Numbered from the stretch's first letter, positions 1-64,000 are shown. The stretch: DNA of 64,000 nucleotides from an uncultured Leptospirales bacterium (GCA_964645775.1 CAZYBU010000008.1:2957-66956); one strand, 5' to 3'. The notes: generated from the letters alone by a model not told the origin. Numbers and translations are program-made.

Positions 1-2
1 AA

Positions 3-197
3 TACCTTACCGATAACTATCGCCAACTCAGATGGGAAGTACGGGGAGGCAAATACAGTATCGATTTTCTTGCCGGTACCGGCAGGCTCCGGCAGTCACT
101 GTTAGAAGACAAACCGTGGGACGAATTCCTGGAGAGCATTGAAAATAAGGTAAAGGAATATGACAGAAGGGCGGAGCGCTACAGGGTCTATCCCTGA
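3..197 (+). CDS. 3' end of an unidentified gene (partial, continues upstream of window)
   Basis: Open frame from window edge to TGA at 195-197 (..ENKVKEYDRRAERYRVYP*). Convergent with the minus-strand gene ending at 204. No recognisable domain. Confidence 0.3.
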   Translation, partial: YLTDNYRQLRWEVRGGKYSIDFLAGTGRLRQSLLEDKPWDEFLESIENKVKEYDRRAERYRVYP

Positions 198-203
198 TAG
201 AGA

Positions 204-2639
204 TCACATCTTAAGAAAATCCATGTACTTCCGGATCTCCTCCGGATAATTTCCATTTTCGTCCTGGTACTTCTTAAATTTTCGTTCATAGGCCGTGTAG
301 TTACGTGCGCTTATGTTCTTAAAGCGCGTCGCTATCTGGGTATAGGCCGGCATCTGTTCAAGCTGTTCCCTGACCTCTTTTCTAAAGGGAACATTCTTGA
401 AAAAGATTTCCCTGGCAACCGTGTTCATCTTCATGATACCGTCTTTTTCATAGAAAAGCCAGGTTATGTAATCATCGGCGAAACGATCCCTGTTGGTCCG
501 CAGGCTCTTGAATCGCTGCTTGATCCGTTCCTTGGCTTCCTGGGAGAGACGGGAGTTCTTCTTGTAGGTATTTACGTAATCGAAGTATTCGCCCGTAACG
601 CCTCCCTCGATAGGGTCGGCCCACATTCCCCCTTTCATAGTCCGATTCAACTCCCATCTGAATGAGGCTATCGCTTCCGCCAGGCTCTTCTTCAAATCGC
701 CCATGAAGAAGATCGGGACAAATATCCTTCCCCGGCTCCTTTTATTGGTACCTATCAGTTCCTGCCACATAAATGTCTTCGTACCAAATATGGGAAGCAG
801 GATAAAATAAGGAATGACCTCTTCCTGGATAATTTCACGGGCGTCCCCCATCTTAAGAACGGTCTCCCTGTAAAAAGCGGAATAATCGAGTTCAATGATC
901 TCATTTACGGTTTCTGAGAGATTCCGTTTCGATATGTAAAAGTTGTTCAGCGATCCCTTCATGTTATAGGAATTGAGGATAGGGAAAGCCGTGGCCGTTG
1001 ATCCGGAACAGAGGGCTGCAACGCTTGTCAGCCTCTGGTTTACTTCGAACATGACCTTATCCATGGGATCGCTGGTGTCGCTGCTTACCTTTCCCCGGTT
1101 ATGCTTTTCCTGTTCCCTGAGATACTGCTCGTAATTCTGCCCCATCTCAGTAATACTGGGCTCTTCCTCCCGCATATAGATCTTATCAAGAAATTCCAAC
1201 TCGGTAATGACCCAATCATAGGGAACATGTTCTTTCTGCCGCGCCAGCTCATTCAGTTCGACAAGCTGGTCCTCATCAAGCAACTCATCGTCAAGAAAAC
1301 CGTAGTTCATCATCAGGCGAACAACACGGGGTACCGTGGATTCGCTCTTACTCCTTACGTAGGTCTGCTTAAAAATTTCCCAGTAGCTTTTACTTATCTG
1401 CCTGCGAACCTTCCTGGACTCGGAATCGGTGTTAAAAGGATTCTCCATCTCCTTAAAATCATTAAGCAGCTTGACCATCTTCTTCTGCTCTTCCTTGTCA
1501 ATAAGGGCAAACTCGAAGATCTGACCCATGGCCTTTTTCAGCTGGCTCTGGGAACTGCTTCCTGCCGCTTTCGCGGCTTCAACGGAGGCCTGTCTCTCCT
1601 GTTGTGTGTCCAGTTGTTCCTTATCATGTATGCTTCTTAGCTGAGCCACTCCCGGGTATACCTTCTCAAGACTTTTCCCGAAGAGCTCTCTGTGAAAGGA
1701 ATCTATCTTATCAACCACAGCAAGAAGATTCTTCAGAAAATCTGCGGAGAGCCGGCCACTCCCCATCCATTCATCATATCCCCTCATGTCGACAAGGTAC
1801 TGGCTCCAGCTCGCTTCGCTTCCAAACATTCTCTCAAGGATCGTTTCAACTTCATCCTGGAACGCGATCATCCGTTCGTAAATACCGTACAGGTCATCTG
1901 TCATCGAATCGTAGGCGTTCAGCGCTATCTCAGGACTCCCTTTTAGGACGTGCTTTAGTATCTCCGGATTCAGTTTCAGTAATCCGCGAACAACACTCAG
2001 AAATTTCAGGTTAGTGGCCGGCCCGGAAAAAGCATCGGAAAGATCATAATCCCTGTTAAGGAGATTGGAGTTATCCGCGATAACGAAATTTATGTCTATA
2101 CTGGAGGGAAACGCTCCCCCTTTTTCACGGAAGGTTTCGTGAAGCCGCGTGGCCTCTTCATCCAGGTTGCCGGCAGCGTTACTAAGAGACAGCTCCCGAT
2201 AGATAAGGTGCAGATTATCATTAACACGGGCGGTATGCTGGTAAAGTTTGATAGTTCTGTTAAGGTCCGTTATTGCCTGATTAATGCGGCTAAATATATT
2301 TTTAAGCAGGGTAGCGGTCTGAGAAATGTCGGCCACGACGATCCCTTTAAGACCTCCCTTTCTCAGGGGATATTTAACAACCTGCGCCGTTTCAAGAGCG
2401 CGGAGAGATACCTTTCTCGGTTCCGTGAAAAGACGGGTAAAACCGGCAAGAACGCTTTTACCCTTTATGATTCCGACCCTGCGACTCCGTGAGATAATGA
2501 TCGTTGGGTCCATACCTTCAAATTCATCGGGGGCGATGAGTATCTCCAGGGTCCCGGAATGCAAAAGATAGAGGCCGTCCGGTTGCGTTCCCTGTGAATA
2601 GAGGAGCTGGCCTGCCTTTAATTGACGGGATTCTGCCAT
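204..2639 (-). CDS. large cyclic-nucleotide-binding-domain protein, C-terminal ~650 aa of unknown function
   Basis: 811-aa ORF with ATG start and AAGGAA SD. N-terminus has a CAP/cNMP-binding-like signature (GQLLYSQGTQPDGLYLLHSGTLEIL). Rest unrecognised. Start lies 3 nt after the HNH gene stop. Confidence 0.7.
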   Translation of the reverse strand: MAESRQLKAGQLLYSQGTQPDGLYLLHSGTLEILIAPDEFEGMDPTIIISRSRRVGIIKGKSVLAGFTRLFTEPRKVSLRALETAQVVKYPLRKGGLKGIVVADISQTATLLKNIFSRINQAITDLNRTIKLYQHTARVNDNLHLIYRELSLSNAAGNLDEEATRLHETFREKGGAFPSSIDINFVIADNSNLLNRDYDLSDAFSGPATNLKFLSVVRGLLKLNPEILKHVLKGSPEIALNAYDSMTDDLYGIYERMIAFQDEVETILERMFGSEASWSQYLVDMRGYDEWMGSGRLSADFLKNLLAVVDKIDSFHRELFGKSLEKVYPGVAQLRSIHDKEQLDTQQERQASVEAAKAAGSSSQSQLKKAMGQIFEFALIDKEEQKKMVKLLNDFKEMENPFNTDSESRKVRRQISKSYWEIFKQTYVRSKSESTVPRVVRLMMNYGFLDDELLDEDQLVELNELARQKEHVPYDWVITELEFLDKIYMREEEPSITEMGQNYEQYLREQEKHNRGKVSSDTSDPMDKVMFEVNQRLTSVAALCSGSTATAFPILNSYNMKGSLNNFYISKRNLSETVNEIIELDYSAFYRETVLKMGDAREIIQEEVIPYFILLPIFGTKTFMWQELIGTNKRSRGRIFVPIFFMGDLKKSLAEAIASFRWELNRTMKGGMWADPIEGGVTGEYFDYVNTYKKNSRLSQEAKERIKQRFKSLRTNRDRFADDYITWLFYEKDGIMKMNTVAREIFFKNVPFRKEVREQLEQMPAYTQIATRFKNISARNYTAYERKFKKYQDENGNYPEEIRKYMDFLKM

Positions 2640-2642
2640 CTA

Positions 2643-2990
2643 TCATTCCTTATCATTATCAGTATCCTTTTTCAGGCGCTCCAGGTGTTCGTCCCATTCA
2701 TGGGGCAGAAGGTATTTCTTCCTGTTATTGCATTCCTTACAGGCGGGCACCAGGTTCTCTCGATCAGAAGCCCCACCCCGGGAAAGGGGAATGCGGTGGT
2801 CCATGGTGAGCTCCGTGGGAGAAACCCTGCTTTTGCAATAAAAACATTCTCCCCGGGATATCTTTTTTCTCCACCAGGCCGTTTTCCTCAGGTCCCGGGC
2901 TTTTTGCTTTTCCCGACTGATACGACCTGACTCCCGGTCGAGTCCTCCTGAAATTTTTCGATATCCTTTACAAGATTTTCCTGATGCCAT
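2643..2990 (-). CDS. HNH endonuclease
   Basis: CFYCKSRVSPTELTMDHRIPLSRGG...LVPACKECNNRKK shows an HNH motif with zinc-finger cysteines. The ORF-track start at 3035 is a TTG. ATG at 2990 (MASGKSCKGYRK) has a GGAG SD and is preferred. Confidence 0.7.
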   Translation of the reverse strand: MASGKSCKGYRKISGGLDRESGRISREKQKARDLRKTAWWRKKISRGECFYCKSRVSPTELTMDHRIPLSRGGASDRENLVPACKECNNRKKYLLPHEWDEHLERLKKDTDNDKE

Positions 2991-3052
2991 TATATACTCC
3001 AAACTATGGCTACCGGAGTGGATTATCTTTGTCAACGATTAATGTCCGGATA

Positions 3053-3988
3053 TCATTCACCGAGCATCTCCCCTTCTGCCAGGCGCGCTCCATTTATAAA
3101 GGCCGGAACCTCCATCCGTCTCTTTCCCTGCTGCTGCAATTCGATTATTTCAAGATCATCATCTCCGGTTGCAGCCACAAGTCTGCCCTTTTCCTCAGGA
3201 TAAAGTGTTCCCGGTTCCGTTCCGGAGCGCCCCCCCGCGCACGGTCCTGTTTTCCATATCTTCAGGGTCTGACCCCGGAAAAGGGTCCAGGCGCCCGGCG
3301 CAGGATTACATCCCCGGACCAGGTTATGAATGTCCCGGGCGGGCCGGGTCCAGTCAATCTTTGCCAGGTCCGTGGAGAGCTTGCCGCAGTACGTTGCCCT
3401 GGATTCGTCCTGAGGTTCAGGAGTAAAACCGGGATCCCGGATTCTCTCCAGGGAAAGATCGAGCAGTTCTCCTCCGAGGGGCAGGACCTTTTCGTATAAT
3501 TCACCGGCCGTTATTTTATCATCAAGGGGGATCTTTTCCCGGGCAACGATGTCCCCGGCATCCATCCGTTCATTGATCTTCTGCACGGTCACCCCGGTCA
3601 CCTTCTCGCCGTTTATGAGCACCCAGGGAATGGGAGCTGCGCCTCTATAAGCCGGAAGAAGGGAAGGATGAAGATTCAGGGTCCCGAGAGGCGGTAGATT
3701 AAAAATTGAAGGCGGTATGATTTTTCCATAGGCGACCACAACACAGGCCTCAGCGCCGGAACCGGCCAGTGTGGCCTGAAACTCCGGGTCTTTCAGGTCG
3801 GCAGGATGGAACACCTGTATGCCGAGATCGCGTGCCGCCTCCTTCGCGGCACAGGGCCTGGTCGACCGGCCGCGCCCCGCCGGTCTGTCTTCAGGTGTCA
3901 CGGCAAAAAGAATGTCATGCCCTTTTTCATGAAGATATCGAAGATTCCACGCCGCGATGTGCGGAGTACCGAAAAAACCGATCCGCAT
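3053..3988 (-). CDS. fmt: methionyl-tRNA formyltransferase
   Basis: MRIGFFGTP N-terminus and formyltransferase core. Stop of def abuts the start (classic def-fmt arrangement). Confidence 0.9.
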   Translation of the reverse strand: MRIGFFGTPHIAAWNLRYLHEKGHDILFAVTPEDRPAGRGRSTRPCAAKEAARDLGIQVFHPADLKDPEFQATLAGSGAEACVVVAYGKIIPPSIFNLPPLGTLNLHPSLLPAYRGAAPIPWVLINGEKVTGVTVQKINERMDAGDIVAREKIPLDDKITAGELYEKVLPLGGELLDLSLERIRDPGFTPEPQDESRATYCGKLSTDLAKIDWTRPARDIHNLVRGCNPAPGAWTLFRGQTLKIWKTGPCAGGRSGTEPGTLYPEEKGRLVAATGDDDLEIIELQQQGKRRMEVPAFINGARLAEGEMLGE

Positions 3989-3989
3989 T

Positions 3990-4499
3990 TTATTCCCGGT
4001 TCATTCGCTTGATCTTCTTGAGCTGAGGATTCAGCTCCCTGCGCATATAATCTTCAAGGTGATCGACAAAGACGACACCATTGAGATGGTCAATCTCGTG
4101 CTGAAGCACACGGGCGTACAAACCTCCAGCATCAAACTCGAGTTCGTTTCCGTCTACGGTCACCGCTCTGACATGGATCTCGGAGGGACGCACGATATCT
4201 TCCATGATTCCGGGAAGAGAGAGGCATCCTTCTTCATAGGGTTCCTCCTCTTCAGAAACTTTCGTAATCTCCGGGTTGATAAGCACCACAGGCTTCATGC
4301 CGTCGTATTCTTCAATATCTATGACGAGCATGCGGAGTCCCTCGTCAACCTGGGGCGCGGCCAGACCGATCCCACGGGAACCGTACATGACGTTAAACAT
4401 CTCATCAGAAAGCTGTTTAATCTGGCCATTTATATCCTGTATGGGTTTTGCAACCCGCTTAAGGGTTTCATTTCCATAATATACAAGCTGATGTGACAT
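3990..4499 (-). CDS. def: peptide deformylase
   Basis: Motifs GIGLAAPQV, EGCLSLPG and HEIDHLNG. 169 aa. Confidence 0.9.
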   Translation of the reverse strand: MSHQLVYYGNETLKRVAKPIQDINGQIKQLSDEMFNVMYGSRGIGLAAPQVDEGLRMLVIDIEEYDGMKPVVLINPEITKVSEEEEPYEEGCLSLPGIMEDIVRPSEIHVRAVTVDGNELEFDAGGLYARVLQHEIDHLNGVVFVDHLEDYMRRELNPQLKKIKRMNRE

Positions 4500-4824
4500 G
4501 GCGTAATTCCTCTGTCCCCTTGTCTGGAGTGCCTATCTTTTCGAGCAGGACCCCCATCTGTCAATGGAAAATCGGCTCTTATCATGATTCACGAATCATC
4601 GGGGAAAGGTTCCTTCTCTCCACCTGTGAAACCTTTGAAAGAAAAATTCCGATCTCAGCACTTGTTCCCTGTCTTTATTCTCTGGTATAACTCTATTATT
4701 TTCACCACCTTTGACGGCAGGGAGAATAATTCTTTATTGTTCGCACGTAAAAGCATCTTCAGGTATAATTACTGATTTAACGCGTAATCGGGAAATAATA
4801 ATTTATTCATGTTACTGATTTTAA

Positions 4825-4853
4825 TTGACAGATATCAGGGGTATTGCTACATG
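4825..4853 (+). promoter_or_regulatory. putative sigma70-type promoter for tRNA-Asp
   Basis: Perfect TTGACA at 4825-4830. 17-nt spacer, then weak -10 TACATG about 18 nt before tRNA 5' end. Confidence 0.3.
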
Positions 4854-4870
4854 GATATCGCTTCACTAAT

Positions 4871-4945
4871 GGGGTGTTAGCTCAGTTTGGTTAGAGTACC
4901 TGCCTGTCACGCAGGGGGTCGCGAGTTCGAGTCTCGTACACCCCG
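4871..4945 (+). tRNA. tRNA-Asp (anticodon GTC)
   Basis: Cloverleaf read by eye. Acceptor GGGGTGT/ACACCCC, anticodon stem CCTGC/GCAGG with loop CTGTCAC, T-arm GCGAG-TTCGAGT-CTCGT. No encoded CCA. Confidence 0.85.
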
Positions 4946-4952
4946 CATCCAG

Positions 4953-4984
4953 GGGCCTGCAAGAATCTTTGCAGGCCTTTTTGC
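4953..4984 (+). terminator. rho-independent terminator after tRNA-Asp
   Basis: GGCCTGCAA-gaatct-TTGCAGGCC hairpin followed by TTTTTG. Confidence 0.6.
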
Positions 4985-5112
4985 TGTCATTATACATCCA
5001 GTTTTTTCAAGAAATCAGCGACGTTGATTATCGCTATTATTGTATCCCCCCAAAATTATTTCAGAGAAAGAATCCAGTTGACAGAACGCGTTGAAACCTG
5101 TAACTGAAGCTT

Positions 5113-5799
5113 ATGGGAGAGAACGAAGCAAGAAAAGAAAAACGGGCCCCCCTTCCTACAGCGCTGATGGGCGCTTTGCTCCTCTTTATCCTCTCTGGTA
5201 TCATACTTGCCATACTTATTCTTGCCGGTTCAGAGAGGGCTCTCGTATATCTGGAAGACTCGAGCATACGTTACGCAGAATCATTCACCGTCATGGGAGG
5301 CCAACTGGCGGGCCGTTTAGACGGCAGAGAATACAGGGACCGCGCAAAGGCCCTGAAAGGGGAAGAACGGACGTTATCCTTGAAATTTTTCTCCCTTGAA
5401 AAAATCACCCGGATCGAGATAATCCATCCTGCCGACAAAAAAGAAGAAGAGAAAGATATTGATGTACCCGCACATTTCCTGGGGACCTGGAAAGTAAAGA
5501 CCTCGGGCCACGCCGGGTACCTCTATCTCTGGAAGAAAGAAGGAAGAGTCCGCGGTTCCATTAAATTCCCCGGCTGGGCCAGGGGAGTGGCCGAACCCCT
5601 TAAGGGACTGTCCATCAAAAACAATTCAATCTACTTTGTTCGTTCCGCCACTTCCTCCGCCGAACTGAGAAGGCTCGGTGCCAGCTCATACTTTGTCCAG
5701 AAATACTACGGAAACTATCTTCAGGGCGGCAGAATCATCAAGGGATACTACATCTCAAACGGTGTGCGTAATGTCTGGAGAGCTGAAAAGGTACGCTAG
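5113..5799 (+). CDS. hypothetical membrane-anchored protein
   Basis: 228 aa. N-terminal hydrophobic helix (LMGALLLFILSGIILAILILAG). No recognisable catalytic motifs. Confidence 0.5.
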   Translation: MGENEARKEKRAPLPTALMGALLLFILSGIILAILILAGSERALVYLEDSSIRYAESFTVMGGQLAGRLDGREYRDRAKALKGEERTLSLKFFSLEKITRIEIIHPADKKEEEKDIDVPAHFLGTWKVKTSGHAGYLYLWKKEGRVRGSIKFPGWARGVAEPLKGLSIKNNSIYFVRSATSSAELRRLGASSYFVQKYYGNYLQGGRIIKGYYISNGVRNVWRAEKVR

Positions 5800-5928
5800 T
5801 GCTACCAGATTTCTCCGTTTGTCATAAAAATTTACAACAAACAGTTGTTTTATCTTTTTTTTATTATTTATTCGTAGTCAGAGGATTGCTTCATCCTCAT
5901 AATGTAACCGATAAAAGCAGGTGCTGAA

Positions 5929-7530
5929 ATGATACATACGCTGGAAAGATACTTCCTGTCGCGGCTGGATGAAAAGAACATCGGAATCTACCTGAAAGCC
6001 AGGACCTTCATGTTCTTCAGTCTCATCATCAGTATGGTAATTTTTACACTTTTCATCGCCCTGAACGTCATTGTTCAGCGAGAATTCTTTTCCACTCTAA
6101 ATATTATGCTTTTTGTAATATTCAGTGTCTCCCTTGGAAGCCTCGTGGCCCTTAAGGCGGGCAAATATTACATGGCGGTATTACTTATCCTTATCCCATC
6201 CATGGGAGGATACGCCCTCTATATGTTCTCCGGAAATTTCGTCTATGATGAAGCGGTCATCTTCTCTCCCTATCATCTGATGATATTCATCCTTTTCAGC
6301 GCCCTCTTCGCCAACTGGCAGATAACCCTGACTGTGACGACCCTTGCCATAGGAACAAGTATTTCCAGCATCGTCACATCGGACCGGATCAATCCCGATA
6401 TCATCCCGGTTACCCTTATCAACATGACTTTTGGCATGATAGTTATCGGTATAATCTCCATCCTGATACACAGGATCAATGAACGGGCCAGGCGGCGCCT
6501 CGAGGAGGAGCTGGAGAACCGGAAAGAATATGAACGCACCCTGCAGTTTATCGATTCCATCGAGAGCATATCGGAGCGACTCAGGGACTCTTCCCAGGCC
6601 ATGAGTGACACATCTGCCAACTTTTCGGAAAATGCCCAGAACCAGGCCGCCTCCACGGAGGAGGTGTCCGCCACGGTAGAAGAGATCTCCGCCGTGTCAG
6701 AGCGTGTAGATAACAGCACCTCTCTGCAGAAGACAACCATTCGGGATCTGGTGAGCCGCCTTCAGCAACTGAAGGATACCACATCGGAGATGAAGGACCG
6801 GGTAGAGAGCTCCCTCAGTCGGTCAAACGAAGTCTCGGAGATAACCCGGCAGGGATCGGCATCCATGGAAGAGATGAACGGCCGGATGAAATCCATAAGT
6901 GACCGTTCAGATGAGATGACGGGTATTATCTCGATAATAAATGACATATCGGATCAGATAAACCTTCTTTCCCTGAACGCCTCCATTGAGGCAGCCCGGG
7001 CCGGGGAACAGGGTAGAGGTTTCGCGGTTGTTGCCGACGAGATATCAAAACTGGCGGACCAGACATCCACGAGCGTTCGAAGCATCGCGGACCTGATCAA
7101 AGCCTCGGAGGAGGAGGTCACCTCCGGGAACAGGATCGTGCGGGAGAGCGTGGAGGCTAACCGGAACATTCTTGCCGGAGTCCAGGAGATTGGGCAGGAG
7201 GTGGAATCCCTGGCCAGGACCATGCAGAGTCAGGACGAAGTAACCGTGGAGGTCATCCGTCTGGGTCAGGATGTCAATGTCCGTTCAGAGGAGATAAGCA
7301 CGGCAACAGGCGAGCAGAAGAACGCGGCCCAGGAGATCGTTCGAACCGTTTCCGACATAAGTGAGCTGACACAGGAGAATGCCTCGGGTGCGGAACAGAT
7401 GGCCGGAAGCGCGGAAAGCCTGGCAACCATTGCCGCGGACCTGGACCATCGCCTGGATGAGTTCCAGAATGGCCTGAAAGAACGCCAGGGAGAAGCGGAG
7501 AAAGAAACTGAGAAAGAGGAACAGGCCTGA
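5929..7530 (+). CDS. methyl-accepting chemotaxis protein
   Basis: About 6 N-terminal TM helices. MCP signalling-domain core [42 protein letters not shown]. Confidence 0.85.
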
Positions 7531-7536
7531 ATCAAT

Positions 7537-8133
7537 TCACTTTTTTATGCCATCCAGTATGGCCTGTTTTATCTGATTCGAAACATTTTCAAAATCAATC
7601 GTGCTTGTGCCAAATTCAGGATTATAAACAAACTGCCGGATAATGGAATCCACCGCCCCACCGAGAATATGGGCGCCGATCAAAGGGTCCACGTCACTCC
7701 GTATAACACCTCTCTCAACGCCTTCACTGATAACATCAGCCATCACGGTAAAGAACCTGTTGAAGAGACGCTGGCAGTCCTCCTCATAAAAGGTGGGAAG
7801 ACGGGGAACGTCCATAACCAGCACCTTCAGGAGATCCGGATCCTGCCTGTAAAAATGGATGATAATGTCAACGACATGTTCCAGCTTCCTTATGGGATCA
7901 TCCGATTCCTGGAACTTCTTCTCCATGGCCGTAAGGAGGTTCTGCCAGGAACGCTTGAATATCCGTATGAGTATCGCGTCCTTGCTCTCGAAATAATGAT
8001 AAAAGAGGCCATGGGCAATGTTTGCTTCCTTGACAATATCCGCGATTCGGGTATTATAGAAACCATTGCGGGCTATAGTGCGTACCGCGGCATGATATAT
8101 GATACGTTTTTTATCCAGAGTTTTCTTGTTCAT
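7537..8133 (-). CDS. TetR/AcrR-family transcriptional regulator
   Basis: N-terminal HTH (AAVRTIARNGFYNTRIADIVKEANIAHGLFYHYFESKDAIL). Divergent from the aldehyde:ferredoxin oxidoreductase gene. Paralogous to 39658..40278. Confidence 0.85.
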   Translation of the reverse strand: MNKKTLDKKRIIYHAAVRTIARNGFYNTRIADIVKEANIAHGLFYHYFESKDAILIRIFKRSWQNLLTAMEKKFQESDDPIRKLEHVVDIIIHFYRQDPDLLKVLVMDVPRLPTFYEEDCQRLFNRFFTVMADVISEGVERGVIRSDVDPLIGAHILGGAVDSIIRQFVYNPEFGTSTIDFENVSNQIKQAILDGIKK

Positions 8134-8252
8134 TGAATTTCACTTTCCAGAATATTCACATTCTGTTACCATAGAATGGCGAATGACTCTTTCGTCAATA
8201 GTAAAAAACAGTTGCTATTATCATGGGAAATTCGGATATTCAACAAACTGAT

Positions 8253-8266
8253 TGACTTATCAGTCA
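8253..8266. promoter_or_regulatory. candidate TetR operator (palindrome TGACTtatcAGTCA) in divergent promoter region
   Basis: Perfect 5-bp arms with 4-nt spacer in the 174-bp gap between TetR (7537..8133) and the aldehyde:ferredoxin oxidoreductase gene. Related to TTGA..TCAA palindromes at 17829 and 40321. A second palindrome CAGAATattcacATTCTG lies at about 8158-8175. Confidence 0.4.
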
Positions 8267-8307
8267 TTTATTACCTGATCTGAAACAGGTTAAATAGGAG
8301 GATTAGC

Positions 8308-10269
8308 ATGACTTCAGCATACAGCGGATACATGGGGAGAGTACTGGATATCGATCTAACCACCGGTAAAACCGGCGAATATCCGGTCACCGACAGGGAG
8401 AGGGAGCTTTTCCTGGGGGGGAAGTTCATGAGCACAAAGATCCTCCTGGATCAGACACCGGCCGGGATCGATCCCCTTTCAGAGGAGAACATCCTTATAA
8501 TCATGACCTCACCGCTCAACGGAACCGGGGCCCCATCCTCCAGCCGATATGATATTTCCGCCAAGAGTCCCCAGACCGGGGCGATCGGCCATTCCAACAG
8601 TGGCGGCAGCTTCGGGATCTTCCTGAAACGGGCCGGCTGGGACGGCGCCGTCATCCGGGGCAAGGCGAAAAAACCGGTCTATATCGAAATCACGGAAGAG
8701 AACGTGGAGATAATGGACGCAAAAAGTCTCTGGGGAAAGAATACCCGGGAAACCCAGGAAACCATGCTCGACGGCCGTAAAGGCGGCTCCATGGCCATAG
8801 GGATCGCCGGAGAGAACCTGGTCAAGTTCGCGTCCATCGTATCGGAAGAGAGAAGCCACGGCCGTACCGGCATGGGTGCCGTTATGGGTTCCAAGAACCT
8901 GAAGGGCATGATAGCCCTCGGTTCCAGGAAACCGGAAATCAGGCAGCCGGAAGCTTTTAAGAAGACAGTACGGAAATGGATCAAGGCCCTGCAGGCCCAT
9001 CCTGCAACGGGTGAATACTCTCCCAAATACGGGACAGCCTTTTTCCTCACGCCCCTTTCAAAAAACAACACCCTCCCCACGAAGAATTTCACATCCGGGA
9101 CCTTCGAAGGTTCCCACAAGATAAGCGGAGAGTACCTCGCCGAAAAGCACCTGTTAAAAAATTCCGGCTGCCTTTCATGCCCCATCCGCTGCGCCCGGGT
9201 TGTTGAACATGAAGGAAAAGAGATCAAAGGACCGGAATACGAGATTCTTTGCCTTATGGGCTCAAACATCATGAACGATGATATCGAGAAGATCATCCAG
9301 TGGAACTATGAACTTGATCTGCTCGGAATGGATTCCATTTCCACGGGCACCATCCTCGGTTTCGCCATGGAGCTTAACGAAAAGGGGATATGGAACAACG
9401 GCCTGGAATTCGGTAAGACGGATAACATTTCTGACATTCTTCAGAAAATGGCCCGAAGGGATGGGATGGGTAACGACCTGGCCGAAGGTGTCCGTTTCCT
9501 CTCGAAGAAGTACGGCGGGGCTGATTTCGCGCCCCATGCCAAGGGCCTGGAGATCGCCGGTTACTCTCCCAGGGGAACGGTTGGCCAGGGAATGGGGTAC
9601 GCTGTGTCACCCAGGGGCGCCTGCCACCTGGATGCGGGATACACGGTCTATTTCGAGGTGACCGGACCTGTTGTCCTTAACCAGTTCCATCAGAAATCGA
9701 AACCTCCCTACGTTGTCCTCGACCAGAACATGTTCGGCGCCATAAGCGCGGCCGGGAACTGTCTCTTTACCGGATGGCCCATCCTGCCCGGACCTCTCTA
9801 TAAGATTCCTGAACACCGGAAACTTTCTTCCATACTGAGCGCCACCCTTACCCATTCCAGCGGCCTGATCTCAGGCATGCTGAAACTCCCGCCCGGACTG
9901 CAGAAGTTCGACATGCCGGGCATTTCTCATACCCGGGCCCTTCGCGAGGCAACGGGAATGAAAATGGACTTCGGCCGCTTCATGGAGATAGGAGAAAGGG
10001 GTTACACCCTGGATCGCATCTACAACCTCAGGGAAGGAATCGACCGCTCCCAGGACACCCTGGCAAAACGATTCACGGATGAACCCCTCATTAAAAACGA
10101 GAAGAACTCCGTAGTCCGCCTCGATCAGCAGGTTCCCATATACTACAGCCTCCGGGGATGGGACAAAAACGGGATCCCCAAAGAGAAGACCCTCAGGAAA
10201 CTGGATCTCGATTTTATTGACTTGAAAGAGATCCTTTCTTCCCTGGAGAAAAACCGTAAGAGCGCCTGA
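8308..10269 (+). CDS. aldehyde:ferredoxin oxidoreductase (tungsten-containing AOR family)
   Basis: 653 aa. AOR N-terminal domain signature (GRVLDIDLTTGK...GGKFMSTKILLD...SPLNGTGAPSS) and AOR C-terminal domains. AGGAGG SD. Confidence 0.85.
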   Translation: MTSAYSGYMGRVLDIDLTTGKTGEYPVTDRERELFLGGKFMSTKILLDQTPAGIDPLSEENILIIMTSPLNGTGAPSSSRYDISAKSPQTGAIGHSNSGGSFGIFLKRAGWDGAVIRGKAKKPVYIEITEENVEIMDAKSLWGKNTRETQETMLDGRKGGSMAIGIAGENLVKFASIVSEERSHGRTGMGAVMGSKNLKGMIALGSRKPEIRQPEAFKKTVRKWIKALQAHPATGEYSPKYGTAFFLTPLSKNNTLPTKNFTSGTFEGSHKISGEYLAEKHLLKNSGCLSCPIRCARVVEHEGKEIKGPEYEILCLMGSNIMNDDIEKIIQWNYELDLLGMDSISTGTILGFAMELNEKGIWNNGLEFGKTDNISDILQKMARRDGMGNDLAEGVRFLSKKYGGADFAPHAKGLEIAGYSPRGTVGQGMGYAVSPRGACHLDAGYTVYFEVTGPVVLNQFHQKSKPPYVVLDQNMFGAISAAGNCLFTGWPILPGPLYKIPEHRKLSSILSATLTHSSGLISGMLKLPPGLQKFDMPGISHTRALREATGMKMDFGRFMEIGERGYTLDRIYNLREGIDRSQDTLAKRFTDEPLIKNEKNSVVRLDQQVPIYYSLRGWDKNGIPKEKTLRKLDLDFIDLKEILSSLEKNRKSA

Positions 10270-10280
10270 GGAGAGGCAGG

Positions 10281-11168
10281 ATGAGAAAGGAAGCCACAGG
10301 AAAGATAGCGGATAATCTGGAGGCCCTTGGCATAGAAGCCTATCCCTCCTACCTGATCACGGGAAGCGAAAAAAGCTGTATGCTGGAAGCGGGCGTAAGC
10401 CCCCTTGGTACTCGTTACCTGAGAGACCTGGGAGAGAGGAAACCGGAATACCTGATGGTAACCCACGCTCATTACGATCACGCGGGCGCCCTTCCCTTCC
10501 TCTGCGACCGGATCGATTCACTTACGTCCTGCGGTCATCAGAGGGCCACTGAGATATTTCGCAAGGAGAAGGCCATCGCCCTGATGAACAGCCTGAGTAA
10601 AAGTCTTAAACCCTACCTGCGCGAGAATTACGACGACAGCGAGGACCTGGAGATTCGACCGGTCGAATTTGACCGTGTCCTCGAGGATGGCGACATCATA
10701 GACCTGGGCGGCCTGACGATCCGGGTCTACGAGACCCCGGGACACACCCGGGACCATCTCTCCTTCTTCGTGGAAGAGAAAGGATGGCTTTTCCCGGGTG
10801 AGGCCATGGGGAACCCCGATTTCATGAACGAAGATGGAGTAAAGGTGGAGTTTCTTTCATCGTACAACGATTACACGGCCTCCCAGGAAAAACTGTACGA
10901 ATTACGTGATAAGGTAAGCCTTCTGGCGTTCTCACACATCTTCTACTATACCGATGCTGCCGTGAAACAGTTTTTTGACGCAACCATTGATGCCACCCGG
11001 ATCTACCGTGAAAAGCTGGAGGATTTCCTTCATATAACCGGGGGCGAGGTTGAAGCGGCCGTGGAGCTGATGACCCGTAAGGAATACGACCAGAAGAAGA
11101 CCATCTTCCAGGAACGAAACGCCTACATGCTGAACCTGGCAGCCCAGTTCCGGGCCGTGGTGACGTAG
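10281..11168 (+). CDS. MBL-fold metallo-hydrolase
   Basis: HAHYDHAG metal-binding motif and later conserved His/Asp. 295 aa. Likely co-transcribed with the aldehyde:ferredoxin oxidoreductase gene (11-nt gap). Confidence 0.7.
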   Translation: MRKEATGKIADNLEALGIEAYPSYLITGSEKSCMLEAGVSPLGTRYLRDLGERKPEYLMVTHAHYDHAGALPFLCDRIDSLTSCGHQRATEIFRKEKAIALMNSLSKSLKPYLRENYDDSEDLEIRPVEFDRVLEDGDIIDLGGLTIRVYETPGHTRDHLSFFVEEKGWLFPGEAMGNPDFMNEDGVKVEFLSSYNDYTASQEKLYELRDKVSLLAFSHIFYYTDAAVKQFFDATIDATRIYREKLEDFLHITGGEVEAAVELMTRKEYDQKKTIFQERNAYMLNLAAQFRAVVT

Positions 11169-11232
11169 ACGAGGATATCTGTCCTGGTCTACTTGACGTA
11201 TCCTCGCCTACGTCACGACATCACCTGATTTC

Positions 11233-11823
11233 TCAAAAAGAGAAGCCCTCCGGCAACTCCGACTCCTTTGTTCCCCCGGGCACCCACGAAAGGTCCAGGA
11301 TCGTGTATGTGGGATCCAGGGTCTGGAAGATGGGGACTACCTTCATCCCTATCTTCGGTTCTCCCAGGGAGAGGTAACTCATCAGGATCGTGGAGACCCC
11401 TTCAAATTCAATGTTTATAAACCGTATCGGTTTATCCAGGATATTGAAAGCCCCGGACCTCTCGCAAACCATGAAGGTATGGACCGTGGACTTTTTCTTC
11501 GCGATATCGGTCATATCGATAATCGTGTTCCTGCCCAGACAATCCGGACAATGAATACGGAAGGGCTGGTAGACCGTGCCGGTAAACTCACAATCCCTGT
11601 TGTCGCATCTTGTAGCCAGAAGCTTTCCCTGTGACAAACCCTCAAAGAAGGGCGCTTCTCCCCCGTAGGTGTGGATATAGGTCATATCCCGGGGATTGGT
11701 GACGCCCAGAAGCTTCCAGTTCTCATCCGCGTTGCGGATCGGCAAGTTGGGTGTCATGTGATGAAAGTCACCCTTGATCCTGTACTTGTTGTCCTGTACG
11801 TGAACTAATCCTATCATACTCAT
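11233..11823 (-). CDS. DUF35 (Zn-ribbon + OB-fold) acyl-CoA-associated protein
   Basis: C-x2-C...C-x2-C zinc ribbon (CDNRDCEFTG...CPDCLG) followed by an OB-fold region. AAGGAG SD. Immediately downstream of a thiolase-fold gene (BbsA/BbsB-like pairing). Confidence 0.8.
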   Translation of the reverse strand: MSMIGLVHVQDNKYRIKGDFHHMTPNLPIRNADENWKLLGVTNPRDMTYIHTYGGEAPFFEGLSQGKLLATRCDNRDCEFTGTVYQPFRIHCPDCLGRNTIIDMTDIAKKKSTVHTFMVCERSGAFNILDKPIRFINIEFEGVSTILMSYLSLGEPKIGMKVVPIFQTLDPTYTILDLSWVPGGTKESELPEGFSF

Positions 11824-11835
11824 GGTAAGGCTCCT

Positions 11836-13272
11836 TTAAGCGTCATTTTTCAGCATGTGGTCAGGATCCATGAGGATCGTCGCTGTTACATGAGACCCCA
11901 CACCTGCGTGACTGATGGCCAGGGCGCGTTTCGCACCCTCCACCTGAAGGTCGGTCCAGTCAGAGGGTTTCTCTCTCCCGTACCGTTTCCAGCGATCCTT
12001 GTCACCGTGGATCTCGGCCCATCGATTCCAGATATGGGTGGCAATTTCAAAGGTCTGCATGATACCCGTTGCCCCCACGGCATGCATGCATCCGATCAAA
12101 CCTCCCGAGAGGTTGGACGGCAGCTTGCCCGGTTTGCCGGTATGGGGATTGGTGTGATAGCAGTCCCCTGATTCCACGTAGGTCCTTCCTTCACCGTAGG
12201 GCCGGATACCGACATCCTCGTAAGACTGGACATCACTGATGGTAAAGGCGTCGTGTAGTTCAATAACATCCAGGTCCTCAGTAGGGTCTTTTATGCCGAC
12301 CCAGTTATAGGCGTAATAGGCCGCCATGCGGGCAGCCAAAAACCCGGTAAAGCCGGGATATCGGTCTCCACCCGGGAATCTTTTGCCCAGGTCCTTATAC
12401 AGGTCCGCTGTTTCGTTAGGCAGGAGAGGTATCTCCATGTCTCTCCTGTCAGCGGGACGGAGAGTGTGGGACGCGGCCGTGACCCATATCCTCAAAGGCT
12501 TGTGGGGCGAGTCCTTTGTCAGTTCCTCGGCCGTCTTCTCGTCACAGATTATGGCGCAGGCCGCGCCCACGCTCATAAGACAGGCGTCCAGGGCACGGAG
12601 AGGATAGGCCACCACCGGTGAATTCAGAACATCTTCCACGGTAATATCCATGGGAGCCTGGGCGTAAGGATTCATGCGGGCGTAACCGTGATGCTTCACG
12701 GATATCTCGGCCAGGGTCTTACGAAAGGATTCCTCCTCCTTACCGAAGACCTGCCAGTATTTCTGGGCCATGACCGCGTAATACCCGGTATAGATATGTC
12801 CCAGGGGAGATTCCCAGTCCTTGTCGGCCGCGCAGGAGATTAGAAAGTTACCCTCGTCCGTGGGGACCTCGTCCATCCGCTCCCAGCCCATGGCCAGTAC
12901 GCAGTCGGAATAGCCGGAGGCCACGGCCTTGGTGGCCTCCCAGAGGGTTGACCCTCCCGTGGCCCCGCCGGTCTTGACGCCGATATTACCCAGGGGGTCC
13001 AGGCCGAGGCGGTCATGGATCACGGCTTCACCCAGGAGCTGATCTCCGAAGTGGTCCGCGAAATGGCCGTAGTAGCAGCTGTGAATATGCTTCTTCAACT
13101 CAGCCGGTGTCCTGTTAATCAGTTTGGCCGCCTCGGTCAGGGCCTCCACGCATAGCTCTTCTGTTCTGACATCCGGCTGAGCCCGGTCAAACTTGCTCTG
13201 CCCGGCGGTCACCAGATAGACAGGCCGCATGTATTGAGGAGTGGCCAGCTGCTTTTCACTGAATGTAATCAT
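11836..13272 (-). CDS. thiolase-fold protein (SCP-x/BbsB-like), long form
   Basis: 478 aa thiolase-like. C-terminal GGLIGCMHAVGATG. N-terminal segment lacks the canonical nucleophile Cys context (KTGGATGGS). Confidence 0.75.
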   Translation of the reverse strand: MITFSEKQLATPQYMRPVYLVTAGQSKFDRAQPDVRTEELCVEALTEAAKLINRTPAELKKHIHSCYYGHFADHFGDQLLGEAVIHDRLGLDPLGNIGVKTGGATGGSTLWEATKAVASGYSDCVLAMGWERMDEVPTDEGNFLISCAADKDWESPLGHIYTGYYAVMAQKYWQVFGKEEESFRKTLAEISVKHHGYARMNPYAQAPMDITVEDVLNSPVVAYPLRALDACLMSVGAACAIICDEKTAEELTKDSPHKPLRIWVTAASHTLRPADRRDMEIPLLPNETADLYKDLGKRFPGGDRYPGFTGFLAARMAAYYAYNWVGIKDPTEDLDVIELHDAFTISDVQSYEDVGIRPYGEGRTYVESGDCYHTNPHTGKPGKLPSNLSGGLIGCMHAVGATGIMQTFEIATHIWNRWAEIHGDKDRWKRYGREKPSDWTDLQVEGAKRALAISHAGVGSHVTATILMDPDHMLKNDA

Positions 13273-13303
13273 CTTATTCTCCTTATTTACATCCTAACTG
13301 TTG

Positions 13304-14074
13304 TTATCGCCCGATGATATATCGGTGCGGATCGACTTCTTCTCTCAGGATACGCAGTTCATCTTCATGGGGAGGATCCGTGTCTTCCAGTTTATCCGCC
13401 CAGAGCAGTTCGAAACCGCAGTTCTCCTGCACGTCGGTGCGGTCGTAGCCGGGATTGATGGAAAGGACCATCATCCTCTTGCTCACTTCCTCGAATCCCA
13501 TGACCGCCATGTTGGTTATTATCCGGTAAGGACCGGTTCCCTTCGGAAGGCCCGCCTCGTACCGGCTTTCGCCACCGGAGAGATAACCGGGCGTTGTGAT
13601 GAAATCGGGTTTCTCCGTAAAACGGCGGTTATCCTGGGGCGTCATCATCATTGTCCGCCAGCATAGAGACGCCAGGTCATTTGCGCCCCCGGAACCGGGA
13701 AAGCGCACCTTCGGTTTCGAGTGATCGTCCCCTATCATGGTGGAGTTGATGTTCCCGTACATGTCGATCTGGGCCCCGCCCAGGAAGGTGTAGTCCGCCA
13801 TCCCCCTCTGGCACGACTCCATGACCTCGGGCATGGAGCTGGCCATGACAGCCCTGTGAAAGGTCCGTGAATCGCCCACGGAAATCGGCATGGTAGGCAG
13901 CCGCGGGGCGACGCCTCCCGCCTCGAAGAGGATGCAGAGATTGGGAGAACCGGTCTTCTGGGCCAGCATGGCCGCCGCGCAGGGGGCTCCTGTTCCGACA
14001 ACGGCCGTGGCGCCGTCCTCAAGGTTCCGGGCCGCCACGCAGATCATCAGTTCCATGGAATTATAATCAGACAT
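13304..14074 (-). CDS. CoA-transferase subunit B (3-oxoacid/glutaconate CoA-transferase family)
   Basis: MSDYNSMELMICVAARNL...GTGAPCAAAMLAQ, typical of family I CoA-transferase beta subunit. AGGAGG SD. Confidence 0.8.
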   Translation of the reverse strand: MSDYNSMELMICVAARNLEDGATAVVGTGAPCAAAMLAQKTGSPNLCILFEAGGVAPRLPTMPISVGDSRTFHRAVMASSMPEVMESCQRGMADYTFLGGAQIDMYGNINSTMIGDDHSKPKVRFPGSGGANDLASLCWRTMMMTPQDNRRFTEKPDFITTPGYLSGGESRYEAGLPKGTGPYRIITNMAVMGFEEVSKRMMVLSINPGYDRTDVQENCGFELLWADKLEDTDPPHEDELRILREEVDPHRYIIGR

Positions 14075-14085
14075 AGAGGCCCTCC

Positions 14086-15078
14086 TTACTCGTTCCCCGT
14101 GAGAAATTCATCCTCACGAAGCTTGATCATTCTTTCAATACCGCCGTTCAGGTTAAGGTACTCGTAAAAGTCCTTTGTATCCAGAATCTGCTTTTTGAAA
14201 AAAACTTTGAATTCTTCCGGGTCCTTCTCCACCTTAAGCCACTCTTTAAGGTGTTTTTCGTCGGAGAAATACTCGTAGGGCATGTTGCCCGGGTAGCTTC
14301 CGTAAGGGACCTCTATCACGGCATCCACACACCACCAGGGTATGAAGGTATCTTCCGGCCTTCGCCGGATCTCCTCGTTGGAGATGATCCTTTCGGTGGT
14401 CAAGACGACCCTTTTCGCCGCCTTTGCCAGGTCCTGGTCCGATACCGAGGCCCCGTAGACCCGGGCGTTACCGTAAACGTCACACTCGTGGACATGGATG
14501 GCCGCGAAGTCCGGGAACAGGGCCGGGTAGGCCGCGTACTTCTGGCCGGTAAAGGGGCATTCGATCTCTTTGGCCGCGCTGTAGTTGAAGGTGTCGGTGC
14601 CAAGGATATTCCTGGCTGGAAGAAAGGAAACACCCATGGCGGCCGCCTTGAGCCGCCAGGAGAGGGCCGCATTGGTCCATTCCGTCAGTTCCATTTCTCC
14701 ATCCTGCACGGCGCGGCGGGCGTTGGGAGAGAGGCCCCGGGCTTCCAGGCCTACGATGTAGGCGATATCGACCCGGGAGAGGCACTTCCCTCCCACCAGT
14801 ACCTGGAAATCGTGGGTTGAGGTATGACCGGCAAAACCGAGGTCCTTCTTTCCCTGACGCACGATCTCGTGCAGGATGGCGGTCGGTATCCGGTTGGCAC
14901 CAAAGCCGCCGATGGCGATATAGTCCCCGTCCTGGACCATGGAACTGACCACCTCCCGTACGGTAGAAAGCTTCGATTCCATGGCCCTGGACTTGTGCCG
15001 GAAAAATTCCCGGGCCCGGTCCGCGTCCGGATCGGTGAAAAGCCTGTTCTGCCCGGTTTTAAGTTCTGCTGCTGTCAT
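14086..15078 (-). CDS. CoA-transferase subunit A
   Basis: IGGFGANRIPTAILHEIVRQGKKDL signature. Start moved from 15183 to ATG 15078 (MTAAELKTGQ). It is preceded by GGGAGGAAGAG SD and avoids an 83-nt overlap with the upstream 3-keto-5-aminohexanoate cleavage family (BKACE) gene. Confidence 0.8.
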   Translation of the reverse strand: MTAAELKTGQNRLFTDPDADRAREFFRHKSRAMESKLSTVREVVSSMVQDGDYIAIGGFGANRIPTAILHEIVRQGKKDLGFAGHTSTHDFQVLVGGKCLSRVDIAYIVGLEARGLSPNARRAVQDGEMELTEWTNAALSWRLKAAAMGVSFLPARNILGTDTFNYSAAKEIECPFTGQKYAAYPALFPDFAAIHVHECDVYGNARVYGASVSDQDLAKAAKRVVLTTERIISNEEIRRRPEDTFIPWWCVDAVIEVPYGSYPGNMPYEYFSDEKHLKEWLKVEKDPEEFKVFFKKQILDTKDFYEYLNLNGGIERMIKLREDEFLTGNE

Positions 15079-15100
15079 CTCTTCCTCCCTTTGAACCGGG

Positions 15101-15958
15101 TTATTTCCGTATACCCATGATCTCCCGGGCCTCGTCCGGGGTGGCCGGCTCGTGTCCCAGGGCCTGAATAATACGAACGGCATTCTCCACCAGTTCGTGG
15201 TTTCCCTCGGCTACCCGGCCGTCCGGCATGCGGGTGTTGTCTTCCAGGCCGACCCGAAGATGTCCTCCCAGAAGAACAGACTGGGTAATGGCCGGCCACT
15301 CCTGGCTTCCCACGCCGCAGGTAGTAAAGTTGGCCTTCTCCGGAAGGGCGTGCACATAATCGACGAAGGTCCCGGGCCGGAAGGCGGCCCCGCCGCAGAC
15401 CCCCCAGACAAAGTTGAAATTGATGGGGTCCGTAAAGTACCCGGTATTGCTCAGGAAATGATAGTTATCCAGGCCGGCCATGCTGTAGCACTCCAGTTCA
15501 GGCTTGACCTGGTTCTCGTGCATGATCCGGGCGAAGTTTTTTACCATCTCCAGCTTGTTCTCGAAGGTGTAGTCCGCCAGGATCTCACCCGTCTTACGAT
15601 TGATGCCGGCAAAGTTCATGGTCGCCATATTCAGGGATGCCATCTCGGGCCGGATGGCCTCTATCTGACCAATCCTCTGCTCCGACGTGGCCCCCATACC
15701 CAGGGCGGATGTCAGGTTCACAATCAGTTCCGGGGTCTTCTCCTTAATTCGATCATGGCTCTCCCGTATACGATCTACGGACACGGAGTTGCTCCCGTCA
15801 TCCTCAACCGCATGGACATGAACCATGGAGGCTCCCGCCTTGTATACCCGGGCGGCCGCTTCCGCCAGTTCATCCGGGGTATAAGGTGTATTCGGATTCT
15901 GCGATTTTCTGGTGGCAGACCCCACCAGCGCACAGGTAACAATCACCTTTCGTCCCAT
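15101..15958 (-). CDS. 3-keto-5-aminohexanoate cleavage enzyme family (BKACE/DUF849) beta-keto-acid cleavage enzyme
   Basis: MGRKVIVTCALVGS...MVHVHAVEDDGS, typical BKACE TIM-barrel signature. AGGAGG SD. Confidence 0.8.
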   Translation of the reverse strand: MGRKVIVTCALVGSATRKSQNPNTPYTPDELAEAAARVYKAGASMVHVHAVEDDGSNSVSVDRIRESHDRIKEKTPELIVNLTSALGMGATSEQRIGQIEAIRPEMASLNMATMNFAGINRKTGEILADYTFENKLEMVKNFARIMHENQVKPELECYSMAGLDNYHFLSNTGYFTDPINFNFVWGVCGGAAFRPGTFVDYVHALPEKANFTTCGVGSQEWPAITQSVLLGGHLRVGLEDNTRMPDGRVAEGNHELVENAVRIIQALGHEPATPDEAREIMGIRK

Positions 15959-15998
15959 GCATTCCTCCTTATTTCAAAAATACGCCTTCTATCTGGTT

Positions 15999-17804
15999 CT
16001 AGTTTTCCTCGTACATGGTCTCGATAACATCCTCAAACTTGTCCTGGACGATATTTCTCTTTACCTTGAGAGAGGCGGTCAGTTCACCGCTATCCTGGGT
16101 GAACTCGTGCTTGAGGACCTTGTACTTTTTGATGGTCTCAACGCGGGAGAGCTCGTTATTGCTCTCTTCCACGATCTCATCTATGATCTTCAGGAAATCC
16201 CTGTTCGTCCTCAGGTCTTCCGGTTTATCGAACATGATACCCTTCTCTTTTGCCATCTGGGCCGCAACCTCGTAGTTGAGGTTTATAAGAGCCGTCAGGT
16301 ATTTCCTCTTATCACCTACCACAACAAACTGCGCAAAAAGAGGATTCTTCTTGAAAAGGGTCTCGATCTTCTGGGGAGCAATATTCTTACCACCTGCCGT
16401 AATGATAAGATCCTTCTTGCGATCCGTAATGTAGAGCCGACCACTCTTATCGAAATGACCGATGTCTCCTGTTTTGAAATAACCGTCTTCCGTGAAGATC
16501 TCGCTTTTCAGCTCATCCATTTTCCAGTATCCGCTGAAGACCATGTCCCCCTTCATGAGAATCTCGCCATCCTCCGCGATCTTCATATCAAGGCCTGGCA
16601 GGGGACGTCCCACGGAACCGGGGCTGAAATCGTCCAGATTGCTGAGAGTGCCCCCCCCGCAGACCTCAGACATGCCGTACCCCTCGAGAACAAAGATGCC
16701 GGCGGCGTTGAAAAAGTTGACGATCTCCCTGGCTATGGGACCTCCAGCCGCGCACATCCAGCGAACCTGACCTCCCAGTGCCTGTTGAAGTTTCTTGAAG
16801 ACCAGGGCATAGGCCAGCTTGTGCCGCATCTTCAGGCCCAGAGGATGGGGAATCTGCTGTTCGTCACACCTGCTGTATTCGGCACCTACCCTCTGAGCCC
16901 AGGCAAAGAGCTTCTGTACCAGGGGAGGCTTCTCCTTGATGGCCATGACCATCTTCTGGTAGATTTTCTCGTGCACTCTGGGTACGGCAAAAAGTATGGT
17001 CGGTTTCTTGGCCTGTATGTCTTCGACCAGTGTTTCCATGGAACCGGCGTAATGCTTTGTGATTCCCTTGAACATGATGTACATGTGAACCGGCACACGC
17101 TCAAAGATATGACTGAGAGGCAGAAATCCCACGTTGATATCATCCTCGTACCCGAATTTCGGTTCCACAGCATCAAGGGCGTAGATATTGGCCATGATGT
17201 TACCGTGGCTCAGCATGGCACCTTTGGGCATCCCCGTTGTCCCGGACGTGTACTGCAGGGTGGCCAGGTCATCCGGTCCCACTTCGGCAGAAAGCTTTTC
17301 AAAGAGATCTGATTCCTTATCATGAAGGGAAGCGCCTCTCTCGTCCAGTTCCTGGTAACTGATAATAGTACTTCCATTGAGGTCAGCACCTTCCGTATCC
17401 ATGACCGCAATGACCTCCAGTTCTCCCCCGGCACTGAGAGTATCCTTTGCCTTGGCAAGCTGCGTGGCGTTTTCCACGATTAGAACCTTTGATCCGGAAT
17501 TACGCAACACATAATCGACCTCATCCCTGGCCACCGTAGCGTAAATGGGAACCACGATAGCTCCGATGGAGAGACCTCCCATATCCGTGTAGACCCATTC
17601 AAGACGGTTCTCGGAGAGTATGGCCACCCGGTCACCCTTGCGGACTCCCAGTTCATAAAGACCGAGACCGGCTTGCCTTGCTCGATCGTAGTACTGGTTC
17701 CATGTGGCACTGACCCAGGTTTCCCCGTACCGCTTGTCCATGGCGAACCTGTCACCATAGGTATTAACCCTGTTTTTGAAGACATCTACAATAGTTTTTT
17801 CCAT
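15999..17804 (-). CDS. long-chain-fatty-acid--CoA ligase (AMP-binding)
   Basis: AMP-binding motifs (TSGTTGMPKGAML, GYGMSE, ITDRKKD). Start moved to ATG 17804 (MEKTIVDVF) with GGGAGGTG SD. Confidence 0.85.
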   Translation of the reverse strand: MEKTIVDVFKNRVNTYGDRFAMDKRYGETWVSATWNQYYDRARQAGLGLYELGVRKGDRVAILSENRLEWVYTDMGGLSIGAIVVPIYATVARDEVDYVLRNSGSKVLIVENATQLAKAKDTLSAGGELEVIAVMDTEGADLNGSTIISYQELDERGASLHDKESDLFEKLSAEVGPDDLATLQYTSGTTGMPKGAMLSHGNIMANIYALDAVEPKFGYEDDINVGFLPLSHIFERVPVHMYIMFKGITKHYAGSMETLVEDIQAKKPTILFAVPRVHEKIYQKMVMAIKEKPPLVQKLFAWAQRVGAEYSRCDEQQIPHPLGLKMRHKLAYALVFKKLQQALGGQVRWMCAAGGPIAREIVNFFNAAGIFVLEGYGMSEVCGGGTLSNLDDFSPGSVGRPLPGLDMKIAEDGEILMKGDMVFSGYWKMDELKSEIFTEDGYFKTGDIGHFDKSGRLYITDRKKDLIITAGGKNIAPQKIETLFKKNPLFAQFVVVGDKRKYLTALINLNYEVAAQMAKEKGIMFDKPEDLRTNRDFLKIIDEIVEESNNELSRVETIKKYKVLKHEFTQDSGELTASLKVKRNIVQDKFEDVIETMYEEN

Positions 17805-17828
17805 GACGCACCTCCCGGTGAAGATAAT

Positions 17829-17848
17829 CTGGCACAACTTGATTGATT
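17829..17848. promoter_or_regulatory. candidate TetR/FadR-type operator TTGATTGAtttgTCAATCAA
   Basis: Perfect 8-bp inverted repeat with 4-nt spacer, 25 nt upstream of the ligase start. Near-identical half-sites occur at 40321..40338 next to the TetR gene. Confidence 0.45.
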
Positions 17849-17886
17849 TGTCAATCAACATTCGCCAAAAAAGTAATTCTGGCTCA

Positions 17887-18465
17887 TTAATAAAACTTAC
17901 CCTTCTGCAACCGCATCGATTTTATCCTTTCCCATGATCCTCCTTTCCCCTGCATCAGGTTAATACTGGCAAAATCTCCCTCTACCGTAAAAATTACACA
18001 GGTAGGATGGCTCATGGAACCTGCGTACAGGTCTCCGGGGTTGAGAAGAACAACTCCCTTTACGATTCCCATCCAGGGGCTGTGGGTGTGACCAAAAAAG
18101 AGAGCATCTGCCCGCAACCTGTCCCCCATCTCGGCCATCCTGTGTGTACTGTGGTCCCATTCATCCTGCGACTGCCAGGGATTGATTTCAAACTGGTGAC
18201 CATGGATAAAGAGAAAGGTCCAGTCTCCGGCCCGGTAAAGATACCGGTCCTCGCATGCTTCTCCGGTCCTGTCCTCATTGCCCTGCACACAGATAAAGGG
18301 TATCCCCTCCTCCCGGGCGACCCTTTCTCCATCCCCGATACCGTCACCCAGGTGGACCAGCAAATCCAGGGGCATAAGGAATCGAACGGCCTCCCGAATC
18401 TTCTCACGGTTCCCGTGGGAGTCGGCGAAGACAGCTCCCCTGAGGGTGGCCGGTGTACCGGTCAT
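17887..18465 (-). CDS. metallophosphoesterase (YfcE/MJ0936 family)
   Basis: DSHGN, LGDG, GNED and HGH motifs in canonical order. Confidence 0.75.
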   Translation of the reverse strand: MTGTPATLRGAVFADSHGNREKIREAVRFLMPLDLLVHLGDGIGDGERVAREEGIPFICVQGNEDRTGEACEDRYLYRAGDWTFLFIHGHQFEINPWQSQDEWDHSTHRMAEMGDRLRADALFFGHTHSPWMGIVKGVVLLNPGDLYAGSMSHPTCVIFTVEGDFASINLMQGKGGSWERIKSMRLQKGKFY

Positions 18466-19116
18466 CTACCTGACAGCCTCCCGTTTTTCAACATGAAAGC
18501 TCCTTTCACGAATCTGACGGATAAGATCTCCGCAGTCCAGCACCGGTTCATTAAAAACCGTGACGATACTCCCCAGGTTTCTCAGATCATGGGAGTCACT
18601 GCTCCCGGTACCGGCCACCTGCATCTTTTCCATTACCTCCCGGGCCCGTTCCCGTGCGTCATGCCCATAGGAAGGGTGCTCAATCTCCAGCCCATCCAGG
18701 GCGTAGAGTTCGGTATCCTCCCCCGTGCCGTAATACTCACCGCTTACGCCTCCCTGCTTGAAGGGATGGGCAGCGATAACGATTCCCCCTTCTGCGTGAA
18801 CCATCTCGATGAGCTGTTCCGCGCTCTTGTTGGACCCCAGGCTCTCAGGGTACCCGTAAACAAGGAACTCTCCCTGGAAACGGCCCTGGAGTGAGTAGCA
18901 GGCCACTTCCTGTCCCGGGAGAAGGACCACGTCCCGGATACCGCTTCTCTCGATTAACTTATCTATCTCATCATCGGGCCAGCGGATACCGTGTTCCGTC
19001 AGCCCGAGGCCATGCAGACCCGCTTCCCTTGCCCGGCCCGGCAGCAGGTCAGGATCGATATTGCTGCACCCCGAATAACGCCGGGTATGAACGTGCAGGT
19101 CATAATAATAGCCCAT
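18466..19116 (-). CDS. PHP-domain phosphoesterase
   Basis: YYDLHVHTRRYSGCS N-terminal HxH of the PHP fold, with later metal-binding His/Asp. Confidence 0.65.
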   Translation of the reverse strand: MGYYYDLHVHTRRYSGCSNIDPDLLPGRAREAGLHGLGLTEHGIRWPDDEIDKLIERSGIRDVVLLPGQEVACYSLQGRFQGEFLVYGYPESLGSNKSAEQLIEMVHAEGGIVIAAHPFKQGGVSGEYYGTGEDTELYALDGLEIEHPSYGHDARERAREVMEKMQVAGTGSSDSHDLRNLGSIVTVFNEPVLDCGDLIRQIRERSFHVEKREAVR

Positions 19117-19125
19117 TTTTCTCCT

Positions 19126-20280
19126 TCAGGCCAACAGTTCCCTGCCTATAATATCGTTCATGATCTCGTAGGTTCCCCCTCCTATGGAGAAGAGCCTGGA
19201 GTCACGGTACATCCGCTCCACAGGGTATTCCCGTGTGTACCCGTATCCTCCGTGGAGCTGGAGGGCGTCATAGACCACACGGTCGCATACCCGGGTACTG
19301 AAGTTCTTGGCCATGCAGACCTCTTTCATGAGCGACTCGCCCTTTCCGATCCGGTCCGCCACGCTGTAGTTAAACTGCCGCGCCGCCTCTACCTCCGTGG
19401 CCATCTCAGCCAGCTTGTGCCTGTTCACCTGGAAGGATCCTATGGTCTGGCCAAAGGCCGTCCGTTCCTGAACGTATTCCAGGGCCTCCTCCAGGGCCAT
19501 CTGCGCCACGGTCTGGGCCTCAAGGGCCAGGTAGAGCCTCTCCTTCTGGAAGTTCTGCATAATTCCCCTGAACCCCTGGTTCTCTTCTCCCACCAGGTTC
19601 CCGAGGGGGACCCGGCAGTCCATGAAAGAGAGCTCGGCCGTGTCGGAGGCGTGCCACCCCATTTTCGGGATTTTCCGGGAAGCGGTAAAACCGGGAGTCC
19701 CTTTCTCTATTATGAGAAGACTTATCCCCTTTGCGCCGGTACCGCCGGTGCGGACAGCCGCTGTCACGAAATCGGCCCGGGTTCCTCCCGTGATAAAGGT
19801 CTTGGTTCCGTTGACGATATAGTGATCATCTTTTCTGACGGCCCTTGTCTGGATAGATGCCACGTCAGAACCACAGCAGGGCTCCGTGACACCCAGGACC
19901 CCCCTCTTCTTGCCGAGAAGGGCCGGCTCACAGAATTTCTTCTTCTGTTCATGGGTACCCAGGGCCAGGATGGGAGGCACCGCGATACCGCTGGCCCCCA
20001 GGGTGGAGGCCAGGCCCACGGAACCGCAACGGATTATCTCCTCCACATAGACCACCTCGTAGAAGATGTCACATTCCGTTCCCCCGTACTCTTCCGGATG
20101 TCCTATCCCGAGAAAACCGGCCTCTCCCGCCTTTTCAAAGAGTTCCAGGGGGAAGTCCTCTTCCTCTTCCCATTTGTCAACATGGGGTAATATCTCCCTC
20201 TCCACGAAGGTCCGTACCGATGAACGGAAAATCTCGTGGTCATCGGTAAACCATGCTCTGTTAACCGCTCCTCTGTTCAT
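19126..20280 (-). CDS. acyl-CoA dehydrogenase
   Basis: 384 aa. ACAD N/M/C domains with C-terminal catalytic Glu region (YEGTNDIIGRE-like: YEIMNDIIGRE). Confidence 0.85.
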   Translation of the reverse strand: MNRGAVNRAWFTDDHEIFRSSVRTFVEREILPHVDKWEEEEDFPLELFEKAGEAGFLGIGHPEEYGGTECDIFYEVVYVEEIIRCGSVGLASTLGASGIAVPPILALGTHEQKKKFCEPALLGKKRGVLGVTEPCCGSDVASIQTRAVRKDDHYIVNGTKTFITGGTRADFVTAAVRTGGTGAKGISLLIIEKGTPGFTASRKIPKMGWHASDTAELSFMDCRVPLGNLVGEENQGFRGIMQNFQKERLYLALEAQTVAQMALEEALEYVQERTAFGQTIGSFQVNRHKLAEMATEVEAARQFNYSVADRIGKGESLMKEVCMAKNFSTRVCDRVVYDALQLHGGYGYTREYPVERMYRDSRLFSIGGGTYEIMNDIIGRELLA

Positions 20281-20288
20281 GGCTCAAC

Positions 20289-21098
20289 TCAGTGTCCGCG
20301 TCCCGTATAGTTATCCATGGCCTTTGTCATACCCAGGACCTTCAGCATCCAGTCGGCAAAACCGACCGGAAAGAGTTTCAACATCAGGGTCAGGTTGACC
20401 GTGAAGGGGATTTTAAGGATCGCCTTTTCTTTCTTTACGCCCTGCATGATCTTACGGACCACATAGTCCGGTTTAAGTATGGGGTTAAAAAGCAGGGGCT
20501 TGAATCCCTTGAACATGCCGGTATCAATAACATAGGGACAGACAAGGGTGGTCCTAATGTAACCGTGACCGTATTTCTTCAGCTCAAGGCGCAGCGCCTC
20601 AGTCGCGCCCACTTCCGCGAACTTGCTGGCATTGTAGTCCGCGGCCCCGGGAAACCCCTGTAGCCCGGCCGATGATGCAATGTTCACGATATGTCCTTTC
20701 TTAGCCTTTATCATGGAGGGTAGAATCAGTTTGGTGAAGACCAGGTGACCGAAGAAATTTATATCCATGGTCCTGCGAAAATCCTTCATGGTAAGCTGAT
20801 CAAAGGTCTTCCCTGTCACTACTCCTGCGTTGTTCACCAGGACATCCACGTTTCCCATCTCCTGCTCGATCTTCTGGACGGTCTCGGTGACCTTCTTCTC
20901 GTCAGAGATGTCACACTTATAGGTATACACCTCGACCCCCGTGGACGACAATTCCTTTTTTAGATCATCAAGCTGTTTCGTATTGATATCGATCAGAGCC
21001 AGGTTCGACCCTTCCCCGGCAAACTCGATAGCCATAAGCCGCCCGATACCGGACGCGGCCCCGGTGATTAAAACATTCTTTCCTTTTAAGTCCTTCAT
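20289..21098 (-). CDS. SDR-family oxidoreductase
   Basis: TGAASGIGR Rossmann motif, NNAG, and YxxxK. GAGGTGG SD. Confidence 0.85.
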   Translation of the reverse strand: MKDLKGKNVLITGAASGIGRLMAIEFAGEGSNLALIDINTKQLDDLKKELSSTGVEVYTYKCDISDEKKVTETVQKIEQEMGNVDVLVNNAGVVTGKTFDQLTMKDFRRTMDINFFGHLVFTKLILPSMIKAKKGHIVNIASSAGLQGFPGAADYNASKFAEVGATEALRLELKKYGHGYIRTTLVCPYVIDTGMFKGFKPLLFNPILKPDYVVRKIMQGVKKEKAILKIPFTVNLTLMLKLFPVGFADWMLKVLGMTKAMDNYTGRGH

Positions 21099-21188
21099 TG
21101 TACCACCTCGTTCACTTTATGACGTAAGGCCTTATATACCTTCACCTTGCGCTCAGCGTATAACCGGTATCAGTTACCGGGCACTCAA

Positions 21189-23057
21189 TCACTCCACGGC
21201 CCGCAGCAGGGCCGCCTCTTCCACGTCCAGCGCGGAGGTATTTCCGCTTTCGATCACCGCTATCCTCCCCTCGGTCATGGGAAGAAGCTTCTCCAGATAA
21301 TACCGGGCGGAGTGGACCTTTCCGGAGTAGAAGGCCGCGTCCGGGGAGTCCTCGATAACGGCTTTCACGCTCTCCTTGTCCGTGACTTTTTTTTCAACAA
21401 GGATCTCTCCCAGGCGGGCTTCTGCCAGGGAAAGTTGCCAGAGGTGCATCCATCCCAGGATCAGGTCTCCCACCACCTCCAGGAAAACCACCGTGTCCTG
21501 GAACGCCTCGGGGACCTTCCCGTCCTCCATGCGGCTGTACATTTTTCTACCCGCTTCCCGGGTGAGGTCCAGTGTTCTTTGAAGAACCGATACAGGCTGC
21601 TCCATCCCCTTCTTTCTTTTGACTTCGTCAATGGTGGACTGTATACGGGAATAAAGCTCCTCCGCGTACCGTCCCCCTTCCATCTTCATCTTCCGGTTAA
21701 AAAGGTCCACGGAATGTATGGTGTTGGTCCCCTCGTAGAGAGCGGTTATCTTCTGGTCACGCATGAACTGTTCCACGGGATAATCCTGGCAGTAACCGTA
21801 TCCTCCGAAGATATTCACCGCGTCACTGCAAACCTCAAGGCCCCGTATGGAGGTGTATCCCTTGCAGACCGGCGTGAGTAGTTCCACCATCCCGTCGTGA
21901 AGTTTCTTCTTCTCAGGGTCTATCTCGGCCCGGAACAGGTCAAGCTGGTAGGCCGCGTAATAGTTCAGGGCCCGGAGCCCCTCCACCAGGGCCTTCATTC
22001 CGAGCAGAGTTCTTCGTACATCCGGATGCTTGATAATGGAAACGATATCCGTACTCTTTCCCTTGAGACGAATGTCCACGCCCTGCTCACGCTCCCGGGC
22101 GTAATTCAGGGCGTTCAGGTACGCGGCCGATCCCAGGCCGACGCTCTGGAGGCCGACATTGAGGCGTTCCTCGTTCATGATAAGAAACATGATCGGCAGA
22201 CCCTGCCCCGGTTTACCGAGTATCTCTCCAAGGCAATTCCCGTTGTCACCGAAACTCATCTGACAGGTGGCTGACCCCCGGATTCCCATCTTGTGCTCAA
22301 TACCGGCGCAGGTCACGTCATTCCACTGGCCCGGACTGCCGTCGTCATTTACCCGATATTTTGGAACCAGGAAGATGGAGATACCCTTGATCCCGGGCGG
22401 GTCCCCCTCGATACGTGCCAGAACTGGATGAACGATGTTGGGATGGCCATCATGTTCCCCTCCCGTTATGAATATCTTCTGGCCGGATATGAGATATTTT
22501 CCCTCATCAGTGGGAATAGCCTTCGTGGAAATGCGGGCCAGATCGCTGCCGGCCCCCGGCTCGGTCAGGTTCATGGTGCCGGCCCACTCGTAGTTCATCA
22601 TTTTTTCCAGGTACTTCTTTTTCTGGTCTTCCGTCCCGTGTTCTCGAATCATGGTGACACAGCCGTGGGCCAGGCTCGGGTAAAGGTTCAGGGCCGTGTT
22701 GGCCGCATGGAACATCTCGTTACAGGCCGTGAATACCGTTATCGGAAGGCCCTGCCCACCCAGGTCCGGATCTTCACAGGCGGAGACCCATCCCTGTTCA
22801 CCGAAAATTTTCAGCGGTTTATGGAATGACTCCGGAAGGGTCACCTTTCCGTTCTCCCACTTCGCCCCGATCCGGTCTCCGTCCTCGTTGGTGGGGGCCA
22901 GTTCGTTCAGTGCGAACTTCAGGCCCTGTTCCATGATCATGTCGAATTCATCCTTCGAGTAAAAACCGAAGAGTTCCGTTTCCGTCAGTTTAAGAAGCTC
23001 CAGTTGTTCGTAGAGCAGAAAATCCAGGTCTCGCATATCGACTAACAGGTTCGCCAT
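21189..23057 (-). CDS. acyl-CoA dehydrogenase, long form with C-terminal extension
   Basis: 622 aa. ACAD core plus about 200-aa C-terminal domain (FadE/AidB-like architecture). GAGGAG SD. Confidence 0.85.
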   Translation of the reverse strand: MANLLVDMRDLDFLLYEQLELLKLTETELFGFYSKDEFDMIMEQGLKFALNELAPTNEDGDRIGAKWENGKVTLPESFHKPLKIFGEQGWVSACEDPDLGGQGLPITVFTACNEMFHAANTALNLYPSLAHGCVTMIREHGTEDQKKKYLEKMMNYEWAGTMNLTEPGAGSDLARISTKAIPTDEGKYLISGQKIFITGGEHDGHPNIVHPVLARIEGDPPGIKGISIFLVPKYRVNDDGSPGQWNDVTCAGIEHKMGIRGSATCQMSFGDNGNCLGEILGKPGQGLPIMFLIMNEERLNVGLQSVGLGSAAYLNALNYAREREQGVDIRLKGKSTDIVSIIKHPDVRRTLLGMKALVEGLRALNYYAAYQLDLFRAEIDPEKKKLHDGMVELLTPVCKGYTSIRGLEVCSDAVNIFGGYGYCQDYPVEQFMRDQKITALYEGTNTIHSVDLFNRKMKMEGGRYAEELYSRIQSTIDEVKRKKGMEQPVSVLQRTLDLTREAGRKMYSRMEDGKVPEAFQDTVVFLEVVGDLILGWMHLWQLSLAEARLGEILVEKKVTDKESVKAVIEDSPDAAFYSGKVHSARYYLEKLLPMTEGRIAVIESGNTSALDVEEAALLRAVE

Positions 23058-23077
23058 TATCTTCTCCTCACATGATT

Positions 23078-23989
23078 TTACAGATACATTATATCAGCCG
23101 ACTCACGGGGTCCGCCACCAGTTTTTTTCTCTACGGATCCATCGCCCCCACCGGGCGGCCGGCAACCCATGACAAACCGTCCCTCCTGTTCTTCAAGTCC
23201 GTCGATCCTCAGGCTAATAAGTGAGCAGTCATCCAGGGTTCCCTCGCTGCCGGCCAGCTCCAGGACCCGCTCGATAAAACGGGAAGGATTCTCACGGCTG
23301 AATTCACGGGCAATAAGCTTTTCCAGGCTTTCAGCCCTCCTGTTACCCAGTTCCCGGAAACCGTCCGTGGCCAGGACAAAATGGCTCCCCTCGCCTATCT
23401 CTATTATGTCCACCTGGTAGAGCCGGTCAATCCTGCCCACCAGCCAGAAATTGTTTTCATGAAGGGCCCCGACCCTTCCCGTCCTGCCGTCAACCTGGAA
23501 GAGCATACTGTCACCGCTGTTAAGTATAATACCGAAACGATTCGAACTGCCGGTCACCACGATAAGGGCCGTGAAGGTGCAGCTCCGGCTCCCCTTCATT
23601 CTTTTCATGACCTCTTCAAGACCGGTAACCAGCTCGGGGAGCCGCCGGGTCAGCTCCTGTGTCGAGCATATCTCTCCGCTTGTAAAGATATCTGTGCGTT
23701 CGAGCAGGTCGGCCACTTCACCGAGAAAGCGCCCGGAGAAACCGGTACTTCTTCCCGATGCGTCGGAGACAGCAAAACAGGAATGCCGAAAATCCAGGAG
23801 CAGGCTGTCCCCACAGGGCTCACCCTGGAGGGTCATGCTGCCAGGAATAACAAGGGCCGCTGCCGCAGGGTCCATTTTGAGAAGACGGCCTCCTTCCAAC
23901 TGCTGCAGGCTCATTTTTCGCATGTCTCCACGGTCATCCTCATACCGGTCTCCTTCCGCAGAGAGCCCGGGTAACATAGACGCAGACAT
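23078..23989 (-). CDS. PP2C/SpoIIE-like phosphatase-domain protein (tentative)
   Basis: Ordered motifs resembling PP2C (FAVSDASG, TFTALIV, NSGDSMLF, VLATDGF). Start uncertain: 23989 overlaps the MaoC gene by 50 nt. ATG at 23923 is an alternative. Confidence 0.45.
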   Translation of the reverse strand: MSASMLPGLSAEGDRYEDDRGDMRKMSLQQLEGGRLLKMDPAAAALVIPGSMTLQGEPCGDSLLLDFRHSCFAVSDASGRSTGFSGRFLGEVADLLERTDIFTSGEICSTQELTRRLPELVTGLEEVMKRMKGSRSCTFTALIVVTGSSNRFGIILNSGDSMLFQVDGRTGRVGALHENNFWLVGRIDRLYQVDIIEIGEGSHFVLATDGFRELGNRRAESLEKLIAREFSRENPSRFIERVLELAGSEGTLDDCSLISLRIDGLEEQEGRFVMGCRPPGGGDGSVEKKTGGGPRESADIMYL

Positions 23990-24398
23990 CTTCTCCCCGC
24001 TGGTTCTTGATCATGTTCTTTGAAACAATGATGCCCCGTTTCCCGTCCTTCTCTTCCATGGCGGTAATCTCCACCTGGCAGTGGATGGTGTCCCCGATAA
24101 ATACCGGGTTTAAGAACCTGACCGAGTCCATGCCGTAGAAGGCGATGAAGGACTCCGGAAGGGATACGTACTGGCCCAGCCGGAAGATCAGGGCGCTACC
24201 CACGCTCAGGGTAAGCATCCCGTGGGCGATACGCTGGCCGAAGGGTGACATCTTCGCGGTCTCCACGTCGGTATGGATCGGGTGCCAGTCACCCGTAAGG
24301 CCGGCAAAGGTGTGAATATCACTCTCCGTTATGGTGCGGGCCGGAGAGACCAGCACCTCTCCCACGGTATAGTCTTCGTAGTATTCCCTGTCCTGCAT
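23940..24398 (-). CDS. MaoC-like (R)-specific enoyl-CoA hydratase / hot-dog dehydratase
   Basis: ESDIHTFAGLTGDWHPIHTD hot-dog motif. 152 aa. Confidence 0.8.
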   Translation of the reverse strand: MQDREYYEDYTVGEVLVSPARTITESDIHTFAGLTGDWHPIHTDVETAKMSPFGQRIAHGMLTLSVGSALIFRLGQYVSLPESFIAFYGMDSVRFLNPVFIGDTIHCQVEITAMEEKDGKRGIIVSKNMIKNQRGEDVCVYVTRALCGRRPV

Positions 24399-24407
24399 GA
24401 TTCCCTC

Positions 24408-26216
24408 CTACATCCACTCTTCCCGGATCTGCACAGCCGAAAGGTCTTCCAATTCAAAAGATTTACGTCTCGCGTATAGATTGGGTAGAAAATTCCTGGC
24501 GAAGAAGTTCGCGGTCTCCACCTTGCCCCTGTAGAAGCAATAGTCAGGATGGTCTTCAGGCAGATCCTTCGACTTCTCCAGGGCGATAAGGGCCTGTTCC
24601 AGCAGAAGATGGGCCACAGCCACTTCACCGCAGCACTCCAGGAACCTGGTTGAAGTCAGGGGAATGAGGTCCTGCTTTTCGCTGCCAAAGAGGGTGCCGT
24701 ACTTCTCTACCATGGCCTCAAGATTATCGATTCCATCGGCGAGGACAGAGCAGCTGTCCGTTACATCGTCGACCCGGCAGGCCCTGTCTATGAATCCCCG
24801 CATCTCATCAATCCATGCCCGGTAAGCCCGCCCCTCCTTCATCTTCAGTTTGCGTCCCACCAGGTCGATGGACTGGATAAAGGTGGTTCCGTCCCAGAGG
24901 GAGAGTATCTTGCAGTCCCGGGCGTACTGTTCAATGGGGTACTCCGATGTATACCCGTACCCTCCCAGTATCTCGATACCCATGGAGGTCACGTCCCATA
25001 TGCGGAGGGAACAGTATCCCTTTATTATGGGCGTAAAGAAGTCCAGGCTCTCCTGTGCAAGCCGGGCCTCCTCTTCTTCTTCACTGCCGTGGGCGATATC
25101 CTCGAAGAAGTATCCCCTGTAGGTCAGAACCCTCATCCCCTCGGCCAGGGACTTGATGGACATGAGAAGCCTCCGAACTTCGGGATGCTCGATGATCCGG
25201 ACCCGGCCGTCGCCCTTTTTTCCAAAGCGGGTTCCCTGGACCCGTTCCTTCGCGTACTCCAGGGCGTTGGCGTAGATGTTCTGGGCGAAGGCAGTACTCT
25301 CCAGGCCCACGGCCATGCGGGCCACGTTAACCATCTGGAACATGTAGGCCAGGCCCATCCCCTCCTCCCCGATGAGATGACCGTAGCAGGCATCATTATC
25401 ACCGTAGCTCATCTGGCAGGTGGCCGACCCGTGGAGCCCCATCTTGTGTTCTATGCCCACGCAGGTCACGTCATTGGGCTCACCCATGCTTCCGTCCTCA
25501 TTGACCCATATCTTCGGCACGGCAAAAAGGGAAACTCCCTTGGCCCCGTCCGGGGCCCCTTCCACCCGGGCCAGGACCATGTGTACGATGTTCTCTGTCA
25601 GGTCATGGTCCCCGGAGGTGATGAAAATCTTGGAACCGGTTACACGATAGCAGTCTCCATCCTTTACAGCTTTCGCGCCGATCATGTGCGCGTCGGAACC
25701 GACATCCGGTTCAGTCAGGGCCATGGTCCCTCCCCAGGTACCGTCGTAAAGCTTCTCGCAGAAGAGTCCCTTCTGTTTTTCATTACCAAAATTCTCAATC
25801 AGGGCGCCCTGCCCGGGTCCCATGCCGGAATAGGTACCAAAGGTGAAATTTGCGCTCATGAAAAATTCCGTGGCCGCCTCCGCTATGACAAGGGGGAGTC
25901 CCTGGCCGCCATAGTCCGGGCTCTGGGTCAGGGCAAACCAGCTTCCTTCCCTGAAGAGATCCCAGAGAGGGTGAAAGCACTTCGGGGCGTATACCTTTCC
26001 GTTTTCAAAACGCGCAGGGTCCTCCCGGTCCGTGTCCTGGAAGGTGGGGGCGATCCGGTTCAGGGCGATCTTCTCTGCCTGTTCCAGGATCATCTCGAAG
26101 TCTTCCATGGAGAAGAGGGTGTACTTCTCAAAGGAGAGGAGTTTCTCCACCTGGAGGTGCTCGTTCAGCACGAAGTGGACGTCCCGGCTGTCCCTTTTGT
26201 AATAATTATTTCCCAT
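24408..26216 (-). CDS. acyl-CoA dehydrogenase, long form
   Basis: 602 aa. Paralogous to 21189..23057 (same architecture). Confidence 0.85.
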   Translation of the reverse strand: MGNNYYKRDSRDVHFVLNEHLQVEKLLSFEKYTLFSMEDFEMILEQAEKIALNRIAPTFQDTDREDPARFENGKVYAPKCFHPLWDLFREGSWFALTQSPDYGGQGLPLVIAEAATEFFMSANFTFGTYSGMGPGQGALIENFGNEKQKGLFCEKLYDGTWGGTMALTEPDVGSDAHMIGAKAVKDGDCYRVTGSKIFITSGDHDLTENIVHMVLARVEGAPDGAKGVSLFAVPKIWVNEDGSMGEPNDVTCVGIEHKMGLHGSATCQMSYGDNDACYGHLIGEEGMGLAYMFQMVNVARMAVGLESTAFAQNIYANALEYAKERVQGTRFGKKGDGRVRIIEHPEVRRLLMSIKSLAEGMRVLTYRGYFFEDIAHGSEEEEEARLAQESLDFFTPIIKGYCSLRIWDVTSMGIEILGGYGYTSEYPIEQYARDCKILSLWDGTTFIQSIDLVGRKLKMKEGRAYRAWIDEMRGFIDRACRVDDVTDSCSVLADGIDNLEAMVEKYGTLFGSEKQDLIPLTSTRFLECCGEVAVAHLLLEQALIALEKSKDLPEDHPDYCFYRGKVETANFFARNFLPNLYARRKSFELEDLSAVQIREEWM

Positions 26217-26706
26217 GGGACTTCTCCCCGTCGATGATGGTAAAGTGTGTGATATCCTGGATATTTCCCTGCATCTCTTCAGGCTTCCGGAAAACGGCCC
26301 GTACCCTCATGCCGACTTTTATCCTGTCCACGTTCACCTCGTCGATGATATGGGAGAATATACTGTCCGCACCGTCCATGCGGATATACCCGTAGGTGTA
26401 GGGTATGGGCCGCTGGAGTCCTGTGGCCGGGTCGAGAAAGGGATAGTTCACCACGGAAAAGGCGGTAATGGTTCCCTCGTCCGATAAGGGGACAAGTTCA
26501 TCGCATTCCGTGAAGCAGGGACCGCAGACCCGCCTGGGCGGCACGTAGACCTTCTTGCAGGATGGACATCGTATTCCCAGGAGACGCCCCCTCTCCCTTA
26601 TCTCTTTAAAGAACAGGGTGCCCGGCTTACCCACGGACCACTCGTAGGGCATGGGTGTCGCAAAGGACACGGTAAGCAGATCTTCATATAGTCGTTCGTT
26701 GCTCAT
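26206..26706 (-). CDS. DUF35 Zn-ribbon/OB-fold protein
   Basis: CPSCKKVYVPPRRVCGPC zinc ribbon plus OB-fold. Confidence 0.8.
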   Translation of the reverse strand: MSNERLYEDLLTVSFATPMPYEWSVGKPGTLFFKEIRERGRLLGIRCPSCKKVYVPPRRVCGPCFTECDELVPLSDEGTITAFSVVNYPFLDPATGLQRPIPYTYGYIRMDGADSIFSHIIDEVNVDRIKVGMRVRAVFRKPEEMQGNIQDITHFTIIDGEKSHGK

Positions 26707-26720
26707 CCTCTCCTCCCCTC

Positions 26721-27890
26721 TTACAGTTCGTTACTCAGGATCATGACATCGGACCAGAAGCACCCGCCGAAACCGGTGGCCAGGGCGTTCTTCACTTCCG
26801 GCACCTGGCGTTTGTCACCCTTTCCCATGACCTGGATGGCCGCCTCGGCCACGCGCAGGATGGCTGTTGCCCCAATACAATTGGTACTGATCACCCCTCC
26901 CGAGGGATTGACGGGAATCTTTCCGCCCATGTGGGTATTTCCCTCCCGGACGAACTTCGCTCCCTCTCCGGGACCACAGAACTGCAAATCCTCGATCCAC
27001 TTGAGCCCGGCCCAGGTATAGGGCAGGTAGAGCTCGGCGACGTCCAGTTCCTCAGCCGGCTTCGTTATGCCCGCCTGTTTGTAGGCGTCCCTGGAAGCCC
27101 GCTGGAGGGAGACCAGTCCCTCGGTATAGTTGGTCGAGTCCCCGAACCAGGTATAGGTATGTCGAACGGCCGTTCCCCTGACCCAGGCCGGTTTGGAGGT
27201 CATCTTCCTGGCCACATCTTCGGCCGCGAAGATCACAGCCCCGGCCCCGTCCGTGCGGGGACAGATGTCACCCAGTTTAATAGGGTAGGCCAGCATGGGA
27301 GATTCCATGATCTCCGCAACACTCAGGGGTTTCTGGAGGTGGGCAAAGGGATTGTTCAGGGCATTGGCCCGGTCCCTTTCGGCGATGAGAGCCGCGTTCT
27401 CCTGTGTGGCCCCGTACTGTTCCATGTAGGCCGTGGCCTCCGTGGCCAGGCTCGGTATGGCACCCGAGTAGGAGAACCGGTCCCAGATGGGATCGCTGCA
27501 GGTTATGATTGCGGCCGTGGTATCGCTCTCGGAGTTCTTCTCCCATCCTATGGCCAGGACCCGGTCGAAAAGACCGCTGGCCACGTGGTAGTATGCGGCG
27601 ATGGCCACGGAAGCTCCCGTGGTACCGCCCGTGGAGACCTTCATGATCGGTTTCATGACTCCGCCGGTCCCCTCTACGCTCCAGGTATCCACGTAATTTA
27701 TGGATTCAAAGTGGTCCATGTTACCGATAACTATCGCGTCGATATCGGCGATTGTGATTTCACAGTCCTCCAGGGCCCGGGTTACGGCTTCGTTAATCAT
27801 CTCCCTCTGGTTAACATCGGGCCTGTGACTTTTATGGTAGGTCTGTCCTGTTCCGACTATGGCTACGTTTCGTCCCATGCTTAACCTCAC
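26721..27890 (-). CDS. thiolase-fold protein, Cys-less 'type A' (SCP-x/Ltp2-like)
   Basis: Thiolase fold. Nucleophile position reads STGGTTGAS (no Cys). C-terminal STNCIGATA (Asn in place of His). Start overlaps the stop of the type B partner (27887). Confidence 0.75.
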   Translation of the reverse strand: MRLSMGRNVAIVGTGQTYHKSHRPDVNQREMINEAVTRALEDCEITIADIDAIVIGNMDHFESINYVDTWSVEGTGGVMKPIMKVSTGGTTGASVAIAAYYHVASGLFDRVLAIGWEKNSESDTTAAIITCSDPIWDRFSYSGAIPSLATEATAYMEQYGATQENAALIAERDRANALNNPFAHLQKPLSVAEIMESPMLAYPIKLGDICPRTDGAGAVIFAAEDVARKMTSKPAWVRGTAVRHTYTWFGDSTNYTEGLVSLQRASRDAYKQAGITKPAEELDVAELYLPYTWAGLKWIEDLQFCGPGEGAKFVREGNTHMGGKIPVNPSGGVISTNCIGATAILRVAEAAIQVMGKGDKRQVPEVKNALATGFGGCFWSDVMILSNEL

Positions 27891-29029
27891 ACAACGCTAC
27901 TCAGGACCCAGAGGCAGTGACTCTGCCCGCAGGGACCGTTGATTCCCTGGGCCACGGCTGTCCTGGCTCCCTCTACCTGCCGTTTACCCGCGTCTCCCCG
28001 AACCTGGAGGGCTGCTTCGATAACACGGGCCAGGCCCGCAACCAGGGCAGCGTGAGATGAAAGGACGCCTCCCGAAGGATTCACGGGAAGGTCCCCTCCG
28101 GCCAGGGTCAGACCCTGTTCCAGGAGGGTCATACCCTCGCCCGGACCGCAGAATCCCATCCCCTCCAGCCAGAGTGGTTCCATGTAGGTAAAGGCGTCAT
28201 AGAGTTCCACCACGTCGACCTCTTCCAGGCGGTTGTTGATTCCGGCCATGGCAAAGGCCCTGTCCGCGGCCTGGCGCAGGGCCCGGGGTGTCTCCAGTTC
28301 ACGATCACCGATCATGTACTCGTCGGCGCAGTGTGCGATCCCCCTGATCCAGGCCGGTTTACTCTTAGCCTTTTCCACTATCTCCCGGTTGCCAATGATA
28401 ACAGCGGCCGCGCCGTCACTTACCGGGCTGCAGTCCAGCTTCTTCAGGGGTTCCGCCATTTTTCTGGAATTCATCACGTCATCCACGGAGATATCCATGG
28501 GAAGGTGGGCCAGGGGATTCTTCCGTCCGTTTCCGTGGTTCTTCACGGATATACGGGCCAGGGACTCCTCAGATACACCGAAGGTATCCATGTACCTGCG
28601 GGCCTGTAGGGCCGAGGAGCTGACGGATTCCAGTCCCAGGTGACGCTGAAAGACCGGGTCGAACATCCCGTTCGTCACATACCGGATGTCCCCCTCGCTT
28701 CCCTTGCAATGAGCCACGACAAGGGATGTCCTGTTTCCACCCAGGACCCTCATGGCTCCGTAGAAGGCGCCGAAGGCACCGTCCCCTTCCACCGTGGAGA
28801 TGTTCTTGTCCTGCCCACCGGAAGCGTCTCCCACGGCCATGCCGGAGATGGTACGGCCGTCAAAGAAGTCGTTGGAGACCGTGACCACGCTGTCGATATC
28901 ATCAATGGTAAGCCCCGCGTCATCCAGGGCCATGCGTGTCACGTCGAAAACAAGGTCCGCGTAGATCTCATCTTTCTTCCGTTTCTCGTAATTTGTCTGT
29001 CCGGTCCCGACTATTGCTATATCATCCAT
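27887..29029 (-). CDS. thiolase-fold protein, Cys-less 'type B'
   Basis: Thiolase fold. Nucleophile segment STVEGDGAF (no Cys). C-terminal SGGVLSSHAALVAG retains His. Confidence 0.75.
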   Translation of the reverse strand: MDDIAIVGTGQTNYEKRKKDEIYADLVFDVTRMALDDAGLTIDDIDSVVTVSNDFFDGRTISGMAVGDASGGQDKNISTVEGDGAFGAFYGAMRVLGGNRTSLVVAHCKGSEGDIRYVTNGMFDPVFQRHLGLESVSSSALQARRYMDTFGVSEESLARISVKNHGNGRKNPLAHLPMDISVDDVMNSRKMAEPLKKLDCSPVSDGAAAVIIGNREIVEKAKSKPAWIRGIAHCADEYMIGDRELETPRALRQAADRAFAMAGINNRLEEVDVVELYDAFTYMEPLWLEGMGFCGPGEGMTLLEQGLTLAGGDLPVNPSGGVLSSHAALVAGLARVIEAALQVRGDAGKRQVEGARTAVAQGINGPCGQSHCLWVLSSVV

Positions 29030-29030
29030 G

Positions 29031-29495
29031 TCAGCTCTCCCCTATCACTTCAAAGCATTCTATGTCCAGGATATGCCCCTTTCTCTCTTCACGGAACCTG
29101 GCCCGGACCCGGGTTCCCCGTTTCAGGGAATCGAGACCATCCTGCACCAGGTGGGCCAGAGAGACGTTACTCCCCTCAAGGCGGACCAGAACATAGGCGA
29201 AGGGTGGATCAAAGGGTTGAAGCACAAAGGGATAATGCACTATGGTAAAGGATTCAACAACGCCTTCGGTGGAGAGCTCCACCCAGTCCTCCATGGGCAC
29301 GAAACAGGTGCCGCAGTTCTTCCTGGGCGGGACATAGGTCCGGCCGCATTTGGCGCACGTGTTGCCCAGGATTTTTTTCTCGTCACGGATCCCCCGAAGA
29401 AACCGGCTGCCGGTCTCCCCGACCCACCATGTATAGGGCACCGCGATCTGTCCCTTCAGGGTCATTCCTTCCACATCCTTTAACCAGTCCGCCAT
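29031..29495 (-). CDS. DUF35 Zn-ribbon/OB-fold protein
   Basis: CAKCGRTYVPPRKNCGTC zinc ribbon plus OB-fold. Confidence 0.8.
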   Translation of the reverse strand: MADWLKDVEGMTLKGQIAVPYTWWVGETGSRFLRGIRDEKKILGNTCAKCGRTYVPPRKNCGTCFVPMEDWVELSTEGVVESFTIVHYPFVLQPFDPPFAYVLVRLEGSNVSLAHLVQDGLDSLKRGTRVRARFREERKGHILDIECFEVIGES

Positions 29496-29524
29496 ATCTC
29501 TCTCCTTTTCAGATGCTCAGCTTT

Positions 29525-30754
29525 TCAGACCGTGAGCATAAGCGCTTCGCCCTGGGAGAGACCTCCGCATATTGCGGCCACGCCTCTTCCTCCGCCCCTG
29601 CGCATAAGCTCGTACATCAGGGTCATGGTTATACGTGCGCCGCTGGCGCCCACCGGATGGCCGATGGCAATGGCGCCGCCGTTCACGTTTGTCTTCTCCT
29701 TGAGGAGATCCATCTTCTTCCGGTCTCTGCCCGCCAGTTCCTTGAGGGAGACCAGGGTAACGGCCGCGAAGGCCTCATTTATCTCGATAAGGTCGATATC
29801 ATCGATAGTTGAACCGGCCCGGGAAAGCATCTTATCAATGGCCTGGGCCGGAACGCAGGCCATGTACTTGGGGGAACCGGCCGCGGCCTGGGTATAGTCA
29901 ACCCTGGCCAGGGGCTCCAATCCCTTCTCCTCAGCCTTCTTCCGCGACATGAGAACGATGGCCGAGGCCCCGGAGTTCATGCCCGGAGCGTTGCCGGCCG
30001 TTACTGTTGGGCTTCCGTACACAGGTTTAAGGCGGGCCAGCTTCTCCATGCTGGAGTCTTCCCTGGGCGACTCGTCCCGGTCCATGACAACAGGGTCACC
30101 CTTTCTCCGGGGTGCCTCACAGGTCATCATCTCCTCGCCTACCTTGAACTTCCCGGCTTCAAATGCCTGGAACCATCTCCGGTGGCTTCCCATGGCCCAC
30201 TCGTCCTGTTCCTCGCGGGAGACATCGTACTCAACGGCCACTTCCCCCGCGTCCGTTGCCACGGGAGCGAATCCCCGGCGTCCGTAACCCAGTTCAAAGA
30301 GGACATCCTCCAGAGGCATGTGTCCCAGACGGGACCCCCACCTTGCCTTCTCAGCCGGGGCAATAAGGGCAGCGTTACCCATGTTCTCCGCGCCGGAAGC
30401 GATAACTATCTCCGCGTTCCCGGAACGGATCGACTGGTACCCCAGGCGCATTGCCGTCATGGATGAACAGCAGGCCCGGTCAAGGGTAAGGGAGATGTTA
30501 TCATCAGGAAAACCGGCGCCAAGGGTTATCTGCCGCGCCGGCACGTTAGTGTAGAGGGAGTACTCGGCCGGGATACAGGTCCCGTAGTAGACCTCGTCCA
30601 CCTCGCTCTTATCCAGGTTTATGCGTTCGGTCACTTCCTTCAGAGTTGCGATACTGAGATCAAAGCTCAGAACATTCTTTAATACTCCGTCAAACTTCCC
30701 GAAAGGGGTCCGAACCGCGCTTACGATAACAACATCATCAGGGTTTGTGCTCAT
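29525..30754 (-). CDS. acetyl-CoA C-acyltransferase (thiolase II, catalytically complete)
   Basis: Nucleophile Cys (RACCSSMTAM), GHPVGASG and CGGLSQG C-terminal motifs. Confidence 0.85.
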   Translation of the reverse strand: MSTNPDDVVIVSAVRTPFGKFDGVLKNVLSFDLSIATLKEVTERINLDKSEVDEVYYGTCIPAEYSLYTNVPARQITLGAGFPDDNISLTLDRACCSSMTAMRLGYQSIRSGNAEIVIASGAENMGNAALIAPAEKARWGSRLGHMPLEDVLFELGYGRRGFAPVATDAGEVAVEYDVSREEQDEWAMGSHRRWFQAFEAGKFKVGEEMMTCEAPRRKGDPVVMDRDESPREDSSMEKLARLKPVYGSPTVTAGNAPGMNSGASAIVLMSRKKAEEKGLEPLARVDYTQAAAGSPKYMACVPAQAIDKMLSRAGSTIDDIDLIEINEAFAAVTLVSLKELAGRDRKKMDLLKEKTNVNGGAIAIGHPVGASGARITMTLMYELMRRGGGRGVAAICGGLSQGEALMLTV

Positions 30755-30784
30755 ATCATTATTCCTTGTTCGATTTTCCGGTTT

Positions 30785-32302
30785 CTATCGGAAACCGTAG
30801 TCCTTATCCAGGATATCTCCGGCACACAATATCCCTGAAACAATGGCACAGTCCATGGCCACACCGTATCCCCGGGCCGTGTCTCCCGCGAAGAACAGTC
30901 CCTCAACGTGCCTCGAACGTACCGGGAGTTTCTGTGTGCCGGCCTGGGAGATGCTCTTGGCCACGCCTTCCAGCTTCCAGCATACCAGGTCCAGTTTCCA
31001 GTCCACGCTCTCGTTAAAACCGGGGTAAATCTCCTCCATGAAATGGGGGAGTCGATCCACGATCTTACGGACTAAACTCTTATCCAGAGCCTCCTTCTCG
31101 GTAAGGGGGAGATAGGCGGTGTAGAGATATTTCCCTTCCGGGGCCACGGTCGGATCAATGGCGGACTGGATATTCCAGCAGATGTAGACATCGGAATCAA
31201 AGCCTTCTTCTTTGGGAAGGACACAGGTATTCTTGATTCCCATGCGCGCCTCCTCTTCCGGCATAACCAGTTTATTGAGCCCCATGTAGGGAACGTAACT
31301 TCCGTACCCGTACATCGATTCAGTCTTTTTCACCCAATCTTCCGGAAAGAGGGATGGATCGATCATCTTGAAGGTAAGCTGGCCCGGCACGTTGCTGACC
31401 ACCCGGCCTGTGCCGATGGTTTTATCTCCTTCGGGCGTCTCGACCCGGACACCGGTGACCTTCGCATCTTCAACCTCGATCTGCCGCACCTTCGCGTTCA
31501 GCATCAGCTCGCCGCCGAAGGACTCGAACTTGCGGGCCACAGCTTCGGACCATTTCATGGTACCGCCTTCCACGAAGCCTCCCACGTGCCGCAGAACTCC
31601 CTTCGAGAGCTTGGGCTGGAAGGCGTGCTTGAAGTACCGGAAGATATCTCCCATGGAGATGTCTTCCGGGTTATTAATCGTGGAGAAGAGGGTTGCCACC
31701 GTGTGAAGGTGATTATAGATGATTTCGTTTTTTGTTATTCCTTTCTTCTCCGCCCAGTCCCGGAAAGAGACCCCTTCCAATCCGTCGATCTCCTCGTCGG
31801 ACATGGTGTAGGCATCGGAGTAGAAATCGAGGTAGGGTATGCCCTCCTCTTTGGCCATGATCTTCAGCTTCGGGTCGATATTGCTGCCGGCCACGTCCCG
31901 GTAGATCTCGCCCTTGTACCAGGAGGCATAATCGGAACCGTACCGGTTCACATCCTCTATGCCGCCGATCAGTTCCTCGAAGTCCATCATGTATCCTGCA
32001 CCATTGGCGCTCAGAGCGTGGTACCCGATGTCGAGTGTGTAGCCGCGGAGCATGCCGGAGGATACCAGTACCTCTGCCGGGGGCGTGGAGTTGGCAATAT
32101 AGGTGTACTGGCTCTTTAGGATGTTCCTGTACCAGTCCAGGCCCTTATCGGTTATATCATCACCGCTTACGGACAGGGCCCGTCCCCCTACCCGGTCGTT
32201 CTGTTCAACGAGGAGTACCTTTTGCCCCTCCTTTGCCAGAAGAGTGGCCACGGAAAGCCCTCCCACACCGGCACCGATAACTATCGTGTCGTAACTCTTC
32301 AC
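30785..32302 (-). CDS. FAD-dependent oxidoreductase, phytoene desaturase (CrtI) family
   Basis: N-terminal GAGVGGL...EQNDRVGGRA dinucleotide-binding motif. 505 aa with CrtI-like length and architecture. Confidence 0.8.
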   Translation of the reverse strand: MKSYDTIVIGAGVGGLSVATLLAKEGQKVLLVEQNDRVGGRALSVSGDDITDKGLDWYRNILKSQYTYIANSTPPAEVLVSSGMLRGYTLDIGYHALSANGAGYMMDFEELIGGIEDVNRYGSDYASWYKGEIYRDVAGSNIDPKLKIMAKEEGIPYLDFYSDAYTMSDEEIDGLEGVSFRDWAEKKGITKNEIIYNHLHTVATLFSTINNPEDISMGDIFRYFKHAFQPKLSKGVLRHVGGFVEGGTMKWSEAVARKFESFGGELMLNAKVRQIEVEDAKVTGVRVETPEGDKTIGTGRVVSNVPGQLTFKMIDPSLFPEDWVKKTESMYGYGSYVPYMGLNKLVMPEEEARMGIKNTCVLPKEEGFDSDVYICWNIQSAIDPTVAPEGKYLYTAYLPLTEKEALDKSLVRKIVDRLPHFMEEIYPGFNESVDWKLDLVCWKLEGVAKSISQAGTQKLPVRSRHVEGLFFAGDTARGYGVAMDCAIVSGILCAGDILDKDYGFR

Positions 32303-32326
32303 CGTCTTCTTCCTCCTCTTCGATTC

Positions 32327-33352
32327 TTAGAGAATGACGTATTCATGCAGCATTTCTCCCGTTACCCGGTCTTCTTCTCCATCTATCACCAGATCGAGGG
32401 TATAGTCCGCCAGGAAGCGGTAATAGTACATGTCCCATTCCGCCCGTTTCGGCAGGGTCATCTGTTCTACCACCCTGTGAGTCCTGATATCGAGTTTCAT
32501 AGTAACTCCCAGGGTATCGGTGCTGCAAACCAGGCGGTTCGGGTACTCCTGACCCAGACTCTCGTCCTTTACCATGTCATGGAAGTCGATCTCCATCCTG
32601 TCCGTGGAGAGCTCGATCTTCCCGTCCCGGGCTATTAAAAGGGGCGCGCCCGTGGGAGCGTCCTCTTCCCGGGGCAGGACCCATCCCCAGTCGATGGTGT
32701 ATCTCTCGTTATGAATACGGCCCCAGTACCAGCCGCGGTATGTTTTGTAAACATGGTAGTTGCCCCAGTTATGGTCATGGTAGCCGAATCCCTTCACCGG
32801 TATGGTCTCTCCCTTGACATAGAGTTCACCCTCCACGTCTGCCGCGGGCATGGGAACCACCCATCCGGCCACCATGCCACTTTCCTCGTCCTTGTAATTG
32901 AACCCGGTACCCGGCTTCCAGGGAGACACGGTGTTTCGAAAGACCAGGTCAAAGCCGTTACCGTTTATGTCCATAACCACCCGGTAATGGTCTCCCGTGT
33001 CCCGGACGTAGCTTTTATTCATGCGGACATCGCACCAGTTGGGGTTCGCGGAGATGGACTTCGCGTCACAGATCTCGTAGCGGTCCACCCGGGTCCCGTC
33101 AGGCCTGTATACGAAGAACTGGAGCGACGGGATCATGGGATTGAGGAACATGTTCCGGTAATGGTACGTGATGACCAGGTGATAGCCGTTGGTAAAGCCG
33201 GCGTCAAAGTACCACCACTCGTAATACTCCTCGACGTTCTCCTCGTACTTGTGGGAGGCGTCATCCCTCCGGACAAAACCGGTCGGTTTTCTCTCGGCTC
33301 CCCGTTCGCCCTCGAAGTAGGCCAGGTAATTTTTCTTTGACCGTTCATCCAT
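32327..33352 (-). CDS. CrtC/AttH-like lipocalin-fold putative hydratase (tentative)
   Basis: EWWYFDAGF and HDHNWG segments resemble hydroxyneurosporene-synthase/AttH family signatures. Family assignment from memory only. Confidence 0.45.
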   Translation of the reverse strand: MDERSKKNYLAYFEGERGAERKPTGFVRRDDASHKYEENVEEYYEWWYFDAGFTNGYHLVITYHYRNMFLNPMIPSLQFFVYRPDGTRVDRYEICDAKSISANPNWCDVRMNKSYVRDTGDHYRVVMDINGNGFDLVFRNTVSPWKPGTGFNYKDEESGMVAGWVVPMPAADVEGELYVKGETIPVKGFGYHDHNWGNYHVYKTYRGWYWGRIHNERYTIDWGWVLPREEDAPTGAPLLIARDGKIELSTDRMEIDFHDMVKDESLGQEYPNRLVCSTDTLGVTMKLDIRTHRVVEQMTLPKRAEWDMYYYRFLADYTLDLVIDGEEDRVTGEMLHEYVIL

Positions 33353-33362
33353 TTCTCCTCCC

Positions 33363-33818
33363 TCACTCCGGCCGGAAATGCTTTATATCCAGGATATTGC
33401 CCTGACGGTCCTCCTCGAAAACAGCACGGACCCTCATCCCGATCTTCATCTGGCTGTAATCCACCTCGTCCACGAAATGGGTGATACCGGTATCCGCGCC
33501 ATCCAGCTTGACAACCGCGTAGATGAAGGGCGCTTTTCTGGGTATGTGAGGCTCGTCGTAATGGACCCGGGTGAAGGTCTCCACTGTTCCTCCGGGACCC
33601 ACCTCGATCATATCATCCAGGGACATGGTGGTGTAAGTCTCCTGGCAGGTCTCCCTGGGGGGCCAGTAGACCTTTCCTTTATTGTTTTTCGTAGCCAGGA
33701 TCTTCTTCTCGTCCCGCAACGCCCTGAAAAAAGCAGAACCGACAATCCCGGCATAGTAGTTACACTTTACCTTGATCCGCTGATCATATTCCATGGGAGG
33801 ATAGTAGCTTTCGTTCAT
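33363..33818 (-). CDS. DUF35-like OB-fold protein with degenerate zinc ribbon
   Basis: OB-fold region aligns with neighbouring DUF35 proteins (VETFTRVHY...GMRVRAVFE). Only two Cys where the ribbon should be (KVKCNYY, RETCQE). Confidence 0.55.
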   Translation of the reverse strand: MNESYYPPMEYDQRIKVKCNYYAGIVGSAFFRALRDEKKILATKNNKGKVYWPPRETCQETYTTMSLDDMIEVGPGGTVETFTRVHYDEPHIPRKAPFIYAVVKLDGADTGITHFVDEVDYSQMKIGMRVRAVFEEDRQGNILDIKHFRPE

Positions 33819-33821
33819 GGC

Positions 33822-34340
33822 TCACTCCTTATCCTTGTTCGGTTTTTCCTGGCCGGGAAGGGGATCAAAGTACCTGATGTCGGAAAGGTCCCCTTTTCTC
33901 ATGTCATCGGGATGAAAAACCGGTCTTACCCTCATGCCGACCCATAGCTTGTTGAACTCCGGTTCCATGTTCAGAAAATGATCAATGGAACTGTCGCATC
34001 CGTCCAGATGCACCGTGCAGTAAACAAAGGGGGGCTCATGGGGCTCTCCCGTTGTAGGGTCAGTCAGGGGAATGTACATGATCTGGTACGCACTGACCGA
34101 ACCTTCCGGGCCCACTTCCACCCATCCTTCATTTTGGACGTGACAGGTTGCGCAGACCACCCTGGGTGGAAGCTGTACACGCCCGCATTTTGGACAGCGG
34201 ATGGCAAAGAACCGCTTGTTCTCCTTGAGCTCGTACAGGAATTTTCCCATGTTCGGCCCCGCCGCGAAACGGTAGGGGACATCAACGATCAGGGGTATAT
34301 GAATAAGATCCTCTTCATGGATGTTCTCTTCAGATGCCAT
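33822..34340 (-). CDS. DUF35 Zn-ribbon/OB-fold protein
   Basis: CPKCGRVQLPPRVVCATC ribbon. Start moved to ATG 34340 (MASEENIHEE) with GAGGAGG SD. Lies 11 nt after the upstream gene's stop. Confidence 0.75.
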   Translation of the reverse strand: MASEENIHEEDLIHIPLIVDVPYRFAAGPNMGKFLYELKENKRFFAIRCPKCGRVQLPPRVVCATCHVQNEGWVEVGPEGSVSAYQIMYIPLTDPTTGEPHEPPFVYCTVHLDGCDSSIDHFLNMEPEFNKLWVGMRVRPVFHPDDMRKGDLSDIRYFDPLPGQEKPNKDKE

Positions 34341-34350
34341 TTCCGCCTCC

Positions 34351-35541
34351 TCAGTCCTTTGTTCCGTCCGAAAGTGCCGTAAGGGCCGTCCAGCAGGTTC
34401 CGCCGTAGGCCGTGGCCAGGGCCCTGTGTACTTCACCCGGGACCTGGTGATCACCCGCCTCACCCCGAATCTGGAGAACACACTCCCAGATACGGCACAG
34501 GGCCGTGGCACCGATGGCGTTGGTGCAGAGGACCCCACCCGAGGGATTAACCGGTATCTCTCCATCGATCTCGGTCATACCCTTTTCTATGAGCTTCCAG
34601 CCGTCTCCTCTTTCGCAGAGATGCAGGTCCTCGTACCAGACCAGTTCAGCCCAGGTGGCCGGCTCGTAGACCTCGAATACATCAAAATACTCTGCCGGTT
34701 TCTTGACTCCCAGCTTCTTGTAAATCCTTTCCGCAGAGACCTCGGAGAAACGGGGCTTGTCCGAATACATGTCCCTCCAGTTCAGCTCGAACTGTTCGTT
34801 ATGGGAGGTATCCATGGCCCGAATCCAGACCGGTTTTTTTGGTCCTTTTTTCGCCTTCTCTTTTGACTGCACGATAACGGCGCAGGCACCGTTGGAAGCA
34901 GGACACATGTCCAGGAGGCGTATGGGCCAGGCCAGCATGCGCGAGTTCAGGGCGTCCTGTATCCCGATATCGAGCTGGAGGTGGGAGAATTCATTCTTTC
35001 TCCCGTTCTGGCGGGACTTGACAGAGACCATGGCCGAGTGTTCCTCCGTGGCGCCGTACTTCGACATGTAGGTGGAACCCTGCTGGGCAAAGAAACCGAG
35101 CGCGGCACCTGCCGTTGAGCGTCCATAAAGGGGATGAGCGACCCCGCTCAGGATGGCGTTGGTGTCTCCTTCCTCCTGTTTTTCGAATCCGATAACCAGG
35201 ACCGTGTCATAAAGTCCGCTGGCCACAAAATGGGCCCCGGCATGGACCACGGTAGCCCCCACGGTTCCCCCGGTGGTAATCTTCACGCCCGGTTTGCCGT
35301 AATTACCCACGCCGCTGGCCATCCAGCAGTCCGTCATGTAGGTCCCTTCGAAGAATTCCATGTTCCCCTGGACAACGGCGTCCACCTGGTCCATGGTCAA
35401 TTCCGCGTCTTCCAGCGCGGCCCGGACGGCCTCGTTGACCATTTCTATCTGGTTAACGTCATGACGGCGGGCCGCGAACTTTGTCTGTCCTCCGCCGACG
35501 ATGGCAACCTGTCGTTTCATTGAAGCCTCCTTACTTACCAC
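34351..35541 (-). CDS. thiolase-fold protein, Cys-less 'type A'
   Basis: TTGGTVGAT at nucleophile position. C-terminal CTNAIGATA. Paralogous to 26721..27890. Confidence 0.75.
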   Translation of the reverse strand: MVSKEASMKRQVAIVGGGQTKFAARRHDVNQIEMVNEAVRAALEDAELTMDQVDAVVQGNMEFFEGTYMTDCWMASGVGNYGKPGVKITTGGTVGATVVHAGAHFVASGLYDTVLVIGFEKQEEGDTNAILSGVAHPLYGRSTAGAALGFFAQQGSTYMSKYGATEEHSAMVSVKSRQNGRKNEFSHLQLDIGIQDALNSRMLAWPIRLLDMCPASNGACAVIVQSKEKAKKGPKKPVWIRAMDTSHNEQFELNWRDMYSDKPRFSEVSAERIYKKLGVKKPAEYFDVFEVYEPATWAELVWYEDLHLCERGDGWKLIEKGMTEIDGEIPVNPSGGVLCTNAIGATALCRIWECVLQIRGEAGDHQVPGEVHRALATAYGGTCWTALTALSDGTKD

Positions 35542-36679
35542 TCAGTACGATGACGCAGTGATGCTGACCGCAAAACCCGCTGTGTCCCTGGGCCACGGCA
35601 GTCTTCACCCCATCCACCTGGTGCTCACCCGCACGACCGGCCACCTGTCTCCAGGCCTCGGCCACGCAGTTCAGACCCATTACATTGTGGGGGACCCCGG
35701 AGAGAACTCCCCCGGAGGGGTTAACCGGTATCCGGCCATTCAGCATGGTCTCCCCGGAATCGATGAGCTTACCGCCTTCACCGTTTCCACACAGGCCGAG
35801 ACCCTCTGTCCACATCAGCTCCTGGTAAGCGAACTCCTCGTCAACCTCGGCCACGTCTATCTCCCTGGAGGGGTACTGAATACCGGCCATTCCATAGGCC
35901 TGTTTCGCAGCATCCTCCAGGGAAGGAGTACGAGCCAGATCACGGTCTCCCGGATAGTATGCGTCGTAGCTCGTTCCGATACCGGTTACCCAGACCGGGT
36001 TCTTCGTTACCTTTTTCGCTTTCTTCTCTGATGCAAGAATCATGGCGACGGCGCCGTCCGTGTCCGGGGCCATCATCATTTCATGAATTGGTTCAGCCAC
36101 CATGGGAGACTCCAGCACATCCCGGATGGAGTAGTTCCCAAAATTATGTGCATAGGGGTTCCTGGCCCCGTTTGCCAGGTTTTTCTCCACAACCCGGGCC
36201 ACCTGTTCATCAGTTACTCCGAAGTCATGCTGGTACCGTCTCTGCTGCATGGCCGCAGCAGAGGTCCAGTCCAGACCGAGCATTCGGCTGAACAGAGGTT
36301 CCATTCCGTTGTTGCTCACCACGTTTCTCCGGGTGGCTGACATCTTGGTGTGGGCCATGATAAGGGTACAGTCGAACTCCCCGGAGAGTATCCCTATGGT
36401 TCCGTAAAATACGGCGGTGGAACCGTCCATGGCCATCTTCTCCTCGGTGCGAAGGTGCCCACCGATGACATCGGTGATCCCGATATTCGATATGGTCTGG
36501 CCGTCCCATATATCATGGGAACAGCTAATGCTGTTATCGATATCCTTCTCCATCTCCAGACCGGTCTCCTCAAAGACCTGCCGGATAACTTCCCAGCCCA
36601 GTTCCGAGTACTGGGCATCAACCCTCTTTGGGCTGAACCGGGTCTGGGCCACTGCCAGTATAGCTACCCTGTCGGACAT
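35531..36679 (-). CDS. thiolase-fold protein, Cys-less 'type B'
   Basis: DGSTAVFYG at nucleophile position. C-terminal GVPHNVMG. Paralogous to 27887..29029. Its stop overlaps the type A start. Confidence 0.75.
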   Translation of the reverse strand: MSDRVAILAVAQTRFSPKRVDAQYSELGWEVIRQVFEETGLEMEKDIDNSISCSHDIWDGQTISNIGITDVIGGHLRTEEKMAMDGSTAVFYGTIGILSGEFDCTLIMAHTKMSATRRNVVSNNGMEPLFSRMLGLDWTSAAAMQQRRYQHDFGVTDEQVARVVEKNLANGARNPYAHNFGNYSIRDVLESPMVAEPIHEMMMAPDTDGAVAMILASEKKAKKVTKNPVWVTGIGTSYDAYYPGDRDLARTPSLEDAAKQAYGMAGIQYPSREIDVAEVDEEFAYQELMWTEGLGLCGNGEGGKLIDSGETMLNGRIPVNPSGGVLSGVPHNVMGLNCVAEAWRQVAGRAGEHQVDGVKTAVAQGHSGFCGQHHCVIVLSGK

Positions 36680-36688
36680 ATCTTCCCC

Positions 36689-37873
36689 CTATACCCGTTC
36701 AAATATGGTTGCTATTCCCTGGCCACCGCCGATGCAGAGGGTGGCCAGTCCGTATTTACCGCCTGTCCTGTGAAGCTCGTTAATCACGGCAATGGCCAAT
36801 CTTCCGCCCGACATGCCGTTGGGATGTCCGAAAGCTATGGCGCCACCGTGAGGGTTCCACCTCTCAGGGATGACTTTATGACCATTTTTCTCAAGAATCT
36901 TCATCACAGCCAGTGTCTGGGACGCGAAGGCCTCGTTGCACTCCACCACGTCCATCTCTTCAAGGGAGAGTCCGGCCACTTTCAGGGCCTTTTCGCATGC
37001 GTCGACAGGGGCTATACCCATGTACCGGGGCTCCCGTGCGGAAACGGCAGAAGCCACAAACCGGGCCTTAGGAGTAACCTTGAGCTCATCCGCCTTCTCC
37101 TTTGACATCATGAGAACGGCCACTCCGCCGTCATTCATGCCGGAGGAGCTGCCTGCCGTTACGGTTCCATCTTTCTTAAAGGCCGGTTTCAGTTTGGAAA
37201 GTTTTTCCAGGGTCGTCTCTCTGGGGTGCTCGTCCGTATCAAAGATAACGGGGTCCCCCTTTCGTTGAGGAATTTCCACGGGAACAATCTCGTCCCTGAA
37301 CAGCCCCCCATCGATTGCTTCTTTGGCCAGCTGCTGGCTGCGGAGGCCGAACTTGTCCTGCTCTTCCCGGCTGATCTGGAACTCCTCTGCCAGGATCTCT
37401 GCAATAATCCCCATGGGGACATTGGTCTGGTCATCGGGACCGGTCTGCCGGGTGATCCAGGCCGGGGGCGCCAGGGAGAAAGGTGCCTCCTGGCGTTCCA
37501 TCATGTAAGGCTGGCGGCTCCAGGACTCGCATCCGGCGGAGACATAGACATCACCGAATCCGGCCATAATATTGGCCGCCGCGCTGTTAATGGTCTGCAG
37601 GGAGGAACCGCACTGCCTCTCGATGGTTTGGGAGGGAACTGAAATGGGGTATCCTGCCGCCAGCGTTGCCCACCGGCCGATGTTCACGGCAGCGTTATTG
37701 GTGCAGGCGTGGCCCACCAGGATATCGTCCACCAGGGCCGGGTCTATGGTCATCCGTTCCCGCAGGCCCTTAAGCGCGAAGGCGGCCAGCTCCTCGGGCC
37801 GAAAGGTGGATAGGCTTCCCCCCATCCTGCCTATGGCCGTTCTGACTCCGTCTATATACATCACTTCTTTCAT
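36689..37873 (-). CDS. acetyl-CoA C-acyltransferase (thiolase II, catalytically complete)
   Basis: RQCGSSLQ nucleophile, FGHPNGMSG and LCIGGGQG C-terminal motifs. Confidence 0.85.
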   Translation of the reverse strand: MKEVMYIDGVRTAIGRMGGSLSTFRPEELAAFALKGLRERMTIDPALVDDILVGHACTNNAAVNIGRWATLAAGYPISVPSQTIERQCGSSLQTINSAAANIMAGFGDVYVSAGCESWSRQPYMMERQEAPFSLAPPAWITRQTGPDDQTNVPMGIIAEILAEEFQISREEQDKFGLRSQQLAKEAIDGGLFRDEIVPVEIPQRKGDPVIFDTDEHPRETTLEKLSKLKPAFKKDGTVTAGSSSGMNDGGVAVLMMSKEKADELKVTPKARFVASAVSAREPRYMGIAPVDACEKALKVAGLSLEEMDVVECNEAFASQTLAVMKILEKNGHKVIPERWNPHGGAIAFGHPNGMSGGRLAIAVINELHRTGGKYGLATLCIGGGQGIATIFERV

Positions 37874-37898
37874 GATAACTCTCCTTTCTCCCGGTGGG

Positions 37899-37914
37899 AC
37901 CGATAACTATCGGC
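37899..37914. promoter_or_regulatory. 16-bp palindrome ACCGATAACTATCGG(c) in crotonase-thiolase intercistronic gap
   Basis: Inverted 7-bp arms ACCGATA/TATCGG. Overlaps the crotonase stop codon. Ends 25 nt upstream of the thiolase start. Member of a dispersed family (see findings). Confidence 0.4.
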
Positions 37915-38701
37915 CCTTAAAATTAGCCTTCCGTTTCTCGAGGAAGGCGGTCATTCCCTCCGTCTTGTCTTCGGTGCCCATTACCAGTCCAAAGCACATG
38001 GCCTCCATGGCCAGCCCGGTTTTCAGGTCAGCCTGTATGCCGTTATTTATGGCTGTTTTGGCCATGTAGAGGGCAAAGGCCCCCTTGCTGGCGATCTTAT
38101 CTGCGATTTCCTGGACCTTTTCGTCCAGCTGATCGGCGGATACCACATGGTTAAGCATGCCGATATCCATGGCCTCCCGGGCGGAGATATAGTCACCAGT
38201 CATTATAAGTTCCTTGGCCTTTCCCACCCCTATGAGCCTGGGAAGGCGCTGGGTACCACCATAACCGGGGATGATTCCCAGGCGGATCTCGGGGAGGCCA
38301 AATTTAGCCGAGTCAACGGAGACCCGGATGTCGCAGGAGAGGGCCACCTCGGTACCGCCTCCCAGGGCCACGCCATTTATGCGTGCGATAACCGGCTTGG
38401 GAAAGTTTTCAATGTAGGAACAGATGGCCTGGCCGTTAGGAACTTCGTACACGGTCTCCACGTATCCTTCACCAGCATTCATGATGGATATATCCCCACC
38501 GGAGATAAAAGCCTTGTCTCCCGTACCGGTAAGCACAACCACGTGAATCTCATCATCCTTCAGGATGTCTTTTTCAAGGGCATCCTGTATCTCCAGCATG
38601 GTCACATGCCTGATCGCGTTCATTACTTTGGGGCGATCAACAGCTATGGTGGCTACGGCCCCATCCTTCGTTACCCTGATATCTTCATAGCTCATAATCA
38701 T
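37907..38701 (-). CDS. enoyl-CoA hydratase (crotonase family)
   Basis: Crotonase fold with oxyanion-hole segments (AFISGGDI, GVALGGGTEVAL). Confidence 0.85.
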   Translation of the reverse strand: MIMSYEDIRVTKDGAVATIAVDRPKVMNAIRHVTMLEIQDALEKDILKDDEIHVVVLTGTGDKAFISGGDISIMNAGEGYVETVYEVPNGQAICSYIENFPKPVIARINGVALGGGTEVALSCDIRVSVDSAKFGLPEIRLGIIPGYGGTQRLPRLIGVGKAKELIMTGDYISAREAMDIGMLNHVVSADQLDEKVQEIADKIASKGAFALYMAKTAINNGIQADLKTGLAMEAMCFGLVMGTEDKTEGMTAFLEKRKANFKGR

Positions 38702-38719
38702 TCTCCTTAAGAAACGATC

Positions 38720-39625
38720 TTAAAAGAGGTTTTTGAAGAGGGTTTTTGACCCGTCTTCATGGTAATCATAGAAACCCCTGCCATTCTTTTTACCAAGGCG
38801 TCCGGCTTCCACCATCTTACGATAGAGGATATTGACCGCATCCCTGGGATTGTGTGTGTAATCGTATACCGCGTCACCGGCAGCGACAATGATGTCGAAT
38901 CCGCCAAAATCGGCCAGCTCGCAGGGACCCATGGGATGACCCGCGCCCAGTTTCATGGCCTGGTCGACCTCCTCGGCCGTTGCCGTCCCTTCCAGGACGA
39001 TTTGGGCCGCTTCATGGTAGAGAAGCCCCAGGAGACGATTGACGATAAAGCCAGGAGTATCCTTTACCGTGACCCCGACCTTGCCAATACTCTTGCAGAA
39101 TTCCAGGACCGTATCAACGGTCTCCTGGCTGACGCCAATCGGTTTAACCACCTCAACAAGCTTCATGACAACGGCTGGATTGAAGAAATGCATGCCGATA
39201 ATCCTGTCTGGACGATCGGTGGCTCCTCCTATCTGGGTTACCGGCAGGACAGATGTATTTGAAGCCAGGATTGTTTCCGGCTTGCAGGCCTTATCCAGCT
39301 CGGCGAATACTTTCTTTTTCAGTTCAATGTCTTCGGGAATAGCTTCAATAACCAGGTCCGCATCAGCTGCCATCTTTTTAAGCTCGGTTCCGGTAGAAAT
39401 ACGACCAATGACAGCCTCTCCATCTTCTTTTGATATTTTACCCTTGGCCACAAAGTGTTTATCAATGCTGCCGGATATTTTCTGCATGGCCTTATCCAGG
39501 GCACCCTGATCGACATCATAGATACCTACCGTGAAACCGTTAAGGGCGGATACCTGGGCTATCCCATGCCCCATGGTCCCTGAACCGAGTACCGTCACTT
39601 TTTTGATATTCATGTAATCCTCCAT
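38720..39625 (-). CDS. 3-hydroxyacyl-CoA dehydrogenase
   Basis: VTVLGSGTMGHGIAQ NAD-binding motif. 301 aa with Hbd-like architecture. Confidence 0.85.
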   Translation of the reverse strand: MEDYMNIKKVTVLGSGTMGHGIAQVSALNGFTVGIYDVDQGALDKAMQKISGSIDKHFVAKGKISKEDGEAVIGRISTGTELKKMAADADLVIEAIPEDIELKKKVFAELDKACKPETILASNTSVLPVTQIGGATDRPDRIIGMHFFNPAVVMKLVEVVKPIGVSQETVDTVLEFCKSIGKVGVTVKDTPGFIVNRLLGLLYHEAAQIVLEGTATAEEVDQAMKLGAGHPMGPCELADFGGFDIIVAAGDAVYDYTHNPRDAVNILYRKMVEAGRLGKKNGRGFYDYHEDGSKTLFKNLF

Positions 39626-39657
39626 TTAATTTTCTCTTATAATATCATCACCGGAAA

Positions 39658-40278
39658 TTATGTTCTCCGGGTAATCCCTTCCATAAAGACGAATGTTGTT
39701 GTATCCATAGTCGGTTCCATGGGGAATTCACCGTTCAGGTTACTGTAAACGTATTTCCTGATTACTCCATCAATAGATCCATGAAGCAGGGAGGATAACA
39801 GATCGGGCGGAATCTCTTTTATAAAGATGCCCTTTTCCTGTCCCTGTTTGAAAATATCCGCGATTCTATGGAAATATTGATCATAGAGAATCTGGCAGGT
39901 CTCTTCATAGAAAGCATCCAGCCTGGGAACATCCATGATAAGAACTTTCATCAAATCGGGATGATCTCTGTAGTTGCTATAAAGATAGCCGATCACTTCT
40001 TTTAACTTCTCGTGAGGTGGAACAGAGGAGGCTTCGATTTCATCGAGTTTGCCCAGAAATCGACTCCATGCACTTCGATATATTGTTAGAAGAATCTCTT
40101 CTTTGCTCGGGTAATAATGATAAAAGAGTCCGTATGCGATGTTAGCCTCGTTCATGATATCAGCAATCCTGCAGCGGTAATACCCCTTACGCGCGAATAT
40201 TTTCACAGCAGCTCTTCTTATAAGCTCCTTTTTTGAAATCTCAGCTTTTTTAGCGTACTTTTTCAAAGCATCCTTCAC
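39658..40278 (-). CDS. TetR/AcrR-family transcriptional regulator
   Basis: HTH RRAAVKIFARKGYYRCRIADIMNEANIAYGLFYHYYPSKEEIL, paralogous to 7537..8133. Start codon is GTG at 40276-40278. Confidence 0.85.
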   Translation of the reverse strand: MKDALKKYAKKAEISKKELIRRAAVKIFARKGYYRCRIADIMNEANIAYGLFYHYYPSKEEILLTIYRSAWSRFLGKLDEIEASSVPPHEKLKEVIGYLYSNYRDHPDLMKVLIMDVPRLDAFYEETCQILYDQYFHRIADIFKQGQEKGIFIKEIPPDLLSSLLHGSIDGVIRKYVYSNLNGEFPMEPTMDTTTFVFMEGITRRT

Positions 40279-40290
40279 AAATCACCATGA

Positions 40291-40338
40291 TTGACAGGTC
40301 AGTCAACATGCGCACTGTATCGATTGATTGGTCAATCG
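40291..40338. promoter_or_regulatory. candidate TetR operators: TTGACaggtcaGTCAA (40291-40306) and CGATTGAttggTCAATCG (40321-40338)
   Basis: Two inverted repeats within 60 nt upstream of the TetR start. The second shares the TTGATTGA half-site with the site at 17829. Confidence 0.45.
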
Positions 40339-40385
40339 TCAATATTAATTTTCTTCCATGACTCTTTTTGATAAAAAAAATCAAA

Positions 40386-40404
40386 GATCTGGATAGTTAT
40401 CGGT
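40386..40404 (+). repeat. left 19-bp inverted repeat GATCTGGATAGTTATCGGT
   Basis: Perfect reverse complement of 41157..41175. Contains the GGATAGTTATCGG palindrome-family core. Confidence 0.6.
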
Positions 40405-40469
40405 GCTTTTTTTTCCAAATCAGGCTTCCCGGGCGTGTACCATATATAACACAAAAGAGGAAGAATAGG

Positions 40470-40904
40470 ATGATTGAAACAACTGTTAACATGCACATGA
40501 AGACAAGGTATAAGCTCTTGCAAGCTTCGAATAAGACCGGATTGTGTTTCAACAGGCTAATCAGGTTACTACTGCAGTATTCGCTTAGAGATGAAGATAA
40601 CACTATTTCATCTTTTGGAAGAATACGATACCAGGACAGAAGAGAGACAAAGGACTGGACCAGATTCCATTTAACCCTCGATGAGAGGGATTATGAATTA
40701 TTGCTGGATGTTCGCAAGTTCTACAAGGTATCGGTATCTCTGTTTCTTGCTCGAGCTATTGATACCATATTAAGAACGTTGATAAATCGTATCCTGAAAA
40801 AATCCCTTGATCTGGATAACTATCCAATAAACTGCTATACCATAATACAAGCCACAACAGATAATGGAGATGTATATTGGAAACTGTACTGGGGGATTCC
40901 CTGA
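40470..40904 (+). CDS. small ribbon-helix-helix-like DNA-binding protein (hypothetical)
   Basis: Start set at ATG 40470 (MIETTVN) with AGAGGAAGA SD. The ORF-track start at 40368 has no SD. Central FHLTLDERDYELLLDVRKFYKVSVSLFLARAID fits a beta-strand-helix-helix (CopG/Arc-like) pattern. Internal GGATAACTATCC palindrome at 40813-40824. Confidence 0.5.
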   Translation: MIETTVNMHMKTRYKLLQASNKTGLCFNRLIRLLLQYSLRDEDNTISSFGRIRYQDRRETKDWTRFHLTLDERDYELLLDVRKFYKVSVSLFLARAIDTILRTLINRILKKSLDLDNYPINCYTIIQATTDNGDVYWKLYWGIP

Positions 40905-41156
40905 TTCTGGCAGTTAATCATAAATCAGCATCTCCTGGCAGTTCTTCAGATAAGGTATGATTTATACTGCACCAATACTATTGTCCGTAAAGAAGACGCT
41001 TGATAATACATCGATGAATTTCTTGCAATTTCAGGCAGGTGAATTATTCTCTATCAATGGAACAGGATTGTCCAGGGGTTAATTTAACTGAAAAATTCCA
41101 CTTTTCTCGAACAATCATGAATATGAATAGATTCTCATGTTGTCCCAGAAAAATGA

Positions 41157-41175
41157 ACCGATAACTATCCAGATC
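41157..41175 (-). repeat. right 19-bp inverted repeat (reverse complement of 40386..40404)
   Basis: ACCGATAACTATCCAGATC on the plus strand. Together with the left copy it brackets a 790-bp segment. Confidence 0.6.
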
Positions 41176-41178
41176 AAT

Positions 41179-43008
41179 TTAGCTATTATGACATTTCTTT
41201 TCCATTCCTGGTATCTGTTCAAGCAGCTGCCCCAGGTTTTCAGGGAAAAGAGCCGCACGACCCTTTTCCAGAAGGTTATAATTACTTTGCCAGTAATTCA
41301 TCAGCTGTTTTCTGTATTTATCAGCAATCTGCACCGAATCATTTACCTGCTCGCGCGCAAAACGATTCAAAAACTGATATTTCCATGAGATAGTTATCGC
41401 CAACTTTCGTTCAAGGGCAACAAGGTCTTTCCAGAGAGGTCTACCTTTTTTATCAATGGTTTTTCGAACCCTTTCTTCGAAATCAAGGATACTCCTGGCA
41501 ATGGATCTCCGAAAAACGTCTGCCTTGATAATATCATCCGTTATATGAAAGAAATGATATCCCTTCACCGCAAACCCGACAGCAAGAGAAAAGCGTTTAG
41601 GAAATCTACCAAGTACATTGAAAAGGAATGTAAGGTATTCCAAACCGTGCGATGAGAACGTCTGCCGAACAAGTGAGTTGAGAAATGCCCTGATGTCCCG
41701 CAGTGTCAGATTATAGGAAAGATAATCATTGACCTGAAGTCTCTCCAGCAGCTTGAGACACCTCTGGAAATAGCGTTTCGGATCATAAATACGTTTTAAA
41801 AGATCCCGATACCCCATAACCAGTTCACTTTTATCCATCACCGGTATAAAGTTTAGTTCCAGGTCATGGGTATTATTTCCCCTCAGACCATCCAGAAGCC
41901 TCCCTTCTCGCTTCAACCGTCGCGCCAGACGTGTTCTGGGTAGAGCCACCAGCAAGCCTACCATGGCAACGGGGATGGCTGCCTTCTGAATAAATTCAAG
42001 CTGACGATCAAATATGGTACTGTCATCGGAATCAAATCCAACGATAAACCCGGCGGTTACCTCGAGGCCCTTTCTCTGGATTGTTTCGACGGATTCCAGT
42101 ATATCCATCCGTGTATTCTGATGTTTATGTGCCGCAGCAAGTGTCTCATTGTCCGGCGTTTCAATTCCTATAAAGACCATATCAAACCCTGATTCCACCA
42201 TAAGGTCCATCAGGTCTTCATCTTCCGCCAGATTAATGCTTGCCTCTGTATATAACCTGAAGGGATAATTCCTTTCTTTCTGCCACTCTGATACGTGTTT
42301 AAGCAGATCACGAACTTTTCCCCGATGACCTATAAAGTTGTCATCCACGATAAAAATACCACCTCGGTATCCCGTATCATACAAGGCCTCCATCTCAGCC
42401 AGAAAACAACCGGGTTTCTTGGTGCGGGTAACACGACCGAACATCTCGATTATATCACAGAATTCGCAGTTATAGGGACACCCTCTTGAGAACTGAAGAC
42501 ACATGCTCACGTAATCATCATGATCGATCAGGTCAAAACGGGGTACCGGTGTCTGATTAAGTGATGGCTTTGTTTCATCCTCGTATACATGTTTTGCAAC
42601 GCCCAACTCATAATCTCGTATAAATTCCGGAAGAGTTATTTCAGCTTCATTGAGCACGAAATGATCCACACCTTCGATCTTTTCTCTCGAAGAGGTAGGA
42701 TAGGGTCCACCCGCCACAACAATAATTCCTGCTTCCCGGCATCTTTGTATGGTCTCTTCAAATGATTTTTGCTGAACGATCATGGCGGAAAGGAAGACGG
42801 TATCCGCCCAATCCAGGTCTTTCTTCTCCAGTTTTCGCACATTCAGGTCAACCAGTCGTACCTCCCACTCATCCGGCAGGAGCGCTGCCACGGTCAATAA
42901 TCCCAGGGGAGGAAAGGTCGCTTTCTTGTCAATAAAGGACATGACGTAACGGTAACTCCAGTACGTGGAAGGGATCTCGGGATAAATCATCAGTACTCTT
43001 CGATTCAT
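41179..43008 (-). CDS. B12-binding radical SAM protein (with C-terminal DUF4070-like region)
   Basis: N-terminal cobalamin-binding Rossmann segment (PLGLLTVAALLP). CxxxCxxC cluster (GCPYNCEFCD). 609 aa. Confidence 0.8.
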   Translation of the reverse strand: MNRRVLMIYPEIPSTYWSYRYVMSFIDKKATFPPLGLLTVAALLPDEWEVRLVDLNVRKLEKKDLDWADTVFLSAMIVQQKSFEETIQRCREAGIIVVAGGPYPTSSREKIEGVDHFVLNEAEITLPEFIRDYELGVAKHVYEDETKPSLNQTPVPRFDLIDHDDYVSMCLQFSRGCPYNCEFCDIIEMFGRVTRTKKPGCFLAEMEALYDTGYRGGIFIVDDNFIGHRGKVRDLLKHVSEWQKERNYPFRLYTEASINLAEDEDLMDLMVESGFDMVFIGIETPDNETLAAAHKHQNTRMDILESVETIQRKGLEVTAGFIVGFDSDDSTIFDRQLEFIQKAAIPVAMVGLLVALPRTRLARRLKREGRLLDGLRGNNTHDLELNFIPVMDKSELVMGYRDLLKRIYDPKRYFQRCLKLLERLQVNDYLSYNLTLRDIRAFLNSLVRQTFSSHGLEYLTFLFNVLGRFPKRFSLAVGFAVKGYHFFHITDDIIKADVFRRSIARSILDFEERVRKTIDKKGRPLWKDLVALERKLAITISWKYQFLNRFAREQVNDSVQIADKYRKQLMNYWQSNYNLLEKGRAALFPENLGQLLEQIPGMEKKCHNS

Positions 43009-43372
43009 GTAGCTTTCCTCTGCTCTCTTTCGGTCATTTTTTCACCTATCATGGTAGACGATTCTATCACATATAGTATTTTGTGGAATAAATACAATAT
43101 TTATTCTTTACATTTATTTGCTAAAAAAATTCAATTATCCACGGCGCCTTCTGCGGCGGGAATAATTGAATTTTTGTTTGCACTTAAAGGCATTTTCAGG
43201 ATAATTACTAGAATAAATATACTGTTAATACCTGTTCAAATCAACAATTATGAATTTATCTTTTTACTGTAACCGGTTAAAGGTAATGGTTTCATAATTG
43301 TACGACTCACAGATCCCGTGAGCAACCCTGACAAATGAACAGGTAGTAGCAGATAATCTGCGAGGAGGAACC

Positions 43373-44068
43373 ATGTTTCTCGGAATTGACCCCCTGTACT
43401 GGATGATGATGATACCGGTATTTCTGCTTTCAGCTGTGGCGTCCTGGAAAGTAAAGAGTACTTTCAAAGAATTTTCCAAAAAGGCAAACAGCTCAGGTCT
43501 GACCGGGGCCGAAATTGCGGCCCAGATCCTTCGAAGAAACGGGCTTTCCCATGTACGGGTTGAGCAGGCCAGCGGTTTCCTGTCTGACCATTACGATCCC
43601 ACAAAAAAGGTTGTCCGCCTGTCACCGGACGTGTACGGTAGCAGGTCGATCTCCGCCATAGGCGTCGCCGCCCATGAAACAGGACACGCCATCCAGCATG
43701 CCAGATCATACAGTCCTCTTGTACTGAGAAATATGCTGGTACCGGTAGCGTCGATCGGGTCGAACCTTTCCTGGATCATAATTTTCGCCGGGTTTATCTT
43801 CGGTGCCCTGGGGCTGGTCAAGATAGGCATAGTCCTGTTCAGCGCCGTTGTTGTGTTCCAACTGCTGACCCTGCCCGTTGAATTCAACGCCTCTACCAGG
43901 GCAAAGGAGCTTCTTGGAAAATACGGCATCGTTTCAAGGACGGATGCCCAGGGAGTGGCGAGTGTACTGAACGCGGCAGCCATGACCTATGTCGCGGCTG
44001 CAGCCAGCGCCATTATGACCCTTCTCTATTTCCTTCTCAGGGCCGGTATCCTGGGAGGGAACGATTAG
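43373..44068 (+). CDS. putative zinc metallopeptidase (Zn_peptidase_2-like membrane protein)
   Basis: HETGHAIQH zinc-binding motif. N- and C-terminal TM helices. GAGGAGG SD. Confidence 0.75.
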
Positions 44069-44072
44069 AATC

Positions 44073-45104
44073 ATGACGGCTTCCCCGGAGGAGCCATTTA
44101 ACAGAACCACGTTCACCCGTTTTCTAATAGAAGAACAGCGCCATATAACAGGCGCTACGGGTGAATTCACCTCACTAATGAACGATGTGGTAACAGCCTG
44201 CAAGGTCGTTTCCCACGCGGTTAACCACGGAGCCCTGCAGAACGTTCTGGGCAGTTCCACCAGCCGGAACATCCAGGGCGAGACCCAGAAAAAACTCGAT
44301 ATCATCGCCAATGACCTGATGATAAACTCAAGCGAATGGGCGGGAAACTGCGCCGCTCTCGCTTCGGAAGAGATGGAGGATATATATCACATACCGCCCC
44401 AGTATCCCAGGGGGAAGTACCTCCTGGTATTTGATCCCCTGGACGGTTCTTCCAACATAGATATCAACGCTCCCGTGGGGACCATATTCTCTATCCTGAA
44501 ATACAACGGCTTACAATCTGATCCCCTGGAAAAAGATTTTCTGCAACCCGGACAGGAACAGATAGCGGCCGGGTATGCCATCTACGGACCCCAGACCCTG
44601 ATGGTTCTCACAACAGGTAACGGTGTAAACGGCTTTACCCTGGATACGAACATCGGTGAGTTCATCCTTACCCATCCCGATCTGCGTATCCCGGAAGAAA
44701 CCCATGAGTTCGCCATAAACATGTCCAACATGCGTCACTGGGAAGAACCGGTTCGTCGTTACGTACAGGAATGCCTGGAAGGAAGAAGCGGAATCCGGGA
44801 AAAGGACTTCAACATGCGATGGATCGCTTCCCTTGTCTCGGAAGTTCACAGGATTCTCATGCGTGGAGGGGTCTTCATGTATCCCATGGATGATCGCATC
44901 AGGGAAAAGGGAGGAAGGCTGCGACTGATGTACGAAGCCGGCCCCATGGCCTTCATCGTTGAGCAGGCCGGAGGAAAGGCCGTTACAGGTAAAGATCGAA
45001 TTATGGACGTCCAGCCTGAAAGCCTTCACCAGAGGATACCGGTTATCCTCGGATCAGCCCGTGAAGTTGAACGAATACATCGCTATTACCGGGAGATGAC
45101 CTGA
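44073..45104 (+). CDS. fbp: fructose-1,6-bisphosphatase class I
   Basis: [15 protein letters not shown] metal-binding signature and GKLRLMYEA C-terminal motif. Confidence 0.9.
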
Positions 45105-45120
45105 TCTTCACCCCGATCCT

Positions 45121-46029
45121 TTATGTAAACTCTTTTATCCAGTCCAGGGCTATGGGATAGATCTCTTCAGGCGCTTCCCTGTGGGTCAGCATGGTAATGT
45201 GATCATAATCATTGCGAAAACCTGCCTTCTTGCCCAGAAGAACGTACTTCCAGTTATCCTGCCCTGATTCCCTGGCCGTTCGCATCACGTCAACAGGATG
45301 TCCAAGGCACCGGTCCTGGCTTGCCGCCAGGTAGAGAGCGGGAGGAAGGGTAGCTTCATTGGCGGCTTTGCCGTAATCGAAACCATCATCCGGGTCGATC
45401 CACCTGTCCCGGGTGGCCCAGAGCATGCAGTGCAGATGAGTGCCGTCTGATTCATGATCAGACGCGATACCAAAGGGGAGACTCTCAGCCGGCAGGTATC
45501 CATGCTTTCGAATGACCCTGCGGCAATACCAGCTCCAGATAGCATCAATCTGAAGTATTCTTGTGGGATTGATCACGCTTACGTATCTCTTGGTCCCGAA
45601 ATAGGTCAGGCTCTTAACCTTCGAAACATTTTCAGGAAAACGGACAAGGTGTGAGTTCATAATCACCCCTCCCCAGGAATGGGCCACCCAGTGCTGGGGG
45701 ACGTCGCCTTTTATTTCCCGGATACTGTTCATAAGCGCAGGTATGTCTTCTACAATCTCCTCTGTCTGGCTGAAGGTCGATTCAGCCGAGATGGGAGGTT
45801 CACCTCCTCCCCTTCCCCTCCTGTGAGCGACAAATACATCATAGCCCTGACGGGCCAGCCAGGGAGCCAGCCCCGCACCCCTTTCGCTGTAGAACACCTT
45901 CCCGTTCTCTATGGAACCGTGCAGCATGAGAACCGGCTCACCTTTCGGGTCCTTTTTGATTCTCCGCACATGCAGACTGCTTCCATCCGGAACCGGAATC
46001 ATAATCGAAGAATAATCCAGGTTATTCAT
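45121..46029 (-). CDS. alpha/beta-fold hydrolase
   Basis: VLMLHGS...HSWGG nucleophile elbow. 302 aa. Confidence 0.75.
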   Translation of the reverse strand: MNNLDYSSIMIPVPDGSSLHVRRIKKDPKGEPVLMLHGSIENGKVFYSERGAGLAPWLARQGYDVFVAHRRGRGGGEPPISAESTFSQTEEIVEDIPALMNSIREIKGDVPQHWVAHSWGGVIMNSHLVRFPENVSKVKSLTYFGTKRYVSVINPTRILQIDAIWSWYCRRVIRKHGYLPAESLPFGIASDHESDGTHLHCMLWATRDRWIDPDDGFDYGKAANEATLPPALYLAASQDRCLGHPVDVMRTARESGQDNWKYVLLGKKAGFRNDYDHITMLTHREAPEEIYPIALDWIKEFT

Positions 46030-46275
46030 AGAGGTATCCTGCTAAATTGTACAATTCAAGAATGAACTATATTCTCAGAGGATGATACATCTGGAAAGAA
46101 GATTATTCCAGTTGAAACGGTTGAAAACATTATATGAACAGAAACGATACAAAAATGAAGATTGAATACCCGGGTGCCATGCCCAAAATGTTCTCTCCAA
46201 CGAACGGACCACCGTCGACCTCGCCTTTTATCATATTCGGTTTAGCGAGGCAGGATCGCGCATACCGATTCAGGA

Positions 46276-46872
46276 TTATTTGTCCCGTTTCTGGAGGTAG
46301 CGCGCCCTGTCATTGACCTTGTGGATGGTGGTCAGTATGGCGCTCAGATTGATCGTAAGGGCAACGGACTGGTCCCTGTCGTCGATCCGTTCGATGATGG
46401 GATTGTAATTATGGGTTATTCCACTGTAGGTTACCCAGGTCTGGTTGTTATTAACGGGACGAAGCCTCCAATGAAAATGGGTTCCCTCCAGATGTCCTGA
46501 ATACTGATAGATATCCACCTTGCCCTTTGCCTTGTCGAGAACATACCGGTTTGAGTATACCGTGTTCACGAAAATGGGTACCTTGATCTCGAAATCACCG
46601 ATTATAACCTGCCCGTTGTTCTCAATCTTCTGAACATCCGATTTGATCATCCTGGGGAAGTATTCCTTGTACCGTTTAATATCAGTTATCGCTTCCCATA
46701 TATACTTGAAGGGTACGTTCATGAGCATGGTCCCTCGAACAGAAACCAGTTTTCCACTCTGGTTGTAGACAGGTACCATGACAGGCCCCTTCTGCAGTTC
46801 TTCCTGTATACTGAAAGAAAATGCCGGCAATGCGGCCAGAAGTATCATGGTTGAAAAGATTATTTTTTTCAT
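46276..46872 (-). CDS. secreted SRPBCC/Bet v1-like lipid-binding protein (tentative)
   Basis: Start moved to ATG 46872 (MKKIIFSTMILLAALPAFS signal peptide) with AGAGGGA SD. Fold call from weak motif similarity. Confidence 0.5.
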   Translation of the reverse strand: MKKIIFSTMILLAALPAFSFSIQEELQKGPVMVPVYNQSGKLVSVRGTMLMNVPFKYIWEAITDIKRYKEYFPRMIKSDVQKIENNGQVIIGDFEIKVPIFVNTVYSNRYVLDKAKGKVDIYQYSGHLEGTHFHWRLRPVNNNQTWVTYSGITHNYNPIIERIDDRDQSVALTINLSAILTTIHKVNDRARYLQKRDK

Positions 46873-46953
46873 TTTATCCCTCTTTTGATTATATTTAATA
46901 GAATATAAATATTTGTTGACATTTTGCTTCGCAGGATCCATATTGCTTACATG

Positions 46954-47766
46954 AAGACCTTGCAGGTGACAGAGAAGATTAAAACGGCTCCTAAAAAGCC
47001 CCCTCTCCCCCAGGAGGTGGTCGATTCGATTCGTTTTCCCATACGCTTCCCGGAATTTGAGAATGGAGAAAACCCTGAATTAAAGATCACCATTGTCCGT
47101 CCCCTCGACTACCTGCTTTACTTTATTGTTTTCCTTATAAGCTTTACGGTTGTGAAAATCTTCCATGGCGCAAAAATTCTCGGAAAAAAGAGACTTCCCC
47201 GTGACAGGGGGGCCCTTATCATATCCAACCATTCCCTCTTTATTGAACCACCCTACCTGGCTTACTACAGCTTTCCCGGACAAAACTACTTCACCAGCAA
47301 TCTTTACAACCTTAAGGCCCCGATCCTTGGAAACTTTCTCCGTCACGTCAATACCCTGCCCCTGTTTCAGGGACCAAGATTTGATGAATCCCGGCGTTTT
47401 ATCCTTCGGGCACTTGAACGTTCCCATGTCCTTTTCTATCCTGAAGGTCACCTTTCTCACATGAGCAACAGGATGCTTGAATTCAAGCTGGGAGCCTTCA
47501 GGCTCGCCGTTGATGAAGGATTGGATATCTACCCCCTGATTTTTTTCAAGCGCCGTATCCGGATCGGTTACTTCACCGTGCCTCTTTTCATACGTGCCCA
47601 TTCCGAAATCCAGGACCCTGTATCCATCAAAGATTTTCGTCCGGACAATGGTGACAGAGAAGAATGGGCAAAAAATCTGGCTGATCACTGCTACGATCTC
47701 ATGCAGTCAAGACTTAATGAGTACATGTCCATTCACTCTCTGGAACAGTATCCCCTCGGTTCATAA
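46954..47766 (+). CDS. lysophospholipid acyltransferase (PlsC family)
   Basis: NHSLFIE (NHx4D-like) and FPEG motifs. Start taken at the internal ATG (MKTLQV). The 5' end is uncertain. Confidence 0.65.
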   Translation, partial: KTLQVTEKIKTAPKKPPLPQEVVDSIRFPIRFPEFENGENPELKITIVRPLDYLLYFIVFLISFTVVKIFHGAKILGKKRLPRDRGALIISNHSLFIEPPYLAYYSFPGQNYFTSNLYNLKAPILGNFLRHVNTLPLFQGPRFDESRRFILRALERSHVLFYPEGHLSHMSNRMLEFKLGAFRLAVDEGLDIYPLIFFKRRIRIGYFTVPLFIRAHSEIQDPVSIKDFRPDNGDREEWAKNLADHCYDLMQSRLNEYMSIHSLEQYPLGS

Positions 47767-48927
47767 AACCAGGTTCCCCACCTTTTCACCTGCCGGTTCA
47801 ATATCCTTATGCCTTGAATAATCAAGACATTTCTCATAGATTTCCGTAAGTCGATCGACTGATTTCTCGATGGTGTATTCCTGGGCCAGCTCATGACAGA
47901 CTTTACCTGTTTCTTTCACCAGATCCCTGTTTTCCATAAGGTGGTCAATCCTGGCCGCGAGAGAATCAGCATTATCGTACTGAAAAATGAAACGCCCATC
48001 CTTCACAAACTGCTGGGCGGCGCTTGCGGGAGAGTTTGACACCATGACCGGAAGTCCTTCCGCCATAGCTTCCAAAACAGTGAGACTTTCAAGTTCCACA
48101 AGGGAAGGGTGGACATAAAGATCGGCGCTGCTGTAATAGGTCAGCAGATCATTCGCCTCCACGTGACCGGTGCAGAAGGCGTGAGGAAGTCGTTTCATCT
48201 TCTCTTCAATTCGAGGTTTTTCAGGCCCGTCACCTACCAGTATCAACTGAATATCTTCTCTGAAGGAAGAGCGGTTCACGGCTTCCACCAGAAGAGCGTG
48301 GTTCTTTTCCCTGGAGATGCGACCCACACTCAGAATAACGAACCTTCCCTGAAAATCAAAACGCTCGCTTTCCTCATTTTTTTTAAACTCCGGCAAAAAT
48401 CCATTGGAAAGAACGACACATTCCGACTTCAGGCCATTTTTATACAACTCGTTTCTGCCAAGCATACTGGGAGAGAGTACTATATGCGCATGGTCGTAAC
48501 ATTTACTGATAAAAAGCCTGTGAAGTTTTCTGACAAGAAAATCGGAATTGATGCCCATATTATATAGTATATTCTCCGGCTGGACATGGTAACTGCAAAC
48601 CAGAGGCTTATTCATCTCCCTGGCCCATTGCGCAGTCTTCCATCCCAGGATGAAGGGGAATTGAACATGAACAAGATCGATCTCTTCAAGAACCTCCCGG
48701 ATTCTGTCCTCTACGGGCCAGCCAAAGTACATCCCATTTTTAATCATCTTCTGCTTGAGAAAGGGAATAAAGAAAAAGGGCATGCCGACCAGACCTTCTT
48801 CATCCTGACCCGCTGCAATAACCGTTACTTCATGCTCCCTTCGAAGATACTCCACAAATCGACGGGCCGATTGCACTCCCCCGTTTTTGACGTCATCAAA
48901 CCTGTCGATCACCATCGCAATTTTCAC
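47761..48927 (-). CDS. glycosyltransferase family 4 (GT-B)
   Basis: C-terminal EGLPVMVSNSPA...E-x7-E region typical of GT4. Confidence 0.8.
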   Translation of the reverse strand: MKIAMVIDRFDDVKNGGVQSARRFVEYLRREHEVTVIAAGQDEEGLVGMPFFFIPFLKQKMIKNGMYFGWPVEDRIREVLEEIDLVHVQFPFILGWKTAQWAREMNKPLVCSYHVQPENILYNMGINSDFLVRKLHRLFISKCYDHAHIVLSPSMLGRNELYKNGLKSECVVLSNGFLPEFKKNEESERFDFQGRFVILSVGRISREKNHALLVEAVNRSSFREDIQLILVGDGPEKPRIEEKMKRLPHAFCTGHVEANDLLTYYSSADLYVHPSLVELESLTVLEAMAEGLPVMVSNSPASAAQQFVKDGRFIFQYDNADSLAARIDHLMENRDLVKETGKVCHELAQEYTIEKSVDRLTEIYEKCLDYSRHKDIEPAGEKVGNLVL

Positions 48928-49120
48928 CTGTTCCCCCCCTGCAATTATCTCTATACTGTTAAGAAAAATCTAATGATCATTCCGATTCAATTCAAATCGA
49001 ACATGTGGGGGGATACATTGAAAAATGTCAAGAACTGAACATAAAAGGTCGAAATATACAGAAACTAGCGTGGTTCCGATGGTTCCTTCAGGAAATATCG
49101 AACGGAACATATCAATTTTG

Positions 49121-49136
49121 ACCGATAGTTATCGGT
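49121..49136. promoter_or_regulatory. 16-bp perfect palindrome ACCGATAGTTATCGGT
   Basis: Just downstream of the Gfo/Idh/MocA gene stop (49142) in the gap before the GT4 gene. Flanked by GGTACC-like extension. Confidence 0.4.
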
Positions 49137-49141
49137 ACCCC

Positions 49142-50308
49142 TTATCTTGTTAAGGGTAAATCAACAGGATTACCGGTTTCCGCGGAACGATAGGACGCGA
49201 AAACAAGTTCAATGTCAGACCGGGCGTCCAGACCACTGACCCTGGGAGAACGTCCTTCCCGGATTGAAGCGATAAAATCGAGAATTGCCTCCTCGTAAAC
49301 ATTGTATCCGGAGAAATCGGTTGTGATATCGAGGAGCTTTCCTTTCGAAAAAGTCTTCTCAATGGCCTTCCACGGGATATCGTCATCATCCATGGTCTTC
49401 ATGTACTCCTTAACTCCTCTCACAACTTCCTCTGGCGGTTTTTCCTGAAACTCTTCCCGTATCTCGCTGTACACCTCAATGCCTCCGATCTCAAACTGGC
49501 GGTGGCCGGGAAGCCTCATCTCCGGGTTCTCGATGATGCTTCCTCTCGATCCGAAAACAGACAGGAATGGGACCTTCTTCGGATTCCTGATGTTCCAGCT
49601 TTCAATGATATTAGTCGTTATAGAATCCACGTGATCGAGCATAACAACCGATGTTTCGTCCACCTCCCATTTGCTATCCGGTCTCATCGTTCGCGCGAAA
49701 ACACGTTTCACCGGTCCACCCAGCTGGTTTGCCGCGGCCATAAGGTGAACACCCCGGTCAAAGAGGACACCGCCCCCTCCTGTACTTTTTTTCATCCTCC
49801 ATTCATAGGCCTTCATGGCCGACGTGATCTCAATGGCATAGGATAACTCATGAATATTGACCATGAAAGGCCGTCCTATATCTCCCCTTTTCATGATCTC
49901 GAGGGAGCGTCTGATGGCAGGCTCGTACCGGAAATTCTCGCAAACAGCCAGGACAAGGCCATTTTTTGCGGCCGCATCGATCATCCGGTCCGCCTCATCC
50001 AGGGAATTGGCTATCGGCTTTTCCAGGAAGACATGTTTCCCGTTCTCCAGGGCGGAGAGGGTCATCTGCAGATGAAGATGATGGGGCAGACAGATATCGA
50101 GCGCGTCAACATCGGAACTCAAAACGTCATCCAGGCTTTCAAAAATACCGGAGGCCTCAAAATCCTCCTTCGTTTTTCCGGCTGCCTGACGGTTTATATC
50201 GAATACATGAAGATCGATACGATCTCTGTGTTTCTGATACTCTGCCGCGTGGACCCGGCCGATCATACCACAACCTACAAGGCATATGGATATCATTTCA
50301 CCATTCAT
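49142..50308 (-). CDS. Gfo/Idh/MocA-family oxidoreductase
   Basis: N-terminal GCGMIGRVHA Rossmann motif and EKP motif. Confidence 0.8.
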   Translation of the reverse strand: MNGEMISICLVGCGMIGRVHAAEYQKHRDRIDLHVFDINRQAAGKTKEDFEASGIFESLDDVLSSDVDALDICLPHHLHLQMTLSALENGKHVFLEKPIANSLDEADRMIDAAAKNGLVLAVCENFRYEPAIRRSLEIMKRGDIGRPFMVNIHELSYAIEITSAMKAYEWRMKKSTGGGGVLFDRGVHLMAAANQLGGPVKRVFARTMRPDSKWEVDETSVVMLDHVDSITTNIIESWNIRNPKKVPFLSVFGSRGSIIENPEMRLPGHRQFEIGGIEVYSEIREEFQEKPPEEVVRGVKEYMKTMDDDDIPWKAIEKTFSKGKLLDITTDFSGYNVYEEAILDFIASIREGRSPRVSGLDARSDIELVFASYRSAETGNPVDLPLTR

Positions 50309-50346
50309 GGTATGGACACCTGCTCCTTATTCTTCCTGAAAGACGA

Positions 50347-50604
50347 TTATTCCTTTCTCATCTCTTTTTCGATCATCTTCTCCTTAAATCGGCCGGAAAA
50401 GATAAAGACACCGGCACCGTGAAATAAAACACCGATTCCCCATCCCATAAGAGGCCATATATGCCACCTGTATCCGGACGAGGTAGTACTATTAATGTAA
50501 TAGAGAACAATGTTTACGACCACGTAAACAGCCAGGTGAACAAAGAAACCCATCTTCGCTTCAACCCGTTCTTTCGCTTTTCGGTATCGTTCTTCGTCAG
50601 TCAA
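50347..50604 (-). CDS. 2TM-domain small membrane protein
   Basis: 85 aa with two hydrophobic helices flanked by a basic N-terminus. Confidence 0.55.
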   Translation of the reverse strand: MTDEERYRKAKERVEAKMGFFVHLAVYVVVNIVLYYINSTTSSGYRWHIWPLMGWGIGVLFHGAGVFIFSGRFKEKMIEKEMRKE

Positions 50605-50623
50605 TGGTATCCTCCATAAATAT

Positions 50624-51172
50624 TTACATTTGTAAAGCCGCCCTGAGACCCAGTATCACGTACCGGGTCAGCAGGATGGAAAGGATTACAGGCAGGATCA
50701 TCTGCGCGTTCGGCAGGAGGGCGAACTTCCTGCCGAGCATCGGCATCTCCGGGCTGTAGCCCCACCAGTCCCGGGCCAGTCCGATCATCTCGATCACGAC
50801 CTGCCAGAATATCCCCAGGAGAAGAGCGATAAGGTATCCCGCCCAGATCGGAAAAGCGATCTCTCCCTGGCCAAAGAGGGTACCTCCATCAATAAACCAG
50901 AAGCGGTCCATGAAAAGAAGGCTCACCACCCAGTAATGGCCCAGTATGAGAAGGCCGTCAAAGGCGGAGGCGAACCAGAAAACACCGGCAAAGGTCTTTC
51001 TCATAGTAAATGTATTTTCACCGAACCAGTATCTTTTCTCAACACTCTTGTCTTTATTATAGAAATTATAATACCCCTTATAGTAGGGCATGTGGGATAT
51101 CTCCCAAACGAAGTTGAAGAGAAACCCGTAGAGCCAGATGTATAGCTCCGGGATAATGAAGTATTGTTCCAT
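50624..51172 (-). CDS. hypothetical integral membrane protein
   Basis: 182 aa, aromatic-rich hydrophobic helices. No known motif. Confidence 0.5.
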   Translation of the reverse strand: MEQYFIIPELYIWLYGFLFNFVWEISHMPYYKGYYNFYNKDKSVEKRYWFGENTFTMRKTFAGVFWFASAFDGLLILGHYWVVSLLFMDRFWFIDGGTLFGQGEIAFPIWAGYLIALLLGIFWQVVIEMIGLARDWWGYSPEMPMLGRKFALLPNAQMILPVILSILLTRYVILGLRAALQM

Positions 51173-51181
51173 GAAGACCTC

Positions 51182-52588
51182 CTATCCGTCCCGGTGAAAC
51201 CGATAACCGGTCCCTTTCTTAAGTCGGGCCAGCTCCTTCTTTAGTCCCGGTACAAGCTTTTTGCCCCGGGCCGTTTTATAGAGGTTGCTTTTCTCCTTCG
51301 GGTCGGCTGCCAGGTCGAAAAGTTCTCTGGGCCGTTTGTCGCTCTGATACTCAATGTACTTGTAGCGCCCGGTGCGGACCGCCGTTATTCCCGGTATGGG
51401 TATAGGGTAGACCGGAAAGTGCTCGTAGAGCCAGGACTCCCGGCCGGGCGCGTCGCTTCTTTGCAGTACCGGTTTCAGGCTCCGCCCCTGCATGGTCTCC
51501 GGCGCGGGTATGCCTGCCAGGTCCAGGAGAGTGGGGGCCAGGTCGATATTCAGGGCCATCTGGGAGGCCCGCCGCCCCGGTTGCCGGATGCCGCGGGGAT
51601 ACCGGACCATGAAGGGTATGCGAATCGATTCCTCGTAGGCGAGGCGCTTGTCATAAAGACCGTGTTCCCCGAAGAAATGGCCGTTGTCCCCCGCGTAGAC
51701 AAGGATGGTCTCATCGGAAATGCCCATCTCATCGATCTTGTTCAGGACCCGGCCCACCTGCTCGTCCACGGAGACAACGGTCTCACAGTAGTTTCTGTAC
51801 ATCATGTTCATGGGCATGGGAGCTCCGACAAACATGTGATTATTGGTATAGGTGATGAAGGGGTCCGATTCCGGGGGAAGCTGAAGATCCACACCGTCAT
51901 AAAGATTGTTCAGATGATCAGGGGGCAGGAAACCGAAGTGTACCGCCTTGTGGGACAGGTAGAGACAGAAGGGGTTGCTCCGCTTCTTCTCGATAAATTT
52001 CAGGGCAAAGTCGGTCAGATCCTCGGTGATATACTTACCGGGTCTGGGTGTCTCCTTCCCGTCAATGATAAGGGGGCAATCTTTGTAGACGCCCTGGCCT
52101 CCCTCCTTTGTGAAAGTTATGAAATGGTCCACTCCCCTGAGGTCGGGCACCCCTTCTCCCGGCATGTGCCACTTCCCGATAAATGCGTTCTCGTATCCCT
52201 TCTCCTTCAAAAGTTCCATGAAGTGTATGTTGCCGTTGTCCCAGGGCGTGTGGTTGGTCACCACACCGTGGGTGTGGGCGTACTGCCCGGTTAAAAAGCT
52301 GGCCCGGGAGGGACTGCACAGGGAGGTGGTACAGAAACTGTTCTCGAAAAGCACGCCTTCACGCCCGATTCGGTCCAGGTTAGGCGTTTCAATGAATGGG
52401 TGCCCCATACAGCTGAAGGCGTCCCATCTGTGATCGTCGGTCAAAATGAATATGATGTTGGGAAGCTTCTCCCTGCCGGCAAGCACGGACGGTAAAGATG
52501 AGAGGCCCACGGCGGTTACGGCGGCCTTGCCTGTGCCTTTCAGAAAATCTCTTCGTGTTATATGGTTCCTGTTGCCATCCTGTTTCAT
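51182..52588 (-). CDS. Tat-exported sulfatase (Cys-type, formylglycine-dependent)
   Basis: Twin-arginine signal (RRDFLKGTG). CSPSRASFLTG formylglycine motif. LTDDHRWD metal-binding motif. Confidence 0.85.
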   Translation of the reverse strand: MKQDGNRNHITRRDFLKGTGKAAVTAVGLSSLPSVLAGREKLPNIIFILTDDHRWDAFSCMGHPFIETPNLDRIGREGVLFENSFCTTSLCSPSRASFLTGQYAHTHGVVTNHTPWDNGNIHFMELLKEKGYENAFIGKWHMPGEGVPDLRGVDHFITFTKEGGQGVYKDCPLIIDGKETPRPGKYITEDLTDFALKFIEKKRSNPFCLYLSHKAVHFGFLPPDHLNNLYDGVDLQLPPESDPFITYTNNHMFVGAPMPMNMMYRNYCETVVSVDEQVGRVLNKIDEMGISDETILVYAGDNGHFFGEHGLYDKRLAYEESIRIPFMVRYPRGIRQPGRRASQMALNIDLAPTLLDLAGIPAPETMQGRSLKPVLQRSDAPGRESWLYEHFPVYPIPIPGITAVRTGRYKYIEYQSDKRPRELFDLAADPKEKSNLYKTARGKKLVPGLKKELARLKKGTGYRFHRDG

Positions 52589-52601
52589 TATTCACCTCGC
52601 T

Positions 52602-53150
52602 TCATAGAAAAAGAAGGGTATAGAGATCCATAAAGACATAGTAGTAACTGTGTCCCCCGTTCCAGAGACCTGCGAAGGTAATAACCAGGCCGGCCACAAG
52701 GAAGATTCCGCTCGCGGAAGAGAATATCCGCACGCCTTCGTCTTTACGGTGACGAATGCGGCAGGCAAGCTCCGCAAGACCAATGGAAAGGATATTAACC
52801 CCGATATTACCCAGGATGAAGGGATGGACCAGGAGGAAAAGGACCTCAAGAAAACTGTAGATTCCAGCGAAAGACCAGATCGTTTTGAAAACCCAGAGAA
52901 CAGGCGAGGCAAGGGAAGCCATGTACCGTTCCATGGGGGCGGAGCCACGTTTAAAGGCGAAGGGAACCACGAAAAGGGGCCCGAGCCAGATGCTGAGAAA
53001 CATCAGTATAACGGATGGATAGAGTATGACCTTTCTGAGAGCGCCGCTTCCCAGGTGCCGGGAAAAATCATAGGCCAGGCTGGAAACAACCATGACCGTG
53101 AAAACGACGAGGGCCGGCAGGACGGCCCGTTTAAACAGTGAATGATTCAT
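52602..53150 (-). CDS. hypothetical integral membrane protein
   Basis: 182 aa, about 5 TM helices. Confidence 0.5.
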   Translation of the reverse strand: MNHSLFKRAVLPALVVFTVMVVSSLAYDFSRHLGSGALRKVILYPSVILMFLSIWLGPLFVVPFAFKRGSAPMERYMASLASPVLWVFKTIWSFAGIYSFLEVLFLLVHPFILGNIGVNILSIGLAELACRIRHRKDEGVRIFSSASGIFLVAGLVITFAGLWNGGHSYYYVFMDLYTLLFL

Positions 53151-53174
53151 CCTGCCTCCTCTGGTCCCGGCGGG

Positions 53175-53190
53175 ACCGATAGTTATCGGT
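53175..53190. promoter_or_regulatory. 16-bp perfect palindrome ACCGATAGTTATCGGT
   Basis: Lies between the MFS gene stop (53194) and the downstream membrane-protein start (53150). Confidence 0.4.
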
Positions 53191-53193
53191 ATA

Positions 53194-54558
53194 TCAGGCC
53201 TTTTCGGCCTCCATCTTCTCTATATCATCGAGTATCTCATTATATCGCTTCTCGTTTATAGGATAGAACCGGAGGGCCACTATAGCCAGGAGAAAGATAA
53301 AGGCCGAAATGGGCCCCAGGAGAAGCCGAATACCGAACTGCGACAGGGCGGACTGGGCCACTTCAGGAACGTATCCCACCAGGGAGAGTACACCGCCGGT
53401 GATGGCCAGGGCGATAGCCTGGCCGATCTTGATGCCGAAGGTCCAGACCCCGTAAAAGGCCCCCTCGGTCCGCTCGCCTGTGACCAGGTAGTCGTACTCC
53501 ACGGCGTCCGGAACCATGGCGTAGGGCATGGCGTAGGTGAGACCCAGACCGATACCGGCCGGTACCATCATATACGTGGCCAGGTTAACCGCCTCAATAC
53601 CGAAGAGGGAGAGGTGGCCGATGAAGAATACCACGACAAGCATGCCCCCCAGAATGGCCATGCCCGATCCATAGACGAGCTTCTTACCGAGCCGTTTCGA
53701 AATAACAACGCTAAGGGGGATAGTCACCATGGCCGTCACAAGGAGAAGGACCATGGCCACGGTCGTGGCGTCCTCGGAATGGTGGATATACTTGAAGTAG
53801 TAGATGGCCACGCTCATGATTACCGTCAGGGCCGTAATGTGCAGGGTATAGGTTGCCAGGATCAGAAGATAAGGCTTGTTGCGGAAAACCTTGAGGTAGG
53901 TCTTAATAAAGTTCCCTGTGACCTCAACGTCTTTTCGTTCAGGCTCACGCACGGAGAAGAATGTAATGAGCGCCGTTATGAGCATAACCCCTCCGAAGAT
54001 GGTGCCCATGGCTGAAAAACCTATATTCCGGTCCGGGAAAAGTTTTACGATGGGAAGGGCGGCCCCGGCCGCGACTATGGTTCCGATGACAGCAAAGGCG
54101 AAACGGTATCCGTTCAGGGCTGTCCGCTCGTGAAAGTCCCGGGTAAGCTCCGGTGTCAGGGAATTGTAGGGGATGTTAACCGCCGTGTAAGTTGTATTGA
54201 GCAGCATAAAGGCAAGAAGTCCCCACACGAAAAGGGCCGCCTGGGTGTCGAGCTGGGGATTGGTGAACATGATAATCGTCGCTATGAAAAGGGGAAATGA
54301 TCCGAAGAGAAGCCAGGGGCGGCGGCGGCCCCAGCGGGTCTTTGTGCGGTCCGAAAGGTATCCCGCCACCGGGTCAGTGACCGCGTCCCATATTTTCCCC
54401 AGGGCGATAATAACACCCGCAAGACCGGCCGCGATACCGACCGTGTCGGTCAGGTAATTCATGAGCCACAGACCAACAGCCGTGAAAAAGAGGTTGCCAC
54501 CCAGGTCGCAGACCCCGTACCCCATTTTTACGCCCACAGAAAGTTTTCCCTGTTCCAT
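53194..54558 (-). CDS. MFS transporter, glycoside-pentoside-hexuronide:cation symporter family
   Basis: GPH signature GLWLMNYLTDTVG..DPVAGYLSDRT. 12 TM helices. Confidence 0.8.
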   Translation of the reverse strand: MEQGKLSVGVKMGYGVCDLGGNLFFTAVGLWLMNYLTDTVGIAAGLAGVIIALGKIWDAVTDPVAGYLSDRTKTRWGRRRPWLLFGSFPLFIATIIMFTNPQLDTQAALFVWGLLAFMLLNTTYTAVNIPYNSLTPELTRDFHERTALNGYRFAFAVIGTIVAAGAALPIVKLFPDRNIGFSAMGTIFGGVMLITALITFFSVREPERKDVEVTGNFIKTYLKVFRNKPYLLILATYTLHITALTVIMSVAIYYFKYIHHSEDATTVAMVLLLVTAMVTIPLSVVISKRLGKKLVYGSGMAILGGMLVVVFFIGHLSLFGIEAVNLATYMMVPAGIGLGLTYAMPYAMVPDAVEYDYLVTGERTEGAFYGVWTFGIKIGQAIALAITGGVLSLVGYVPEVAQSALSQFGIRLLLGPISAFIFLLAIVALRFYPINEKRYNEILDDIEKMEAEKA

Positions 54559-54768
54559 AGCACCATCCTGCGAAGTGATATTAATAACCGCTGGTTACCC
54601 TACAGGATGCGTCCGGGTAAGGCAATACAATTATTGATTTCTATATCAATTACGTAGAGGGCTTTTTCAGGTAACAGATACCCGACTTCGTCGGGAATTC
54701 GTCGAAACCGCCCGGTTCCCGATATTCCAGGAATAAAAAAACAAAAAGTTGGTTTTTAATCTTTGCGA

Positions 54769-54993
54769 CTATAGCAAATCATGGATGCTGCCCGGCAAGG
54801 ATGCCGCAGTGTCCAGCTCTATTCTCAGGGCATCATCCAGCCTCGATAACCTGTCCATGGAAAGGGAGCCAATGAAATCCGTTAAAGCGCCTTTGGCTAT
54901 ACTGATCAATTCATCACAGCAGATACAGCTTTCATGCTTTAATCCATCCTCCACGCCAACAGGAAAACCACATCTGTAACAATAAATTTTCAT
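54769..54993 (-). CDS. small Cys-rich hypothetical protein
   Basis: 74 aa, CYRC...CICC cysteine cluster. Divergent from the Mop gene. Weak support. Confidence 0.35.
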   Translation of the reverse strand: MKIYCYRCGFPVGVEDGLKHESCICCDELISIAKGALTDFIGSLSMDRLSRLDDALRIELDTAASLPGSIHDLL

Positions 54994-55055
54994 TGCCTCC
55001 AGGAAAACGCTATGTTAAAGGAAATCCCTGGCAACAAAATGAGAACAAGGCCGTC

Positions 55056-55268
55056 ATGAAGATAAGCGCGAGAAATCAGATAAAGGGTACAGTCAGGAAA
55101 ATCATCCACGGCTCCGTGAATACCGAGGTGGTCATTGAAATCGCCGATGGTACGGAGATTATTTCCATTATAACAAAGGAATCGGCCGATCGCATGGACC
55201 TTTCGGAAGGCATGGAGGTCTTCGCCGTGGTCAAGGCCTCCAACGTGATGATCGCAGTTGAGGACTGA
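55056..55268 (+). CDS. molybdopterin-binding Mop/TOBE-domain protein
   Basis: MKISARNQIKGTV...VMIAVED classic TOBE. Start placed at the internal ATG. Confidence 0.8.
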   Translation: MKISARNQIKGTVRKIIHGSVNTEVVIEIADGTEIISIITKESADRMDLSEGMEVFAVVKASNVMIAVED

Positions 55269-55280
55269 CATCCAGGTGGT

Positions 55281-55296
55281 ACCGATAACTATCGGC
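55281..55296. promoter_or_regulatory. 16-bp palindrome ACCGATAACTATCGG(c)
   Basis: 13 nt after the Mop stop and 35 nt before the CPBP start. Flanked by GGTACC / CACC. Confidence 0.4.
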
Positions 55297-55330
55297 ACCC
55301 TCTATCAAATTTAGACTCATAAGGAGCCTT

Positions 55331-56071
55331 ATGGACACGATAATAACTCTTTCAGAGTTTTTAGTACGCATATCTCCGGGAGCTATACTCCTTATTCTCG
55401 CCTTCATTATCGCCAGGCCGGGTCCCATGGGGAGAATCGCTCTCTATATTTTGGCCTTTATCCTCATGCGGGACGCCATGACTCCCCTTAAACTCTGGAC
55501 CTTCGGGAGAGAAGGATTTTTCTGGCTACGATTTTCCGATAATCCCTGGTTCCTTCTCCTCTTCGGGGCCGGAAGCGCTCTTTTAATGACAGGATTTTAC
55601 CTTGCGGACCGTGAGAACAGGGATAAGGTGACCTTTTTCCGGGGAAACCGGGCCGCGGGTATAGTTATCGGTATACTGGGCGGCCTGGCCGCGGCTGCCC
55701 CCCTTCTTATCATCTATACACAGGTTGACATTTCTGTAAGAGGAGGTGCTGTCTCCACGGCTCTTCTTGTTCCAACTCTGTTCTTAGCCCTGACCGGCAA
55801 CTTCTTTGAAGAGGGTCTCTTTCGAGGATACCTTCTGGGCCACCTGCAGACCTACCTGCCGGGCTGGAGGGCTGCCGTGGCGTCGGGTGTCATCTTCTCG
55901 CTCTGCCACATGTTCCTGGCCCTTACGGTCACGAACGTGGGGGCGCCCCTTCTGGTTTTCGCCCTCTGGGAGGGTATCATCTGCGGGCTGGTTGCCCTCC
56001 GGTACGGGATCATTCCCGCGACCCTGAGCCACGGAGGGGCCGTTTTTCTGCTGGCCTCGGGTCTCATATAA
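55331..56071 (+). CDS. CPBP-family intramembrane glutamic endopeptidase (CAAX protease/Abi)
   Basis: EEGLFRGYLL and FSLCHMF motifs. Confidence 0.8.
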   Translation: MDTIITLSEFLVRISPGAILLILAFIIARPGPMGRIALYILAFILMRDAMTPLKLWTFGREGFFWLRFSDNPWFLLLFGAGSALLMTGFYLADRENRDKVTFFRGNRAAGIVIGILGGLAAAAPLLIIYTQVDISVRGGAVSTALLVPTLFLALTGNFFEEGLFRGYLLGHLQTYLPGWRAAVASGVIFSLCHMFLALTVTNVGAPLLVFALWEGIICGLVALRYGIIPATLSHGGAVFLLASGLI

Positions 56072-56114
56072 TGTATTGTTATCAATAATCATCCTGTCCC
56101 TGTGAGGTGAATCC

Positions 56115-56510
56115 ATGAAAACCCTGCGTATCGCCCTTATAACGATCCTCTTGTTCACCGGCCTGGGCGCCCTCTCGGGCGGATACACTCTCATGCTCGA
56201 TCCCACGGGAGGGGAGATGGGTCTTTCCATGAACATCCTGGCCGATTCCCCCTTCCGGGACTTTCTTGTTCCAGGCATCGTTCTTTTTTCCGTAAACGGC
56301 ATCGGTTCCCTGGCCGGCGGACTTCTGGGCGTCATCCGCAACCGCCTCTTTCCCCTGGCGGGTATGGCCCTCGGACTTTTTCTCATGGCATGGATCGTTA
56401 TCCAGGCCTGGTGGATCGGTCTCCACTGGCTCCATCTCCTCTACGGAACCATCGGCCTGATTGAATTCTTTGCGGCATTTTTCATAGAACGGGACTTTCG
56501 GAGAGGATAA
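56115..56510 (+). CDS. hypothetical integral membrane protein
   Basis: 131 aa, 4 TM helices. Confidence 0.5.
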   Translation: MKTLRIALITILLFTGLGALSGGYTLMLDPTGGEMGLSMNILADSPFRDFLVPGIVLFSVNGIGSLAGGLLGVIRNRLFPLAGMALGLFLMAWIVIQAWWIGLHWLHLLYGTIGLIEFFAAFFIERDFRRG

Positions 56511-56551
56511 CCCGGAGGCTTGAACAATCCCCCTGATAAAGGAGAATCTCC

Positions 56552-57058
56552 ATGGAGAGCGTTATACGGCCCGAACAACCGGAAGACCGGTCCCACATAT
56601 TCAAGATCCATGAATCGGCCTTTAACCAGGACAATGAAAGCCGGCTGGTCGACGCACTGAGGAAGGGTAAGACCTGGATACCGGACTTATCCCTCGTGGC
56701 GGAGATCAACGGCAAGGTGGCGGGGCATGTTCTCTTCTCCCGCATATCCATCGGTCAAACGACTTCCCTGGCCCTGGCTCCCGTAGGCGTGGCTCCAGGT
56801 TACCAGGGAAGGGGCCTGGGTGACAAACTGATTCGTGCTGGCCTGGAAAAGGCCCGGGAGATGAGGTTCGGCTCGGTCATCGTGCTGGGTCATCCGGAAT
56901 ATTATCCCCGGTTCGGGTTCAAACCTGCATCGAAATGGGGCCTTACTTGTCCGTTCACCATCCCGGACGACGCCTTCATGGCACTGGAACTTAAACCGGG
57001 GGCTCTTAAGCGCGTTAAGGGCACGGTGAGGTATCCTGCCCCCTTTAAAGACATTTAA
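56552..57058 (+). CDS. GNAT-family N-acetyltransferase
   Basis: GYQGRGLGDKLIRAGL acetyl-CoA-binding motif. Confidence 0.85.
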   Translation: MESVIRPEQPEDRSHIFKIHESAFNQDNESRLVDALRKGKTWIPDLSLVAEINGKVAGHVLFSRISIGQTTSLALAPVGVAPGYQGRGLGDKLIRAGLEKAREMRFGSVIVLGHPEYYPRFGFKPASKWGLTCPFTIPDDAFMALELKPGALKRVKGTVRYPAPFKDI

Positions 57059-57079
57059 TACCGTTACCTGGACCTGTTT

Positions 57080-57658
57080 ATGAAAATACTGATCATTAAC
57101 GCCAGCCCGAGAAAAAAGGGTGTTACACGCCAGGCACTTGAACGGTTGAGGGAAGGCCTGGCAAACCATACTGTTGAATGGCATGACATACACAGGCTCT
57201 CCATCCGGCCCTGTACCGGCTGCCTGAAGTGCAGACCCGGCGGAGAGTGCGTTCTCAAAGAGGATGACGGGCACCTCATGGCCGGGAAGATCCGGTGGGC
57301 CGACCTGATAGTTATCGGTTCCCCTGTTTACTGGGGCAACATCCCGGGCACCCTGAAGATACTCTTTGACCGGAACGTCCCCCTCTTTGAGGAGGTGGAG
57401 GCGGGCCCCATGAATCGAATACCGGAACCGCGCCTCAGGGGTAAGGAAGCGATAACTATCAGCAGCTGTGGTTCCCGGTTTCCCTTCAGTCTTCTTCCCT
57501 CTCAGGCTGGAGGGACCGTTCAGGCGTTGAAAACCATACTCCGGTCAGGTGGGATCAGAATCCGGAAGAATCTGATCATCTCGGATTCTTACAGGTTCAA
57601 TAACAAGAAGGACAATTGGTTCAGTAAAATCGACCGTATGGCGGGGAAGATCAGGTAG
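57080..57658 (+). CDS. flavodoxin-like NAD(P)H-dependent FMN reductase / iron-sulfur flavoprotein-like
   Basis: MKILIINASPRKKGVT FMN-binding start. CTGCLKCRPGGEC cysteine cluster. Confidence 0.7.
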   Translation: MKILIINASPRKKGVTRQALERLREGLANHTVEWHDIHRLSIRPCTGCLKCRPGGECVLKEDDGHLMAGKIRWADLIVIGSPVYWGNIPGTLKILFDRNVPLFEEVEAGPMNRIPEPRLRGKEAITISSCGSRFPFSLLPSQAGGTVQALKTILRSGGIRIRKNLIISDSYRFNNKKDNWFSKIDRMAGKIR

Positions 57659-57938
57659 AGAAACCGGAACGCGGTACGTCAGGATACCTCTTCCACGTTA
57701 TCCTGGATATATTTATCAAATTCCTCTTCGGACATTTTGCCCTTATAAAGAGGCCAGAGACTCTCCTTAAGTTCTTCCATGGTAGAGAATTTCGCCCCAT
57801 CTATCTTATATTTTCCCATAATCAGTATCCAATAACGTTAGACTGACAATTTAATATATCCTTGTCCCTTACGAATGAAAATACAATATATAACCAGATT
57901 TGTAAAGCACAGGTAAGCTTTTAGATGTGAGATTTTTG

Positions 57939-58340
57939 TTAATTTCCGGGTCGGGCCGTTTTTACCCGGTTACGGCCCGCTTCCTTTGCAGCGTAAAGGA
58001 CTTTATCAGCGATTGCCACAAGTCTATCCGCCTTTCCCGAATCATCGGGAATCATGGTCGCTGTTCCCAGGCTGATGGTAATATATTCGGAAACGATGGG
58101 CGTATCCTCAAGACCCTTCAGGTCCTTTATGATACCCGTAAGCTTTATGCCATCCATCCCCGGCAGATTAATATCCATAAGAATACAGTCCAGGGGAGAC
58201 GCGGCCCGGGTCATTTCATGGATCAGGGCCAGGGCCTCTTCAGGAGAACGAACACCTTTCAGTTCTCCATACTGGTTCCCCAGTGTCTCTTTAAGAGAAT
58301 CATGGACTGTGTCGGAATCATCAATTACAAGGATATTCAT
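57939..58340 (-). CDS. response-regulator receiver domain fused to a GGDEF C-terminal remnant
   Basis: Start set at ATG 58340 (MNILVIDDSD). The phospho-acceptor region reads LMDINLPGMDG. The last ~40 aa (ITISLGTA...ADKVLYAAKEAGRNRV) match only the end of a GGDEF domain. No GGDEF motif present. Confidence 0.7.
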   Translation of the reverse strand: MNILVIDDSDTVHDSLKETLGNQYGELKGVRSPEEALALIHEMTRAASPLDCILMDINLPGMDGIKLTGIIKDLKGLEDTPIVSEYITISLGTATMIPDDSGKADRLVAIADKVLYAAKEAGRNRVKTARPGN

Positions 58341-58657
58341 ACGAAAAATTGTTTCCCCGTTGCTATTAATTGACAAACGATACACTTTTGCATGTCACGC
58401 ATTTACGACCATTATAATGTCAGGCCCCCGCAGGCAATAGTATTTTTTTACCCAATTATTGACCGGCACCTGACTCCGGCAAGGTAACAAGTCTTGCCTG
58501 TCGTATCCTGATAAGCTTTAATGCCCGAAACCCGGTTCTGTTAATCCAGGTATTTTCTCAGAGCATTAAACGTTTACAGGACCTCTACTGCAAAGGGTAT
58601 CCTGCGTACCGCATTACTACAACTTTTCTTAACGCGCAGCTGTCATCCGAGACATCC

Positions 58658-59428
58658 TCACGAAAGAGATTTCACCCGTTCAAGCAGTTTCTCATAATGA
58701 CTCCCCTTCCAGTATATCTTACCGCATTCCCGGCATCTGAAAAACTCCCTGCACCAGGAGGCTACACCGGGAGGCACTCTTTCCAGCGCCTTTTCGGTTT
58801 CCATTCTTTCAATAATCCCGTTACATTCCATGCAGCGGGAAAAGGGATCGATACAATTACGAAACTGCAATCTCTCCATAATCTCGCGAAGCTGCTTATC
58901 CGGATCACGGTTTCTCACGTACAGTCCCCTGTCAACGATACGTCTCATGAGAAGCCCACGATCCCGTGTCAAAAGAACCCTCCTCTCGCGGTGGGAGACA
59001 TCCGCCAGTTCTGGATCATCTCTTTCTGGAGAATAATCCGTGTCAAATCCCAGAAGACGCAGGTATCTTGCAAGGGGTCTGAGATGAACGTCACACACAA
59101 ACCTGGGATCGCGCAGGGGCCCCTGCCACCGGGGCGTCATGCCGGACACGTCAAACCGTTCAAAAACAGGATAAACGCTTATACGATCATTATGCCGGAG
59201 AATATAATCAAAATCGACCGGTTCGCCGTTTACCAGGATCATGTCAACTTCAACATGGGGGACCCCGGTCGATTCTATCAGGTCCTTGACGGATCTCCTT
59301 TCCGGAAACTCGACCTGAAACTCCTGTTTTCTTCTGTGGACCGGGAGAAAATCATTCAGTTCCTCGTACATCCTCACAGAGACCTGGAATATTTCGTCAC
59401 CGTTTTTACACATGGCACCTTCCATCAT
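58658..59428 (-). CDS. Mut7-C RNase-domain protein with N-terminal ubiquitin-like domain
   Basis: FVCDVHLRPLARYLRLLGFDT...LLTRD PIN-like core. C-terminal zinc ribbon CMECN...CRECGKIYWKGSH. Confidence 0.75.
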   Translation of the reverse strand: MMEGAMCKNGDEIFQVSVRMYEELNDFLPVHRRKQEFQVEFPERRSVKDLIESTGVPHVEVDMILVNGEPVDFDYILRHNDRISVYPVFERFDVSGMTPRWQGPLRDPRFVCDVHLRPLARYLRLLGFDTDYSPERDDPELADVSHRERRVLLTRDRGLLMRRIVDRGLYVRNRDPDKQLREIMERLQFRNCIDPFSRCMECNGIIERMETEKALERVPPGVASWCREFFRCRECGKIYWKGSHYEKLLERVKSLS

Positions 59429-59654
59429 CCCGGCTTGAATCGTCTCGTAAAGTGCTTTACATCGATTATTATTTCTGACAATAGCCGGGTATATGACTAC
59501 TGCTGCGGCACAACAATAATTAATCTAATATCTCAGCCGCCTTCGGCGGCGGGAACGGACATCTCACATTAATACTTAATACTTTTTTTATTTGCACTTA
59601 AAAGCATCCTGGAAACAATTACCGTGAACGAATACATGTAATCAGGAACATCCT

Positions 59655-60791
59655 ATGGGAAATGAACACATCCAAATTGAGGAATCCTCCAGACCGCGGG
59701 GTCATTTTTACCGAACCTTCCGTGACCTTCCAAAAAAAATCTACAGGTCATCCCCCTATTTCGTCCCCTGGCTCAATTATGACATGAAGTCGATCCTGAC
59801 CCGACGGCATCCTCTCTTTGAGCACACGGATGCACTCTTTCTCCTGGCCCGGAGAGGCAAACGGGCCGTGGGTCGCATCATGGTTTTTGATAACAGCCGT
59901 TATAACAGGACTCACGAGACCCGGGCCGCCCACTTTTTCTTCCTCGACCTGGAAAATGATATGGAGATCCTGGAGTCCCTTTTTAATAAAGCGAGCGACT
60001 GGGCCCGTGAACGGAAACTGGATATCATCCTGGGTCCCATGGGTTTCGGCGGTGTAACCGGGGGCGGCATCCTTGTAGAGGGTTTTGAAGAGCGTTGCGC
60101 CATGAACATGATGGGCTACAACCATCCTTATTACCCGGACCTCATGGAGAGATACGGTTTCGAAAAATTTCTGGACCTCCACTCCTTTTACCTGAGTGTT
60201 CCCGATTTTAAACTTCCTGAACAGATTCATGTGGCGGCACGAGCCCTTCTCGATAAGGGAGATTTCGGTGTGAAAGTTTTTCACAGCAAAAAAGACATGT
60301 GGATGATCGCACCCCGTATAATCGAATTATACAAAGAGACCCTGGGGCATCATCCGGAAAACTACCTAATGTCCGAAAGTGAACTTCAGCTCCTGGCAAA
60401 GGACATTATCACCACAGCGGACCCGGAACTTATTAAGATACTGACCTATCACGATAAAGTAATCGGTTTCCTTTTCGCCTTCCATGACCTGTCCAGGGCC
60501 CTCCGGAAATCGAGAGGAAGGCTGACACCCCTTTCTATTGTCAGGATTATCCGGGAATATAAAAAGACGGACCGGGTCCTTATAAACGGCATAGGCATTC
60601 TACCGGAATACCAGGGTTTGGGAGGAAACGCCCTCCTCTATAGCGAACTGGAGAAGACCATAAAGGGTAAGGGTTTCCGGCACGCCGAGATGGTCCTCGT
60701 GGCGGAGACAACGGCCCGTATGCTCTCAAATGTTGAAACTCTTAAAGGTGAAAGCCTTAAAGTACACAGAATATTCCAGCTTAAACTCTGA
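59655..60791 (+). CDS. hypothetical protein, possible GNAT/FemAB-like acyltransferase fold
   Basis: 378 aa. No firm motif. Weak resemblance to Acetyltransf_6-type proteins. Confidence 0.4.
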   Translation: MGNEHIQIEESSRPRGHFYRTFRDLPKKIYRSSPYFVPWLNYDMKSILTRRHPLFEHTDALFLLARRGKRAVGRIMVFDNSRYNRTHETRAAHFFFLDLENDMEILESLFNKASDWARERKLDIILGPMGFGGVTGGGILVEGFEERCAMNMMGYNHPYYPDLMERYGFEKFLDLHSFYLSVPDFKLPEQIHVAARALLDKGDFGVKVFHSKKDMWMIAPRIIELYKETLGHHPENYLMSESELQLLAKDIITTADPELIKILTYHDKVIGFLFAFHDLSRALRKSRGRLTPLSIVRIIREYKKTDRVLINGIGILPEYQGLGGNALLYSELEKTIKGKGFRHAEMVLVAETTARMLSNVETLKGESLKVHRIFQLKL

Positions 60792-62361
60792 TCGTTCCGC
60801 GGTCGCCGGTTGTGCCACTATCAGCGTGAACGACATGCCGGTTTTTACCTGCGTTCTTGGCCTGGTACATGGCCTTATCCGCGATCTTAATCAGGTCCGT
60901 TTCGATTTCACCGTGATCCGGGTAAAGAGCGATACCTATACTCACGCCCACTCTTCTTATATCATCTCCCACCGGTATTTCCCGGTTAACGCCGACGACA
61001 ATTTTTTCGGACACAAAGGATGCGTCTTCCCCGGTTGATATCTTCTGCAAAATAATGGCAAATTCATCCCCTCCCATTCGAGCAACGATATCGTTCTCGC
61101 GAACGGCTTCTCTCAGCCTGTCCGCCACGATCCTCAGAACCCTGTCTCCGGCGTCATGTCCGTATTGGTCGTTAATGTCCTTGAAACCGTCCAGGTCGAG
61201 AAAGAGAAGGGCAAAAGCACCCCCTTCCCTCCGGCTGTTAGAGATAGCCTGGGCAACCAGCCGATAGAAGAGGGAACGGTTCACAAGGTCGGTAAGATCA
61301 TCATAGTGGGCCAGATGGACGAGCTCTTTTTCAAGCATCCGCTGTTCCGTCATATCCTGCATCGTCCCCCTTATCGCCGTAACTTCTTCCCGTGCATTCC
61401 GCACAGCCCGGATCTCGGAACGCATGTTACGCTCATCTCCATCAGGCAGAAGAAACCTGAATTCATAGTTACGCACTTTGTGGAGGTTCCTGAAATCCGT
61501 AATAAGGTTTTCAAAGATATAACTGTCCTCAGGGTGGATGAACCGTTCCACGAATTCCTGGAAATCGGAGATATCCTCATCTGCCTGAAGGTCCATAAGC
61601 TCAAACACGTTTCGTGACCAGGTAATTATTCCTGTTTCCGGATTCAGTTCCCAGGTCACAAGGCGGGCCATCCTCTGCGCGTTCTCCAGTTTTTCCTGAT
61701 TTGCCAGGAGGATGCGTTCCCTCCTGTCCGCGATACGGATAGTCCAGCTGACCAGAAAACCTATCCCGAGGAACCCAAAGATATTTGTAAAAAGAATGGA
61801 GGCCAGATAACGTAAACTCACTCCACCCATATCGCCCGCAAGGACTTCTCTGCCATGTATTATACCGGTGTATTCAAGCAGGATGGGAACGGCATAAGAA
61901 AAAGTGCTGAGAAGTACCACCACATAAATGTCCGCGGGCCGCAGGAGAAAACCGGCCACTACGATCACAAGGGCGTAGATTATCTCCACATGGTTCATGG
62001 CCCCGTTAACAATATGAACGATACCGCCCATCTCCAGGAGAAAGAGAGCAAGCCATACATAGATAACAGTGCGCCTCCGTTTTCCCTTCTGGACAAGTAC
62101 ATTGAACCAGGGATAGAGAGACGCGTTCAGTATCAGCAAAAAAAGTACAAGATTGTGGATAAAAAAGTTTTCCACCCGGTAAAGGAGAACGATTCCGATC
62201 ATAACCAGGGTGATGAGGAATATCAGGGTCGAAATAACAACGAACCTTCGATTGATATCCTCTTCCCGGTCAAATCTCTGATTCAGGATGGATGTCTTAA
62301 ACATGCCTGGCAGTCCTTTAGTATCCATATATTGTACCATACCAGAGACGATATCGTCCAA
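60781..62361 (-). CDS. sensor diguanylate cyclase (membrane domain + PAS + GGDEF)
   Basis: N-terminal multi-TM region, PAS-like middle, GGDEF domain with intact RMGGDEFAIIL and C-terminal YQAKNAGKNR. Confidence 0.85.
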   Translation of the reverse strand: MDDIVSGMVQYMDTKGLPGMFKTSILNQRFDREEDINRRFVVISTLIFLITLVMIGIVLLYRVENFFIHNLVLFLLILNASLYPWFNVLVQKGKRRRTVIYVWLALFLLEMGGIVHIVNGAMNHVEIIYALVIVVAGFLLRPADIYVVVLLSTFSYAVPILLEYTGIIHGREVLAGDMGGVSLRYLASILFTNIFGFLGIGFLVSWTIRIADRRERILLANQEKLENAQRMARLVTWELNPETGIITWSRNVFELMDLQADEDISDFQEFVERFIHPEDSYIFENLITDFRNLHKVRNYEFRFLLPDGDERNMRSEIRAVRNAREEVTAIRGTMQDMTEQRMLEKELVHLAHYDDLTDLVNRSLFYRLVAQAISNSRREGGAFALLFLDLDGFKDINDQYGHDAGDRVLRIVADRLREAVRENDIVARMGGDEFAIILQKISTGEDASFVSEKIVVGVNREIPVGDDIRRVGVSIGIALYPDHGEIETDLIKIADKAMYQAKNAGKNRHVVHADSGTTGDRGTIRV

Positions 62362-62381
62362 TTTTTTTTCTGATTATACCG

Positions 62382-63185
62382 CTATGGAGACAGGGCATCT
62401 TCCTTTGCCGGGTCAAGGAGTCCAAAACCGGCGGGCCAGAGATCTGCCGGCCCGGAGCCCATACGTTCAAGTATGGCCAGCGTCACAAGGCGGGAGGCAA
62501 TGGTGTCAGCCGAGCAATATCGGATCAGCTTCGGTCTGCATTCAGGATGACCCGCTTTCCACCTGTAATAGAGGTTCAGCGCTTCAATGCCGTCCCAGTC
62601 CACAAGGTCGGCCGGCCGATGGATGCCGAGTTTTTTTTCCAGGACCTTCAGCCCCCCTCTTAAGCCGGAATGCCAGGAGACCCAGCGGAGATCGATATGG
62701 GGTGCCTGAAAACCGGGTATATGAAAAGACCGTTCAAGGAAGGGAATATCAAAACAGGCGCCGTTGAAGGTAACAAGCAGTTCCCGGCTGTCGGCGAAGT
62801 CGATAAAATCGTCCAGGTTCTCCCCTTCCACAAAGGTATGAAGCTCCCCCCGGTCCAGGGCAACCACCACGGTTACCCGGTGGTCTATCATGGAGAGTCC
62901 CGTGGTTTCGATGTCAAAGAAGGTTGCCCGGTCAAAAAACCGGTCCAGTATCCTCCAGTGATGCCGGTTATGGAAAACCCGGGTAAAGAAGGTGATATCC
63001 TCCCTCTTCAGGGCCTCCATTCCCCTTTGAATCTCGTCCACGAAAGGGCCTTTCATTTTTGCGGAGAGAGGAAGGCCGGAAGGGTTTTCCAGGCACTCCT
63101 TCCAGGTATGGTAACCGGCCCGGCGAATCCGTTCATCCATGCGGGGTCCTATCCCCGGACAATGGTCGAAGACCCGGTCTATCAA
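62382..63185 (-). CDS. RNase H-like 3'-5' exonuclease, YprB/MrfB-like
   Basis: FFDIETTGL exonuclease motif I and downstream acidic motifs. N-terminal HhH-like region. Start overlaps the upstream helicase stop by 4 nt. Confidence 0.65.
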   Translation of the reverse strand: MIDRVFDHCPGIGPRMDERIRRAGYHTWKECLENPSGLPLSAKMKGPFVDEIQRGMEALKREDITFFTRVFHNRHHWRILDRFFDRATFFDIETTGLSMIDHRVTVVVALDRGELHTFVEGENLDDFIDFADSRELLVTFNGACFDIPFLERSFHIPGFQAPHIDLRWVSWHSGLRGGLKVLEKKLGIHRPADLVDWDGIEALNLYYRWKAGHPECRPKLIRYCSADTIASRLVTLAILERMGSGPADLWPAGFGLLDPAKEDALSP

Positions 63186-64000
63186 TGAATCCGCTCCCTT
63201 TTCTTTCGGAGGATGTCGGAGGCCCGGTCCAGTTTACCCCGCACGGCCTGCCGCTCTTCGTCAGGTTCAATACCAATCAGGGCCTGTTCCAGTTCACTGG
63301 ATCGGATCTGTACACGGGGGACCTTCACATCTCCTTCCAGCAGAGAATCCAGGAGAGAAAGGGTACAGACCCGGGATGCGTCACTCTCTACCAGCAGGTA
63401 TTCCAGAGTCGCGGAGTCCACACCTGGAGGAAGTGAAGGCACGCAGGAAGGACAGCCGCTTTCGCATTCGCATTCACGGATAATGTCACGGACCAGAACC
63501 AGGGTCTCCGGAAGCATCTCGAAGACTTTCTCGGAATAGCCGACCCCTCCTTCGATTGCGTCGTAGAGAAAGAGGGAACTCTTCCATTCTTCGCCCGTGG
63601 TCTCATTCAGGGAAACGTCGGTCCCAAGATCCCTGGGATCGGCCATGCATATAACCGAGGAGGCGTGGGGAAGGATATACGCCAGCCCGTGAAAGGCCGC
63701 GCCGATAAAACGGATATCCTCCCGGTTCATGGTTTCGATCCACTCGCCGGGCGCCAGCAGGCTGAAACCGACGGTGTCGTACTCGAAAGGCGGGAGGGTA
63801 ATGGGACCGTAACCGATATTCTCGAATGTCCTCTCCCGGATCTTCTTGTACAGTTTCGGCTGTCGATTCACGTTCACTTCCCCAAGAGTCACAAGTCCAT
63901 CGTAGAGGTCCTTCTTTTCATAGACATGATTCATGGTAATGCGGCTCTCCCAGTGCGCCTCGGTATAGTAGTCCACGTCCACAGGTTCCACCCGGCAGAG
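63182..64000 (-). CDS. C-terminal region of a YprA/MrfA-like DEXH helicase (DUF1998 domain), 5' part beyond window
   Basis: CECESGCPSCV four-Cys DUF1998 signature. The frame stays open to the window edge. The track 'start' at 63991 is an internal GTG. Confidence 0.6.
   Translation of the reverse strand, partial: LCRVEPVDVDYYTEAHWESRITMNHVYEKKDLYDGLVTLGEVNVNRQPKLYKKIRERTFENIGYGPITLPPFEYDTVGFSLLAPGEWIETMNREDIRFIGAAFHGLAYILPHASSVICMADPRDLGTDVSLNETTGEEWKSSLFLYDAIEGGVGYSEKVFEMLPETLVLVRDIIRECECESGCPSCVPSLPPGVDSATLEYLLVESDASRVCTLSLLDSLLEGDVKVPRVQIRSSELEQALIGIEPDEERQAVRGKLDRASDILRKKRERIH

Follow-up and report, generated by a model that had tools for sequence, protein, structure and literature searches.

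What reads a short palindrome that recurs, almost unchanged, between and within the genes of an uncultured Leptospirales bacterium? The question is raised by a window of 64,000 nucleotides, the whole stretch of DNA analysed here, in which the original prediction placed four near-identical 16-bp palindromes between co-directional genes and took them for the binding sites of a dimeric protein or for members of a repeat family. We describe the form and the constraint of this motif in the window, its distribution in related genomes and its association with a family of small DNA-binding proteins.

The motif in the window

All four palindromes are present. Two are perfect copies of the 16-mer ACCGATAGTTATCGGT. 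The one at 49121..49136 stands 5 nt beyond the stop codon (49142-49144) of a GFO/IDH/MocA oxidoreductase gene, and ~193 nt separate it from the glycosyltransferase start (48927) that follows. The one at 53175..53190 comes 3 nt after the stop of an MFS/GPH transporter gene and precedes a membrane-protein gene by 24 nt, with TCCCGCCGGGA as its minus-strand continuation. The other two read ACCGATAACTATCGGC. That at 37899..37914, continued on the minus strand by TCCCACCGGGA, overlaps the end of an enoyl-CoA hydratase gene 25 nt upstream of a thiolase start (37873), and that at 55281..55296 has a small TOBE/Mop gene (about 55056-55268, plus strand) on one side and a CPBP protease gene starting at 55331 on the other. 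A GG(G/T)ACC flank, as predicted, is found on one side of all four, and a distance of 15-35 nt to the next start codon, also predicted, holds for three of them (24-34 nt) but not for the copy at 49121. Related copies were confirmed at 40386-40404, 40812-40826 and 41157-41175, together with an 11-mer, TATCGCCAACT, common to the window start and positions ~41394-41404.

Once consistently oriented, all copies have in common an asymmetric 13-mer, ACCGATAACTATC, of which the four intercistronic 16-mers are the full-palindrome form. The full motif reads (TA)TACCGATA-AC-TATCGGTA(TA) and can be described either by its 13-bp core or as a palindrome of 16-22 bp with perfect arms. The window contains 11 exact copies of the 13-mer and 3 with one mismatch, where approximately none is expected, plus a further copy with two mismatches at 41389, giving a mismatch spectrum of mostly exact copies (11:3:1). 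For the 12-mer CGATARYTATCG, 7 exact copies and 14 with at most one mismatch were counted against 0.39 expected, and none of 100 shuffled sequences had as many.

Half of the copies (7/14) are intragenic. The copy at 9..24 (plus strand; ACCGATAACTATCGCC) encodes T-D-N-Y-R in the 3' part of a NamZ-like gene truncated by the window start. Others encode IVIG: at 6435..6450 (minus strand) in the gene 5929-7530 (plus), at 27723..27738 (plus) in a thiolase-like gene, 26721-27890 (minus), at 32273..32288 (plus), where IVIG stands at codon 7 of an FAD-dependent oxidoreductase gene, 30785-32302 (minus), at 55660..55672 (minus; one mismatch) in the CPBP gene and, as L-I-V-I-G, at 57304..57319 (minus) in a flavodoxin-like gene, 57080-57658 (plus). 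The flavodoxin-like gene has a second, one-mismatch copy at 57448..57463 (plus) encoding A-I-T-I-S. Another one-mismatch copy, AGCGATAACTATC at 30398..30410 (plus), encodes E-I-V-I-A in the gene 29525-30754 (minus), and a weaker one, GGCGATAACTATC at 41388..41399 (minus strand), encodes A-I-T-I near the 3' end of a radical-SAM gene.

These intragenic copies had been set aside as driven by codon usage, an explanation that fails. Every IVIG tetrapeptide is spelled exactly ATAGTTATCGGT, a spelling that codon usage predicts at ~0.8% (~0.8-1% for the ~76 kb of the window species in which 6/6 tetrapeptides have it). Three co-specific strains differ at none of 312 site nucleotides, where 10.8 substitutions would be expected; the site at 37899..37914, for one, is identical in L206 and L207. 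The dispersed palindrome is genuine, and its DNA sequence is held constant even within genes. From these comparisons, the sites appear to be kept by purifying selection, and the intragenic copies to have arisen through synonymous or conservative recoding, not through insertion. In the wider clade, the motif encodes only 1/7 IVIG tetrapeptides, and the saturation of IVIG is thus specific to the window species. Conservation at orthologous positions, suggested as a check, was borne out between co-specific strains, where sites are unchanged, but not at 69-82% protein identity, where they are no longer retained, having been gained and lost between species.

The original prediction had also judged an RNA hairpin implausible from the short centre of the palindrome. 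The full palindromes are nevertheless predicted to fold into hairpins whose stems have 6-8 bp and whose loops have 4 nt, and loop size is therefore no argument against an RNA hairpin. Folding energies of the motif copies are like those of shuffled sequences, with unremarkable z-scores. Most intragenic copies are half-sites unable to fold; since these cannot form hairpins, it would be the DNA sequence itself that is read.

Distribution and phasing of sites in relatives

The motif occurs about once per 6 kb in the window species and once per 30-60 kb in its relatives. In the latter, sites are ~15-fold enriched in intergenic DNA, including that between convergent genes, which holds 9/52 sites and represents 19% of intergenic length. 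The intergenic sites of relatives show no preference for promoter-containing regions, and their distances to start codons are broad, from 2 to ~400 nt; the proximity to start codons seen in the window is not a rule there, convergent regions being used in proportion to their length. This distribution does not fit a classical operator regulon. Both motif orientations occur relative to transcription, and in several relatives (for example L161, L167, L171 and L032) the motif directly abuts the Shine-Dalgarno sequence. On the 4.8-Mb contig CAVSFD010000002.1, the matches listed include positions ~0.19, 2.57, 2.93, 3.03, 3.48 and 4.63 Mb, and look dispersed.

Adjacent sites in relatives are spaced by ~21, 42, 62-63, 84 or 105 bp, and the spacer sequences are unrelated. 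The spacings follow a 10.5-bp period (Rayleigh test, p = 1.5e-7; with one pair per locus, p = 5.5e-4), the 42-43 bp mode being due in part to duplicated units such as those of L035. Arrays occur in L035 (4 copies, 43-bp period), L021, L038, L099, L006 and L083, and none within the window; their motifs are often interleaved with a second repeat, GGGGTCAGAGYAAC. Because relatives have such intergenic arrays, the description of the palindrome as a repeat family was partly right.

A ribbon-helix-helix family carrying the motif

The gene at 40470..40904 (plus strand), in a low-GC stretch of the window, encodes a 144-aa protein (P0003) with two ribbon-helix-helix (RHH) repeats in a single chain, a divergent member of its family. 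It is flanked on both sides by a perfect 19-bp inverted repeat made from the motif. The left arm, GATCTGGATAGTTATCGGT at 40386..40404 (plus strand), 65 nt upstream of the RHH start, is a hybrid of a variant half, CTGGATA, and a canonical half, TATCGGT, and overlaps a promoter-like -10 hexamer, GATAGT, in a region where promoter-like matches are no more frequent than in shuffled controls. The right arm, at 41157..41175 (minus strand; ACCGATAACTATCCAGATC on the plus strand), lies between the convergent RHH and radical-SAM genes. Within the RHH gene, a degenerate site, CTGGATAACTATCCA at 40812..40826 (plus strand), encodes L-D-N-Y-P at the conserved internal position of the family.

The AlphaFold2 model of this protein (mean pLDDT 83.5) comprises two units, one with a strand at residues 2-9 and helices at 10-23 and 27-40, the other with a strand at 63-70 and helices at 72-85 and 89-110, a predicted fold with the beta-alpha-alpha arrangement of the RHH superfamily. 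Among solved structures, its best Foldseek matches are chains of the F-plasmid relaxosome, which we take to be TraY; DndE, AvtR and, ranked lower, VirC2 are also matched. TraY, AvtR and VirC2 are single-chain double-RHH proteins that bind DNA, TraY and VirC2 recognising specific duplex DNA. Sequence matches to RHH_5 and DUF6364 are weak, and the protein was assigned neither a Pfam or NCBIfam family nor a recognised catalytic domain. Invariant or near-invariant residues of the family include E3, T4, T5, W63 and H67, at positions predicted to fall in both beta strands.

The family is unannotated and confined to Spirochaetota, where it forms several hundred clusters among metagenome-assembled genomes of spirochaetes sampled in digesters, sludge and sediments; like it, the motif-rich genomes are limited to uncultured members of the phylum. 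In 51/65 distinct full-length family genes (~80%), the motif occupies a fixed internal position at ~+325 nt, where it encodes [T/A/S]DNY. The codons used there hardly vary: ACC in 40/40 cases (28% elsewhere in the same genes), AAC in 51/51 (31% elsewhere), GAT in 51/51 and TAT in 50/51. The next codon begins with C in 49/51 genes, and its residue varies (Q, R, H, L or P). According to AlphaFold, the motif-encoded residues 113-119 form a loop of pLDDT <50 between RHH repeat 2 and the C-terminal hairpin. Extra sites cluster around family genes, no more than ~700 bp away: at -22 to -163 nt on the upstream side (~11/67 loci) and at +284 to +687 nt on the downstream side. A subfamily encoding TDNN has a variant motif, ACCGATAACAATCGGT, with an AACAAT centre; this variant is dispersed too, with 18 exact 12-mers in the loci fetched. 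No covariation with the two site variants was found for residues predicted to contact DNA, and TDNY and TDNN proteins look alike in their N-terminal strands.

Family genes lie in ordinary chromosomal neighbourhoods, syntenic between genomes, that include genes for MobB, CoaE, a chemotaxis receptor (MCP), a TetR regulator with beta-oxidation genes and a radical-SAM protein; no conserved partner gene was found among them. The tight association of motif and family points to a new protein/binding-site pair. Within a genome, several divergent RHH paralogs appear to share one site, a situation unusual for a regulator family and one that counts against such a pairing.

Possible readers of the motif and known systems

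We estimate at about 0.55 the probability that the motif is the binding site of the tandem-RHH family. The original prediction had named the RHH ORF as a candidate reader, a suggestion for which the comparative evidence is strong. It is also strong for a protein-binding DNA site in general, although the asymmetric 13-mer core seems to describe this site better than the symmetric dimer site then proposed. Under the binding-site reading, the 13-bp core would be a specific double-stranded DNA recognition site of lineage-specific proteins with two RHH repeats. The two repeats of one chain would pair as a pseudo-dimer, whose two-stranded beta ribbon would read the pseudo-symmetric centre GATAACTATC and the asymmetric ACC flank; one protein would thus occupy one site, and an asymmetric core fits a single chain with two repeats better than a symmetric dimer. 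With a spacing of multiples of ~21 bp, neighbouring sites would offer the protein the same helix face, and binding would probably be cooperative through the C-terminal beta hairpin. The site within family genes, often accompanied by others in the promoter or 3' flank, may serve in autoregulation or as a cis loading site, while the copies between cistrons, between convergent genes and in genes tolerating IVIG or TDNY would be further selected binding sites. The likeliest uses would be as transcriptional roadblocks or intra-operon operators, or in a chromosome-wide structuring comparable to that by parS, NBS or matS. Counting against the binding-site reading are the degenerate internal site of the window family member, the loss of sites at orthologous positions, the absence of promoter preference in relatives, the lack of covariation between predicted DNA-contacting residues and site variants, the contribution of duplicated units to the 42-43 bp spacing mode and the low share of motif-encoded IVIG in the wider clade.

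More tentatively, the double-RHH proteins and their sites might constitute an unrecognised chromosome-wide system. The proteins would load at the 13-bp site of their own gene, sit at hundreds of sites kept by selection, and organise the chromosome or block transcription throughout the genome. Occupied sites would then include the phased intergenic arrays, the intercistronic positions and all motif-compatible coding positions. Functionally, such a system would parallel ParB/parS, Noc/NBS or MatP/matS while relying on another fold. If the RHH family does read the motif, a protein family with no Pfam or NCBIfam model would gain a function, and its T-D-N-Y, dictated by the site rather than the fold, would show very clearly how a DNA site can constrain a protein sequence. 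Genome-wide selection on the 13-mer would also be strong enough to recode every compatible tetrapeptide, as is seen elsewhere chiefly for uptake sequences, parS and comparable sites. Such a pair could reveal a new mode of chromosome organisation or operon tuning in a phylum whose regulation is little understood.

Several features could also be expected of a REP-like, hairpin-forming interspersed element, spread by a mobilising activity, acting if at all as an mRNA stabiliser or structural element, and linked only secondarily to the RHH family: the ~15-fold enrichment in every intergenic type, convergent included, the tandem arrays of relatives, often interleaved with the second repeat, the gain and loss of sites between species, the predominance of exact copies (11:3:1) and the predicted hairpins of full palindromes. 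We nevertheless find this explanation unlikely. The intragenic copies, mostly non-folding half-sites, appear to result from recoding and not insertion, folding z-scores are unremarkable, array spacing is kept while spacer sequences differ, and the motif has no GTAG-type head. No Y1/RAYT transposase was found in the called or Pfam-annotated genes of window-equivalent strain loci, beside family genes or beside arrays, and an invariant site in ~80% of the genes of one DNA-binding family would be left unexplained. The predicted 6-8 bp stems, together with the position of three of the four intercistronic window copies 24-34 nt upstream of a start codon and the contact with Shine-Dalgarno sequences in several relatives, might instead denote an RNA-level element. 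Such an element would be a hairpin between cistrons, or a site close to the ribosome-binding site to which a protein or sRNA binds, and would adjust how well the next cistron is translated or how stable its message is. This is improbable in view of the use of both orientations relative to transcription, of copies between convergent genes and non-folding copies within genes, of folding energies no different from those of shuffled sequences and of the absence of any Rfam family match; phasing at multiples of 10.5 bp, moreover, points to duplex DNA.

Molecular drive, in the style of uptake signals or the cyanobacterial HIP1 palindrome, would act through biased uptake, recombination or repair, with RHH genes hitchhiking or belonging to the machinery. 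The motif resembles Pasteurellaceae USS and Neisseria DUS, which fill the reading frames compatible with them, in saturating all compatible IVIG positions of the window species and in using both genes and intergenic regions. Drive is quite improbable all the same: USS and DUS reach a genome-wide density of ~1 per kb, driven by a competence receptor, whereas the motif, with one copy in ~6 kb here and one in ~30-60 kb in relatives, is far sparser, no link to competence or repair was found, and the fixed position in one gene family, the helical phasing and the clustering at family genes would be unexplained. We give almost no credence to an operator of the adjacent TetR regulator (39658-40278) that would control the beta-oxidation operon and other genes. 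The TetR gene does adjoin the RHH gene upstream of the operon holding the site at 37899, and an unrelated TetR gene stands beside the family gene in L124 too. But the TetR promoter region has typical palindromes of its own, TTGACAGGTCAGTCAA (40291-40306) and CGATTGATTGGTCAATCG (40321-40338), the majority of sites, in the window as in relatives, have no TetR gene nearby, and the motif follows the RHH family, not TetR.

Recognition by the tandem-RHH family, the reading that we prefer, has partial counterparts in several known systems. Several RHH proteins work on site arrays, namely CopG, which uses a 13-bp pseudo-symmetric element, Arc/Mnt, MetJ with its metboxes, omega, the centromere binders ParG and ParR, and the double-RHH AvtR. 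The family resembles all of these in its predicted beta-alpha-alpha units, short pseudo-palindromic sites, helically phased tandem arrays and putative autoregulatory sites at its own gene. Unlike them, it has two fused RHH units with an extra C-terminal hairpin, a site embedded in its coding sequence (51/65) and many non-promoter and intragenic sites. The structural matches TraY (by our assumed identity) of the F plasmid and VirC2 of the Ti plasmid are relaxosome accessory proteins, a role rejected here as no relaxase, oriT context or type IV secretion gene lies near any family gene. With REP/BIME-RAYT systems (REPtrons), the motif shares dispersed intergenic palindromes, arrays that are clustered in relatives and not in the window, and a gene flanked by inverted copies (40386-40404 and 41157-41175); it differs in lacking a GTAG head and an HUH/Y1 transposase, in its apparently selected intragenic copies and in keeping array spacing but not spacer sequence. 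No transposase was seen among conserved neighbours of family genes or among array-side ORFs, the latter read by eye. REP sequences proper, which are extragenic imperfect palindromes of 20-40 nt with a GTAG head, were rejected for a motif with a 13-bp core, or 16-22 bp as a palindrome with perfect arms, and 7/14 intragenic copies.

ParB/parS itself, which pairs ParB with a ParA partner and has its sites clustered close to the replication origin, was rejected given the predicted RHH fold, the lack of a conserved partner gene and the dispersed look of the listed CAVSFD010000002.1 matches. The class that it forms with Noc/NBS, SlmA/SBS and MatP/matS differs from the putative pair in protein fold, a single-chain double RHH replacing the ParB helix-turn-helix CTPase, the TetR fold or MatP, and in the several paralogs per genome, the strong intergenic enrichment and the phased arrays. 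The resemblance lies in the sites: palindromes of 13-16 bp, recognised through their sequence and scattered in genes and intergenic regions, with selection at synonymous positions. As in B. subtilis, where one parS site sits inside spo0J, one copy of this ~16 bp palindrome is located within the gene of its own putative binder.

Copies of the palindrome in the window

A search of the window placed all four intercistronic 16-mers where the original prediction had them: ACCGATAGTTATCGGT starts at 49121 and 53175, and ACCGATAACTATCGGC at 37899 and 55281. The GG(G/T)ACC flank was likewise recovered, as were the related copies at about 40.4-41.2 kb. The 12-mer core CGATARYTATCG occurs in 7 exact copies and in 14 at no more than one mismatch, against an expectation of 0.39 from dinucleotide-preserving shuffles; none of the 100 shuffles attains the number seen in the window. 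When oriented alike, all copies share an asymmetric 13-mer, ACCGATAACTATC, whose spectrum is dominated by perfect matches (11 exact, 3 with one mismatch and 1 more with two); besides this half-site, forms of the motif include ACCGATAACTATCGGT, the AACAAT variant and a CTGGATA hybrid. The rule that each copy lies 15-35 nt upstream of a start codon fails for the copy at 49121, whose next start codon is ~193 nt downstream, and an RNA hairpin, held to be implausible, is in fact predicted for the full palindromes, with stems of 6-8 bp and loops of 4 nt.

The site at 37899 lies within a beta-oxidation operon (in the order TetR, 3-hydroxyacyl-CoA dehydrogenase, enoyl-CoA hydratase, thiolase), and the other three, at 49121, 53175 and 55281, stand behind oxidoreductase, MFS transporter and small TOBE/Mop genes. 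The TOBE/Mop-type gene (55056-55268, + strand), for a molybdate-binding protein of ~70 aa, is readily overlooked, being overlapped by a longer ORF on the opposite strand (54990-55298); 12 nt separate its stop codon from site 55281. A decayed gene of the ribbon-helix-helix (RHH) family discussed below was considered behind this site, but a profile search of the six-frame translation returned the gene at 40470 only, and the TOBE/Mop gene is found there instead. Directly 3' of the palindrome, two intercistronic sites bear an extra element, TCCC(A/G)CCGGGA (37915-37925 and 53164-53174, both in minus-strand reading), a small GC hairpin just ahead of the ribosome-binding site; site 55281 bears the related TACCACCTGGA. 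Intrinsic terminators were rejected, as no T-run follows any site and a terminator scan skips them all, and Rfam at gathering thresholds matched only a tRNA in the window (4871-4945, + strand).

The window belongs to the chromosome of an uncultured spirochaete. Metagenome-assembled contigs, among them GCA_963991465.1 and a 535-kb contig in ENA (ERZ1757541 contig_8204), align to it with 95.5-99% nucleotide identity, and megablast of 36-56 kb against phage and plasmid collections gave no match.

Constraint on copies within genes

Copies within coding sequences had been regarded as codon-driven, a view that codon choice contradicts: every IVIG tetrapeptide in the called genes of the window is spelled exactly ATAGTTATCGGT, a spelling that codon usage predicts for ~0.8% of occurrences. 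Another 12 kb from this species, past both window ends, adds a single IVIG; it belongs to an aminotransferase gene and is again spelled ATAGTTATCGGT, which brings the tally to 6/6. The wobble positions of the preceding codons (GCG, ACG, CTG, ATG) lengthen the match to whatever extent the protein permits. Such complete recoding of one tetrapeptide by a motif, in this species, is unusual. The majority of intragenic copies are half-sites unable to form hairpins, so that any reader of the motif must recognise it as sequence.

Conservation at orthologous sites was an informative test within the species only. In three co-specific strains with 1-4.5% divergence from the window, 0 of 312 site nucleotides are substituted where the average rate predicts 10.8. 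Farther off, the MFS orthologues nearest in sequence (82% and ~69% identity) have no site beside them, and their neighbours differ.

Distribution and phasing in related Spirochaetota

When one genome of each species was scanned for ACCGATAACTATCGGY, at least 113 stretches matched, about half of those listed being from roughly 19 Spirochaetota/'Leptospirales' metagenome-assembled genomes, among which the assembly CALEUQ is counted because it encodes the RHH family and not on its taxon label. The other stretches listed are single matches in unrelated taxa, at a chance-like level. Among the matches listed, 65 of 93 core sites in relatives are intergenic in DNA that is 87% coding, a ~15-fold enrichment. 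Every intergenic class, convergent regions included, holds sites in proportion to its length, and the distance to the next start ranges from 2 to ~400 nt, so that start-codon spacing cannot be upheld as a general rule. With sites in all classes and at such broad distances, the intergenic pattern in relatives is unlike that of a classical operator regulon.

Sites are frequently arrayed in relatives, for instance at six of the loci fetched for comparison (L035, L021, L038, L099, L083 and L006). Centre-to-centre spacings accumulate at ~21, 42-43, 62, 84 and 105 bp while spacer sequences vary between loci, and a Rayleigh test for a 10.5-bp period gave p = 1.5e-7, or 5.5e-4 when each locus contributes a single pair, the mean phase being close to zero; duplicated units account for part of the 43-bp signal. 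This phasing sets neighbouring sites on one face of the helix, the signature expected of a protein on duplex DNA.

A second short repeat, GGGGTCAGAG(C/T)AAC, is interspersed among copies of the palindrome where related Spirochaetota genomes have arrays between genes (L035 6898-7083; L034 4877-4931; L006 28-172; L067 4629-4707; L075 7802-7813), and in L035 the two form a composite unit of 43 bp. The second repeat module GGGGTCAGAGYAAC, frequent in relatives, is absent from the window, where its best match has one mismatch, as by chance.

A double-RHH protein family as putative reader of the motif

Several exact matches in relatives fall within homologues of an RHH-family ORF of the window (40470-40904, + strand), where they encode T-D-N-Y-R-Y. 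In the window this ORF lies in a low-GC stretch, contains a degenerate motif copy (40812-40826) and has on either side one arm of a perfect 19-bp inverted repeat built from the motif (GATCTGGATAGTTATCGGT at 40386-40404, its complement at 41157-41175), the left site overlapping a promoter-like -10 hexamer. A shufflon or invertible segment was rejected: orientation is identical in three strains despite the inverted repeat, and the DNA past the downstream site, read directly, encodes no alternative C-terminus.

Profile search extended the family to 374 protein clusters of ~144-160 aa; the named members are all hypothetical proteins of Spirochaetota, several paralogs occurring in single genomes. 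No Pfam or NCBIfam model scores above threshold, with only weak RHH matches, and the PADLOC (defence) and PHROGs (phage) libraries gave only marginal RHH-type or repressor matches. We fetched 80 metagenome loci through protein similarity, a sample hence unbiased as to the motif. Among their 65 distinct full-length family genes, 51 have codons for [T/A/S]DNY at one constant offset, ~+325 nt. Codons at this site are nearly invariant compared with those elsewhere in the same genes: ACC for Thr in 40/40 (28% elsewhere), GAT for Asp in 51/51 (74%), AAC for Asn in 51/51 (31%) and TAT for Tyr in 50/51 (73%). The next codon begins with C in 49/51, while its residue may be Q, R, H, L or P. The constraint at the internal site is on nucleotides, not peptide. 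This agrees with an AlphaFold2 model (mean pLDDT 83.5) in which two RHH repeats (residues 2-40 and 63-110) precede a loop with pLDDT <50, comprising the motif-encoded peptide (113-119), and then a C-terminal beta hairpin. The best solved-structure matches to the model are F-plasmid relaxosome chains, which we take to be TraY, together with DndE, AvtR and VirC2, the last two being single-chain double-RHH DNA binders. Both predicted DNA-reading strands contain invariant or nearly invariant residues, namely E3, T4, T5, W63 and H67. Further sites concentrate within ~700 bp of family genes. A subfamily encoding TDNN at the internal site bears the variant ACCGATAACAATCGGT, which is also dispersed (18 exact 12-mers versus ~0.1 expected); covariation between family protein and site was looked for and none was found.

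Read most simply, the motif is the putative DNA site of this double-RHH family, whose binding we infer, and the pair would belong to a known kind of system, in which a protein that recognises a specific DNA sequence has cognate sites dispersed over the genome. A single pseudo-dimeric chain would sit on each pseudo-symmetric site, its ribbon lying over GATAACTATC with contacts from E3, T4, T5, W63 and H67, and phased adjoining sites could be bound cooperatively. The site that each family gene carries may provide autoregulation or loading in cis, and selection may maintain the other sites, either as roadblocks or operators within operons or for structuring the chromosome. In function the nearest analogue is parS, with a copy inside spo0J and more in and between genes; the closest structural relatives are TraY, VirC2, AvtR and array-binding RHH proteins. 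It is unusual that nearly every family member has the site built into its coding sequence. Among the papers searchable in full text none contains the 12-mer, searches on REP elements and RHH proteins gave nothing relevant, and no curated protein or RNA family covers the RHH family or the motif.

Arrays, site turnover between species and intergenic bias would also fit a REP-like element, which we nevertheless consider unlikely, given the recoded intragenic copies, the site inside RHH-family genes and the lack of a transposase among the genes of window-equivalent strain loci, the neighbours of family genes and the ORFs beside arrays. That the motif works at the RNA level, as closeness to ribosome-binding sites might suggest, is quite improbable when both orientations are used, convergent intergenic regions hold sites and spacings are phased. 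Saturation of IVIG recalls a drive of the uptake-signal kind, but neither the density of sites nor the tie to one gene family fits, and we hold this to be very improbable. The neighbouring TetR regulator (39658-40278, - strand) is an unlikely reader, having typical palindromes of its own just upstream, TTGACAGGTCAGTCAA (40291-40306) and CGATTGATTGGTCAATCG (40321-40338), which look like candidate operators of the repressor itself.

The family genes have no conserved partner. Their chromosomal contexts differ from one another, but each is stable and keeps its synteny from genome to genome; the genes hence do not appear mobile. In CALEUQ, a low-GC assembly, near-identical 3' parts of one family gene lie on four contigs, each with a perfect 20-bp palindrome (L003 5818-6090; L008 5819-5947; L069 4795-5022; L073 1-264), which suggests that the gene may have multiplied recently there, unlike the stable paralogs elsewhere. 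The window TetR gene has no motif at the position where a TetR-family gene directly upstream of a family RHH gene (L124 3210-3908; L133 2-484) carries an exact copy in frame, encoding T-T-D-N-Y-R-D. In three of the metagenome loci (L150 2440-4435; L151; L166 3-1059), orthologues of the window MFS/GPH transporter (69-78% identity) lie divergently beside an RHH gene of the family; the window transporter has palindrome sites on both sides instead.
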